From the NCBI GenBank assembly GCA_008632985.1, contig QPGO01000026.1, positions 186,001 through 250,000 of the forward strand: DNA of 64,000 nucleotides, read 5' to 3'. This stretch comes from Psammoneis japonica. Lineage: Eukaryota. The notes below the pieces were generated by a model. The model had not been told where the DNA came from, ran no database searches, and saw only the letters and a program-made list of their open reading frames with translations. How positions within the stretch are numbered: position 1 is the stretch's first letter; every line of letters begins with the position of its first letter. Shown here piece by piece: positions 1 through 64,000 of this stretch. A program made the position numbers and the translations under genes.

Positions 1-700
1 CAAACCTTTGTGAAATCCCATCTTGGCACTGACACTCGTTTTGGCAAACCGGTTTTGCAATTTTTGGTTTCTAGAGTGACAGGAATAGACTCGCTGGGTG
101 GAAGAGGGAAATGATTAGTTAAGGCACGCATCAACTCTTTTCTCCTTGGCAGAACTGTGCCAAGCTCAATGTTGCTGTTGCCAGTGTGCCTCTCAATGAA
201 ATCAACAATGCAATCGCACAATTCCAGGGGAGCACCACGTGTGTCCATGATCTTCTTGCACAACTCTACGCAAGCTCCGTTGAGATTTGTCAAAGAGGGA
301 GTAGAAGCCAAGGCCTCTTCTGCAGGAGCGTCGTGCCTTGTCCCCAAACGTTGATCCTCATCGTGAATGTCCTCTTCCTCCTCCATTGTCACGTCCAACA
401 CTGCAGCAAAGGATTGACCGCCGCCAACATCCAAATCATTCATTGCCAAAAGTTCAACTCCATGCATGCTGTGGTTTGATGAAATGGAGGACATGTCGTC
501 CATTCCGCATGGCGCGTCATCCTGGGAGGGGAACAAGGGGCTGCTGCTCGGATCACTTGTTGAAGATCTTGGGAATCGGCTGCAAGTGGATCGCCTCGGA
601 TGGGATTCGTCATCATCAGAGGACAAAGAGGAAGAACTGCCGCTTTCTTTGGGTGCCCCCTCTATTGTGGCAGGAATGTCGCTTTGATCTGGGACCAGAT
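1..700 (-). pseudogene. N-terminal part of a degenerate transposase-like ORF (Plavaka-like by recollection), running off the window
   Basis: Minus frame reads ...CVELCKKIMDTRGAPLELCDCIVDFIERH...LPRRKELMRAL. It is TpA-depleted and divergent from a transposon-accessory-type ORF. Family assignment is tentative. Confidence 0.35.
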
Positions 701-1270
701 CTTGGGTTTGCAACTCTTGGGCAACTGAGCAACACGTCGGTGAGCATCTCCAATGGCAGGCTGTTCGCAAAAAACTTTGGCCACAACCGGGACAGAGAAG
801 AGGGTTTCCGCCCATTGTCAATCAGACAACATTGACAGGGCCTTCATCAAGACTCATGCTCATCGTCCTTGTCTTGTGGATGGGAGGGAAAAGAAGAACA
901 ACACGCAAAAAAATGGCGGGAAATTGGCAAACATTGCATTTCTTCCAGATTTGGATGATTCTTGTGGGCATGACGTGTCTGCATTTTGATTTTTTATCTG
1001 GCATTCACCATGAATGTTGCACTTTTTATTTGCTGTCAAAATGCGAAATGTTGTCTGCATTGAAACGCAATGACAGCCACACGAAAAAGTGGGTTGGACC
1101 ATTCGTTGTTATGTGCAAACACATTTTCAAATTTCAGTGTTGCTGACAATAATTTGTGCAATGTCACAGAGAAAAATAGAGTGCCTGGCTGTCTCAACAC
1201 GACCCAATCGACGGTTGCACTGTCGAACAGTGCCACTCCTCTCATTGTTGCTGTGAAAAGATCAAGCAAG

Positions 1271-2587
1271 ATGTCGTCTCCAGCACCACCGGCAAAGAAG
1301 AGAAAGAAAAATGAGACTGTCAAGCAAATGAGCCCGAGACTTCAGGCAGTGTTGAAGAGAACAGGTGCGCAGGCAGCGCATGGTGCTTTGAAATCAGAAG
1401 CAGAGAAGGTGGCCAGAAATGATCTCTTTCCACAGCTGAAGTTTCTCAGTCCGTCAGAATTGGCAAGCAATGGGAGCGTCTCAATGTTTGTCAAGAAACA
1501 GATTGCTGGTGGCAACATGGACACTTCAAATTGGTCAGGAACTTGGGAGGAATGGGCAAAAAAGGCGGTAAAAAGGCAAATTAACAATCGCAGAAACACG
1601 GTGTGTTCGGCTGTTGGGGTGGAGGCAATGGCCCGTAAGTTGAGTGACCAATGTGTGTGATTCGAGAGTTGCGTGCATCTCACAAGAATGTGACGGTGAT
1701 GCTTTGTCTGTGCAGCCGTTGTCACCAAGGAAGAGGGAAAGGAAAAAGAAAAGAAACTCAAGGCGGCAGTCAGGAGGAAAAAGCAAAACAGGAAAAAGTC
1801 AAGCCGTGACATCAATGAAGAGAATGACATCCCGTTTGTGCCGACATGGGATCCGTTTGGCCTGGACACCATCACAAGCAAGAAACGAAGGAACAAGCAG
1901 GCACACAAGTGGTTCTGTGATCACATCCTGCCTCAAACCAAGCAAAAGCAGGCATGGAGTCGCACCATCAAAACTGGGAACGCACAGGTCTCACAGTTGT
2001 TTGCGGCAGGTGACGAAGCTTTGGCGCTGTTGGCTGTGGAGAAATGTTGGCAGGTGTGGGCATGCAGGAACAAGGAGGAGGCGGTGGAAGAATTGGGTGA
2101 GGAAATGGAGCCCGAAGAAACAAGGCCTGCCCCTCGGTGCACGAAGCCAAAGAAACAACGAGTGTCTTGGGGAGACGAGGGAATCAATCGGTTCAACGAT
2201 TTACACAAAGAGGTGACGACAGACAGAGACTCCAAGGAGGGCAAGGAGTTTGAAAAGTGGCATGCGGAGATCAAGAAAAGCGAGTGCGAAAAGTCCGAAG
2301 AAGCAAAAAAGAAGAAGAAGGAAGCACCGACCGGTGATGCGGAGAAGGTGAAGGCAATGAACAGCCCAATGGTGGAGAGCAGCAGGGACGATGACAGTGA
2401 CGACGATGAGCAGGAGGAAGGGACAAAAGGCGAAACGGACGACGGAGGAGACGAGTCCGATGGAGATGAGTCCGATGAGGATCGTCAGCTTAGTTCAAGA
2501 GAGTTGCAGCAAGAAAATGTGTGCACAGTTAACACAGCACTCAGTCATTGCACTGCAGACATGACGAGGGATTGCCTTGGCCGATGA
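1271..2587 (+). pseudogene. Two-exon transposon-accessory-type protein (NLS-rich N-terminus, acidic tail)
   Basis: ATG at 1271; GT-AG intron 1635-1715 joins the 1070 and 1838 ORF frames in frame. Motifs GDEALALLAVEKCW and SWGDEGINRFNDL..EV..DR. TpA-depleted. Confidence 0.5.
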
Positions 2588-5233
2588 AATGATTTTCTCA
2601 TTTCAAACAATCTTTACGAAAATTTACAAACCAAGGATTGTGTGGCAATGCAATCATGCATTGGCACATGGCAACAAGGTGGAGGCAGAAACAGTGATGT
2701 GGACACAGTGAAAAATGGCGTGCATGATTCTTGACAAGTCATTGCAACATTTGTGTGCCAAACTTGCAACCAGAGGTTGGCCTTTAATTGTGTCGCAATG
2801 ATTTTTTGCAATGTTTTGATGAATTTTTATCATGCAAATCTGCACATTTTTAACATTTCGTGCACTCTGATGAGAACTTGTGCATGTGGATCAAAGTGGC
2901 AAATTGCACTCTAACCCTGCAGTCCAAAGACTTTTTGAACATGTTTTCTAGTGCAGCGCAAGACTCAGATCTCTGGGGCCAATGCCTCCAACCAGAATGA
3001 CCCTGTTGAGTGCGGTCACTTGGCAGCACAGAATGCTGCTCATGCTGTGCTCATTGGAGCAGATTTGCTCGTGAAGTTTTGGCTGCATGCTTTCCATCAC
3101 TGTCTCTGCATCACAAATGCCAAGATGTTGCTCCTGCTGCTCTCTTGCTGCAGGAAAAAAGGAAGGCTGTTTGGTGCTCACACACCCGGATGCCATGTTT
3201 GAGCTTGCAAGAATTGCTGTTGCCTGGCTGTTTTGTGCTCCAACTGCTCCATCAAGGAAATTTTCCTTGGTTGCCTCTCTGATGCTGCCAAGAGTGTCAT
3301 CTGGTGTGAACCTGCCACATCCCATGTCAAGATTGACAAGCACATTTGTTTCAATGAAGGCATGAATGACCTTCCCCATGCAGTTGCTGCAAGGTTGCAT
3401 TGGCTGGGACTTGTCTTGTGCAGGAATGACTGGGAGGACCTGACTCAAGCAATGGCAGTTTCTGACGTGGGTGGCACAAGACCATCTTGATTTCAAAAGT
3501 CCAGACCAGCATGTCTGGCATCCAACTAGAATGGTGTTTGGAGCTCCCAATCAAAGAGCAACCACAGCCATTTGTGGTGCTTGCCAGCAATAGATTCACC
3601 CATCACCGCACTGATCCATTGCTGGTGCACACCAGCAATGCATTTGCCAATGACCCTGCATCACTGACTGAGAAGATGGTGGGCACCAATCTGTTTCTGG
3701 TGCTTGCCAGTGACAGAATTTTTCTTAAAAAGACTCATTTCTGATTGGCGTCAATGCTGCATGTCAGAAAAACAGGGTGGTGCGTGACACTGCAGCTGAG
3801 CTTTCTCTTTGTGCCAAGAGACTGCACAGGGAAACACATGCATGGGCCATGCACCAGGTCTGCAGAGCAAGGTTCAAAGTGGAAACTGAAAACCTGCCAC
3901 ATCAATTGTTTCTCTGAGAATGTGCTCAGGCATCCCCTGAAAACAACTCACCAGACAATGTTGAAAATCCAAGTGTCGGGCCGTGCTCACTCCCAAAAAG
4001 TGCTCCTTCAGGTGCTCCTTGACCTTGCCTTAAACACATGTTTTCAAGGCCCACCTTTGGATCTTTGGCTCTTGAGCATGTCACCTGGCATTGATCGGAT
4101 GACATGACTCATTGCACCATGTGGCCAGTGCAGTGTGGTGCAGAGCAAATTTGTTCACCATCACACTGCCACAGCAAGTTCACTGTCCCAACTCTTGGCA
4201 GGAGCAGTGTGAGCCTCAAGCCAGCCATCTCTCAGAAGAGGTTGCTCTGTAAACTTCATGAGAAGCCTGTTGCTTGCTGGACAGTTGTTGTGCGCAGATG
4301 AGATGAGCGGAAATGACTTGTTGGGAATTCTGTTTTTGGCTCACTCCACTGTTCGAACAAGTTGTTTGTCGGAAACGTCAGAGCGGCACACAACAAGCAA
4401 TGGGAGGAAATGTTGAGTGTGCTTATGCCGCGAAACACAACAGGCTTTGTTAACCCAAAAAGCGATTCTCATCGTTTAACAGTTCCCAGATCCATTTGTT
4501 CAATCGGCAGGATCCATGGCGCTTTTTGAACAAACTCCTGGCAGTGGATCGAGAGAGACGCTCTACTTTGAATACACACTTATTATAACAATGGATCAGA
4601 CAACCGTTATAGAGCACAGAATGTGTTTTTGAACTTGTTGTTTCACCGCGTGCGGCAGCTGGCACATGCAAAAGACAGCAGGTTGCGTTTCCTTGTCAAA
4701 CGTAATTGGAAACGACAACCAGCATTGTCACCAGTAGCCAACAAGAATTCCTTAGTTACATCTCGAACAGCAACGTCTTTCCAATAATGCGGGCCCTCGA
4801 CAACAACAGTGCGGATTATGATGGGAGTATTATTGCGCATTCCATCCTTTTTCATCACTAGAGGAAAGTAGACAAGCGCGGGGTGCTGCTGATTTGTTAA
4901 ACTGAAACAATACGACACAAAGAGGAGAGCTTCCTTCTTTCCAACCACACCCACATTGGTTAATGAGCAACGATTTGGTGGCGTCAGCAATTTCCCGCTG
5001 TTGATGAAAGGATTGTCATTCCCTTTGGAAGCAAGAACAAGTCTGCGTAATTATTGTTCAACATTCAAGCTTCGGGATACAACCGCCAGAGCGTTCTTCT
5101 GATTGGCTCCATTCAAGGGATTCTCTCTTGAGTCGACGTGTCATAGTAGTCGACAAACAAAAGTCCACACTGAGAAGCTAGATAGGCGGCATTTTCATTG
5201 TTTTCCAGCACAGAGATCTGCCTTTTGCTTTGA

Positions 5234-7890
5234 CTAGTCAAGAGGACGTTTTGAAGGTGACCGCGTCGCCTTAGCCATGTCGTTTAAATCCAATCCGTCT
5301 TTCCGAAGGATCTGAACATTGGCTTCGGTCAAGAATGACACCAGACCAGGTTCAAGCACAACAATCACTTCCAAATTTGACGGGACAACAGTTTCACGGA
5401 AAGACACCCCATGGCCGTAACGCCAAGCAATTGTATTCCCATTTAAGTCGATAACATCTGTGCCCGTTGGTAGTTTTGTCTTGTCCGTTGTCAGCGCGAC
5501 CATCACAAACACTACTTGCTTCTCGCTGACGTGACAACACGACTTCTGTAGCTCTTTAGCCATCATGGTCGAATTCACCTCCTGCTTGCCGTTCTTGAAC
5601 TGCATCTCAACAATGGCATCCGTACGGTCGGTTCTGAAAAGCAGGTCTCCAGAAGAAGACATTGGTCGTGGAACGTAGAAGATTCCATTCTCAAACAAGC
5701 CGACTATTTTCGCAAGGTCATCCGGGTGGACGTCATTGAATCCAGCAGCAGACGGGTTGTCGAAGAACTTACGCAAGTCAGCGACAGTTTTTCCAGGTCT
5801 TGGAACGGTCGTAATTTTGGGAAATGATTTAAAGTCGACGTATCGGAATGTGTCCTCCCCGATGATAGATCCTTCCAAGAAGGGCAGGCACTGGCCGAGA
5901 GGTCGAGGGTCCAAGTGGAGCTCCTCGCTCACACGCAAGCGAAGAATGTGCTGTACCATTGTCTCTAGCAAGTCACCTGATCTCTGTGCTTTCGCCTGAA
6001 TTGGGAATACATTGTACAGCGAACTCCAAAATGGAAGCCGCGGATCTGGACTTTTCTCTGCAACTTTGTCCAAGATGACCGGGGGTATGACCAGAAAATG
6101 GCAATCGGCATCCCAGCGTTGTAGGTACAAGGGAAACGCGCTACACACTTCCAGCGTCATTACGTCCCCTTCAAATCCCCAGAACCGCCCTTCGATGGTT
6201 GTGCNNNNNNNNNNNNNNNNNNNNNNNNNNNNNNNNNNNNNNNNNNNNNNNNNNNNNNNNNNNNNNNNNNNNNNNNNNNNNNNNNNNNNNNNNNNNNNNN
6301 NNNNNNNNNNNNNNNNNNNNNNNNNNNNNNNNNNNNNNNNNNNNNNNNNNNNNNNNNNNNNNNNNNNNNNNNNNNNNNNNNNNNNNNNNNNNNNNNNNNN
6401 NNNNNNNNNNNNNNNNNNNNNNNNNNNNNNNNNNNNNNNNNNNNNNNNNNNNNNNNNNNNNNNNNNNNNNNNNNNNNNNNNNNNNNNNNNNNNNNNNNNN
6501 NNNNNNNNNNNNNNNNNNNNNNNNNNNNNNNNNNNNNNNNNNNNNNNNNNNNNNNNNNNNNNNNNNNNNNNNNNNNNNNNNNNNNNNNNNNNNNNNNNNN
6601 NNNNNNNNNNNNNNNNNNNNNNNNNNNNNNNNNNNNNNNNNNNNNNNNNNNNNNNNNNNNNNNNNNNNNNNNNNNNNNNNNNNNNNNNNNNNNNNNNNNN
6701 NNNNNNNNNNNNNNNNNNNNNNNNNNNNNNNNNNNNNNNNNNNNNNNNNNNNNNNNNNNNNNNNNNNNNNNNNNNNNNNNNNNNNNNNNNNNNNNNNNNN
6801 NNNNNNNNNNNNNNNNNNNNNNNNNNNNNNNNNNNNNNNNNNNNNNNNNNNNNNNNNNNNNNNNNNNNNNNNNNNNNNNNNNNNNNNNNNNNNNNNNNNN
6901 NNNNNNNNNNNNNNNNNNNNNNNNNNNNNNNNNNNNNNNNNNNNNNNNNNNNNNNNNNNNNNNNNNNNNNNNNNNNNNNNNNNNNNNNNNNNNNNNNNNN
7001 NNNNNNNNNNNNNNNNNNNNNNNNNNNNNNNNNNNNNNNNNNNNNNNNNNNNNNNNNNNNNNNNNNNNNNNNTAAGCGAGGCAGAAAATTTGCCCCGAAA
7101 GTTGATTTCCCGGCGCCAAACATCTGCGCTGATGTTGCTAGACTGAGTCGGTATTGAGATTGTGAACCAGTTGTCGTTGTTCGGTTTCTCTTCCGCTTCT
7201 TGTAATTCGCAAGTAAGACCGTGGCAAGTTGCTCGCATTCTGCCTCGCGGTTCACGAACGGCAAAGGAGTAGCTGATTCATCAGATTCAGAAACCTTTAG
7301 CGCCGGGAATTTGTCGAATAGTACCGTGAGTGAATTTTGTTGTTGCTGCTGCTGCTGCGATAGACTCGCCGCGGTCAGAAGATCTCTATCAGAACCATTA
7401 GCCGCTCGGTCCAGATGGACACCTGGAGATTCCTGTGTATTCTTTCCATTTCGGGGTGCGGCAACTGGTGTCTTGAAGGGGCTATGCAGTGACGCTGCAC
7501 GAGTCACAGTGTTAGACTCATCTGGAGTTGAAAGCGTAGGCGTGATTGAACATTATAGTACAAGTACAAGCAACAGTTAAACTAACCTTCTCCCTGCTGC
7601 TGCCACGGAGGTTGGTGGTCCAGCAGAGCTTTTACAATAAGAGGGTTTGGGCCCGTCGTATCTCTTGGAACGGGTTTGTAAGGCTTGAGAGGCTTGTCTT
7701 TGTTCGGATCTGCACCCGCAGCAAAGACCTGGAGTTCTGAAGCATCCGTGTTCTTCAACGCATTTGCTGACTTCTCCTTGATCTTTACCCTCAGATTTGC
7801 CACAGTACGCGTAATATCGCCATCTTCCAATGATACGTAATCCACCGATGATGCGAGGTCAAGAAGCTTGTACCAAACAACGATCGTCAT
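5234..7890 (-). CDS. Crinkler/CR-type protein copy 1: N-terminal ubiquitin-like header, P-loop NTPase, C-terminal REase-like domain
   Basis: ATG at 7890; intron 7586-7522 (GTTAGT...CCAG) restores frame. Header VVWYKL...LRVKIK...LQVFAAGADP...NPLIV; Walker A-like QMFGAGKST; GDLLF...EMQFK. Middle hidden by an N gap. Confidence 0.7.
6205..7072. other. Assembly gap (N run)
   Basis: Run of n inside CR-type gene copy 1. Confidence 0.99.
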
Positions 7891-7943
7891 GGTGTTGACC
7901 CAGAAATCTCGATTTTCACTGCACCGTGCAGGCATCTTGCTCA

Positions 7944-8146
7944 AAACGCGCGAATTTCGCGCGACCACTGAGTCTTGCTCTCAGCTCATGTGGAGGGATT
8001 GTTGCAGAGAGCATGTTTTTCCAAACCAAAAGTGGCTGGCCTGAAACGCGCGAATTTCGCGCGACCACTGAGTCTTGCTCTCAGCTCATGTGGAGGGATT
8101 GTTGCAGAGAGCATGTTTTTCCAAACCAAAAGTGGCTGGCCTGAAA
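7944..8146. repeat. Tandem duplication of a 100-bp unit (2 copies)
   Basis: aaacgcgcgaatttcgcgcgaccactgag... starts at 7944 and at 8044. Confidence 0.95.
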
Positions 8147-8278
8147 GTGCAGAAAGCTGCAGATGAGTTGTGGCATTGACCAAAAATGTGCCATCGACTC
8201 TGACTCCTTCCTTCTCTCTTTTCTCCTTTCTTTTCTCCTCCTCTCTTCCTCTCCCACTTCGACACAATTGAGGGCCTT

Positions 8279-9042
8279 TGCAGCATGACGGGTTCCAGTC
8301 CTACCGTAGGTGGGACTTTTTGTGACATTTGCCCCGTAGAATTCTACGTGCGAGCTCTGTAGTTCGTACTCTGGTTAATGTATATATTTATCTTCGACAT
8401 AAAAAAAACGGCCAAGTTTGTAGTGCATCTATCCCTGTCCGTACTCGAAGTTTTGGATAATACGCCTGCCCTACGCCATTCTTAAGACACTCGAGAATGG
8501 CGTAGAAGAAAAAAATATTAAAAGTTGTTCAATGGATAGCCTGATAATTGTACTATAAAATCATACAAAATTTCGCCAAAATCACGTAGAAATGTACGTG
8601 CGCGACATACGACGCGATTCAAAAAACTATCGATGTCACAGTTCAGTAGTGCGAGGTCCCACCTAGACCTGGAACGCGTCGCATGCGACTGTTACACACA
8701 TGTTTGTAATTGTGTGTTGTGTGTGTCAATCGCACCACAGTCGTGGATGCGTACAAAGGACAGAACGATCACACAGAGTTGATCGGATGTCGAAAATTGC
8801 AAACACGATCGATTGATGATGTTGACATCTTGCGTGTCAACAGCAATCGCACCCGGACAATCTGTTGTCACGAATGTATTCTCCGAAAGGCCTTTTGTTT
8901 GTAGAAGCAGTGCAGAAGCTTAAGGCCATTGAGAACTCATTCGGAGAAACCAAAAATCACAGAGCAAAATTTAATCTCACAATTTTCCACTTTTCGTGCA
9001 CTGTTCTACTTTCGTTTGCACTCGTTCTTCGAGCACAATGCA
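8279..9042 (+). repeat. 5' LTR (~366 bp after removing the nested MITE)
   Basis: tgcagcat...gcgactgttacacac...cttcgagcacaatgca aligns with 30598-30713 plus 40763-41014. Confidence 0.85.
8287..8680. mobile_element. MITE (~394 bp) with GACG.GTTCCAG-type TIRs and 4-bp TSD GCAT
   Basis: gcat|gacgggttccag...ctggaacgcgtc|gcat. Shares internal motifs such as gtagaattctacgtgcgagctc with the copies at 22921 and 38970. Confidence 0.85.
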
Positions 9043-11744
9043 TTGTGTGTGCACACCACAGAAGGTAAAAAGCACGGAAAATGAAAATTTCAACCAATGT
9101 GCCTTTGCAAATTCTTCCACAAACAGGGACGAATTGCACCAGTTCTGCTAGAATCGATTTCCGAGCGGAAGAAGCTCAATCCGAGCAGCACCTCAAGATG
9201 GAACACTGTTTTTCGTCCAGCAAATGACAAGATTCGTTCCAGTGCGGTCCACTCCAAGCATCCAAGGATCAAGGACTCTACAAGCACACCACATTGTCAA
9301 AAAATCTACGCCAAGTCATGGTTGCAGAGAGCGCAAGTCCCGAGTCGATCAGATCCGAGAAATGCATCTACTTTGCAAGGAGAGACCATTGGAGAGGTTT
9401 TTGAGACCGAATCAACGAGCCTCGAGTCCAAAGAGCAAGAGGGAACCGTTCAAAAGCACCTCAAGAGTCTCTCATCTCATGTCTTTCCAGGAATTGCACT
9501 TCAGAATCAGAGTTGTTTGTTTCGAGATGATCTGAAGAAACCAAAGGCTCTCAGCAGCAAGAGAGTGCCCATTCGACCCAAGAGGTCAATGAAGAGCGTC
9601 CACACGACCCTTCAATCGATTCTAAGTTGAATCTAGCGGGAAACCGAGCCGTGAGCCATTGGCTGTCACTCGCACCACAAGGATGGCAGCATCAGTCTAC
9701 TGTCCAAAACAATCAACTGTTGCAACTCATCCTTGATGAGCTGATTAAGTTTTGAGTCATCCAAAGGTCGTTCATGACGTCCATGACAAAAAAACACATC
9801 AACTCAGGCTCTGACAGCGCAGTTGGTTCCAGAATAGAAAAGGTCCCAAATTTGGTTCCCAAAATGGTCTCCTGTGTGGCACCAGAACAATCCAAAGTGA
9901 GTGCAAGGTCCAATCTTTGAAAAAAGAACACCCACATCACGGATTGATGCCATTCTGAAAATGAACCAGCAAAAGAACGCCTTGGACACTGTGAATGTGA
10001 TCCAAAACGGTGCCGTTCTAATGGCAATCGCACGTGGCGTCGCAACAACGAAAATGCCGCTCGCAAAAAAAAAAAAGTTGAGCGTCATGATTGATCAGGC
10101 AGTTCAAAAAAAACACTCAAAGCGAGTTCTTTGAACAAGAAAAAGAGCAAAAGAGTGCAAGGGTGGCTCTGAAAGAGACCCAAAAAAAATGTGACACTCT
10201 AACAGCAATCGCACGCGGCATGGCGATGGCAGGAAATGCCTCTGTGAAAGAGGAGTTGAACCCCACAATGAACTGGGCAGTTCACAAAAACAATTAAAAT
10301 GAGTTCCTCAGCAAAGGAACAAAAAAAATGAGAGCAAAAATTGTGACTCTAAAACACTTAGAGAATGAAACTGTCGATTTAGAAAAATTGACCCGATCGA
10401 GTCCGATCAAAAATTCACACCGATCGAGGAGCATGCCGCATCACAGGGCATCTGGAAACCCAGAAAAAACATCACAGTGTGTTGTGCGAGTCCTGTTCTT
10501 GCCGTCTACATGACTGCTTCTCTGAGAAAAGCAAAAAATGAGCTTCTGCGTGTTCTCTTGACAAAGAACATCGTCGGCCCATGATTTTGCGCAAAATCGT
10601 GCAAAAGTTGAGAACCAAAATGTCCGCCACCAAAAAACTTGGGAAACCAAGGGTGAGCTCTTTACAACTGACAGTAGAAACCAAGTTCAGTTCTCACTGT
10701 TCAAATTTAAGACACACTGATGTTCAAACAGTGCATGTCGACAACGCGAAATCTTCTTCAAGGTCGAGCAACATGATCATGGGACGCGACTCAATGTCCA
10801 GTCTTGCAATCACATTAGACTGTGCAAATGAAGAAATCAAATGGGAAGAAGCAATTGCCCTGTGAAGAATGTTCGCACACTCTTCGATGCCGATGTTTTC
10901 AAGCTGAAAACCGACCACATTGAAAAATGTGACACCGTGAACAGAGTTGACAACGGAGCCAATGGCCCTCGACTCACATTGTCATGTTGTGAGCAAGACT
11001 TAAACATTTGGCTCAACATCCCTCTCGAGCGCTTCGAGATGTGCTCGAGATGTCGTCGCCCAGCTCCCTCAACCCACCACCCGCAGAAGGGTCGTCACAA
11101 ATGGTCTCCTGGTGGTGAACAGGAGGGAACTGCTTTTTCACACATCATCAGCATGGACATTAAATGGCACCATTTCATCAAAATATATTCCTCGTCATGC
11201 TCATTTTTTCTAGCAAGCGACATCATTGACAGCGCGGCACTTGCTTAAGGCTCTACCATTTTGTTGTGAAATCCCGATCACTTCGTCCGTTTCGCGCGCG
11301 CTTTGTAGCTTGCAGATGGCGCGTTGCGACAGAAGAGGTGCGGCGTCATTCAATTTATTCGGGGCCAAATGCAACACAATCACGTGACCATCATCCGGTT
11401 TTAACGGTCGACCGTTGAGTTCACTCCTGTTTGACGATGCTCACATTTTTTGGTGCGTCGTGAAAAGGAAGCAGGCAATACGAGGGCTGCACGCAGAATT
11501 TATAAATACCGTACACCTCTTTAAGGAATTAGAATTGGAATTGGAGTGGCGTTAAATGGAAATTTCAAATTTCAAAAGCAATCGACGACGAAAAAAGAAT
11601 GGTTTACGGTGCAAAACCACGTCTTGTGTATCACTTTACGCTTCATGAACTTGGGGGCACCACAAGCATCCGTGTAAGTTTGTTGAAAAGAAACATCAAC
11701 AACCAGCAGCGGATTGTTTCAGCAGCGTCCAAATAAGACCACAG

Positions 11745-14700
11745 ATGAACAACATGTCCCTCCCCTCGTTGATGCGGTTGCTTCGCGTCGTGTTTGCCCT
11801 CTTTTGGGCAAACCAATGTTTGCCACTTGCAAAAGCATCCTACAATGCGGAAAAGGACAAGTCTTCTTTCCTCCGAACAAGAATTCTCCAAGACAATCTG
11901 TGCGAAAATGCCACCGAACAAGTACTCGAGATTCTCGTCTTGGTGGAGCACACGGGTGAGCCACTCAACGTGACAGACGCTGAAATCAGTGCTCTTGAAG
12001 ACGCCTTTGCCACGTCGTACAATCAGACTGCTAAAGACTCGTGTGGTGCCGAGGGAGGCTTTCGAGTCATTGACAACGTAACCATCGATAGAGAAATTGT
12101 CTCTGGACTTTCTGTTGGAGAAAGCGCCACACGTCGAGTTGCCGCAACAACGAGACAAACGGATGATATTCGTGAGGAATTTACCTATCTCTACAGAGTT
12201 ACCCTACGCTGTCTTGGCTGCACCAGGGATTCACGGCTTTTTTCCACTGCCGAAAGTGGGACTAGAAGGCAAATGGAAAGGCTCGACGATGACGTCTCCA
12301 GCGGCCAAAAGAAAGCAAAAGAGCTTGCAGCACCAAAAGGGGGAATCAAGGGATTGAAGCCGGACAGATCTTTATCTCTTATTAAGAAGAACCCTGAAGA
12401 AGACCCCAAGGCCGGTATGATAAAGCTACGCAGGCCCTATCGACCTAGCAAGACCAAGTTTGGCATTGACGGACATAACATTTTTGCTGTCGAAGCCCGC
12501 CAAGATGAAGATCAGTGTCTATGCAAGGCTCCGTTTGCTGAAGACTTTCTCGAGACGTTCAACACAGTAATTGAAGGATTAGAGACGGTTGGTGTACTCA
12601 CCAATGTGGACTCGGCTGATGCCGTGTATGAATTGGCCCCTGTCGATTGTGGCCCTGAAAACGTGTTTCAATCAGTTGTATCGGTCACCCATACGGGTGA
12701 TCCAAGTGCCATTTCTCAAGGTGAAATTGTGGCTTTGCAGGATGGTTATCGTGATACGTACAACAACCTCAATGCATTGAATGGAGCTCTTTGTGACCTT
12801 CTTTTCAGGGTGCTTGAAACTGTTGAGATTGATCCGAACCCCAGTGATACGCTTTCTCCGACAACACCTCCTACACTACCTCCCACAATTCCTCCAACTC
12901 TTCCTCCCACACTACCTCCTGTCATAGGTGGCCCTGCCCCAACTCGCCCACCAACCCCGTCCCCAACCCTTCTGCCAACCCCGCCACCGAGCCCTCCACC
13001 AACCCGTCGACCCACGTTAGCGCCTTCATTCTACCCTGCAGGAGGACGACGCGTCTTCACGTTTCTTTACAGAAGCACAGGACGATGTAGAGGATGTTCC
13101 TCACGGTCTAATCTTTTTGACGATGTAAGCGGCCGGCGGTTACTACTGGAAACATTGCCGTGGATGGAAGCACCAAGATTTCTTCAGCCAAGCCTTAATG
13201 ACACTTGTTTCTGTCCGATTGATGCTGAACTTCGAGCGCCTGGTGAAGTGGAGTTTCAGATCGAATTTGAAAATACAATTGAGATATTGCGAGAACGTGG
13301 TGTGGTTGAGAATGTTGATGCCAACGTAATTGTTGAAGATTTGGTACCCGCTCCTGTTGTACCCACTCCAATATCTACCCCTGCTCCCAATCGATTTTTT
13401 ACTCCCTTCCCCAGTGCCTTGACGCCAGCTCCCTCTATTGCAACAACCCCATTGCCAACAACAGGTACAACTCCTGCGCCCACGGTAGTAGACACACCCT
13501 CTCCTACGACAGGTACGACTCCAGCTCCGACGGTATCAGCGACACCCGCTCCTACGTCGGCGACAACACCAGCTCCTACAACTGCGACAACACCGGCTCC
13601 GACCGTATCAGCCACACCCGCTCCTACGACGGCGACAACACCAGCTCCCACGGTAGCAAGAACACCTGCTCCTACGATTGCGACGACCCCAACTCCAACG
13701 GTAGCCACCACACCCGCTTCTACGATTGCGACGACTCCATCTCCCACGGCGTTAACCACACCTGCTCCTACAATTTCGACGACTCCAAATCCCACTGCAG
13801 GAACGACACCCGCTCCTTCGATTGCGACGACTCCAGCTCCCACGGCTACAGCCACCACAGCCTCTCCCACGACGGCGCCAATTCCAGCTCCTACACCGTC
13901 CCCCGCAACCCCGAGTCCTACTCCAGCGGCTACAGCGCCAACTCCAGCTCCTACGCCATCATCAGCACCTGTTCCAACCCCGAGTCCGACTCCCACTCCT
14001 ACGACGTCACCAGCTCCTTCGCCGTCACCTGTCCCACCTCCGACTCCTCCGCCGACCCCTCCGACGCAATCACCAACGCAATCGCCAGCCCCGTCCGCAA
14101 GCCCAGCCCCCTCCACTAGCACAGCTCCCTCCGCAAGCCCAGCACCATCCACAGCCCCCTCCGCGAGCCCAGCTCCCTCAGAAAGTGCACGCCCGTCAAT
14201 CAGTCCTCCGAGTCAAAATGAGATGGTGACTTGCGTGTCCGTGATTGATGAAACATTAGGTCAGTTGTTTCCCGACGAAACAGCCACGCAGAAATGGAAC
14301 GATCTGAGGAATAAATTTCGCATCCGTCCGTTCTGTCTTTTGCAACCTATTCTACCATCGTTCCCTTCTAATAGAAGTGATCTCTTCCGTCCAGTTAATT
14401 TTACAAACGACCCATTGAAAATCGATGAATTGGTTGTTCGGGATGACGAAACTCTACAACCTGACGATTGGTTTAGCCTTTGCGAACTGGCTGGCCAGCG
14501 TAAAATGGGTATTACCAATGTAGCTCTATTTGTCGACAACTCTGGGAGCATGAACTTTTCAACCGTCCAGCTGTCTTTGGATCTGTTCGAAAGAAAAGCG
14601 GCTTTGGCTGGCATGATGATTGTCACTGGAAAAGACAATACCAGAGAGGATTGGATAAGTCCATGCCTGACGACCTCTATATTGCCCGCATCGGCTGTTA

Positions 14701-16288
14701 CATCCATGATGCCCAATATGGAACCATTTCCTGCTCTTTCGTCATCAGTGGAAACTGATTCAACCGCAAGTCCATCACCATCACATTCGGCTGCCCCCTC
14801 CCCTATCCAAGACGTCAGTGAAGACCTTTCTCCAGGTGATGCGTTTGTCAACATTGCAAACGCAACAGCTGATGAGTCGTGCGGCGCTGGTGGCACCTTG
14901 GGTGGAGCCGATGTTTGTCTATTATCTGACCTGAGTGGCTCTTTTAGTGACGATCTTCCTAATCTCAGGAGTGCTGCAGACGACATCTTCACCCAAGTAT
15001 CCGCAGCAGCTGCAGGGGCAAGATTTGGGGTGGCTGGGTTCATTGACTATCCTCCTGAGGGTAATTTTCCTTACAGGCTTTTTAGTCCACTCAGCCCGGA
15101 GCTTGAGGATTGGACAAATGCAATCGATGGGTTGCTGGCGGATGGTGGTGGAGAGTCCCAGTATGATGGGATCGTCGGAGCAGCTCAGGGATTGCAGGTT
15201 GACCCATCCACATTTGAACCTGACTGCGGGTGGTCAAATGATCTCACGGTTACTCGGTTACTGTTAGTCACGACGGACGCTCCTTTCCACGTACCATCTC
15301 CTGGACAACCCTATCAGAATGACTTTAACTCCACGGTCGCAGCTTTGAACAATGCCAACAACATTCGTATCATTGGATTGGACGCGGGTGGTGGCGATGA
15401 GCTTGACAATCTAGCGAATGCTACAGGAGGTACGGTTGTTCCACTAAGCTCGGACGGGAGTAATATAGCTGATGCAATCCTAGCGGCAATTGGAGAACTG
15501 CCTTGTTCCATATCTGCTGCGGCTGTTGGATGCGGAGACTTGATCGTGTCGTTTGAACCCAGCTCTGTCGTCGTCGAACCCGGCGGGAGTGCAAGCTTTG
15601 AGGAGACGTATTTTGTCCCAGAGACGATAGTTCCTGGCACTGTGTTTGAGTGCAAAGTCCAGTTTTCCGCGAATGGAGTGGTTGTTGGAGGTCATGATGT
15701 AACGATATCTGTACTTTCTGCGGTGAGCAATGTTCAAGACTTGGAAACATCCACTCCTGCTCCGAGTGGGTTTTTTACCCTCTTCCCCAGTGCTTTGACG
15801 CCATCAAGCACCCCATTGCCTACAGCAATGGGTACGACTCCCGCTTCCACGGTGGTAACCCCACCCTGTCCTACGGCGGCGACAACTCCAGCTCCCACGG
15901 AGGCAACCGCACCCGACCCAGCGACGTCGATGATTCCATCTTCCACGGTGACACCCACATCCGCTCCAATGACGGCAATGGCTGCAGATCCCACGGTAGA
16001 AACCACACCTGATCCTACGACGGTGGTGTCTCCAGATCCCACGGCCGCAACCACGCCTGCTCCTACGACGACGACGACTCAGCTTCAACGACAGAAGCCA
16101 CACCCGCTTCTTCCAAGGCAACGTCTCTAGCTCCAACGGCCACAACTACACCGGCTCCCACGACGGCAACGACTCCAGCTCCTACGGTAGCAACCACATC
16201 AACTCCAACAACGACTCCTTCGTCGTCCCCGACAAGTGCTCCGAGTCTGAGCCCAGACGTCCTTTTGACAAACGAAACAACGTCGTGA
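11745..16288 (+). CDS. Secreted mucin-like Thr/Pro-rich protein with two vWA-like domains (adhesin/extracellular matrix candidate)
   Basis: 1461-aa ORF with signal peptide, duplicated Cys domain (RCLGC/RCRGC), RRL motif, TTPAPT repeats, and MIDAS-like DNSGS and DLSGS. After a 1-nt frameshift near 16080 the repeats continue to TGA at 16288. Confidence 0.85.
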
Positions 16289-19200
16289 CTTGTGTAAGCC
16301 TTTAAGAGACTATAATCTCGTAATTTATGTAAAGCATTGTATACAAATTCAAGCGTATTGCGCTTTTCTCATTCACCACAATATAAGAACAACAAGGACT
16401 TGCAATCTTGTAACAAACCTTTGCGGTAAAAAGCCCCGAGCGACATATGATTGGTCTTGGCAACGAGTTCCAGAAAAGGAAAATTACTCTGCTTTTCAAT
16501 AACTGTTCAAATCACAAGCAACGAATGGTTCACTGCGGCTCTCGTTGATTTCATGGTAACTAGGTATGAGATGGTGTAATGGTGAGCGGACGAACGGTAG
16601 CCTTGAAGATTTTTCCCTATACTTGTCCAGCTCGAGTCTAAGACAAAAAAGAACTTCCAGAAACAAATCGCAGCCGCCGTCTTGCCCATGCACTAGCTTT
16701 TCGTTTTGAAATCATGAAACTTTTCTCGAAAAGGACGTCTTCGGGATGAAGGATGCAACGCATGCCTGACACGGCATCTGGTCTCTTGACAAGAAAGAGA
16801 GTTGTTGAGTTGTTTTCTGCCATGGTCGGGTGCGATACCAAAAAGATATTACCGTATGCTCTGCAGGCGGCCAGGCTTCTCAATCACAACATGCAGCAAC
16901 AAACCACTTTTAGGCACACATGCTTGTTGCTGTCCACCAACAACGTCTTTGCTGGCAAGACCCTGACTAAAGCACCTATGACTGCAATCATCCATAATGG
17001 GAACAAAAGAGCCTAGGAGCTTTTTTGGAAGGACAGGCTTCTCTGCTACATTGTGAACTGGAAACTCCATGCAAACCACGGCTCTCAGGATTTTTCCGAG
17101 GCTGTGCGAAATGTGGTTGCCTTTCCGACAATTCATGATCTGTGTCAGACGTTGTCATTTAGTCCACAATTCCCAACAGTTCCTCTGCTACCCACATGTT
17201 TGAAGGTACACAGAAGCACCCTTCTTTGCAACCATGCTGCACCACAACATGCCAGCTGCTCTGCTGGCAGAAAAAAAGCAATGACACTGTGAACTGAGCT
17301 TTCTAGCCCACTTTTCACATTGCAATTCAAAACCAAAACATTAATTGTCACATTGGCTTGGCACATCAAAACCCATTCAAAGCACCAGAAGAACTCTTCA
17401 AACCAAGGAGTGGGGCACCACCATGACACTTGGTCAATCATTCTTTGACAACAAACCACCATTGCACACCATGATGATGAGAGAAGATCAAGACAAAGAA
17501 TGACACAAATGAAAATTGTGGTCAGAAGCACACATTTCTAAATCATTGCTTGTGAGGTGAAACAGAGATGAAGATGTGACGAAATGCATTTTGTGTGCAA
17601 TGACAAAAAAAGATGATGCTGCAATCATTCAGTCTTGGACAAAAACCATGTGTTCAAAAAACCACTGATTCTTTCCGTTCCAATTGCATGACACACTTCA
17701 ATGTCAAGTTCATCAATGACCCTTTGACAGCACAAGGATCTGGTGATGATGGGACAGTGCAATTCATCATCATGTGAGCAGCTCATTTTTTGGTGTTTTG
17801 TGTGGAAAGATCATGCAGAGCATTCAAGAAAAGAGAGGGGGGGGGTTCACCGAAACCTTTTTTTTTGCCACCGTCCATCCAAATTTCCAATTCAGCAAGA
17901 GCCTCTAGACACAGAGGGCTCCACAGAGTGCACACAATTGTCCCAAAGGCTCGAGATGGAGAGTGATTGTCCCGTTCCCAGTGAAAAGGATTTTTTTTGT
18001 GAGTGATGCTTCATGCTTCCCTCTTCATGATGTCAGATCCAAAAACACTGCAGCTTCATTTCACCACCAGAGAGCTCAAAATTTAAATGTGGTTGGCAAG
18101 AGCAACAACAAGATTTAGCTGCTCCTGCACGTGCCTGTTGCAACATTCTCAAAAGCACATTGCATTCGTTTTGTAGAGCATCGAGTGAGACAGCTCGGCA
18201 ATCATCTTAAATGTGTCTACTCAAGGGTGGGAATCCCCTTGTTTTTGCCATTTTTGAGCTCTCTTTTTGTCATTTCTAAAAACAATTTGCTGAATTTAAA
18301 GTCACGACAAATCACATTTATGGCCAAAATGCCCGAAACGTACGGGCCAGTCTTCCTTCACCGCACAACCATTGGAGCTGTCCGACAACCAACAAGAATC
18401 ATTCAGTGTCAAGTGTCACTTGGCTTTTGCATTCTTTGCAGCATTAAATTGGACAGACCATGTCACCTCTGTTCAGGCCTTGTGAGAGCGTGCAAAATCC
18501 TAGAGAACTCAGCAAAAATGCAGAGAATCGAGCGATTGCTTCCGCACGCACTCTAGCTCCCCAGAACGAAGCCTCGGCATGAGCAACAAGAGAAGAACTG
18601 CTTGCACATGAAAAGTTTTTTAATGCGTTCTTAACTCCAGCTTTTGTTGTGACAATGTTCTTGCAATGCATTTCATTTCCAGAGGTGTCCTCACACTCAG
18701 TTTCCCCACTGCAATCTGCTCCTGCAGAAAGCTTCCTTGCAACCCTAGATCCCTGAGCCCAAATGGCACATTTCCATTGGTCAACTCCACCAAATGCGCT
18801 GATTGTTGCAATTCTGTGCTTCCAAATCTTTTCCGTGATGTGCCAGACCAGAACTGCGTGGACACAGGCATTCGAGTGACAACTTTTTGGGACAGCTGCA
18901 GCAGCCACTTGCATCTGCTGTGGTCTGGGGCTTAAAAGCCATCATGCACCCAGCCACATTTTCTCCACTTGATCATTGCAATTCAGTCAGCCAAAGAAAG
19001 CATCGGGTGGTCAGAAGAAAACAACTTGTCAGTGCATGACAAATGACAACAGCATGGCAATTGGCACTCGGTCACACTCTCACTTGCTCAGGTGTCTTCA
19101 GCAAGGTTGAGTGCATCAAAAGATGCTTGAGTTTGCGCAGAGGAAGGTTGCTGTGATCCGCACTGCCCGTCCTTTCTCTCTTTGCAATGCGGCTGATGCC

Positions 19201-22200
19201 CTTGGCCCCTTGTTGCAGTGTCAGGCCTTTGCACAGAACTGGACAGCCTTCACTGCACTCAAACCAAGACTTTTGTCAGAAATTCTCTGAAGCCACTTCT
19301 TTTTAGACTCAGGATGAGCTCCACTCCATTTTTCACCATGACACTTGGGCTTGCAGTGCTTTCGCACCTTGTGTTCTGGCATGAGAGACACAAAATCAAG
19401 CAGGAGTGTTAGTGACAACGACACGACAATTACAAAGCAGAGTTGCGCAAAAACCCAGTGGGGCGGCCTCCAACAAATTGCATGAATGAATGTGTGGGAC
19501 AAAATGACAACACAAACCAACATTTGTTGGAGGCAGGCACATCTGCATTGCACTCACTTTCACCGCCGGCAGATGCCATTGTTGTCGTGCTGCAAGTGCG
19601 GTGAAATCGAATTGTGGTGTGATTTTTCGCTCAACTGACCCAGCAAATCGAGCTAAAAAAACAAGGAATCTCCCACCCTCAAGCAAATTGGAGCAGGTGC
19701 TTTCTGGCACAAAAAACAGGGCAAGGTTAAAAACAACAAGGTGGAATCATTCAGAACCTGAAAATGAAAGTTTTAATGGCAGGCAGGAAACTTGTCCAAG
19801 GATGTGCAAAAGGCAGTGGATGAAGAGAACACAGCACTGCAAAATCTCTTGTGTGGCATGGATGATTGGACAGCTTTGTGTGGCAGCAAAAAAGTCAAAT
19901 CTTGTGCTCCGACCCATCAGCACAAGAACACTTCCCATCTCTGGAATCCTCGCATCAAGCAGAACAACTGCAAGATGAGTTTTATGAAAAAAATCGTCTG
20001 TGCGGATCTTGACAGGCAATGTCATTTGATGGGCCAAATGTGTCCTCTTCTGCTGAAAAGCACGCATGTTGCCCTTTGACAAGGAGATTGGAGCAGAAAA
20101 AGAAAGACAAGATTTGAGCCATCGATCCTAATCAAGTGACAACTGCGGCGATGCATCTAACCCAAATGAACACAACCAACTCAATCTTCTTCTTAAGAGG
20201 TTGAAATCTTTTTGAAAAGTTCCTCAGACGAATGCATGGGAAGAACCAGTGGATCTCATCGTGGAAAATCTGACGCGACTCCACGACGCGTGAGAACCTT
20301 CTCCCATCACAGTCTTTGGAGGCATCCAATCAAAAGGAATTTGACCCACTGTGAAAGATTGAAGTCTCAAAAATGAAATTGCTCTGAATCAGTCGCTCTG
20401 AGACTCATCATTGTCTCCAAAGAAAACAGGTCGAGTTTGACCACATCCGACACTCAGAAGCTTGGCAAAAGGTTCACACACGTGGTGCATCCTTCACCCA
20501 AATTTCAGGAAACACTGTTGAAGCAAGAACGTTTCACACATGTGATCCATTTGATTCAAACATGGAATGCCACCATGTCAAACAAAAAAGGCACACGTCG
20601 TGCTCACACGAAAATCATGCCGTGGGGAAAAAATGAGTGCTGTGGACTTCCAACGAGAAGCTGTGGAGCACCAGATGTTTTTGTGCAACACATGAGCGAA
20701 CTCATGGCAGGTTTGAAGTTGTCAGAACGACTGCAAATGATCGTTTGTGCCTGACAAAAAGTGGCTTCAAAGCGTCACCTGCCTGTGCAAGTGACAGCTC
20801 AGTGCGGCATTCAAATGACTGGAGCAGTCGCTTAGAAGGTTAACAACAAAAGTCCTTCACTGTTTGGCTTGAAACAAAACATCAAGACTTCCATGCACAA
20901 TGATGTGCAATCGATTGCAAAGAAAATGGAGGCAATTCAGGCAATCGCAACACGAGAAAAACGCAAAGAACACTGCGACATCTCGTCGTCATACGTCACT
21001 GCCATCGAGACATGTAGTCTCAACGATCTCCTGTGCAGTGCTGGCCAAATTCACCTCAACAAAGGTCAAACGGCAAAAGAACAAGTACAGAATGAAAAGT
21101 CTCCGAAAATGTGGAGCGTGTCAAATCAAAAACTACATTGTTGTCATACACGCATTTCAACACCACACGTTACAACGGAAAAAAGAACTTCTGTCCACAG
21201 TGAAAACACTCACAAAATTCCGAAGTGTGCTGTTTGGCCAACATATTTATATATACGGATCATAAGACACAACGGACAAAGTCATACGTTGACGACTTAC
21301 AATAGGAAACTTCAGTCCCGAATTAAAATACATCGAGGGCAAGGCGAACATCGCATCGTCGCGATAGACGCGATCAGCCGACTTACTACACTCCCAACTG
21401 GGAGGTCTGTAAGTGGTACGGAAGAAGACGGACTTAATAGAAAATTGAATCCTACGACAATGTCCTACCGTTAAAACGGATAAAGACATTTCCCTCCAAA
21501 TTGTCGGACGCGACATATCATACGAACACTTTTCGTGGAGGCGAGCGAGATCGAAAAATGCTCATGTCATAAGGATAAAATCACCTTATTAAAGGACGGT
21601 TAGAAAAAAACTCTGTGACAGATTCCGGTATACGATATTACAGTATCCACTTCACACTGGCAGAAGACATTTCACACACACCCGTACGGTTGTACTGTAC
21701 AATGTACGAGGCAAGACATAAATAACTTATCATGTCGACACACGAGATGTGCCAAAGATTAAAAAAAAAAAAAAGAAAAATGGACAATTATCCACTAGTG
21801 CACGAAACCAGTGCCTTCGGAATGACAAATAACACCGGTATGTCAAAAAGGAAACGTCCAAATAACGATTAACATCCAACTAAAAGATGGTTGAAGTACA
21901 AAAAATCCATAATGGAATTCATAACCATCACAGGATTGATTATTAAGACGAAATGGTCATATCCTTGACCATCGTTAATTATTACTTATGAAACGTCGTT
22001 CTGGGTAGGCATCGCCGGATCCACGTCACGTGCGTTAAGTGAGCCTGTTGTTGTCAGTTTGCTCATTAATAACTACAGCGCGTATAGGTTAATCCTCTTT
22101 ATATTTACCCTCGCACAGGAATGATCATAAAAACCGTTGCAAAGTCATTATTCGAAATTCTTAATGACCGGCATTTGGAAGAAAATTTGAATTTCTCCAT

Positions 22201-22669
22201 CTCCTCACTTCACTTTTGCACACATCGCAGGCGCACAATGTTGTTTTGCAAACGACGTTGTTCATCCGACGATGAAGCCACCCAACCCCGCAAGCATTGC
22301 CATGTGGCTTGTTCTCCCCTTTTGTGCTTCTCCCCTTTTGTGCCATCATTTTGCAGTCTCTCACACTGTGCTTGTTGTTTTTCCCAGCCGAAAAGAGGAA
22401 ATCAAGACGGGTTGGAGTGTTGCAGCAACACTTCGCGTCGCCACCGCAAACGCCACAAACGCTCCCATTCGAAGAGTCAGGGCAAGAGGAAGTGCTGTCA
22501 CCATCATCGTGCCAAGAGAGAGAGCACTCCACAAACCAAATCGGTCGTGTCAAGTTTTTTTGCCGGTGTCAAAAGCAGTCTCTCTGCTGTTCTCGGTTCT
22601 TTTTTCACTCCAAACCATTTTCGCCCAGCGGAGTCACCATGCCGAGTTCCACTTCCGCCGATTGTAGAA

Positions 22670-23650
22670 CTGAGTCCACCCACGACCTCCCTGTTGACTT
22701 CTCCACCACTTGCTGGTGTGATGGAACGCTCGGCGGCTCGCGCCAGTGGCTCGAGGACTGCATCGCGTGTAGAAGCAGAACCCAGTCAACCCGCGACCTC
22801 CCTGTTGACTTCTCCACCACTTGCTGGTGTGACAGAACGCTCGGCGGCTCGTGCTGGTGGCTCGAGGACTACATCGCGTGTAGAAGTGGAACCGAGTCCA
22901 CCCACGACCTCCCTGTTGACGACGCGTTCCAGACGCAGGTGGGAATCCGTGTGACATTGGGCCTGTAGAATTCTACGTGCGAGCTCCGCAGCAAAATCAC
23001 ATGGTGATTAAAATGTCAATGATCGCCAACAGAAAATGAGGCAATTTTGCGAATGCACAAACTCGCCCATGATTGAAGTGCATCATTTTTTACTCAGCCA
23101 GTTACATTCTTCAGACATTGAAGAATGCAACTGGTGCATTGTTGTTTCTATAAATTCGTCACATGAAACGTCTGGGGCTTCGCAAAACAGCGAGTCTGGA
23201 CAATTTTTTTTAAACATCACATGTAGAAATGTGCGTGCGAAACATGCGACGGATGACAAAAATTGTTTGTGTCACACGTCAGTGCTGCGAGCTCCCACCT
23301 GGGGCTGGAACGCGTCTGACTTCTCCACCACTTGCTGGTTCAACAGAAGGCTCGGCGGCTTGTGCCAGTGGCTCGAGGACTGCATCGCGTGTAGAAGCAG
23401 AACCCAGTCAACCCACGACCTCCCTGTTGACTTCTCCACCACTTGCTGGTGTGACAGAACGCTCGGCGGCTCGCGCCAGTGGCTCGAGGACTACATCGCG
23501 TGCAGAAGTAGAACCGAGTCCACCCACGACCTCCCTGTTGACTTCTCCATCACTTGCTGGTTTGATGGAATGCTTGGCGGCTCGTGCCAGTGGCTCAAGG
23601 ACTACATCATGTGCAGAAGTAGAACCGAGTCCACCCACGACCTCCCTGTC
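22670..23650 (+). repeat. 111-bp (37-codon) tandem repeat, 5 full units plus a partial, interrupted by a MITE
   Basis: c(a/g)cgacctccctgt recurs at 22681, 22792, 22903, 23414, 23525 and 23636. Confidence 0.92.
22921..23316. mobile_element. MITE (396 bp), 24-bp imperfect TIRs, 4-bp TSD TGAC
   Basis: tgac|gacgcgttccagacgcaggtggga...tcccacctggggctggaacgcgtc|tgac; removal restores the 111-bp period. Confidence 0.93.
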
Positions 23651-24599
23651 ATCACCGGCCCCCTTGCCAGGACACACTTTGTCTTCTCATGACGAGGTGT
23701 GCAGTCTCTTACAATCCTTGGCACCTTCTCAGGAAGACCACGACAAGATTTTGAATCTTGGCTTTGTCGCTGAGGAAATGAAGCCATCCTTTTTTGGCCT
23801 CTCTAAATCAAGACAAAAGGAGTTGGTTGTGCTTGGGAAACTCTCTCATGAGCACTGGCGATGTGTTTGTCGAATTCACTTTTGGCCACAAGCACCAGAA
23901 CAAGCCTGCCTGCTAAAAACTGCAGTTCATCCACACTGCCAGGTTCTCCTTGCAGCTTTGCTGCACGCGGTTGTTGTTTTTTTTTTGTTCCCATCCGACG
24001 TCTGATTTAGGTCTTCAATTGTATGATCCCAACAAAAACCATTCCAACGACTCAATTGTGTTGTGGAACAAGGGGGAGGAACTCTCCAGGATCCTGCTTG
24101 TGCGAGCGCAAGAAACAGGGCAACCAAGAGGAGCGGCTGTTTGGGGACACGAACTTTCCGGACTTGCTTGTTTTTGAAACGACAGGCGATGACGAAACAG
24201 CAGTTCATCTCCCTGGCCGAACAAATGCAGGCACATGTCACCAAATTTTCGATGCGATCCCAAATGGACGCTCGCAAGTGACCTGGGATGACTTGGTCGA
24301 GCTGCTGCAGACACCTGCAGACGGTGTGCTCCCATCTTCCATCATTGAGCTACAGTCCTGTGCGTCACCTGGGGAACTCATCACTCCTGAGCAGCGGCTA
24401 ACTGTTCCATTCCCAGTGAACAATTTACGCTCTCTTGGTCGAGAGACCGAGTCCTTTTGCAAAAAGGTGCTCAAAGATGCACTCAACATCAAACTGTGGT
24501 GCCACAACTTGAAGACTGGTTCATTCGTGCGAGAGTAGAGTGGCTGATTTTAAAAGAGTGACTGACAGTTGTTGAGTCCATTCCTGCAAATGTGCGTGC

Positions 24600-27500
24600 G
24601 TCTCTTCTTGGATTCTCGTTTGGAGCAGTTGGACACCCACCGCAGACCATCGCTGCTTGTGTCATTTGCATCCTGCACAACCCGGTGAATGTGGAACTTC
24701 TCACGGATGTCCACAATTAAATCATCAATGGATTTCACAACATGGGAGAAGTGGGGGCTTCCATTTGATGAATGTTCTCCAACTCGCAGAGTCCATGCAG
24801 AGTTGCCAACTTTGGTGCCAAGACCTGTCGCATGTTTTCAGAAGCAATGGTGGTGTGAACGTCTTGAGGAGAACCAGAAGGTTCAATGTCATTGTTTGCA
24901 AACAGATCGCTGTCTGCAAGGTTGTTGTCATCGCAGCCATGTTCTGGTTGGTCCCCTTGGCTTGTCTCAACATTGGTCACTTGTGAGAAACCAATTGCGC
25001 TTAGACCCAAGTCCATTGGGTCTACGCAACGGATGGCTCATTGCACTTGTTCATAACTGCAGTTACGGAGGGAGTGACAAACATCCTGTGGTTGCTCAAA
25101 CACGGATTCATCCGGTGTGCTTGCACTTGGTTCTGGAAGCGGCCTCCACCAGTGAGGCATGCAGGGTCCTTGCACATCATTGTCGAGAATGGAATCAAAC
25201 ACGCCATCAAGGCCATCAACATGACGATCTCTGTTGAATGCAAAATGAAAGCACTTCCGCCACCAAACAATGGAAACATCATGGTGGGTGAATCCCAAGT
25301 GCGCATTGCCCAGTTCGTGCTGTCCAACAGCAAGGAAGTGAGGGCAGCCAATGCCCGTTCTCTGGAACTCTCCGCATTGACAGTGAGGCACACCACCATC
25401 GTCTAACTTCACTTTTCTGACGCGACGAAACTTGGCATTTTGGAAAAGAAAGGATTGGCATTTTCCTCTTCATTGGGAGATGGAGGTTCATTGGCTTTCT
25501 TGTCAATCACCTCCCACATTGCGTGTTGACCATCCTCCAAGCCACAGCACCAGACGTGAAAGTCATGTCGCTGCTTCCAACGTCCAGCAATGATTCCCTT
25601 GCACATGGTGACAACATGGTCTGCAGTTGGCAGACTGGACCAGAGACATTTCGTTGTGGCCATGCGGTTGCTTTCAGCGTGCAACTCAGCAACCTTCACG
25701 TCGGATTGCATGGCGAAGTTGATGGCGCTGGTGGCTAAATTCTGCGAGGGTGGCACAGGGGCAGAATGGTTCTTCATCCCATTGTTGGTTCCCTCATGAC
25801 TTGAATTGTTTGCTTCCTCACAGTGATGAATGAATTTCTTGAGGTGGAAGGCACATGCCGCTTCCATGCAAACACCTTGTCTTGGATGAAGGCAATGATT
25901 CTCTGCACAGTGGACTCGTTGCCATCGCACATCTGGAGAACTCTTGGTGAATGCAGAAACATGATGAGCAATGACTTGGAGACCTTGAGTTCATCTTCAT
26001 TCTCACAACCGCCCGGGCACATGAATGAATGAAGCCAGGCTTTGACTGCAGCGACGAAATGCTTGAAGGTCTCACGCTTCTGCCCTGGAGACACACAGCT
26101 CTCACCAGGACAGTGACGCAACCATCCCTTTTCCACAATGTGCCAGCCACAACGGCCTTGGAAGACGTCGGGCATGTAGACTTGAATGGCACTGCGCAAC
26201 TCGCAGATTTCTTGAGAGTCTCCATCTGTCAACACAAGCTTGATTTGCTGGATTGATGCTTGATCAAGTAGAGTGGGCAGCACAACATGAAATGCCCACT
26301 GAAACGTCCCCTGTGTTTGATCTGGAAGACAGATTTGCAGGAAAACAAAGTGAGACCCATCTGGCACACGGGCAGAGAAAGTCAGGCAAGGCCGTTTCTC
26401 ATTGTTTGTGTGAGACGTTACATCCACTTTGATCACATGTGGCATTTGGCGAAACAATCGTTTCTCGCCCTTGAGTGTCCATGCAGCACCAACAAACAGG
26501 TTGTCATCAGGACCAAGCTGCGCCGCTTCCCTCTCACGCCTGCACTGGTCAACAACCTCGGAACAAAGTTCCTCGAGGTTCTGAATCTCCCTTTCTCCGT
26601 CAACGTAAGCTTCATTGAAAAGCAATGAAGACTGGAAACGCAGGTTTCTTTCTCGGGTGGGGGTCTGCACAGCATTAGCTCCACTTGCCAGCACAGAGTG
26701 TTCCACGTCTTCTTGACTCTGAAAGAACTTCTGCAGCTCCAAGATGCCGTCATCCAAATCAGCATTTTCGGAGGGTGGTGAGAATGGGGTCAACTGTTCC
26801 TGATCTGCCTTTTGCATGACGTGACGAACCTGCAACCTGGACAGAAAGCAATCCTTGTTGGCAAGAATGTAGTTGCGCACATGGCCAGCCCCCAAGCGTC
26901 CCTTTCTCATGCGCTTCACAGACAATGTGGTGGATGAATTTAGGCAACGAATCTGCTGGATTTCATCAGGAAGTTGTTTGCGGTGGTTGCAATGAAAGCC
27001 ACGCCCAGTGCCACACTTGAAGAAACAGCCAAAAGCATTTGCTTGGATGCAAATGTTCCAACCACATGTGTCCTCAACATTTGGTGCCTTGGATGTCTGC
27101 TGTCGTCAAGGATGATTCTTGTGGCCTTGTTTGCGATTGTTCTGATGGCGATCATCACAAAGGGAAGTTTTTGGACAGGAGGTGGCCGGAGCTGTTAGGT
27201 CACGTCGTTCGGGTTTACGACAATGCGTCAGAAAGCAGGAACAGACAATGCGGCCATTGCCATTGGAAATCGCCTCAAACCCATTGCTTGCAGCACATTG
27301 GCGGAAGTCCTGCAACAAAGCTGCGTAACTCGTGTCATCCTTGGAGAACGGCTTCACAACAGAGGACAGTGGGGGACACCTCGTTGTGTCAAAGCAGATG
27401 CACGCATGTCGATGAAGCACACTGCCAGGCCCATCTTTGCCCAGGCACTCGGTGATGTTGGCATCCATGAAAAGAGACAGTGGAACCTCTTTCGAATGGA

Positions 27501-27738
27501 CGACATTGGCGGGAAACATCATGGGAGTGCACCAATCATCATCAAGACCGCAAAAGACAGTGTCAAGGATGTCCAATGCATGGTGCACATCAACAGGCGG
27601 CGGCTCTGCTTCTTGCACAATTGCATCATTGTGAGACTCACTGTCATCGAAAGCTGTTCCTGCATTCTCGTCATTGTCATCATTGTCATCATGCAAGCCA
27701 TCATCTACAACGTCGACAGGGAGTGGGGCACCAGACAT
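24600..27738 (-). pseudogene. MULE transposase with SWIM zinc finger (frameshifted)
   Basis: VIKVDVTSHTNNEKRP, LVLTDGD and RCGWH motifs in ORF 25774-26925; CQCGEFQRTGIGCPH (SWIM) near 25340-25385. Confidence 0.85.
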
Positions 27739-28369
27739 GGTCGCATGGTTGTTAGATTGAAAGAACTGAAGCAACGGACCCAGATGAATGACAGCGCAAC
27801 AACACAATTGGAAATCATGTGAGATGGGCAGGCGATGCTGACCGCAGCTAACTGACAGGGCAGCAACCCATTTGAACTCAAATCATGTTCTTGTTCATGT
27901 CTGTGGGCATTGATTCCGCCGGGCAGACAGACAGGAATGCTGACGTGGATCCGGCGATGCCTGCCCAGAACAGCAGCAGAGCAACATGGCACACAAAGTA
28001 AGCCCACCAAACTACACAAAATCCACAGGTGAGTGAACGCCACAAACAAGAGCGTGCATCGAGCACTGGGCACAATGCTGTGCACAATCGACACCATGAA
28101 AGAACAGCAGGACAATTGGTCCTTTTTACCACATCATGAACAAATGCATGATGTCAGAGAGAATGCTTGACGCAACACTGCTGCAGCATGTTCACAGAGC
28201 CACACACATGCATGGAGTGTCACACACACACACATGAAGCATGAGACAAACCATGATGCTCTCGAAAGACATTTGGAAAGTGAAACTGCCCTGTGTGTGC
28301 TGGCCCACAAAACAACAACAGTCATTGCCAATGGCACAATGCAGTTAACGTGGAGACATTGTCGAATTG

Positions 28370-30577
28370 TTCCACTTGACGAACAACTCCCAGTCACTGG
28401 AGCAGAGGCCAAAGAGGCCTGTGGAACGGATCAGCTATGTGCAGGTCTAGAAGCAGGCATCGAAGGCGCGATTCACACGATGAATCTCCTCTGGGAACAG
28501 CATGAGTTCAAGGATGACTGCGGCTTCCTCTTCGTCGATGCCTCCAACAGATTTAATGAAGAGAACAGAGCACTGATGTCACACAACGTCAGACACCTCT
28601 GGCCATCCGGCGCCAGGTTCACTTCAATGGCTGCAAGAATTGGAGTGTCCCAATTGTCCGCGGACACTTTGGCACCGCCTTTGCACTGTTCAGCAAGGAA
28701 GGTGTCACGCAGTTCAGCAAGGAAGGTGTCACGCAGGGCGACCCACTTGGCATGGCAGAATGACATCCATCAAGATGCTTTCACGCCATGGTGTGCCAAT
28801 GACTCCGCTGCAGCTGGGAAATTCAACATCCTTCGGGAATTTTTCTTAACTCTTCGAGTCGAAGGACCCAAGCATGGTCGCTGCCCTGCCGCTGATGAAA
28901 AGAACATCCCAGCAGTCCCAGAGCGCAACCTGGAAAGTGCCAGGGCGTGCTTTGGAGACCTCGGCTTCACCATCTGCTCAGGCAGCCACTGCCTTGGAGG
29001 CTTCGTCGGAGAGACGGACGCACGCGACCGATGGCTGGCGGAGAAAGCCGAGTCGTGGACCTCGGTCGTCCAAGGACTTGCAAACACAGTGATTCATCAC
29101 CCGCAGACCCCCTGAGCCGGTCTTCAAAGGTCCCTGCAACACCAGTGGCAATGCGTCCAATGGGCAGCAAAGGACTGCGGCGAATCCTTTGCGGAAGTGG
29201 AGAGCGCGATCCAGCGCCAATTCCTTCCAGCACCAATTGGCGAGACCTTGGCAGACGACGATCCGAGACTGGCCCTGTCTGCCCTCCCAATCAAATTTGC
29301 AGGACTGTCCATCCCTTGTCCAACGGAGTCTGCATCCCAAAACTGTGAAGTGAGTGCTCTCACATGCTCTCACGTGACAGACTCACTCCGTGGCCGCTCA
29401 GATTTCTCTTCAGCAGTCCACAAGGACACCATGCGCGAAGTGAAGGAAGAAGCAGCCAACAGGAAAGCCAAGAAGCACGAGGAGAAACTCAAGACAATCC
29501 TCCGGACTCTAACCAACCTAAAAGCCAGAGCTGTCAAGCGCAGCACCAGCACTGGAGCATGGCCATCGGTGCACCCATCGATCATAAATGGCATGGAACT
29601 CTCTTGTCTAGAATTCCGTGACGCGCTCTGTCTGCGACATGGCTGCACTCCCCCAACCTCCCGGAGCACTGCAATGGATGCGCCTGCAAATTCTCCATCG
29701 CCCATGCCCTGCAGTGCAAAAAGGGCAGCCTGGTCATCTCACGACACGACGATGTGCATGATGACCTTGGTGACCTAATTGGAGCGGCCTTCAAGCCCTC
29801 CTGCGCACGCGACGAACCCCTCATTAACCCCATTGGTTGTGTCTCAGGAAGCCCAGGCTCCTCCAACAACTCCCAAGGCAACACAAACTCCAACATGTCC
29901 AAGGATGGCGACCGTGGAGATCTTTTGTCCAAAGGATTTTGGGACAAAAGGACAGACACCATCATGGATGTTCGCATTCCGGACACGGACGCGAAGTCAT
30001 GCCTGTCCAAGACACCGGAAGAAGTTCTGGAACAACACGAATGAGAGACAAAGCGTAAGTGCCTCAAGCCCTGCCTTGAGCAACGACGTCACTTCACTCT
30101 CTTCGTCGCATCATGCGACGGACTGTTTGGCAAAGAAGCCAAAGCAGTGCTGCACAGAATCTCTGCAAAACTAGCTGAGAAATGGCAAAAGCCACATTCA
30201 GAGGTGTGCGGCTACGTTAACGCGAGAATGAGCATCACTTTGGTGCGGGCGACTCACCGTTGCCTCAGGGCATCACGTGTCCCTTTGTCCCAGATCAGCT
30301 CAAGACGTCCTCAATGGGAGGATGGAGCTGGTCTGTCCCTTTGCAAACACCAAGTGACCCCACTTGCACCAGACCACTCATGCGAAACGATTGCCAACAC
30401 ACCACGCACAGAGACCATCGACACCACGCCAAGACGACAACAAAAACCTGGCAACATGCTGACAACGGCGCCAGAATCGATTCGGATCTCACGCGCACAG
30501 CCCGCGAAAACTGCGCGCGACAACCACCCCTTGCTCGTGTGACTGCATTAACTGCAACATCCACTTTTTCACTCTAA
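28370..30577 (+). mobile_element. 5'-truncated non-LTR retrotransposon (CRE-like RT plus restriction-like endonuclease), decayed
   Basis: QLCAGLEAGIEGAIH, VDASNRFN, EGVTQGDP, WCANDS (from WYADDS), Zn knuckle, DRGDLL..GFW...IMDVRI.DTDAKS. Confidence 0.85.
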
Positions 30578-32683
30578 TGTGCAATTGGGGAGGCGAGTGC
30601 AGCACGCGACTGTTGCACACACATGTGCGATTGTGTGTTGATCATGTGTCAATTGCACCACAGTTGTGGATGCGCACAAAGGACAGAACGATCACACAGA
30701 GTTGATCGGATGTCTCGAGGCCAAGACGGCAGGCCAAGCACAAGGAGAGGATGCCTTGTGGGTGGTCGCGCTCTTGGAGGAGTCACCGCGCGATGGCAGT
30801 GCGCAGTCAAAGGTGGATGGACAGATGACAGATGACGACGAGAGGCTGCCCATGTTCCCCTCATTGTTCTTGGCAGACGATTGGCAGCAATGGGATCAGT
30901 TGCGGTGTCCCGACATGGGCCAACAACACTGAAAATCCCTCTCTGTTGATTGTCATGTCTTGAACAATCCCCGTGCAATGGATGTGGCTCTCATGTCACA
31001 TCCGTGGTTTGACTTTGATCTGCTAATCTGGTCGCCACATTAATCCTCTGTAAATCACATGATTTTGTTGGATCCGGAGAATCTCCGCAAGCCAGCTGAT
31101 CATGCATGATGCCTGCATTGTCTTCGTTGACTCCAATGCTGGAGTGTGAGCAACGCAGTTAGGTTTTGCTGTTGGTTTGGATTGGGATTGTCATCCCGCC
31201 ACCTCAGATGCCTCTCTGGTTGTGTTTGAACTCGGGAAATCCGTTGGTCAACCGACATGGATTGCAGTTCAATCCACCCTCGTTTTATCTGATCTGACAC
31301 ATCAGAACACGAGCACATTGTCTGTCACAGCCTGCTGGCTTTATTCTCTACTTTATGTTCACTCTGTCGTGTTGAATCCGGATCTTCCGCAAGTCAACCG
31401 ATTCTCACCGTGTGCTCGGTCAAAATTCTTGCTGTTGCTTCTGATCTGTTGCATCAGAGCAACAACATGCTATCCACATAACTTGCTGGCATCAGCTCCG
31501 CCCATCTCCATCAACTTGCTTGATGAAAAGGCATCATTGCCACATCCGTTTGCTCGTCCGCCATTGCGGACGTCACATTTTACATCTGTCCTTCATTCAC
31601 ATTTGCTTCAACATGTTGTGGTTTGCCGTTGTAACGGTTTCACATGAATCACTTTCATTGCATGTGCTCTCATGTAATGAAATGCATCCATCGGCACTCA
31701 GGCCTGACACAACCTCTTTTTTGCAATTTTGACAAATTGTGTCATCTCATGTTGTTCGATGCAACTTTGTCCACATCTTCATGATGACCCCCCTCACCCG
31801 GGAATTTCCACAAGTGCTCTATCCCAATCCGGAATTGGCACATTGTCCATGCATTCTACGTCCTCCCGCCCAAAAAATCGCGACCACAACTCCTCTGATT
31901 TTCAAACTCTTAGGAGGGGGACCAGAAATCCCTCCATTTTCTTTCCGTTCATCAAAATTTGATGTTGCTCCGTCTGCTCCTTGGTCTTGTAGACCCACTC
32001 TTACACGACTCTGGTCGTGTAGAGTGGATCTCGCTGACTTGGCACGAGTTTCCGGCAGGATTTCAACGTGTTCTACGTCGAAATCTCCATCCGAAAAACT
32101 CGTTCTTCTCTCACAAAACCCCGGTTTTGCCTTTTTGCACCCCGCTTTTTGTTCTCCTTCAACCTTTCGTCCCACCATGGCCGCCAACGTCCTCGCCGCT
32201 GTCGAGCGCGGAAAAACTTCTCCTGCCAAGCATTTTTCGCAGTCGGGTGCTGAGGCTGAGCTTTCGCTTGACCAAACGAAACTCGCCCTCCGTCGCGACA
32301 CCAGCTCTGCCATTGCTGACTTCGTCCATGGTCAGTTTGACCAGCTCCTCATGTTCTGCAAAGGTCGCATCGTTCCCATTGCAAAACCTGCTCCTTTCTT
32401 GAACGATGGCAATGAAGTCAAGTGCTTGTGCAGCTTTTCCGACACTGTCGGTGAAGTTGTGCCTGTGTCGGGGACTCACCAACGCTTCAAGGGACATTTT
32501 GTCTCCTCAGCACCCCAAGGCGACGTGGTCACATGCAATTCACCACGTGCCGAAACCCCTCCGGATGACATTGAAGGACCCCCACTGCCCGGTGGTGCCA
32601 ACGATCCTCCCTCCCTTCAACGCCTCAACTTTGGCAATCCTTCTGCTCCTGAAGAACAACCAGTTGTTGCTGCCCTTCCTGTG

Positions 32684-33539
32684 TGCAACACACAGCTGCT
32701 AACAAGAGTTGGTGCATCACGGCGACGTGTTACAGTTTAAATAATGTCACAATGGGCGTGACAAAAATGACCTTTTGTCTGCATGCACACTGCATTGTGA
32801 ATTCACAGCGGAGTGGTTCATCGTAACCACAAGCAGTGATCACCTAAATTTTGTGGGAAAAAAACCGTTAAACAATTTGGTGGATGAATGTGTTTCAATG
32901 ATCACATCTCTCCCTCAAACACTGTCATCCGAACAAACCCTCAGTGTCTTACCCCCCTTTTCATATACGAGGAATTTGGTTCTGCTGTTCGTTTTCTCCG
33001 ATAACGCGATTTGGGAAAACAGCCGTTAAATTTGTCAGTGAATGCACACATTTAACGGTTTTTTCTCAAATCGCGTCATCGGAGAAAACGATCAGCAGAA
33101 CCAAATTCCTCGTGTGTGAAAAGGGGGGTAAGACACTGAGGGTTTGTTCGGATGACAGTGTTTGAGGGGGAGATGTGATCATTGAAACATGTCCATCCAC
33201 CCAACCATTTAACGGTTTTTTTCCCACAAAATGGAGGTGATCACTGCTTGCCAGGCAGGAGGCCAGGGGTTCGAAACCCTGAGTGGGAGTTGTCTGCAGC
33301 AACGTTGATCACTGTCGAACGCGTAAAACTCTGTGCAGTTCTGTGTGTTCCTTCGTACGTACCCACACTGTTCCACCAAAACCGTGCAGTGTCAGTGCAC
33401 GTTAGTTCTGCGCGTGACACATGGGGAGGAGTGCAACACACAGCTGCTGATAAGAGTTGATGCATCATGGCGACGTGTTGCAGTTTAAATGTCACAATGG
33501 GCGTGACAAAAACAACCTTTTGTCTGCATGCATGCTGCA
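32684..33539 (+). mobile_element. TRIM-like miniature LTR element (LTRs 32684-32794 and 33432-33539), 4-bp TSD TGTG
   Basis: ~110-bp TG...CA direct repeats, purine tract ggggaggag before the 3' LTR, tgtg on both sides. Confidence 0.85.
32830..33250. mobile_element. Foldback MITE (421-bp near-perfect palindrome), 3-bp TSD CCA
   Basis: cca|caagcagtgatcacc...ggtgatcactgcttg|cca; ~200-bp arms around a short loop near 33035-33050. Confidence 0.88.
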
Positions 33540-35367
33540 TGTGGCCTTTCCTCTCCCTCCAGGCCATTCCTTCCCGTCGGAATTCATTCCTGGAAACGAT
33601 TGTCCTGCTTTGGCCGCTGATTTTCCGGCGCTAAATGTGTGGCAGAAGGCCGTCGGGTGTGTCCAACAGCATGACTCCGGCTGTTCTCTTAATCAAGGAG
33701 GACCTCTTTTTGATCAAGCCGCCGATGGTTTGCAGGTTGTTGATGATTTTATGAATCTCAACGTGTGCAACTTTGGTGACAACAATTTTCAGGCGGTTGC
33801 GCCCTTCTCTGACGGATGCACAAGTGTCCAAACCGCCATCAAGACATTCTCCGACCTGACCTGGCAGACTCTTGGGGCCACGGTTCAAGGCCCGACTGCA
33901 AACATTGCAAACAGAAATCAGGCAGGTGCAGCTGCAGTCGCTCAAGGCCCTGTTGCCATCAATGTTGATGCCCCCAAGACCAAGAAGGATGAGGATCTCA
34001 GGAAGAGAGCTGCCGACACTCAAGGTCGTTTCTCTCTGTCCTTCTGCCACAAGGCAGCGGGTGCTGATGCTGTTGCTCTCGGGACACTCAAGCCAGTTTT
34101 TGTCGATGCTCTCCAAGAATCGAACAAAACCAAAAGGGCTCGCTCGATCCGTGAGATTGTCATTGCTGCTCTCAACAGCAGGAAATTGATGAACATTTTT
34201 GATCAAGTTGTCACCTTCTGCCCAGCATGTGCAAACAAGGCCTTCGCTGACGGTCTCTGTTGCTTTCACTTCGCCGACCAACCTCCGAACGCGTCAGTGA
34301 CTACACATCTGGCCAATGTCAACATCATGAACTTCCTCACTCCGTGTGCGGACAACACCGAATGTTCCCAGAGGGTCGAAGAAAGCCAAGAGATCTCCAA
34401 GCATTCCCGAGCGACGGATTCTAAGGGAACGACTGCAGAGTTGATCAAGAAGTCAACCCTTTGTGACAAGGGTCGTGCTCGTGACTCTTTGGACGTTGTT
34501 TCCGCTCTTGCTAATTTCAGGCTCGTCTTTGACTCTCTCATCGAGAACTTTGACGAGACGGCGCTCTGGCAGCAGCTCCTTCGCCACTGCCGCAATAGCC
34601 TTTGGTGAGAGTGGCAAGCAGTGGATCGCGAGCAATGGTGACACTCGTGAGATCACTGCGAACATGCTCAACGACATCCAAAACATCATCCGTACCTTCT
34701 TCCAACTTGGCAGCATCCCTGACTGCCACGAAGCTGTTGCAACTCACAGGATGTCAGTGTCCGGGCTTTGGATGTCTCCGAGCGTTTGACCAACCAGTCA
34801 ATCCAGGATTTGGAGACCAATGTCAGTCGTGGTCCCCCTGGAACCTTTGGCAGCAAGTGTCCACTCTATCAGCTTGCTGCAGAGTCGAGTGCCACCTCGA
34901 CTCCTGGCAAGCGCTCGGCTGAATCGCCCCCTGCTGTGTCAGGCGCATCCAAGAAGCAGGGCTCTCCCTTGTCGCAAGCAGATGTTGACTTACGCAAGAG
35001 TGTGGGTCTCTCAGTCATCTCCGGAAATCCTTGCCAGCCTCCCAACATCCCGATTGTGGCAAAGAAAGGCTCGAATTCGAGTTTCATGACACGTGGGTTC
35101 CACTGCACTCGTCCCAACTGCAGCAAGCCTCATGTTGCCAACTTGCGCAACCTCCCTGAAGCCAAGCGCAATGAGTTGATCAAATGTGTCAACGACACAG
35201 GCAACCTCTCCTTTGCTGAAGGAAAAGGTCCCAGTGGTGCGTGAAAACAGTTTTGTCTTTTGACAAACTAATGATTTCGTTGTGTCTACAAAAAACTTCT
35301 TCTTACACTGCATTCTATTTTAGTTTTCGTTGAACTCGATCCGCCAGCTCGCATTGTTGACTCGGCT

Positions 35368-38229
35368 TTGGTAAATTTGGACAAGACTGTGGATGCTGAA
35401 CCCGATTCAGATGCTGACATGTGCACTGAAGACGATGTCATCCCTCCGCTTCCCCCTGGAAAGAAGCACAAACTTTCAGATCCAATTGGTCTAGCAGCTG
35501 AAGATGTCCCTGATGCTGCACCCGTTTCTTTGGAAGAGACAGACGAGTTCTGTCCAGTTCTTTCTCCTGTGAACTCGTCGAGTGATTCACCGTCCCCTGT
35601 TCCAACTGTCAACAACAGCTTCATGAAAGCTGCATGTGAGAAGTTCGTGAAAGCGCACCTGTCACATCGTGTTCAGTCTCAACTGGACCAACCTTTTGGC
35701 GAGGACAATGTTCATCAATCTTTCATGTCTGAAGCTGTTTTTCGTCATGTGCTGCTCCCCTTGTGGAAGTCTGGACATTTGTATGATGATGCCACCCTGG
35801 AGCGCCCTGTGTTCCCTGCCGGAGCTGTTGCTGCTTGGGACGATCCATGTTGCGTAGTCCCAGATGCTTGGCGTCTGCGCGACCTGCTCCGAGAGTTCGG
35901 AGATGTTGATTTCAATGCCCTGCGAGGACACCCTGCAGGTTGGGAAAAAGAAGAGGACCTTCAAGAAGATCGCATGTGCCAAACAACGGCAGCCCTTGTC
36001 CATTTTGATGGAGACATGGCGTCCTTGGTGTGATGGGTTGGAGGGCCGCACGTTGCAGCGCACCGGCATGTTGACAAGATCTTGTCGTTTCTCGACAGCA
36101 AAGTTGATCCAAGCGTCATTTCAACACTTCGGCGCATGTGCAGAGATGGTGTCCCTTCATGTTGCAATGGACACAACACCAAAGAGAACTTCCAGGCGTG
36201 CCTTCAGCATGGAAATCACCCATCTGTGGAAGTGGGCGTGGAGAAAACACGCAAGGCTCTCACAAAGGATTCCAAGCATGGTTTTGTTTTGATTTTTGAC
36301 AAGCGATTCACACCATTCATGCTGAACTGTCATCTGTCGCCTCAGAGTCTGGTTGACATCAACAAGCTGTTCAAGAATCCCCGTCCGGTCTCGGACAGTG
36401 CTTTTCGGCCATGCCCTTCGTCTGTGGCTGTCAACAATTTTTTGTCACTGGAGTTCGAACCTTCTCACTCCAATGCTGCAGCTGAGTTGGACTTCATGCG
36501 ATGGACATACAATGTCCGTGTGTCACACCCAACTTTGGACATTTACCCGATCGATGACGATGCAACTGGAGCATGCCGGACGATGAAGTGTCATCCCAAT
36601 CTTGTCAGCATGCAGACTTCTGTCCAGTGTGGGTTTGGCGTGGCTCAAACTGGGTGCAACTTTGGAGACACACCAAATCCCTACAACTGGGATGGTGGGT
36701 GGTCCCAAGCTTGCCAGCAACTTGCACAGCATGCTTTCCACATTCCGAACATTGTGGAAATCATGCGCCCTTTCCTGCCGATGCTCGAGTTTCCTCTGGC
36801 CCCGTCAGATTCTGAAATTGCCTCATTTGGTCAAGCTCTCCCGGATTCCTTAAACCCAGGAGTGCTTCGAGATGGCACGAGAACATCCCCTGCCTTCAAG
36901 TTGCACATTGACGACAATGCATGTGCCAACGTTTCGGAGTTCTTGGAAAGGACGGTTTGTGCAAGCGCGTTTTCGCTTTGTGTTCTCCAAGGTTTTCTGA
37001 GGCCGGAGGCACCAAACACCTTGAGCCTAGAGAAGCTCAATCTGGCAATTTCCTTTCTCCGGAATTTGCTTGGATGCAAACATGACACAAGAGCGCTTGC
37101 CGTTGGTGTGGTGGCTCACAAGTTGCGTGAGCTTTTGATTGTCCTCCGCAATTGGCTGGTGCGACAAGGTCACCTCCTGGGTGGTGTGTCTTCCCTTCTG
37201 GGTCTGTTGGAGTTCCACACTCGGCATTGTCCTTGTGCTCGTTGCTGGTTCTTCGTGACTCAGAACATTTTCCGAGCAGATTTGATTGCTCGGCACCACA
37301 TTGCACAACGGATTCTTGAGCGATGCGGCAGGAAGGAACAAGTTTTGGGTGACCTCCCTCGCAAGCTCTGTTGCCGGGTTTCGTCCATTCTCTCTCGGGA
37401 AAAGGCGCAACTCATTTGTCGCGTGCGTCTTGAGACTGCGGCATCGGACCCTCTTCATTGGGCAATCCATCATTTGGTGACTTATCTCGAATCTACACCC
37501 AACCAATGGGAGGCACCACTTGGGACCATCATCCCTCGTGATCCCCACTGTCAAGGGATTGGTGATGCGAGCGGGCTCGGAGGCGGCGGTTGCTGCCGCG
37601 AGTTTCGTTTTTGGTTCCTTGTGCTTTGGAGCGACAGAGTGAGGGCCGGTCTCCAATCTTCGCCAGATTCTCGAGACTGTGTTATGATGAACACCCTTGA
37701 GTTTGTTGTTTCTGTCCTTGTCTTGGCGGGTGTTGTCACATTCATGGAGTCCATCGACAAACCCTTGGATGCAGAGTTGGTCCGAGCTCTTTTTCCTCAT
37801 GGCATTCCTGAAAATTTGGTCGTTTTGCTGAGAACGGACAATTGGACTGGTTCAGGTTGGCAAAACCGACAGACTGCGCGGTCTCTCCGAGGGCAACAGA
37901 TGCTTTGCATCTGGTCTGCGCTTTGCATTCGTGCTCGGATGGGTCCAAACTTGCAGGGCGAGCATTGGGCTGGCGCCAACATGCAATTGGCGGATGATGT
38001 TTCTCACCCGTCAAGTCCTCACCTCCCTCATTCTGTCCGTGTTGCTCAGCTGCATCAGAAGCATCCTTTTCTAAAGACCTGGACCTTTTTCCTCCCGAGT
38101 CCAGAACTTCTACAGCTGATCTACTCTCGGTTGTTCTCCGCGTCATTGCCGGTCCCTGCAGAGACCCCACCACGGTTGGGACGGCTCGCACGCGACGCAT
38201 CCACTATTTCAAGTTCGCCAAGGATGTGA
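35368..38229 (+). pseudogene. Reverse transcriptase/RNase H of the YR retroelement
   Basis: DDDATGACR; HIDD at 36904 (from YIDD); GDASGLGGGG, NTLEF, RTDN, LADDVS; in-frame TGA at 36031. Confidence 0.9.
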
Positions 38230-39696
38230 AATGGGACGTGGATGACCCGGAAATGCTTGTGGAACGGCTTCCAGAGCGCCGCTGTCAGCTCCAGCTTGCT
38301 GTGCATGCTCTGCATGTTTCAGGAGGCAATTCTGTATTTTGCAAACAGCTAAAAGCTGATGCTGTCATGAGCTGTGTTCGGGACGTGGCTAAACCCATTG
38401 CACTGTTCGGCCGCTGTCGCGACCACAGCTGTGATCACCCGTCTGATGCTAGAATGGGTGCAATTTTCATGGCCATCAAGAGAGAGCTCGAACGGCATGA
38501 CGAAGCTCCACAAACCGCCGCGAGAGTTTCAGTGCCAAAATGCTGCAAGAATCCAAGGCGCGGGCTGATGCCCGGCATTCTGCTGACCCGGATGGCTTTG
38601 CTTGTGTCATTGCCGACTGGTGCCAGGCATGCCTGTTCTGTGGTGCCCGTCTCCAAGAGTGGGCACAGACTGTGAGCCGAAAGAATCCGGAGCTTCCCGC
38701 ATTGAACTTCAAGGGAGCCACTCGTGCATGGTGCCTGAACGATGTCCGCATCGAAACTGCGAACTGTCAACATCTCAAGGGAGCTGACATCTTGAATGTC
38801 CCGGTCGAGTCCATGGGTCAAGTGGCGCACTCAGAAGAATGGTCGTCATGGCGAGGAAAAGATCTTCACCTTGAATCTTTGCCAAGGTGGGCTTGATCTG
38901 GTCAAGCCCATGTGCCGCATTGTTGAACGGTTCGTCCGCATTCGTGGCAAGGACGATGCAACGACACCTGACGAGTTCCAGCCCCAGGTGGGAGCTCGCA
39001 GTGCTGACGTGTGACACAAATGATGTTTGTCATCCGTGGTGTGTTTTGCACGTACATTTCCACATGTGACATTTGAAAAAAATTGTCCAGACTCGCTGTT
39101 TTGCGAAGCCCCAGATGTTTTATTTAATGAATTTATAGAAACAACAACGCACCAGTTACATTCTTCAATGTCTGAAGAATGCAACTGGCCAAGTAAAAAA
39201 TGATGCACTTCAATCATGGGCGAGTTTGTGCGTTCGCAAAAATTGCCTCATTTTCTGTTGGCGAGCATTGACATTTTAATTGCCGGACAATTTTACTACG
39301 GAGCTCGCACGTAGAATTCTGCGGGCCCAATGTCACACGGATTCCCACCTGCATCTGGAACGCGTCTGCTTTGTCGCTGCACACAAGCCTGCTGGCAGTG
39401 AGTGTAAACTCATCACCTCCAAGGATGTCGAAGAGGACATGCGTGAGGTGGCCGCCAAGGTCTACAAACTTGATCCGAAGAAGGATGAAAAGGCCATCAA
39501 GCGGTGGTCGGCCCACTCTCTTCACGTCGGTGCTTGCTCGATGCTCCACCAAATGAGTTTCAGTGCTGAATCCATCCAGTTTCTTTTGCGTTGGCGCTCT
39601 GCTGCTTTCATGGTGTGCTTGCGTAATTCCACTTTGCTGGCAGATCACCAATGCCGGGCGCTCGACCGCTCTGCGGCCATGCCCCACTTTTTGTAA
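38226..39696 (+). pseudogene. Tyrosine recombinase of the YR retroelement (frameshifted, MITE-interrupted)
   Basis: HSLHVGAC...IQFLLRWRSAAFMVCLRN, with the catalytic Tyr position reading TGC at 39616. Confidence 0.88.
38970..39366. mobile_element. MITE, inverted copy of 22921-23316
   Basis: Reverse complement aligns over the full length; TIRs present; no exact TSD. Confidence 0.9.
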
Positions 39697-41422
39697 TTTT
39701 TCCAAAATTGTTGTTTGAAAATTTGCATTTTTCTTTCTTTTTCGAACATGGATGCATTCATTCTGGTTGTGCCTCTCTCTTTGCGGCATGCTGACATCCG
39801 ATAGATTGTGGGCATCGTTTTTTGTCTGCCCATTGATCGCGAGTTCCTCTTCGGCATTGATTCTACACTCGTCCACGTCCACATCATCGTGACGTGTCTG
39901 GCTCTTTGGTCACATGATCGATTTGACTCAAGTTTGAGTTCCATTCTGCGGTTTAAATCCCGTTTCTTTTTTCTTTTTTCTTTTTTTTCCGGCTGGCTCT
40001 TGTGCCTCCGATGACATGGGCGCGCACATTGCACTTCGTACAATGCATCGGCAGCAGCATGGTCTGTTCACACAGTGCTGGGGAACAAAATGGACGGATT
40101 TAGATCCACAGATTTGTTCCCCATTTTCTAGCTGCTGTCTCAGCAGCATCACACGAACACATGTGCTCGCACATGTGCCACACATTGGCTGCATTCGTGT
40201 GTTGATTGTTGCATCCATTCGGCAGCTTGCACTGTGCCATGTCATCGGGGTTGTAGCCAAGCCGAGGCGGTGGCAGGGAATCTACGATTCTCGAGGCCAA
40301 GACGGCAGGCCAAGCACAAGGAGAGGACACCTTGTGGGCGGTCGCGCTCTTGAAGGAGTCACCGTGCGACAGCAGCGTGCAGTCAAAGGTGGATGGACAG
40401 ATGACGGACGACGACGAGAGGCCGCCCATGTTCCCCTCATTGTTCTTGGCAGACGATCGGCAGCAATGGGATCAGTTGCGATGTCCCGACATGGGCCAAC
40501 AACGCTGAAAATTCCCACCCACACCGCCCTCTGTTCACACAGTGCTGGGGAACAAAATGGACGGATTTAGATCCGTAGATTTGTTCCCCATTTTCTAGCT
40601 GCTGTCTCAGCAGCATCACACGAACACATGTGCTCGTGCATGTGTCATGCATTGGTCACATTCGTGTGTTGATTGTTGCATCCATTCGGCAGCTTGCACT
40701 GTGCCATGTCATCGGGGTTGTGCCGGTGGCCAAGCCGAGGCGGTGGCAGGGAATCTGCGATTCGAAAATTGCAGGTACGATCGATTGACGATGTTGACAT
40801 CTTGCGTGTCAACTGCAATCGCATCCGGACAATCTGTTGTCACGAACATGTTCGCCGAAAGGCCTTTTGTCTGCAGAAGCAGTGCAGAAGCTTCAGACCA
40901 TTGAGAACTCGTTCGGAGAAACCAAAAATCACAGAGCAAAATTTAATCTCACAATTTTCCACTTTTCGCACACTGCTCTACTTTCGTTTGCACTCGTTCT
41001 TCGAGCACAGTGCACCTTTGGCCCTCAACCCTTTACACAACATCATTCATTTAGCCCCACACATGCTGCAAGTGCTGCGATTGCCAATTTCACTGCACAT
41101 CATTGCAAAATAAATGCAACAGAAACAAGGTGTTTGCAGCCGTTAGCTTCAAACAACAAAATCGCAACCATCGCACCATGGCGACACGAACGATGATTTC
41201 TCCACAACAATGCCTTCAAGAAACCCAACACTCCAATGAAAGACATGTGACACAAACTCACACACAAAAATGTTGAAAGTTCTGGTGGAATGGGCTTGTT
41301 GGGGGGGCTGCGGGGACCAACAAGGAACAGTGTCACGCGACAACATTTTGTCAATTGCAGTCTGATGAGACCGAGAAAAGGGAAATGGCCCACACCGTGA
41401 AGCAAAGACCAAGTTGGAAAGA

Positions 41423-42436
41423 ATGGATGCAGAGAAGAGGGCTTCTGATGACAGCCCCACGAAGCTGCAGGAAGATCACTGTGTTGCAGCAAAGGACCTT
41501 GCAGCCATGAATGCCGTGCAAGCAAAGTCTGATGAAGATGATTTCCATGACCTCGATGATTCCGAGAGGGAGCTCCTCATGGAGAGCGACATGGAAGATG
41601 ACTGCTCGGAGTTTGAAGAAGACAATTTCCATGACCTTGATGACTCCACCAGCATGCTTCCCATGGAGAACGACGTGGAAGAAGATGACGAATCAGAGCA
41701 ACAAGAGTGCAATGAAATGGAGGGCATGCATTTTTCAAAAGAGAAGACAGGCAAAGTTGCTCGCAACTGGGAGGAAATCTTTGAGAAATTGGTGCAATTC
41801 GAAAAGGAGAATTGGTGGTTTCTAAAAAAAGGAGACAACAAGGTGAGCCGTGGCTGCTGTTTCATTTGTCACTCAAGCAGGAGATGCACTCTCAACACAG
41901 TGTTGTTGTGAATTTTTGTCTCCGATTTTTGTTCCGCTGTGACAGAGCTTACACAAATGGATGACAAATCAAAGGGAGAGGTACAGGAAAACAGCAGATC
42001 CGATGTATGAAACGAACCACACAGCTCTGACAAACACACAGTATGACAAGTTAAGCGGCATTGGTTTTCCTTTTGAGAGTCATTATCATGAGGAAACACG
42101 GAATGAAAACTTTGCCAAATTAAAGGAGTTTGTAGAGAAAGGCGGGGACGTCAACGACATGCTCCGCAAAACATGTAAGTGCGGCGCTGTTTATTCTTGC
42201 AACTTGATCGCCGTTCTTTCGTGCACTCCTTTTTCGTGTCACTCACCATTCTTCACACTGTGCCACAACAGCCTTTGTACGAGTGGGTCAACGCTCAACG
42301 ACGGAAGCATCGAGTGAAATACGACCCGCGATACGGTAATCCAGCGGGTCGATCTAAACTGACCGACGATCTGGAGCAAAGACTGAAAAGCCTTGGCATG
42401 GAATTTGAAAAAGATTACTCACGACGATATCCTTAG
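41423..42436 (+). CDS. Helicase-associated (HA) domain protein, multi-exon, 5' part hypermutated
   Basis: RNWEEIFEKLVQF, WMTNQRERY...YDKLSGIGF, LYEWVNAQRRK...LKSLGMEF; probable introns near 41843-41945 and 42175-42271. Confidence 0.6.
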
Positions 42437-42536
42437 TACAAGATCATGACGCTTCCAACCTTCCCCCCGCAACGGTTTGTTGTGAAACCATGCACGAACC
42501 AAATAATAAAAAATACATGCATTGGTGTTAATCACG

Positions 42537-44466
42537 CTACACTAAATTACGATTTCGAATCTCAACCCAGTCTCCCCGTTCATTAGAGTCGCTCTTGAGA
42601 GGCCCTTCCACATCCTCTTCAAACGTTACGGGGCGCTTGGTTATCCGAGCATTCCCACACACGGCACATGACAAGTGAAGGGGGTCCGTATTGACATAGG
42701 TGCACATGGAGCATGTCCATTCCTGTTCTGTGTTTTCGGATGTCTCGGAAAAGCTACTAGATATTCGTGCATGCCGAGGCAAGTCATATCCCCGACGACA
42801 TGGAACCTTCACTGGTATGATCAGGTGCAACAGCGGCCGCGGACGACGACAAATCACGATTCGCTTCACCTTCTGTTTCACCATCGTCTTGGAATTTCCC
42901 GGCTATCCATTCACCAACTTGCACTTGTCCATCCGCATACGTCATTTTACCCCGTCCTTCGAAATTTCCCTTGACAAATCCGCCATCGTATTGGGTACCA
43001 TTCGGCCACGTCATGATCCCACGTCCATGTCGTCGGTCGTGCTGAAAGTTTCCCTTGTACACCTTGCCGTCCTTCCACGTATAAACTCCAACGCCGTGTC
43101 TCTGGTCCTGTCGGTATTCGCCTTCATACACGTCACCATTGATGCAGGTTGACCGTCCAAAGCCGTGCCATTGTCCGAATCTCCATTCGCCTTCATACGT
43201 TCGATCGTCGTGGCTATACCAGAACCGACCCAACCCATGAGGAAGACCGGTGCTCTTAAACAACTTACCCGTGTAGCGTCCCTCATCGCCATAGGGATCC
43301 ACAAGCTGCACATTGGTCACCTTGACAAAGTCTTCCTCTTGGCTGGATGGTGCTTGGATTGCTCCGTTCTTTTCCATTTCATAAATCGTCACGAGTCGAT
43401 CATCGTTGGTTTTCTTGTACACGACACCCTTGGCGAAATCCTCCTTGACGCTGTCGGGAGCAGACCCCAAGACGTTGTTGACAAGTGTTACTATATTCTT
43501 GTCACCATCATCTCGGGATGATGGGCGGTTCTTTTTCTTTCTGCGTCGATGATTCCGGGGAAACGAGGGTTGACTGAGACGTGACGACATGGAGACCGAA
43601 TCCAGAGGCTGATGATCGTAGGATTCCTCTGACGATTCTCCGTGACTCCGACGACTATGAGACGTCAAGCCTAATTCCTCTTCCACATTGTGCAAGAGCG
43701 ATTCACGGGGCGTTCCTCCTCGATTCCGATTTCGTAGCGAGACGGACAACAAGTCTTTCTTCTTATGCTTCAAATCCTCTCGCTTCGTTTGTTTTTCTTG
43801 AGCCGTCTGAAAATCTCCCGCTTGTCCTGCTTGAATCATTTCTAATTCGAGATATTTAATTTCTTTTTCAAGAGCTCTCAGAGCGGTCGACATGCGTTGT
43901 TCCTCGTCGTGTTGCTTCTCGCTGTCCGCATGGTCAACTTTCACATTGGTATTGTTGTTTGGAAAATCCACGTCTGCGTGTACAAATCGACGTTGGCGTT
44001 CAAAGTGATGTGATGAACTCGAAAGTGGCTCATTTTCGGTCCATGTTGCATTATGATTCCGTCTTGTAGCCGACATGGTTGTATTCATGGCGCCGTTGTG
44101 CGCCGTGTCGTTGTGTCGTGGTTGTTCGTCGTTGTGTCGTGCGTTTTCTCGCTGATTTCGTGTTGTGGTGTTGTTGCTGTTTATCTCTGGGTAATGCATT
44201 CCCGATTTTTGTATCGCACGGAATTGACTTTTGTCACTCAAATTGTATTGTATATCGCTTTTTGGGTGATTAGTTATCGCTGTGGCGCTGAACATGCGGT
44301 TTAGTAGCAGTCGCTGTTGTTGTTCTCTCTGCGGTTTCTTTGCTGTTGCTGTTGTTGTCTTGTGCGTGTTGTGCCGCGATAGAAGAGGGTTCTCCCCCGC
44401 GTGAGACGTAGGCCTACCTTTGGTATGTAGGCTCCGTAGGACACGCGGTATTCGATAATTCAACAT
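42537..44466 (-). CDS. MORN-repeat protein with C-terminal RanBP2-type zinc finger (1-nt frameshift near 42790)
   Basis: Repeated YEGEW...HGxG MORN units; WTCSMCTYVN...CAVC in the adjacent frame. Confidence 0.8.
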
Positions 44467-45198
44467 GGAATTTTAAGTCACGAGTCGAGCATACAATCCT
44501 ACATAGTCAAATATATAGTTATATATGCGCTACTCACAAGTCTTGGCGATAAGTACACGTTTTCCGCGAAATAATTGCGATAGCTAATTTTTTGCCGCGG
44601 TTTCAGTCGTGGGTAAATGGATATACAAATATGAATAAAGAAGAAATTGTACTAAATTTCAATTTTACGTATCTTGGACATTTCAGTGGTCTGATCGGGC
44701 ATAAAAGGGCAATATGCCACCTGTCTAAGACCTTATAATCATTTTTGAATAAAAGTAAACAATAATTGTTGGAGTCCGCGCAAACGTGACGCGCACAGAC
44801 CGTACCTGCGCGAACGTCCGCCCGTCGATCAACAAGCGAGCTCACTCTTTTCTCTTGCTGAAGCTCCAGCTCGAGTCGCCACACTATTGCTCCTTCTCCA
44901 GCGAAGCCCTAGTGACTAGTTGCTCTAGCGAGTATTAGCCTCTCTAAAGAGTTTACACTCCTTTTTCTATTTCTAAATTTTCTTGTTGCATATTATAGGA
45001 CTGTCTGCTGTATCGTTGGCCATTGTGAAGGTGAGCGCCGTTGCAACATGACAGAACATGATGTAGGTTACGATTGGCACTATTCGGCGCAGTCGTTGGA
45101 AGAGATAATCTAAAATCATCGCTGGGCATTCACACAGTTTCCTCTGTTGTCCCTTTCGAAAAAAGGCGGTGGAATGTAATAAATGTCGACTCCTGTTG

Positions 45199-46393
45199 TC
45201 ACCGTGCATGGTGCAAGGTCTCGGTGTGGTTTCGTTGGGCTAAAGATCCAGTACTGCGCACAGTCTGTGTTGCAGCTATTTTCTCTGTGGTCTCCTTTTC
45301 TTCTTGTCTACTCACCAACAAATTGCCCACTTTACGCTGTAGACTCTTGAGTAGCAAACCGCGAATGGATGCTGCGAGCTGATCATCATCGTCCATCAAT
45401 TCAAAGAGAATGGCACTGTTGAGTCTCATAAAGGTTGCGCCTCTCTCACCAATCGTTGTGGTTTCCATGGGATAATCTTGATCTTCGTCCACGATTGTGT
45501 TTTTGTTTTTTCGTTGTTGTTCTTTTGCGATTCTTGCGGTCGAGATTGTACAAGAACCTCATGTCCCCGTTAAAGCCCACCGCGCTGGGATCGTCAATGG
45601 ATTTGCCTTCGGTTCGATTAATGGTGTAAAGGACAGAGTCCTTGTAGGACACAATGTAGTCGCCTTCCGATAGCCAATAGAGATAATCTACTTCAGGATG
45701 ATCCCCACTATTGTCTCGTTCATCAATCAAGACATCTCCCGGTGACGCCGTGATCCAATCGATACAGTCGGCCGCCAGCATGGATCGGTATTGGATCCAC
45801 GAAACACCGGAGGGTTTGAACAATTGTTCAAATACCAAATCATCCAATTCCGTATGCTTGGTAAAGAAGGAACGAAGGATTGGATAAATACTTCGTGAAA
45901 ACAAATACGCATACAATCCCAGCAGTGGCACGTCAAACAACAATTGGTCCATGGCGATTTCGTGATCCTTCAAGTAGGTTGCTTCCATTCCAAAGACCCG
46001 TCCCAGAACCAAGGCGAGACGCAAAAACATGGTTGTGGGTGCCACGAGCGTGAGTACGTCGAGAATGACTCGAGACAACTCTGTGAGAACGCCCGACGCT
46101 TGTGCCGCGTTGGTGGTTTCTTCGAGTACTTGAGAGGGATGGATGAGATCGAAAATATAAGAGTCTTGTGCCGCGGATGCTTCTTTTAAGGTGTCCAACA
46201 ATGGAAACGAGTCATCAAACGGTGATGGTGGAGTCACATGGAGACGTGATGTCGTCGTTGTGGCTGAGAAAGATTGTCGATGTTGTAGAGGTGACGTTTG
46301 TCGCGGTGCCCAAGCTGTGGTGGTCATGCAACAGTGCTGCGCGACAATCATGAAAGCAGCTACAGAATTTCGTTTTCGTTGATGATTCGTCAT
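45199..46393 (-). CDS. Popeye/cNMP-binding-like membrane protein, possibly plastid-targeted (frameshift near 45505)
   Basis: Signal-like segment ending TTAWAP (ASAFAP-like), hydrophobic helices, FEQLFKPSGVSWIQYRSML, YLYWLSEG; C-terminus in ORF 45199-45492. Confidence 0.55.
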
Positions 46394-46695
46394 GGTACTA
46401 CGTTGCGGCACTCTTGTTGCTAGTGCTAATACGCTGATGGGATGGGCAACGTCGTTTGTTCAAGCGATGTGACAGCTGTATTGCTTCAACGAGAAAAGTT
46501 GTGAGAAAGCACGACGTCGCGTTGACGTCGAAAAAACCGAAAAAAAGTGACCACGTCATCGATTCCACGTCACGATGACGCTCTCAAACGTGCATGCCCG
46601 TCCTGCGCGGGCCGGGAGCCTCCACCCGACTGACGACGACGACTCCTCCCACACTCGCTCTCGTCCTCCCTCTCCGTCTCTCTCCGTGCTATTCA

Positions 46696-47110
46696 ATGTT
46701 TATGTGGGACGATCGATTTGAGATTGATCCAAGAGTTGCAGGCATTCAAAGCTGTCTATGGGCATTTCAATGTACCTGAGGACCATTTTGACAATTTCGA
46801 GCTGGGACAATTTGTAATGAACCAATGCAGCCAGCACAAGCGAATCTGGACGAGCGTCTGCGACGCTTACAGCAGAACGGCTTGTTGTCTTGGAGGGAAT
46901 TGGATTTTATTGGAATGATCAACCGCAGCAGTGGTCTCAAATGAGATGTTGTGTGATTACTCAAAAGGCGAGGGTACAGCAAGGGTCAGAGCTCCGATAC
47001 TTAAAAATCTCGTGTGGGGTCTAGATGATGAATCGCAGCTGTCGAAGCCATTCCTGGTTTTGTTGGATCGTTCGAAACGAAACTATTCCGGAAGGGCCGT
47101 TCAGAGGCAG
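46696..47110 (+). pseudogene. Degenerate HA-domain gene fragment
   Basis: WDDRF..ELQAFKAVYGHFNVP...LGQFVMNQ, ERLVVLEGIGFYW spread across frames. Confidence 0.6.
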
Positions 47111-48722
47111 ATTGCTCCAAGCTCTTTGAGGGCATGCGCGAGAAGGGCTTCTCTCGACCCGAGCAACCCTTGTTTGAAGACCAATCGTGCTTATTTGACA
47201 ATGAAGCTAGAGATACTTTGACTTAGAAAGACGTAGTTAAGCTATGGAATGCCGATGAGGACTACGGTGATGATGGCGATTCCTCGGTGTAAGGTACGAT
47301 ACATCAAAAAATATTTTTGGCATTAGAAAAGGGCACGGCGAGAACAGCTGCTGGAGACAAGGATCACTGCTAGCTTCGGGATTATGCCAAGCATCGTATC
47401 GGTGGGATCTCCGAGAATAATGCACTCTATATTTGTAGTGCAGGAAGAGAAAGGAGCCGGAGAGACCCAAGACGAAGACGATTTACTCGTGGAGTCAAAC
47501 AGAAAGACTTTGACACTTGAAGCCTTACAGATGGACAATTGTCATTGGTTTGTTCCGGCGAATCAAGCTGTGGAGGCAATGGAGGAAAAACAGCAGTGAT
47601 AAAGACGAAAATCAGACCAGAGCAGCCAGCAAAAGTCGTAAAGCACAAAACTCAAAGGGAATCGCAAGCTATGTTTTGAGATCCAGGAGGTAATTTTTTT
47701 GGTTTGGGCTTGTTACCTTGCCGACTATATTTGTTTCCGCTCCTGCAGACAAAGCCATTGTTGACGTTCTTCATGGCGGTCTGAGTCTTTAAGACATGAG
47801 ATAGAGCTCCTATTTTTGATCTTACGTTGAGATAAATTGGATCAAAACGCACGCGCGCTGTATATAGTGAGTGAGGTGATGCAACGCAAAAGAACTATCT
47901 ACACTCCTTTGTTGGTAATCTATTACTTTTTACAATTTGAGCAGGTGCCGTGAACCGAAACACAAAGAAACCATGCAGTGGATCACGCCTTCGCATAAGA
48001 TCTGGGATCATTCATGCAAGTGGTTGGTGTATAAAACAAAGAGCAACCCCGGAGAAGAGCAAATCCGGATCCATCATCCGGAATCTAATCACAAAAGTCG
48101 TATTCAATGGAATCGTCAAAAGTACCCTCGATGGTCGACCAGCTAACACAAGTCGAAATGCGAGGAGAAGAGGAAGTTGTCTCTCCGCCGTCCAAGGTAT
48201 CTTGTTCTTCGTCTTTCAAGCAGGGGTAGCAAACTTCAACATAACCAAAGCCACTGTGATTGGAGGTCACGGAATCTTTATCATCGTCCTCGTCTTGCTG
48301 TTCTTGGACATGTACTTCGCTTTCTTTGCGTGGACAACTCACGCGTTGGACTGGCTTTGGAGGCGACGACAATTCAGACGATGCAGGTAACGTGGAATTG
48401 CAAGAACGAGTTTTCCCATCTACAACAATATGAGAAGGTACAACAGACAAGGACTTTTCTTGGACAGCTGTAGCGTCTTTTTCTCTGAGACGGCGTGCCA
48501 CTGCAGCCGCCGCAGCAGCTGCGACACGGAGCCTGGCTCGATCTTTCGGGTCTCCCCTGGTTGACTCACAAAGTGACCCCGCAGATAGGCGCTTTGGCTT
48601 GTCGGTTTGCGCCGAAATCTTCCTAGAAGTTGGGCTGTTTCCCCGATGCTTTTGCATTGAAAAAAAAATTGAGTTACGGTGATGAGATGGTGGCATTTGA
48701 TAAGATCAATACTTTGATTTTG

Positions 48723-49776
48723 TCAACGTACCGCTGAATTAATGGGTTTCCTAACACTTTGCTTGCGGCAAATGGACTTGCTTTCTCTACTGCTCAGCTT
48801 CTTCCTCTTCCGCGACTTTTGCTGCGATGCGATGGATTTGTCGTAGTCAAGGTCTAAGATTGAAGCATCATAACCATCCCGCTGCATAGCATGCTTTACA
48901 GCTATAAATATCAGGCATGGCGAGAAACAGTGAGATAGACAGTAAGTACGAAACGAACATGTTCCAACTGCTGAACGTCTGCGAACCTTCTTTGGGCAAA
49001 CCCATCTTCAGCATTTTAAAATACTTTGTATACTCAGGGACATCCTTCAATGGAGGGTCATCACCAGCGGGCTCTTTCTTTCTCTGGCGCTTGAGTGACT
49101 TGCTGGGATCGAGGTCGAGAATCGATGGGTCCTTTCCATCGCTTTGTAGCGCGTGTTTGACAGCGCCAATTGGAAGCTTCATTTTCAGCATTTGAAAGTA
49201 CTTTGCGAATTCGGGATCGTCCTTCAATGCCGGGTCGCCGCCATCTTCTTTGCCGATTTCGTCGACAATTTGTGATTGTAAGCTCTTCTCAGGGTTCAAG
49301 TCTATAACCCTAGGATCTTTCCCACAGAGCTGTAGCGTTCTCTTGATCGGTCCCAACGGAACCCCGATGGCGCGTAATCTAAAATAACGAGCGTACTCTG
49401 GATCATCTTTTAGTGGAGGATCGTCACTTTTCCAATCGTCCTTCCCCACAGGTAGTTGCGATGAAAGACTCTTGCCGGGATTGAGATCCAGCACACGCGG
49501 ATCTTTTCCGTCTTGCCGCATGGCATAGGCGACGACTTCTTGCGGAACTCCAATTCTGATGAATTTGATGTACTTGGAAAATTCAGGATCGTCCTTCAAA
49601 GGAAGGTCGTTATTGTGCTCCTGCCTGTTGCTCTTACCCTCTGGTTTTGATTCAAGGACCCTTTCGGAGTCGAGAGCGCATCTTTTGGGGCCCGCCTGAT
49701 CTGAGACGTGTTTCGGGATTCCAACTTTCATTTTGGAGCACCGCACTGGGTTTTGAAGAGCAGCGCTACGACCCAC
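48723..49776 (-). CDS. Protein with four CCDC53(WASH)-like repeats, 5' end uncertain
   Basis: LKDDPE(Y/F)xKY..M..G.P...DGKDP..LDL repeated; intron 48986-48902 completes repeat 4; stop at 48723. Confidence 0.7.
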
Positions 49777-49959
49777 TTTCTATGCAAGAAGATGCACTGC
49801 CCTGATAATTTACAATGTCTCACTGAAGCCTTGCCAGTCGAATGGCTCTTCGATCGCTCAACCCTTATAGTTATGGGTACTCAGGAGAAAAGGTGAATCC
49901 CAAAATGTGTGAGGCAAACCACGAGAGACCGCGATGATGAGTTCAGTCGTGAAACAGGC

Positions 49960-50817
49960 TCACCACGACTCAAGTGCGGCGGATAGACCATCACTCCAGC
50001 AAGTACACCCAGCAGGCCGTCAAGAACGTTGAGGTGGTGCATCTGGGTGAACGCTGCCCTGGACGGACATTGCCATGTCGAACATTGATCTGATGATGGA
50101 GGTTTCTGAGCTCTCCTCATTTCTTGTTGTGCCCAGGGAGGGTCACCTTGAGGCTGTCTTCCATGTCTGTGGACACCTCAAGGTGAGACATGATGCCAGG
50201 TTGGTGTGTTTGACCCAACACAACCGGACATTGATGTGTCTGACTTCAAGGAATGTGACTGGAAGCTATTTTGTGAGGACGTGCAAGAAGCAATCCCACC
50301 CAATGTGCCAGAACCTCTGGGCTTGGAGGCAGATCTGTGCTTGTTCATGTTGACTCAGACCATGCAAATGACTGGTTGACAAGGCACTCACGTGCCGGCT
50401 GTTTCACCTGCATGAACATGGCTTTGGCAGTGTGGTTTTCCAAGTGCCAAAGTGCGATTGAAACCTTGGTTGTCAGGGCCAAGTTCATGGCCATGAAACA
50501 AGGCATGGAGTCATTGCATGGCCTGTGGCACAAGTTGCAGATGACAGGTGCACCATTGTCTGGTCTGGTCTGCATCTGTGGGGACAACATGTCAGTCGTC
50601 CACAACACACAAAGTCCAGAGTCTGTTTTGAAGAAGAAGTTGAACTAAATTTGCTGCCGTGCCTGCCATGAGGAAATTGGCAGCAATGTGTGAGTCACTC
50701 ACTGGACACATTTGTTTGGAATGCAACCCTGCAGATCTTGTGGCTGAGATCATGTGTGGTGACATGAAGTGAGACAGACTTGTGGGGATGATCCTCCGTG
50801 ACATTTGTGAAGACTGA
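49960..50817 (+). mobile_element. Ty1/Copia (CoDi-like) RT-RNase H remnant, heavily mutated
   Basis: PSKYTQQAVKNVE, PREGHLEAV, HVDSDHA..TRHSR, WFSK.Q..IET, GDNMSVVHNTQSPESVLKKK. Confidence 0.88.
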
Positions 50818-51539
50818 AAGTCCATCACATCTGGTTCCCTTTCTTCCATGGGGGTCAGTGCAGGACACCAGGGTTTCTTTGTCATGTTGGAATGACTGAA
50901 TGTGGCCAGAGAGCAAATTGGGTCAAGCCAACTCATTGTCCAATTTATTGACTTGAAGGGGACTGAAGAATTCACCCCCTGCGATCAACTCGAGTTGGGT
51001 TTTTGTGCCTCATCATTGGCAATTGGGCACCAAGCAGTTCCTCAGGTTTAGATCTCACTTCTAGAAATGGCAGCACGATGTTGCATGCTTTCTTTCAGTT
51101 TTGTCCCTCTGGTGCACGCAACTGCAGGGTGATTTGTTCACATCAGACATCTTGAAGAAACTGTTCATGCATCAATGGAAAGCCCAAGTTTGCATGATTT
51201 GCATCTCTTGCAGTCCTGAGTTGCAAAAGTTGGCTGCATTCTTTCTAAAAAAGTTCACAATCACCAACAACTGAGTGGTCAATGAAAGCATGATCAACAA
51301 TCAAGAGTCGCGGATCTGGACCACAGATTGCAGATTGATTGATTGTGACACTCTCAGTGCCTTGCCGCCTGTGTTGTTGTCACTGTCTCCATTCCTGCAT
51401 CATTTTCATTGCTTGCATTGCACTGACTCTTCTGGAAAGCAGCCACAGTCTTCAACAGTCCATTCCTGTTGCTGTGCTTGGCTTGGTTGCATCTCGTTTT
51501 TGGTTGTGTGTGTGCAGATGGGTCACATGCATGATTTTG

Positions 51540-51800
51540 CAACAGCATGAAACTCAAAGAAGCCTGCCGTCATCTCCGGGAAAATGACCCCACACATTCT
51601 CTCCTCCTGGCAACATTGATGACAATGGTGCAAAAGTGCTTGCAAAGGCACTTGCAACCAACTCCATGGTGCAAAAGCTCTGTCTTGCAAACAACCAAAT
51701 TGGTGATGCCGGTGCAAAAGCACTTGCAACGGCACTTGCAACCAACTCCACATTGCAAAAGGAGCTCCATCTCTTTGCAACAACCAAGTCAGTGTCAACG
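51540..51800 (+). pseudogene. Leucine-rich-repeat (RI/NLRC3-like) gene fragment
   Basis: NSMVQKLCLANNQIGDAGAKALATALATNSTLQ. Confidence 0.7.
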
Positions 51801-51833
51801 GTGAAAAAGTGTTGCTGCAATCCCTGCAACAAC

Positions 51834-52465
51834 TCAATGTGAGGCATTTTGCAACCTGGAATGTGGAACAGCCACTGTTTTTGTGCTGTGGTGCTCCTCG
51901 GCAGGCATTGCTGGCTGGGCATCATGTGTCCAGGCTTGCATGTCAAAGCTGCAGCCCCCATCATGGAGGCAGTGCATGTTGCCAAGAGTTTTCTTCTTGG
52001 CGCACCTTGTGACGGGATGTTCACAAAACTGTCTGACATGTCTCACATTGTCCGGTGCCTTTGTCATGGCACCGCTGCAATCACAGATTGGTGTGGGGTT
52101 GCCAAAGGCATCCACAGCATTGTCACAACACTCTCCATTGTGACAGCACCCATTGTTCCTCCCATCATCACATTCCTCAAAACTGCGCCTGCACCTCAAT
52201 CCCATGTGTTTGGGGGCACAGATGCAGTGGCATCCCCCCGGACTTTTTGTCAAGACATGAAAGGAAAGAAAAGGTCCATTTGAAAGGACGTGATTTGAAA
52301 AATCCTCATCACCCACAACACACAAGAGACTGCCATTGTCACATTTCAAGGTTGCATCTGGCTCAGCACTGCAATCCAAATCACACTGTGCACTTGACTT
52401 TGCCAGCATGCTCAGCAGCACCACAACGGATGATGAATCAATGCAACGAGAAGCGACTCCCATCT
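51834..52465 (-). pseudogene. EGF-like repeat secreted protein, decayed
   Basis: Signal-like start, CICAPKHMGLRC, CHNGEC, CDC...FCE, CLHDGGC. Confidence 0.6.
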
Positions 52466-55048
52466 TGAATCTAACAGGATGCATTTGTGTTGGTGCAGTG
52501 GTGCTTTGTTCTGCATTGAAGATGTGTTTTGCGTCGCTGTTTTTTGAGTTGAAATTGTTTCCATTGAAGCATCTTGTCTTTCTCAGCGATGATCCAATGC
52601 AAATTGGTGTGCTTGCCACAAGATGAGAATGCTGCCGGTATGATGTTGGATTGTGTGTGCTTCATGCTTTAAAAAAAATGAAGGAACATGTCCGGTCAGG
52701 TGCTTGCAATGTGTTCAGCATGCATGACGCCCAGATGATTGGAAGAACATGGCCAGTGCAGTTGCAGCTCTCTGCTCTACTCTGCTGGCAAACGCTGCAA
52801 AGAACAGCAACATGCCATGAGGATCTGTCCAAACACATTGTCTGCTGCTCAATTGCTCACAGACGCTGCCGTTGAGATGCAACCACACGTCAAGCCACTG
52901 CATCATTTTGTTTGTTTCCTCTCCAGACCTGACTGGATGTGGAAAGTTCCAGAAACAGATTTTCCCAAAACAACAAATGGCATTGTAAGACTTGTGTCAT
53001 GTGGAACATTGGCCCAGAAAGCCATTGCAAGCTTCAGCAGTCAAAGACATTCACGCTGGAAAATGACAAGCAAAATGAAAATGTGAGTAGAGCAATGCAC
53101 ACAATGACAATCCGTTGGGATCACGTGATGTCACAGCGCACTCATTGGGGCACCTTTTAGAGGGAGAGCTGGGTTGCCTTCCCAGCGGTTTGTGGCATCT
53201 GTGCATCCAAAAGAGAAGGCAACGAGCCTGCCAACACAAGCCTCAACCTCCCCATTTCACCCATTGCAAAGCCTGGGCGTGTCGGCACACTGCCAAGATC
53301 TCCCCAAATAACTTGGACAATGTTGTGTCTTAGGCTGTGAAGATGATTCCGTTGCATGGCAGGAAGAAAGGCTCATTGCAGACCAGATGCCTGCACACAT
53401 GAACAAGACACACAAAAAAAGGCTCGTGAGGCACATGAGGACTTTCATCAAAATGACTCTAAAACTCAATCAATCACAACACACTCACAGGATTGTCTTT
53501 TTTGGACTGTGATGAGACTGTCTTACAAGTGCCAATGTCGCAAGTGTCCTCCAGGCTCCATCGCGCTGTTTTGTTTCCACGGTGTGCACTTTTGAGAAAT
53601 TGACACGCCCGAAAAATGACACACCATTGTCGTGCACCAACCAAGCCCCCAAGAAGGACATCAAATGAGTCACAAATCCATCAATGTGCACAACAGGTGC
53701 ACAAAAGGATGTGGAGTGGGGCGAAGCATGAGGCTCCCAAAGGGACAAGCTGTGGTGGTGCAACACTGTGAAAAGTCGCCAATGTTGCCGAGACAATCAA
53801 TCGACCTTGCAAGCTGTGACAAAATGCAACAACAATCTTTGGCAAGCATTCAAACAGCGTGGCAATGTTGTCGACCACTCAGATGTCACCCGTGCCATGC
53901 CACATTTCTTGAGCTGCAAGTCAAGATGCGCAACCGTTTGTGGCATGTGTGGCAACCAAATCACCCCAGGAGACCAAATCAATGCATCAACTTCTTTGTG
54001 ACAACAACAGAAAGAGATCACCCATGAAAAATGCGTCTGCCCCATGATGCATGCCATGGCGAGATACATCGAAGTGCAGTGTGCATGGCCATTTCAAATC
54101 AGGAGCGTTTGAGTGGAGTGAAGGAAACAAAGAGGATTCCTCCTCAAGGCGTCCTCATCAAATTTGAACCAAAATGGACCATTGCTTTCTACGTGTCCTT
54201 GTAAAAAATGGCATTGCGTCCTTGTCAAATCCCATTTAAGTTCCAGCATAAATCCCACAGGCAAAAGAAATTTGTGTGGAAATTGTTGCACTGAAAGAGT
54301 CTGTCAATCTGTGCGTTAGGTTGTTTTGGTGAATGCTGGACAGACTCGTCTTCTTTTGCATGCGACGGTCTGTCCATGGCAGCGAAGTTTTTTTTGCTGT
54401 TCAAAAATCTCCATGCTAGCAGCTCCCAAAAGTCTGCCCGCTGCAAAAGTCTGCCCGTGAAACCGCGCAGATTTTCGGCGCTGATGCCAGAAACCAAAAA
54501 ATCCTGCCGGCACCACATCGGCTGTCGATCACAATGGCGTTCATTTAAATCGACGCCTCGTCCAGTGATGCAGTCGTTGCCTTTCTCACTGTGCAGGAGA
54601 GCCAAATGTGTGTCGGTGCAAGAATCTGAGCCTTTTGAACTAAAAAAAAAACGAGAAAAACGAGCTGGCGCAACAATCAGAGTCTTGTGAATGCACGCGT
54701 CAAAGATGAACAGGCCAAACGGATGGAGAGTCAACGACGGTGAGTCTTGACAAGGCATTGACGGTTTCTTCATTGGTGTCCATACAAAATCCATTCACAG
54801 ACATCGGGATGTCGTTCAAAATTTAATTTCTTTTCGTTGTGCATGCTTTTTCAGCGACGAGTCTTGACAACGCATCGACCATTTGTTCATTGATGACCAT
54901 GTAGAGACCAGTCAACGAATGTCAAGACTTCAATTTAAAAACACATTGGTGCGTTTTGAAATTCGATTTTGAAATGTAATCTGCTCATTTTTTGTTCGTT
55001 CAGTGCTCATAATTTTCACAATCCCATTTTTAACACTTACTTTTCTAT

Positions 55049-58000
55049 CATGACAGCCTCGAAAGCGCAGCGGACATCTTCAACAAAGAAGAAAAAGCGC
55101 ATTGAAGCATGCTCTTCTCTCCTGGCTAGTGGCCAAGTTCTCTCCACTGTTGCTAGTGTAGCAAATGCTGCATGTGATCGTGTGGATGAAGGGAGCAAGC
55201 ACAAGGCGAAACGAATGTTGAAAGAAATTAGCAAGGTCGCAGAAGTGGCTGCAGCCACTCCCTCGGATCGTAACATATTTCAACTGGCGCACAGACAGCT
55301 TTCTACGTGATTTCTACGTACCTCGTACGAATCACGTAGCCGTAACAGCACAAAACGTCTGGCCTCCACCCCAATCCTATGCCGGTAACACTCCACACTT
55401 ACTCCCGCCTATTTATTGTACCGGCCGGTACCAAGAGGTTCGATTCTTCATGCTTTTGAACTTCATTCAGCACCCCGTCTACTCACCACCAGTCCAAAAC
55501 AACACGAGTGCATCTCTTTCAACTGGAAAGTTGATTGACAGAAGAGTGAAGAAAGATCTCTTTCAGAACTTTTACTCTCTTGACTGTACCAGCATAATGT
55601 AAGTGTGACGAATCGGGAAACTCGGGTCGAGTCGTCGACACGGCCGGATTGAAGTCAAAAGGAGCTCCGCAAGAAAACAAATAAAGAGCTAAGAGAGTTA
55701 TACTAAAACTGTAAAAAGATGACAGCTCGATTCCCAGATAAAGGTGACTCGATGCAAACAATCGATGCTACTCATTGCATGGAGTGATCTGAGTAACAAA
55801 CCCCGGCCAATCGCACGATACTTTGCACCTCGGACAAGAATAAAGCCCTCCCAACAGCATCTGAATAATTCCCATAGGAGTGATGTTTCTGTCACCAATC
55901 TTCTCCAAATCAAACATTGCCAGCATAACCACGTACACGTCCTTTTCCCACCTGCAAATGCTCCTTGAAACCAACTGATCCACCACGAATGACGTTGTTG
56001 TAACCTGCAAAGATGTCCTCCAAGAGATTGATATCTTTCGACCTCCTAATGATACCATGTTTTCTGGGTTGTCAAATAGATCAGGGTGTCCATAATGTCA
56101 TCGGATGCAGAGAGGTCTTCAAGGAATTTCTTGCAAGGCCGCCTAGTTTGCCAGAGAACTCACACACCGTGTTTTAATACATGATCCATGAACACCACTG
56201 CTTGTATCATCAATATATTCCATAAAGTAAATCATGAGGCCCTTTCGTGGGGAAGAATCTGTGTGCGGACCGAGAAACAAACAGAATAAGTGCCGGACCG
56301 CTGTCGTCTGTTGGAAACACACCAACCACGAGTCGCGACGTCCAGAGTCCAGAGCTCGTCTCAAACACTCCAAAGGTGCCCCACACATCAGCGCCTTTTA
56401 TCTATATTTATTATGAAACGAATGAGGCATAGGTAAAGGGATGAGAGGAGGGAAATAATAACAAACTCGACGAAACATACCGGAACGACGACAACAGCGG
56501 CAGACTCATACACCGAAGGAATCGAAATCGATATTCTTGCGCGGAGTGGCACTTGTCAAAATTCAGCCAACACGTAATGGTGCTATAGACAAATGTCGAC
56601 AATATCCTGAGTGACTCACCTCGTGAAAACAGGTGACAACGACGGTGGACGCGAAACAAATTCGCCATGGTGGCTACGCAAATTCTGCGTAGAATTTTTC
56701 GTTTTTGTACCAGGAACCAAAAAAATCGCACGTTGCGATTTTTTTAAGCTGTGCCAGTTAGCCTGGTACAGCGATATGTTACGATCCGTGGGAGGTCTTC
56801 TCTGTCTTTTTCCGTACCACTTACAGACCTCCCAGTTGGGAGTGGGCTGCAGCCACTGTAAAATCCAAGACGAAACAGGTCAATGATGAATCCGTGTCTG
56901 CAATAGAGTACGTCCAACACACTCTTAGAAAAGAGCAACAGATGCGGCAGAAGGCTGCTGCTTTGACGCCAGAGGAACGCAGTCGAGCCGAGCTTCGTGA
57001 CCACATTGTGAAGAACAAGGAGAACTTGAGAAGTGCCAAGAAGAAAAGGTCCAGTGGCACGACGAGTGCAGCTGTTGTCCTTCGGAAGCCAGCGATCGAG
57101 ACACAGAGTAGACTTCGCTACAAGGGCCCCAAAACATCACCGGATGCAGCACAGAGTAGCACAGATGACGTGCAGAGTAGAACGGCGTTGCCGTCGGCAC
57201 CACCGCCTCTCAACCGGCAAATCTGTTCTCCAATGGAGGCAGCCACGATGCCACTTGGCATTAAAAATGGCAAGGTGCGGGCTGCGATTTGATGACATTG
57301 GATTGCCAAAAACCTTGTTCCCATCAAGGAGTGTGCCGTGAAAGCTCTGTGCACTCGTGTGAAGAGAAAGCAGCCGATGCGAGAATGCTGGCAGGATTTT
57401 GGTCGGCCGCGGAAGCTGCGCAGGTCTGAGATTGTGAGTTTTGGCGATTCACTCATCTGCAACAACTTTGGTAAAGTGGTTGCAGCGGAAACATGGAGAG
57501 ATGCCATGATTGCAAAGGAGAAGCGTGAGGCCGAAGCCAGAGGTGCTCACCCTGAAACGATCAATGCGAAACCGGCATCGGCAACGACGATTGAGCGGCA
57601 CATGCTGTTTCACGCTTGCCAATCTGTGATGAACATCTCTCCCGTAGAGTGCATCTCATCCAAATTGGAATCACGACAGATTGCGGAAAGGAGCTTCATG
57701 AGTGCCGTGGCTCTTGCCGTTGTTGTCACAGGAACTCACTTCTGGCCCTGCCCGCCGGGTCAGGAAGCATTTCAGCCACTCGACAAGGCAACAAAAGGTG
57801 CCAAGCTCGAATGCCAACTTGCGAAAGAGGCATTCGGTGGTGCGCCTCTCCAGTGTGTCTTTCCATCACTGGTGACGTCTGCGGATGACATGACTCTGTT
57901 TGTCTTTAAAGGCATCAAGGAAAAGGGAAAGAGTGACAAGCTCATGACAGCTCATGGAGATGACATCAAGGGAAGTGGAGTCCGCAGTCTAGTCGATCCA

Positions 58001-60625
58001 AACAAACCAGTTTCATGCCTGAATGGAAGACGCATTAAGTTAGGAACAACAGGCAGCAGCATGGGAGGGTCGGCGCCACGGCACATTGTTGTCACTGTTT
58101 CAGAGAACGAACTGCCATCTGAGCATGCGCCCGATGGCTTTTTACCCATGAAGGTTGAAGGACTTGCAGGCACCGGAACGACTGGCTTCATTGTGTTTCT
58201 CCGCTCTGACGGCACAAACTCTGTCCATGTCAGCAGGTTCCTGCATCAACAAGAGCACTCACTCTTCCAGTTCCTGCAGCAGGTGCGGGCGAAGCAATTT
58301 GACCGTGCCCCTGGAGAGAAAGGACACGACATTCCGTCAGAATTGCGAGCTGTCTGCTGGAGTGACGGAGCGCAAGATCAGCTGGAGGCCACAACTGTTT
58401 CATTGAACGAGTGGAAGAAACAAAAGGCTGCAGCTAACAAACAGAATCCAGCGCGGAGTGGGACGGAGCAAGGTGAAGATTTATCTTCCAAACACCCAAT
58501 TGTTCGTACGGAATCCGAATGCAACTCGGCTTTGATGGACGACGAGCATTTAAAGTCGCCAATCCAACGCCAGTTGGAGTCTGCTTTTTCCCAGTTCAGA
58601 GGGAAAATCAATCTGCCGGCTCTACACAGGGACGCAATCATAGACTTCGCAGCCACGTTTCCAGATGTATGGGCAAAGGCGTTCACATCTAGCAACGTTC
58701 GGAAGGGGATGGAGGAAAATGGCAGGGTCGACACAGGTGCACGGAGGTCTCCAGACATTCATCAGATGCTCTGTGGTGCGACTCGCAGAGAAGTTTCAAA
58801 AGAGGAAATGGGCAATCTGTTCAGCCGGGATGATGATTTTGTAAACTACGTCAGTGGCTTGTTGGGTTCAGAGAATCCCCGGCATCCCCTTGAATCCCGT
58901 AAAACTCCGTCAAAGTTTGTCTGTCTTGTTCAGCATTTTCTTGAGAAAGGGTTTGTCCCCGATGAGTTTTTTGAGCAAGCTGGAATTGAACAAGACAGAA
59001 ACTCAAAAGGAGAAGTTGTTCCCCGAGACTTCCCGATCACAAACGAGTCTCGCCAGAGGGCTAAATCTTTGACCCATGACAACTCTGTGTCGGAGCGATT
59101 TGCAGTGTCACAGGAAATTGCGACGGCAGATAGAGCAAACGCCACGGCTGAAATGGTGGCTCGTAACACGTTGCTCCAAGAGAATCTTGCGTGTGAGCAG
59201 GTGGTGGCAAAGCTGCACGAGACTCGCACTGGGATGCCCTTGTCAACTGTTGCCAATGCAACCGTGAAAGATTTCCATCACAGCACCAAAGTCAAGGCCA
59301 AGCATTTGCAGGCCTTCACACATGTGCGAACTTTCGAGACAAGCAAGAAGACGAAGGAAGCCGGCTCGTGGCCGAATGAAGGGACCGTTGCAGATGCAGA
59401 GAATGGGAAAGACACCCTTGTCATGCGTGCGTTTAACTGCCGAACCAAAAATCCAATTCTGCAGCAGTTGAACGAGACTGACGTGAGCGACCGCGCTGCA
59501 CAGGCACACCAAGATAAGGAAAATAGACGCGTCACCCTGGAGACAGTTGCTGCCACTAAGATGGTGTCTGTTGGCAGCCCCTCTTTTGACGACAACAAAT
59601 TCGAGATGTCTGCGGCATGGTTGACCATGAGCAAAGTGGCATTCAATGGTGTCGGGCGAGCTCAAGCCGACACAGCAGCAAATGCACAGGAAATCGATGT
59701 CAACAAGCTGCAACTCGAGATTGATTCCCTTTGTCAGTGTCTGTGGGTGCGTCTAAAAAATCACATGCAGAATTGTGTGAAAAGCAACCTCAGAGATCAC
59801 TGGGTTTGGCGATTTGCTCGTGCAAACCTTTCGAGAGCTGCGGCAATCATGGTGCTCAGTGGACACGTCCACAAAGATTTGCGTCGATTTGTGAATCGTC
59901 TGACGACTTGCCTTCTGCTCAACCCTGAAAATGCCCCCTTTGAACTGCTCATTGATGAGAATGGAGAACCAATGGAGCTGTCGACGAAGGAGCAATGTGC
60001 CCACATCATTTGGGACATTGAGTTGCAGACATGGATCCGCAGCGGCAAAGCCAGTCGCCCCTTCTGGCTTCGACACAAGGATCATGAGAAGGGCAGCCTG
60101 CTCACAACGGAAGCATCACGAGAATCTCATTATCACCTTTGTTGCCCCTCCAAGGAGTCAGATGCACAGCATCATGAAAATCGCATCGGCTGGTTTGAGA
60201 ACCTCCAGATGTTTTGTGCCGCCGGATGTGAAAAGAGTGCAAGCGGTGCTGCGCATCTCTGCGAACAAGGGGGGTTGTTTGAATGGTCATTCAAGGTCGA
60301 ACAAAAAATGAAGCATTGTCAGTCATCAACGGCAAAGAAGGAGAGGAAGCTCCTTCTGGTTGACCACTTGATGGAACCATGCTGCGACTTGGCCATGTCC
60401 CCTGTGGACAATGTCTCTCGCAGCCCGGGATTTGAGACCTTTCTCAATTCCATGCACAGGCAGATGTTGTGTTTGTACAACAGGAAGTCAACTTGTTTCA
60501 TCTGTGTCGGTGTTCATTGTTTTTTAGTCTACACTCGTTTTAGTCACCTGCTTCGAAACCCTTTTGCTCTTTTGCTGCCGAGCACAGTAAACAACCGTGT
60601 GTTGTTACGTGGTCGAAAAATTTAG
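55049..60625 (+). pseudogene. Large pogo-like transposase, interrupted by an insertion and by TGA-TGA at 57290-57295
   Basis: ORFs 55049-, 56894- and 57338- join in one frame after removing 55256-56853; VTSADD, WSDG, EQGED, AFTSSNVRKG motifs. Confidence 0.7.
55256..56844. mobile_element. Non-autonomous DNA transposon with 9-bp TSD GGCTGCAGC (MULE-like)
   Basis: ggctgcagc|cactccc...gggagtg|ggctgcagc; inner inverted match cggatcgtaacatat; excision restores EVAAATVKSK. Confidence 0.88.
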
Positions 60626-61341
60626 CATACTTTCTGTCACAGTTCCGGCAAAAGTCTGCCCGGGCAGACTTTTGGGAGCTGCTAGCATGTGCCGGAGGTA
60701 TGTAAACAGTAGCGAAGTTATTTTTGCTATTGAAAAATCTCGACACCAAAAATACTTATCGAAAATCGGCTTTCGTCAGTCACTAAAACACACCCAGTTG
60801 CAGCGACTGACGAAAGCCTTTTTTCGATATCTTCAGTTGTAAGAGCTGTAGAGCAAGAGCAAAGTATAGAAACAAGGTGTCCCATAAGTAATTTATATAG
60901 TATACAATCCTGGATGAGATTTCGGAACTCCGGATTAAATGTCAAATTTATGATACGATTAATGTTTGTATATAAATATAAAAATCAATTAAAAAAGGCG
61001 ATATAACCGTTATTTTTCTTTAAATAAATACCAAATTTTCAACGACAAACATTCGCTTTCCGCTCACTCCGACCGATACAACATGCGTTTGACCTTGTTC
61101 AGCTCGTCGAGAGCTTTCCACCGATATATGGGTCTTGGGGTCTGTGAGGCGATCCTGAAAAAAAGTTCGCTACTATTCACATACCTCCGGTACCATTGAC
61201 AGACTGTCGGTACGCAAAAATTGTACTTGCAAAACCCCCAAACGCACTGACGGGCAGACTTTTTTCAGCCAGCGGCTATGGGCGGCTGGAGCAGGAGTCG
61301 TCTTCCCCCAGATTGCCGAGATTTTTCTGCGGGTCAACACC

Positions 61342-63978
61342 ATGACGATCGTTGTTTGGTACAAGCTTGACGGTGAATCGGTGGATTCCGTATCATTGCA
61401 AGATGGCGATAAGTACGCTGATTTGAAGAAAGCTGTGCGTGCGGAGTGGCCCGAATTGAAGGACATCGCCGCCGCTCGGCTCAAGGTCTTTGCTGCGGGT
61501 GCAGATCCGAACAAAGACGAGCCTCTTAGACCTGGCCTACAAGTTCCGATGGGTACAACGGATGAGAATCCTCTTATTGTGGTCACTCCACAGCAGAACG
61601 GTAAGTTGAGAGTGTGATTTCGGGATGCAGTGCGGGCATGGTTTTGTCATATTGCGCTGTATTGCGTGATGTTTGATGTTGCCACCTGCTCTCACTACAG
61701 TATTTCGTTTGTGACTCTCACAGACAAGCCACGACAACAGCATTCTCCAGGTGTCCACCTGGACCGAGCGGCTACTGGTTCTGATAGAGATCTTCTGACC
61801 GCGGCGAGTCTATCGCAGCAGCAGCAACAACAACAAAATTCACTCTCGGTACTATTCGACAATTTCCCGGCGCTAAAGGTTTCTGAATCTGATGAATCAG
61901 CTACTCCTTTGCCGTTCGTGAACCGCGAGGCAGAATGCGAGCAACTTGCCACGGTCTTACTTGCGAATTACAAGAAGCGGAATAGAAACCGAACAACGAC
62001 AACTGGTTCACAATCTCAATACCGACTCAGTCTAGCAACATCAGCGCAGATGTTTGGCGCTGGGAAATCGACTTTCGGGGCAAATTTTCTGCGTCGCTTA
62101 GATAAATTGTGTTCTCATGATTCGTTAAAGCAACGTCTTGAAACGAAATATGGTGGTGCTGCTTTTGAATGGCTCCTCGGACTTAAATATGTTGGAATCG
62201 ATTTCAGACATTTAAATGTGGCCAAGCCATTCATCGAGTCCATTCGCCTTTCTNNNNNNNNNNNNNNNNNNNNNNNNNNNNNNNNNNNNNNNNNNNNNNN
62301 NNNNNNNNNNNNNNNNNNNNNNNNNNNNNNNNNNNNNNNNNNNNNNNNNNNNNNNNNNNNNNNNNNNNNNNNNNNNNNNNNNNNNNNNNNNNNNNNNNNN
62401 NNNNNNNNNNNNNNNNNNNNNNNNNNNNNNNNNNNNNNNNNNNNNNNNNNNNNNNNNNNNNNNNNNNNNNNNNNNNNNNNNNNNNNNNNNNNNNNNNNNN
62501 NNNNNNNNNNNNNNNNNNNNNNNNNNNNNNNNNNNNNNNNNNNNNNNNNNNNNNNNNNNNNNNNNNNNNNNNNNNNNNNNNNNNNNNNNNNNNNNNNNNN
62601 NNNNNNNNNNNNNNNNNNNNNNNNNNNNNNNNNNNNNNNNNNNNNNNNNNNNNNNNNNNNNNNNNNNNNNNNNNNNNNNNNNNNNNNNNNNNNNNNNNNN
62701 NNNNNNNNNNNNNNNNNNNNNNNNNNNNNNNNNNNNNNNNNNNNNNNNNNNNNNNNNNNNNNNNNNNNNNNNNNNNNNNNNNNNNNNNNNNNNNNNNNNN
62801 NNNNNNNNNNNNNNNNNNCTTTCTTGCAAGACTCGCGGCCGTTCGTCCAATATCTGGAAGAAAATGCTAGGGCGGAGTTGAATCCGCTTTGTGGGATGAA
62901 GGAAAAACAGAAAGAGTTCTTTGTGGAATTGATTCGAGTTGCCGCCCTGTGTCTTCCTCTACGTCTCTGCACAACCATCGAAGGGCGGTTCTGGGGATTT
63001 GAAGGGGACGTCATGACGCTGGAAGTGTGTAGCGTGTTTCCCTTGTACCTACAACGCTGGGATGCCGATTACCATTTTCTGGTCATACCCCCGGTCATCT
63101 TGGACAAAGTTGCAGAGAAAAATCCAGATCCGCGGCTTCCATTTTGGAGTTCGCTGTACAATGTATGCCCAATTCAGGCGAAAGCACAGAGATCAGGTGA
63201 CTTGCTAGAGACAATGGTACAGCACATTCTTCGCTTGCGTGTGAGCGAGGAGCTCCATTTGGACCCTCGACCTCTCGGCCAGTGCCTGCCCTTCTTGGAA
63301 GGATCTATCATCGGGGAGGACACATTCCGATACGTCGACTTTAAATCATTTCCCAAAATTACGACCGTTCCAAGACCTGGAAAAACTGTCGCTGACTTGC
63401 GTAAGTTCTTCGACAACCCGTCTGCTGCTGGATTCAATGACGTCCACCCGGATGACCTTGCGAAAATAGTCGGCTTGTTTGAGAATGGAATCTTCTACGT
63501 TCCACGACCAATGTCTTCTTCTGGAGACCTGCTTTTCAGAACCGACCGTACGGATGCCATTGTCGAGATGCAGTTTAAGAACGGCAAGCAGGAGGTGAAT
63601 TCGACCATGATGGCTAAAGAGCTGCAGAAGTCGTGTTGTCACGTCAGCGAGAAGCAAGTAGTGTTTGTGATGGTCGCGCTGACAACGGACAAGACAAAAC
63701 TACCAACGGGCACAGATGTTATCGACTTAAATGGGAATACAATTGCTTGGCGTTACGAACATGGGGTGTCTTTCGGTGAAACTGTTGTCCCGTCAAATTT
63801 GGAAGTGATTGTTGTACTTGAACCTGGTCTGGTGTCATTTTTGACCGAAGCCAATGTTCAGATCCTTCGGAAAGACGGATTGGATTTAAACGACATGGCT
63901 AAGGCGACGCGGTCACCTTCAAAACGTCCTCATGACCAGTCAAAGCAAAAGGCAGATCTCTGTGCTGGAAAACAATGA
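61342..63978 (+). CDS. Crinkler/CR-type protein copy 2 (Ubl header, NTPase, REase-like)
   Basis: ATG at 61342; intron 61601-61723 restores frame; exon 2 is near-identical to copy 1. Confidence 0.72.
62254..62818. other. Assembly gap (N run)
   Basis: Run of n inside CR-type gene copy 2. Confidence 0.99.
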
Positions 63979-64000
63979 AAATGCCGCCTATCTAGCTTCT

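Follow-up and report, generated by a model that had tools for sequence, protein, structure and literature searches.

The 64-kb window analysed here, a continuous stretch of Psammoneis japonica DNA, appears to consist of single-copy host genes alternating with islands of dead mobile DNA (Table 1). The islands would comprise the remains of a tyrosine-recombinase (YR) retroelement and of a MULE DNA transposon, together with LINE- and Copia-like debris and short repeats of very high copy number. Two-state HMM segmentation of the window into domains of low (LOW) and high (HIGH) TpA content revealed seven sharply bounded LOW domains totalling 38.9 kb.

Table 1. Features of the 64-kb window (O/E, observed/expected; LOW domains from HMM segmentation)
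Feature	Position	Strand	Details
LOW-TpA domain 1	7..4378		TA n=30, O/E 0.10; CG 0.47; TG/CA 1.62
LOW-TpA mini-domain	7884..8286		0 TpA in 403 nt
LOW-TpA domain	8769..11154		TA O/E 0.16
Spared host ORF, 1,493 aa	11649..16127	+	Internal 24/48-nt tandem repeats; TpA O/E 0.56
LOW-TpA domain	17083..20945		TA O/E 0.12, CG 0.42
Largest LOW-TpA domain, 19.8 kb	22174..41940		TA n=178, O/E 0.15; CG 0.72; TG/CA 1.50
MULE DNA-transposase remnant	25777..27105	-	Pfam PF10551, E 3.1e-08
Putative LINE-type reverse transcriptase remnant	28171..29112	+	Tyr 0%, TpA O/E 0.10
YR retroelement ORF1, gag-like position	33547..35238	+	tblastn with the ORF upstream of the reverse transcriptase in related locus L001, 24% identity, E 5e-24
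YR retroelement ORF2, reverse transcriptase + RNase H	35275..38226	+	TpA O/E ~0.10; 890 homologues
YR retroelement ORF3, Cre-like tyrosine recombinase	38028..39693	+	tblastn; frameshifted, interrupted by insertion
415-bp very-high-copy insertion in ORF3	38970..39384		Inverted copy at 22921-23316, 90% identity
CAC (His) replacing Arg of the H-x-x-R box	39523..39525	+	Arg (HSLRVG) in the five homologues listed
Catalytic Tyr to Cys codon TGC (TAY→TGY)	39616..39618	+	Tyr in 10/10 homologues
HA-domain ORF	41943-42314		Pfam; in the spared host block
Spared single-copy host block	41949..50004		TpA O/E 0.56, CpG 1.10; depth ~60 and exact contigs in run X1
MORN-repeat gene	42787-44472	-	In the spared host block
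WASH-complex CCDC53 gene	48871-49779	-	In the spared host block
Most extreme LOW-TpA domain	50020..54894		TA n=28, O/E 0.08; CG 0.42; TG/CA 1.78
LOW-TpA domain	57188..60453		Holds most of the open 1,109-aa frame 57296-60622, Tyr 0.4%

The LOW domains contain 326 TpA against 2,497 expected from base composition, compared with 930 against 1,611 outside them; TpA O/E is 0.31 for the full window, 0.05-0.2 over long stretches and 0.5-0.7 in host genes. Hand counts made in an earlier, sequence-only reading of this DNA (4 TpA in 50041-51060 and 15 in 12181-12480) proved exact and correspond to O/E values of 0.06 and 0.81. The same domains are depleted of CpG (1,514 vs 2,368 expected, O/E 0.64, as against 1,358 vs 1,328, O/E 1.02, elsewhere), which that reading had missed. 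Coupling between the two depletions is loose, with TA at 0.07 and CG at 0.73 in 36001-38000, and 0.05 and 0.23 in 50001-52000. TG+CA reach 7,502 against 4,867 expected in LOW domains (3,365 vs 2,927 in the remainder), and arithmetic on the dinucleotide counts places the surplus of ~1,900 close to the summed TpA and CpG deficit of ~2,000. GC content is slightly higher in LOW domains (0.493 vs 0.469), ApA is not depleted (O/E 1.23 vs 1.16 elsewhere), and from HIGH to LOW the frequency of TAA falls from 9.6 to 3.4 per kb and that of TAG from 7.9 to 2.5 per kb. In ORFs of LOW domains, Tyr makes up 0-0.8% of residues, His 1.7-6.9% and Cys 2.8-8.0%. Among the four host ORFs, Tyr reaches 3.0-3.6% in three and 1.0% in the remaining one, the repeat-rich ORF of 1,493 aa. 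Non-coding parts of the LOW domains carry the same TpA-poor composition.

Within the largest LOW domain lie the MULE remnant, the YR retroelement and the LINE-like ORF, besides 111-bp tandem repeats and short repeats of high copy number. Short repeats of the 8769..11154 domain recur at 30617-30939 and 40762-41014, and in the mini-domain 7944-8143 is a perfect tandem duplication of 100 bp. No family was recognised by Pfam search in the first domain, and homologue searches with the 1,109-aa frame found none. The earlier claim that DNA transposons are also hit agrees with the composition of the Pfam-verified MULE (TpA O/E 0.08; Tyr 0.7%, His 3.4%, Cys 4.1%; 133 TG and 134 CA on the sense strand), the evidence being compositional only because the single outgroup cluster is too distant; Pfam also places a SWIM zinc finger at 25041-25469. 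For the LINE-like ORF, a language-model Atlas feature search provided a lead, 26 of 30 matches sharing the RVT_1 set with a best score of 0.94, while Pfam and PDB sequence searches gave no match. Strings previously read as altered motifs, CAND at 28792 in the LINE and HVDSDH and CICGDN in a Copia element, are present, the latter two being RNase H-type and lying at 50346 and 50571 within the most extreme domain; the Copia-like assignment is putative, and Pfam and PDB sequence searches of that region likewise returned no confirming match.

The best characterised remnant is the YR retroelement. The AF2 model of an ORF2 homologue (P0101; pLDDT 87.7) is closest, among PDB folds, to the reverse transcriptases of retroviruses, Ty3 and CaMV (E 5e-8 or weaker), and a nine-homologue profile of ORF3 matches the C-terminal catalytic region of Cre (E 0.004). 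The conversion of the recombinase's catalytic YLR to CLR at 39616, proposed from the sequence, was corroborated, since this column aligns with the Tyr of the Cre NYIRN motif and is Tyr in every homologue compared. The box at 39523 aligns to Cre HSARVG, and its Arg to His replacement is the kind of change that CpG→CpA decay would be expected to produce. In contrast, the supposed YIDD to HIDD change at 36904 must be withdrawn as a mutation, because His is ancestral in the homologues listed, which read H/Y-V/C-DD and mostly HVDD. The insertion in ORF3 is less mutated than the element that hosts it (TpA O/E 0.36, CpG 0.98).

Polarisation was carried out on this one element family, with related metagenome loci as outgroups. 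All 17 related loci show TpA O/E of 0.53-0.75 in the ORF where the window has 0.10. Thirteen conserved Tyr columns of ORF2 (1 kept, 5 Cys, 3 His, 3 Phe, 1 Ile) and six of ORF3 (1 kept, 2 His, 2 Cys, 1 Phe) give 19 columns in which the window has retained 2 Tyr and acquired 7 Cys, 5 His, 4 Phe and 1 Ile, a retention far below that of other conserved residues (364/544; Fisher p 9e-7). The loss of Tyr to His or Cys previously asserted for unrelated element classes therefore stands for the YR retroelement without its HIDD example. At codon position 2, A→G occurred in 7/19 cases after T but in 1/120 after A, C or G (p 2e-6), the latter control including Asn→Ser and Lys→Arg (AAx→AGx); at position 1, T→C occurred in 5/19 cases before A and 1/58 before T or G (p 0.003). 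The opposite change, His or Cys to Tyr, was seen in 0/20, and the 46 conserved Arg columns contained five Arg→His and two Arg→Cys replacements. Polarising by context, as had been suggested, thus yielded an excess of TA→TG/CA and an A:T→G:C direction at the DNA level, opposite to RIP as the sequence-only reading had it.

Both strands are affected, again as first claimed: Tyr→Cys (7) and Tyr→His (5) are comparable, and sense-strand TG/CA O/E is balanced in five oriented stretches (1.39/1.47, 1.51/1.36, 1.56/1.66, 1.44/1.40, 1.90/1.81). The flanks matter as well. The LOW/HIGH ratio is 0 for ATAT (0 vs 116 counts), 0.04 for ATAC and 0.058 for GTAC, but 0.41 for CTAG, 0.545 for TTAA and 0.66 for CTAA; for trinucleotides it is 0.06 (TAT), 0.13 (TAC), 0.31 (TAG) and 0.33 (TAA), a 3′-neighbour order of loss of T>C>G>A. 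Briefly, the process removes RTAY and leaves most YTAR in place, the half-sites acting additively.

The relation to copy number was followed with k-mer contigs of a public run (X1). In 35000-54999, TpA O/E is at most 0.31 in 18/18 multi-copy bins and at least 0.28 in 12/12 single-copy bins (Mann-Whitney p 6.5e-6) and declines as summed contig depth rises (Spearman -0.66). The bin 39002-39668, at the ORF3 insertion, reaches a summed depth of 70,616 against ~60 for single-copy DNA, and three contigs skip 38969-39384. However, a 2.3-kb inverted duplicate of 97-98% identity shows no TpA depletion, so duplication alone is insufficient; the original term "repeat-targeted" fits the data as far as multi-copy bins are concerned, whereas "repeat-induced" would go beyond them. 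Contigs of ~60-72x reproduce 51208-52960 with one difference in 1,765 nt (none in 51208-52102, one in 52091-52960) and the host block exactly, which answers the suggested confirmation in reads in part, not as independent proof, since X1 may be the window's source sample and no platform is recorded for it. At 40 of 1,828 variant places, which do not polarise the change, the window has TG/CA where the copy has TA in eight cases, and the reverse in one.

Several known systems invite comparison. RIP of ascomycete fungi is likewise a context-bound transition hypermutation that inactivates repeats and mobile elements and marks whole domains by their altered composition, but it proceeds from C:G to T:A, typically CpA→TpA, creating TpA and stops and lowering GC; the window shows the reverse, with TAA and TAG down and GC slightly up, and its 97-98% duplicate is unaffected. 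Decay of 5-methylated CpG would account for the loss of CpG to TpG/CpA in the LOW domains but cannot remove TpA, the two depletions being loosely coupled. Animal ADAR and APOBEC enzymes resemble the process in that they hypermutate selfish nucleic acids by deamination. ADAR favours a 5′ U, and APOBEC gives C→T/G→A; both act on RNA or single-stranded cDNA, asymmetrically and on retroelements only, in contrast to the symmetric pattern of the window, which includes a DNA transposon.

The closest parallel is found in a different organism: the window, from a marine protist of a probably diatom-like lineage, has diatoms as its nearest named protein matches, and none of the proteins listed for it is identical or nearly so. 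Although the sequence-only reading knew of no description of such a change, TpA→TpG/CpA hypermutation of integrated NCLDV and virophage DNA has been measured in Bigelowiella natans (Mettrop et al. 2026, bioRxiv 10.64898/2026.01.13.699255), where A→G or T→C changes at TpA made up 230 of 231 de novo mutations in hypermutable regions, and where an ADAT2 homologue is the candidate enzyme. As far as the available part of that preprint goes, the two cases share the TpA→TpG/CpA change on both strands, foreign or selfish DNA as target, a gain of CpA and TpG and a spared host genome; reverse transcriptase and DDE transposase domains are over-represented among the TpA-depleted coding sequences of B. natans. 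They differ in that B. natans offers measured de novo events and the window a genomic footprint, in the main target (a single-copy virus vs multi-copy transposons) and in degree, the window being near saturation (O/E 0.08-0.16) while the NCLDV region has a Rho of 0.45. CpG is co-depleted in the window, and the words "CpG", "trinucleotide" and "flanking" are absent from the available preprint text, relative to which the RTAY/YTAR rule is new.

Within the window, the depletion, its domain boundaries, direction, strand symmetry, flank rule and multi-copy link are established, and the reading as a DNA-level, strand-symmetric A:T→G:C change at TpA that is limited to repeats and transposons holds. 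The mobile DNA has likely undergone TpA hypermutation of the following kind. After integration it would have been hypermutated on both strands from TpA to TpG or CpA, at a rate set by the flanks, TA being lost fastest before a pyrimidine (5′-TAY-3′, equal to 5′-RTA-3′ on the other strand), with ordinary CpG→TpG/CpA decay, which fits 5-methylcytosine on silenced repeats, superimposed. The agent may be a TadA/ADAT2-type enzyme recruited to silenced or foreign chromatin, where it would convert DNA adenine to inosine at T-A-Y by deamination; such an enzyme is tentatively put forward as the most likely candidate. The natural substrate of the tRNA adenosine deaminases TadA and ADAT2-3 is A34 after an invariant U33, the T-A context being intrinsic, and engineered TadA, used in adenine base editors, deaminates DNA adenine. 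The assignment is weak because a 3′-pyrimidine preference is unlike ADAR, which prefers 3′ G, and fungal TAD2/3 mRNA editing, which occurs in a UAG context; to our knowledge it is not a property of TadA or ADAT2-3 either.

Unlikely, yet the best surviving alternative, is an attack on thymine in 5′-RTA-3′, for example TET/JBP-type hydroxylation to 5-hydroxymethyluracil followed by mispairing or faulty excision repair to C. Because TpA is self-complementary, A→G on one strand is inseparable from T→C on the other and all data suit T→C at RTA equally, and the flank rule is unlike the 3′-neighbour preferences of known adenosine deaminases. On the other hand, a Pfam search of the 64-kb window found no thymine-modifying enzyme, and we know of no case in which 5-hydroxymethyluracil yields clean T→C transitions at such a rate. 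The authors of the B. natans preprint favour adenine deamination, as their own hypothesis (bioRxiv 10.64898/2026.01.13.699255).

Slow passive loss of TpA in heterochromatic, late-replicating repeats with skewed replication or repair errors, without any dedicated system, ranks next and is improbable. The depletion does look cumulative, the young insertion in ORF3 being less depleted than the older surrounding element (~0.10-0.15), and CpG decay in the same domains indicates silenced chromatin. Such drift is hard to reconcile with the extreme specificity of the position-2 changes, the complete absence of ATAT and the additive half-site rule. In the available part of the B. natans preprint, the process looks regulated, given a rate raised ~1000-fold, a single-copy target and activity in some lines only (bioRxiv 10.64898/2026.01.13.699255).

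The remaining alternatives are far less credible. ADAR-like editing of double-stranded transposon RNA, fixed by reverse transcription, would suit A→G after a 5′ U/T, the ADAR-type preference raised in the preprint's Discussion (bioRxiv 10.64898/2026.01.13.699255), and several affected elements are retroelements. It is largely refuted, as first argued, by the equal strands in oriented ORFs, the polarised codon tests and the composition shared by the MULE and non-coding LOW stretches. The 3′ order of loss also runs opposite to the 3′ G of ADAR. A modified base misread as TG or CA is scarcely plausible as a sequencing or assembly artefact, even though LOW domains are the likeliest to bear DNA modifications and the assembly platform, like that of X1, is not on record: the X1 contigs agree, the YR element is otherwise degenerate (frameshifts, insertion, catalytic Arg→His), and de novo events in B. 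natans were seen in Illumina data (bioRxiv 10.64898/2026.01.13.699255). The same Tyr→His/Cys pattern also appears in JGI, ENA and Logan proteins. At least five further lineages of the YR retroelement's family, taken from public catalogues, are Tyr-poor in like manner, among them a protein of 898 aa (P0253) with no Tyr and with five His and two Cys in its seven conserved Tyr columns. Dinucleotide signatures vary between genomes and mobile elements, which would favour elements intrinsically TpA-poor through foreign origin or their own codon usage; for the YR retroelement this is refuted by the TpA-normal related loci, by a median of 3.1% Tyr in its best 150 homologues, by the replacement of catalytic and conserved Tyr and by the Tyr-normal nearest relatives of each Tyr-poor lineage. 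Pol-eta-like synthesis at WA motifs, which comprise TA and AA, was once proposed; it is disfavoured to the point of being barely tenable by the undepleted ApA and by the 1/120 control, which contains AAx→AGx.

Taken together, under TpA hypermutation after integration the mobile elements would have been killed by missense, such as Tyr to Cys or His with the catalytic Tyr included, and long open frames would persist because the change makes no TAA or TAG stops. By analogy, this is the same kind of process as that measured directly in Bigelowiella natans, as far as the available preprint text allows the comparison, and the window seems to provide a second example of TpA hypermutation, more saturated than the first.

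Across the 64,000 nt of the window, which include two N runs (6205-7072 and 62254-62818), the observed/expected ratio (O/E) is 0.31 for TpA, 0.80 for CpG, 1.45 for TG and 1.40 for CA. In 500-nt windows, values of TpA O/E cluster either at about 0.0-0.25 or at about 0.4-1.0, i.e., the depletion is domain-wise, and a two-state model over T positions divided the sequence into seven depleted (LOW) and seven normal domains with sharp borders (see the table). The LOW domains contain 326 TpA against 2,497 expected from base composition (O/E 0.13), 1,514 CpG against 2,368, and 7,502 TG+CA against 4,867 (O/E 1.54), whereas the corresponding values in the rest of the window are 930 against 1,611, 1,358 against 1,328, and 3,365 against 2,927. 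Scaled by the normal-domain O/E, about 1,100 TpA and 900 CpG are missing from the LOW domains and TG+CA is in excess by about 1,900. The deficits thus roughly equal the surplus, and the accounts balance for TA->TG/CA plus CG->TG/CA. The remaining dinucleotides shift little between LOW and normal domains, AA among them (O/E 1.23 versus 1.16). CpG O/E is 0.64 in LOW domains and 1.02 in the rest, a loss of CpG with gain of TpG/CpA such as decay by 5mC deamination gives; it constitutes a second, separate layer, which does not explain the loss of TpA. The sequence-only reading of this DNA, whose two hand counts of TpA were exact on recount, had recognized the TpA depletion and left the CpG loss in the same domains unmentioned. 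Within a 403-nt stretch with zero TpA lies a perfect 100-nt tandem duplication (7944-8143, 100% identity), and an array of 111-nt tandem repeats at 22555-23760, composed of two blocks with 86-94% identity between them, displays an intermediate TpA O/E of 0.26-0.41.

Depleted domains and annotated elements of the window, with strand and basis of assignment
Feature	Position	Strand	Basis
LOW domains (n = 7, 38.9 kb in total)	7-4378, 7884-8286, 8769-11154, 17083-20945, 22174-41940, 50020-54894, 57188-60453		two-state model
YR retroelement ORF1	33547-35238	plus	comparison with metagenome-locus ORFs
YR retroelement ORF2, reverse transcriptase/RNase H	35275-38226	plus	fold match of homologue model
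YR retroelement ORF3, tyrosine recombinase	38028-39693	plus	profile match to Cre
MULE transposase	25777-27105	minus	Pfam, E 3e-8
LINE-like ORF (class putative)	28171-29112		language-model lead to RVT_1 only

Host genes are carried by the normal domains, namely a 1,493-aa ORF, an HA-domain ORF, a MORN-repeat gene, and a WASH-complex CCDC53 gene. The 1,493-aa ORF contains degenerate 24/48-nt tandem repeats in two blocks (13395-13929 and 15786-16206, 60-79% identity) and has only weak VWA/integrin-beta matches. The best matches of the CCDC53 ORF are environmental proteins with 40-57% identity; the only organism-named ones come from the diatoms Thalassiosira oceanica and Cyclostephanos tholiformis, and none is near-identical. 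At 48649-48986, in or adjoining this gene, contigs of the public sequencing runs X1 and X2 differ from the window, one X2 contig having 338 letters exchanged for 170 others, which is not a clean splice, and 249 letters are replaced in a second locus of low identity to 48978-49610. These differences may represent length variation or a paralogue.

In the LOW domains, Pfam matches are almost absent beyond the MULE transposase and a SWIM finger. Pfam and PDB searches gave no match for the LINE-like and Copia-like elements; a language-model look-up returned reverse transcriptase look-alike clusters, some of them commonest in Bacillariophyta, and Copia-like strings are present at 50346 and 50571 in what is a putative element. 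The ORF at 57296-60622 has no homologue, no Pfam match, and no meaningful PDB match. LOW domains such as 22174-41940 contain stop-free frames of 110-1,100 codons in many frames on both strands, and 76 ORFs in the window reach 150 aa or more. Stop codons per kb in LOW domains versus the rest are 3.4 versus 9.6 for TAA, 2.5 versus 7.9 for TAG, and 22.4 versus 17.7 for TGA; long frames are therefore open on both strands because TAA and TAG have been removed while TGA is only modestly raised. Dead elements in LOW domains retain ORFs of 700-1,100 codons by the same loss, which explains the entry of such sequences into protein catalogues. In practical terms, hypermutated elements are missed by Pfam here, contain long spurious ORFs in every frame that give rise to false gene calls, and are deposited in public catalogues as predicted proteins without Tyr.

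One element is encoded by three plus-strand ORFs at 33547-39693. Queried with the open frame 36034-38226, phmmer returned 890 homologues library-wide, and a pattern scan of metagenome contigs provided 17 loci of the same family (L001-L017), which served as outgroups and whose ORFs were compared with those of the window. The ORF2 reverse transcriptase escapes both Pfam and PDB sequence-profile searches, fold comparison alone detecting the family. The AlphaFold model of an intact ORF2 homologue, P0101, built on a 92-sequence alignment, reached a pLDDT of 87.7 and a pTM of 0.85 (an earlier AF2 model of the reverse transcriptase core from 11 sequences, pLDDT 47.9, was discarded), and its best PDB folds are the foamy-virus, CaMV, XMRV, Ty3, and MMLV reverse transcriptases with RNase H (E 4.9e-8 to 1e-6). 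ORF3 is frameshifted, and a 415-nt insertion (38970-39384) splits it. When nine of its homologues were combined into a profile, this matched Cre recombinase at the catalytic C-terminus (E 0.004); the homologue motifs HSLRVG, LLRW, and YLRN align with HSARVG, GGW, and YIRN of Cre, and in the window the first and last of them appear as HSLHVG and CLRN. The reverse transcriptase fold together with the Cre-like ORF3 therefore identifies 33547-39693 as a tyrosine-recombinase (YR, DIRS-like) retroelement. The codon of the catalytic Tyr at 39616, a residue present in 10/10 homologues, is TGC, and that of the Arg in the H-x-x-R box at 39523 is CAC, a CpG-type change. A further example offered in the sequence-only reading, the conversion of YIDD to HIDD in this reverse transcriptase, proved mistaken: where most reverse transcriptases show YxDD, the family of 35275-38226 and L001-L017 natively has HVDD.

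Comparison with the outgroups revealed the direction of the change and essentially excludes the possibility that the elements are natively TpA-poor. In all 17 loci the homologous ORF has a TpA O/E of 0.53-0.75 (CpG 0.68-1.20, TG/CA 0.97-1.27), compared with 0.10 in the window copy, and the median Tyr content of the 150 best homologues is 3.1% as against 0-0.8% in the LOW-domain ORFs. At conserved columns (at least 60% agreement among six or more outgroup loci), 366 of 563 residues overall and only 2 of 19 Tyr are retained in the window (Fisher p 9e-7), the other Tyr being replaced by Cys (7), His (5), Phe (4), or Ile (1). The same test with 35 database proteins covered eight Tyr columns, with one kept, three His, three Cys, and one Ile. 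For the MULE, the single outgroup cluster is too distant to be informative: none of its seven Tyr columns is kept, the replacements being Met, His, Gly, Leu, Phe (twice), and Gln. A context-controlled test was confined to amino acids for which all codons share the first two bases. A-to-G change at codon position 2 was found in 7/19 cases after T (Tyr to Cys) versus 1/120 after A, C, or G (p 2e-6), and T-to-C change at position 1 in 5/19 before A (Tyr to His) versus 1/58 before T or G (p 0.003), with the reverse change from His or Cys to Tyr at 0/20. Taken together, these sequence comparisons point to mutation rather than native composition as the origin of TpA depletion in the LOW domains. The TpA hypermutation put forward in the sequence-only reading thereby survives the test by which that reading would have been refuted, the outgroups being TpA-normal and the polarized changes showing an excess of TA->TG/CA. 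Between repeat pairs inside the window, 71/94 clean-flank transitions lie on the TA/CG<->TG/CA axis, without polarization, and 40 of 1,828 variant places in the read data likewise gave no polarization. An enrichment of TA<->TG/CA in the 98.45% duplicate (5/14 clean-flank differences) was withdrawn, since the target for TG/CA->TA is much larger.

The bases flanking TpA strongly affect its fate. Relative to the normal (HIGH) domains, survival is 0.06 for TAT, 0.13 for TAC, 0.31 for TAG, and 0.33 for TAA, and the LOW/HIGH ratios of tetranucleotides range from 0 for ATAT (0 counts versus 116) through 0.04 for ATAC/GTAT, 0.058 for GTAC, 0.10 for ATAG, 0.11 for ATAA, 0.22 for GTAA, 0.23 for GTAG, and 0.41 for CTAG to 0.55 for TTAA and 0.66 for CTAA. 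These values agree with an additive half-site model in which the A on each strand would be hit according to its 3' neighbour, with rates, in units of -ln survival, of about 2 for T, 1.2 for C, 0.45 for G, and 0.3 for A; the model is equivalent to a T hit according to its 5' neighbour. This flank rule (TAY hit, YTAR spared) is new relative to the preprint on Bigelowiella natans by Mettrop et al. (bioRxiv 10.64898/2026.01.13.699255), the accessible text of which reports no context beyond TpA. It constrains the enzyme and is directly testable against published de novo mutations.

The favoured chemistry would be adenine deamination at T-A-Y, to which we assign a likelihood somewhat short of even, carried out by an enzyme that silenced or foreign chromatin may recruit. 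The natural target of TadA/ADAT enzymes is an A that follows U, and engineered TadA is active on DNA; we know of no deaminase with a 3'-pyrimidine preference. A chemistry that targets the thymine of R-T-A would formally give the same result as deamination. A passive bias of heterochromatin is hard to square with the specificity of the process. Pol-eta mutagenesis at WA motifs, a candidate of the sequence-only reading, is disfavoured, for it expects TA and AA both to be hot, whereas AA is not depleted (1.23 in LOW against 1.16) and the position-2 controls stand at 1/120.

Both strands are marked alike. Tyr to Cys (sense-strand A to G, n = 7) is about as frequent as Tyr to His (antisense-strand A to G, n = 5), and sense-strand TG and CA are enriched to a similar degree in five stretches (ORF2, ORF3, the MULE, a 1,109-aa frame, and 50001-54000). 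The MULE DNA transposon and non-coding stretches bear the same signature, the LOW domains running unbroken between ORFs. The symmetric marks and the involvement of a DNA transposon and of non-coding DNA are therefore incompatible with editing of sense RNA followed by reverse transcription, in agreement with the earlier claim of a DNA-level process on both strands. ADAR-type editing fixed by retrotransposition, which expects sense-strand-only A to G in elements with an RNA intermediate, is essentially excluded.

An artefact of sequencing or assembly can essentially be excluded as well. The k-mer contigs of X1 match 41309-50111 and 51208-52960, including the most TpA-poor stretch, with 0-1 base differences (plus 0-2 gaps) per contig; X1 is possibly the source sample of the window, with the platform not recorded, and this agreement excludes assembly or polishing error and not read-level bias. 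Bias in the reads as the cause of TpA loss is opposed by the YR retroelement being broken in other ways too, and by the same Tyr loss in five further lineages of its family, in proteins of JGI, ENA, and Logan origin. The homologue P0253 (898 aa, 0 Tyr) shows five His and two Cys at seven conserved Tyr columns while keeping 213/273 conserved residues, with 2/55 in the A-to-G control. Tyr columns are replaced in 4/4 cases in P0208, 3/3 in P0152, 3/4 in P0254, and 2/4 in P0233; P0243 and P0252 cover none. The nearest relatives of the Tyr-poor lineages are Tyr-normal, with 40-62% identity. In public metagenome and run-assembly catalogues, P0253, P0172, P0152, P0254, P0233, P0208, P0243, and P0252 have 0-0.8% Tyr with His and Cys raised. 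Through such Tyr-poor family proteins, the same hypermutation is visible in other data sets.

The targets were examined by summed depth of X1 contigs over 35000-54999, where single-copy depth is about 60. All 12 bins with a summed depth of at most 130 have a TpA O/E of at least 0.28, and all 18 bins above 200 have at most 0.31 (Mann-Whitney p 6.5e-6, Spearman -0.66). With host genes in normal domains and all 18 multi-copy bins LOW, selfish DNA is affected and adjoining host sequence spared. The 415-nt insert in ORF3, which has a related copy at 22921-23316, displays a TpA O/E of 0.31-0.36 and a CpG O/E of 0.98 and is less depleted than its host element. Summed contig depth in the bin holding it is 70,616 versus about 60 for single copy, suggesting that it is present in the order of a thousand copies, and three X1 contigs lack the insertion. 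That this insert, the youngest recognizable one, is more mildly depleted suggests that the changes build up in situ with time. No depletion is seen in the 2.3-kb inverted duplicate (5173-7436 and 61737-64000, 97-98.5% identity; TpA O/E 0.4-0.55); therefore, either duplication alone is insufficient or this duplicate is too recent. Its arms bracket about 54 kb, and each holds one of the N runs; weaker inverted similarity extends beyond them (7634-7911 and 61317-61580), and ORFs with weak Crinkler N-terminal matches (E 0.002-0.004) lie just inside, at 7585-7980 (minus) and 61159-61614 (plus).

A related process has been described in B. natans, where 231/302 nuclear point mutations in mutation-accumulation lines fell in integrated NCLDV and virophage DNA, 230 of the 231 being A to G or T to C, all at TpA, at a rate about 1000-fold over background and in some lines only; 324 TpA-depleted CDS were enriched in reverse transcriptase and DDE domains, and an ADAT2-like DNA adenine deaminase was proposed by the authors (bioRxiv 10.64898/2026.01.13.699255). 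The process has thus been in print since 2026, contrary to the earlier statement that no description existed. A full-text literature search identified this preprint as the only relevant paper; term searches of the accessible text of diatom transposon papers returned no mention of dinucleotides, hypermutation, or RIP, and TpA was absent from the one paper in which it was looked for. Shared with B. natans are A-to-G/T-to-C changes almost exclusively and at TpA, action on both strands, and the hitting of selfish DNA with the host spared; the window adds the flank rule, CpG co-decay, and transposon targets of multiple classes and is more extreme. The window does not derive from the B. natans reference, and its host is presumably diatom-like. 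Fungal RIP runs the opposite way, changing C:G to T:A (CpA to TpA) and so making TpA and stop codons. RIP is also triggered by duplication; in the window the LOW domains are multi-copy, yet the 2.3-kb duplicate escapes.

What has acted on integrated DNA in the window is a TpA-specific, strand-symmetric, flank-dependent, and domain-restricted transition process. Its reading as hypermutation of mobile DNA from TA to TG/CA at the DNA level is correct, and the phenomenon is both genuine and pronounced. It is conceivable, if on balance unlikely, that a chromatin-guided base-editing defence is common to distant SAR lineages (a diatom-like stramenopile and the rhizarian B. natans), and possibly wider, in which adenine in 5'-TAY-3' would be converted, whichever strand carries it, in mobile or viral DNA that is silenced, giving missense inactivation with ORFs preserved and leaving the flank rule as the fingerprint of a DNA adenine deaminase. 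If true, this rule would permit a hunt for the deaminase responsible. To our knowledge, few cases are known in eukaryotes of invaders inactivated by directed mutation, beyond fungal RIP and animal APOBEC/ADAR. The TpA signature can saturate across unrelated transposon classes, and TpA hypermutation is probably present in a second lineage beyond B. natans, an ecologically dominant one, where it coexists with methylation-type CpG decay.
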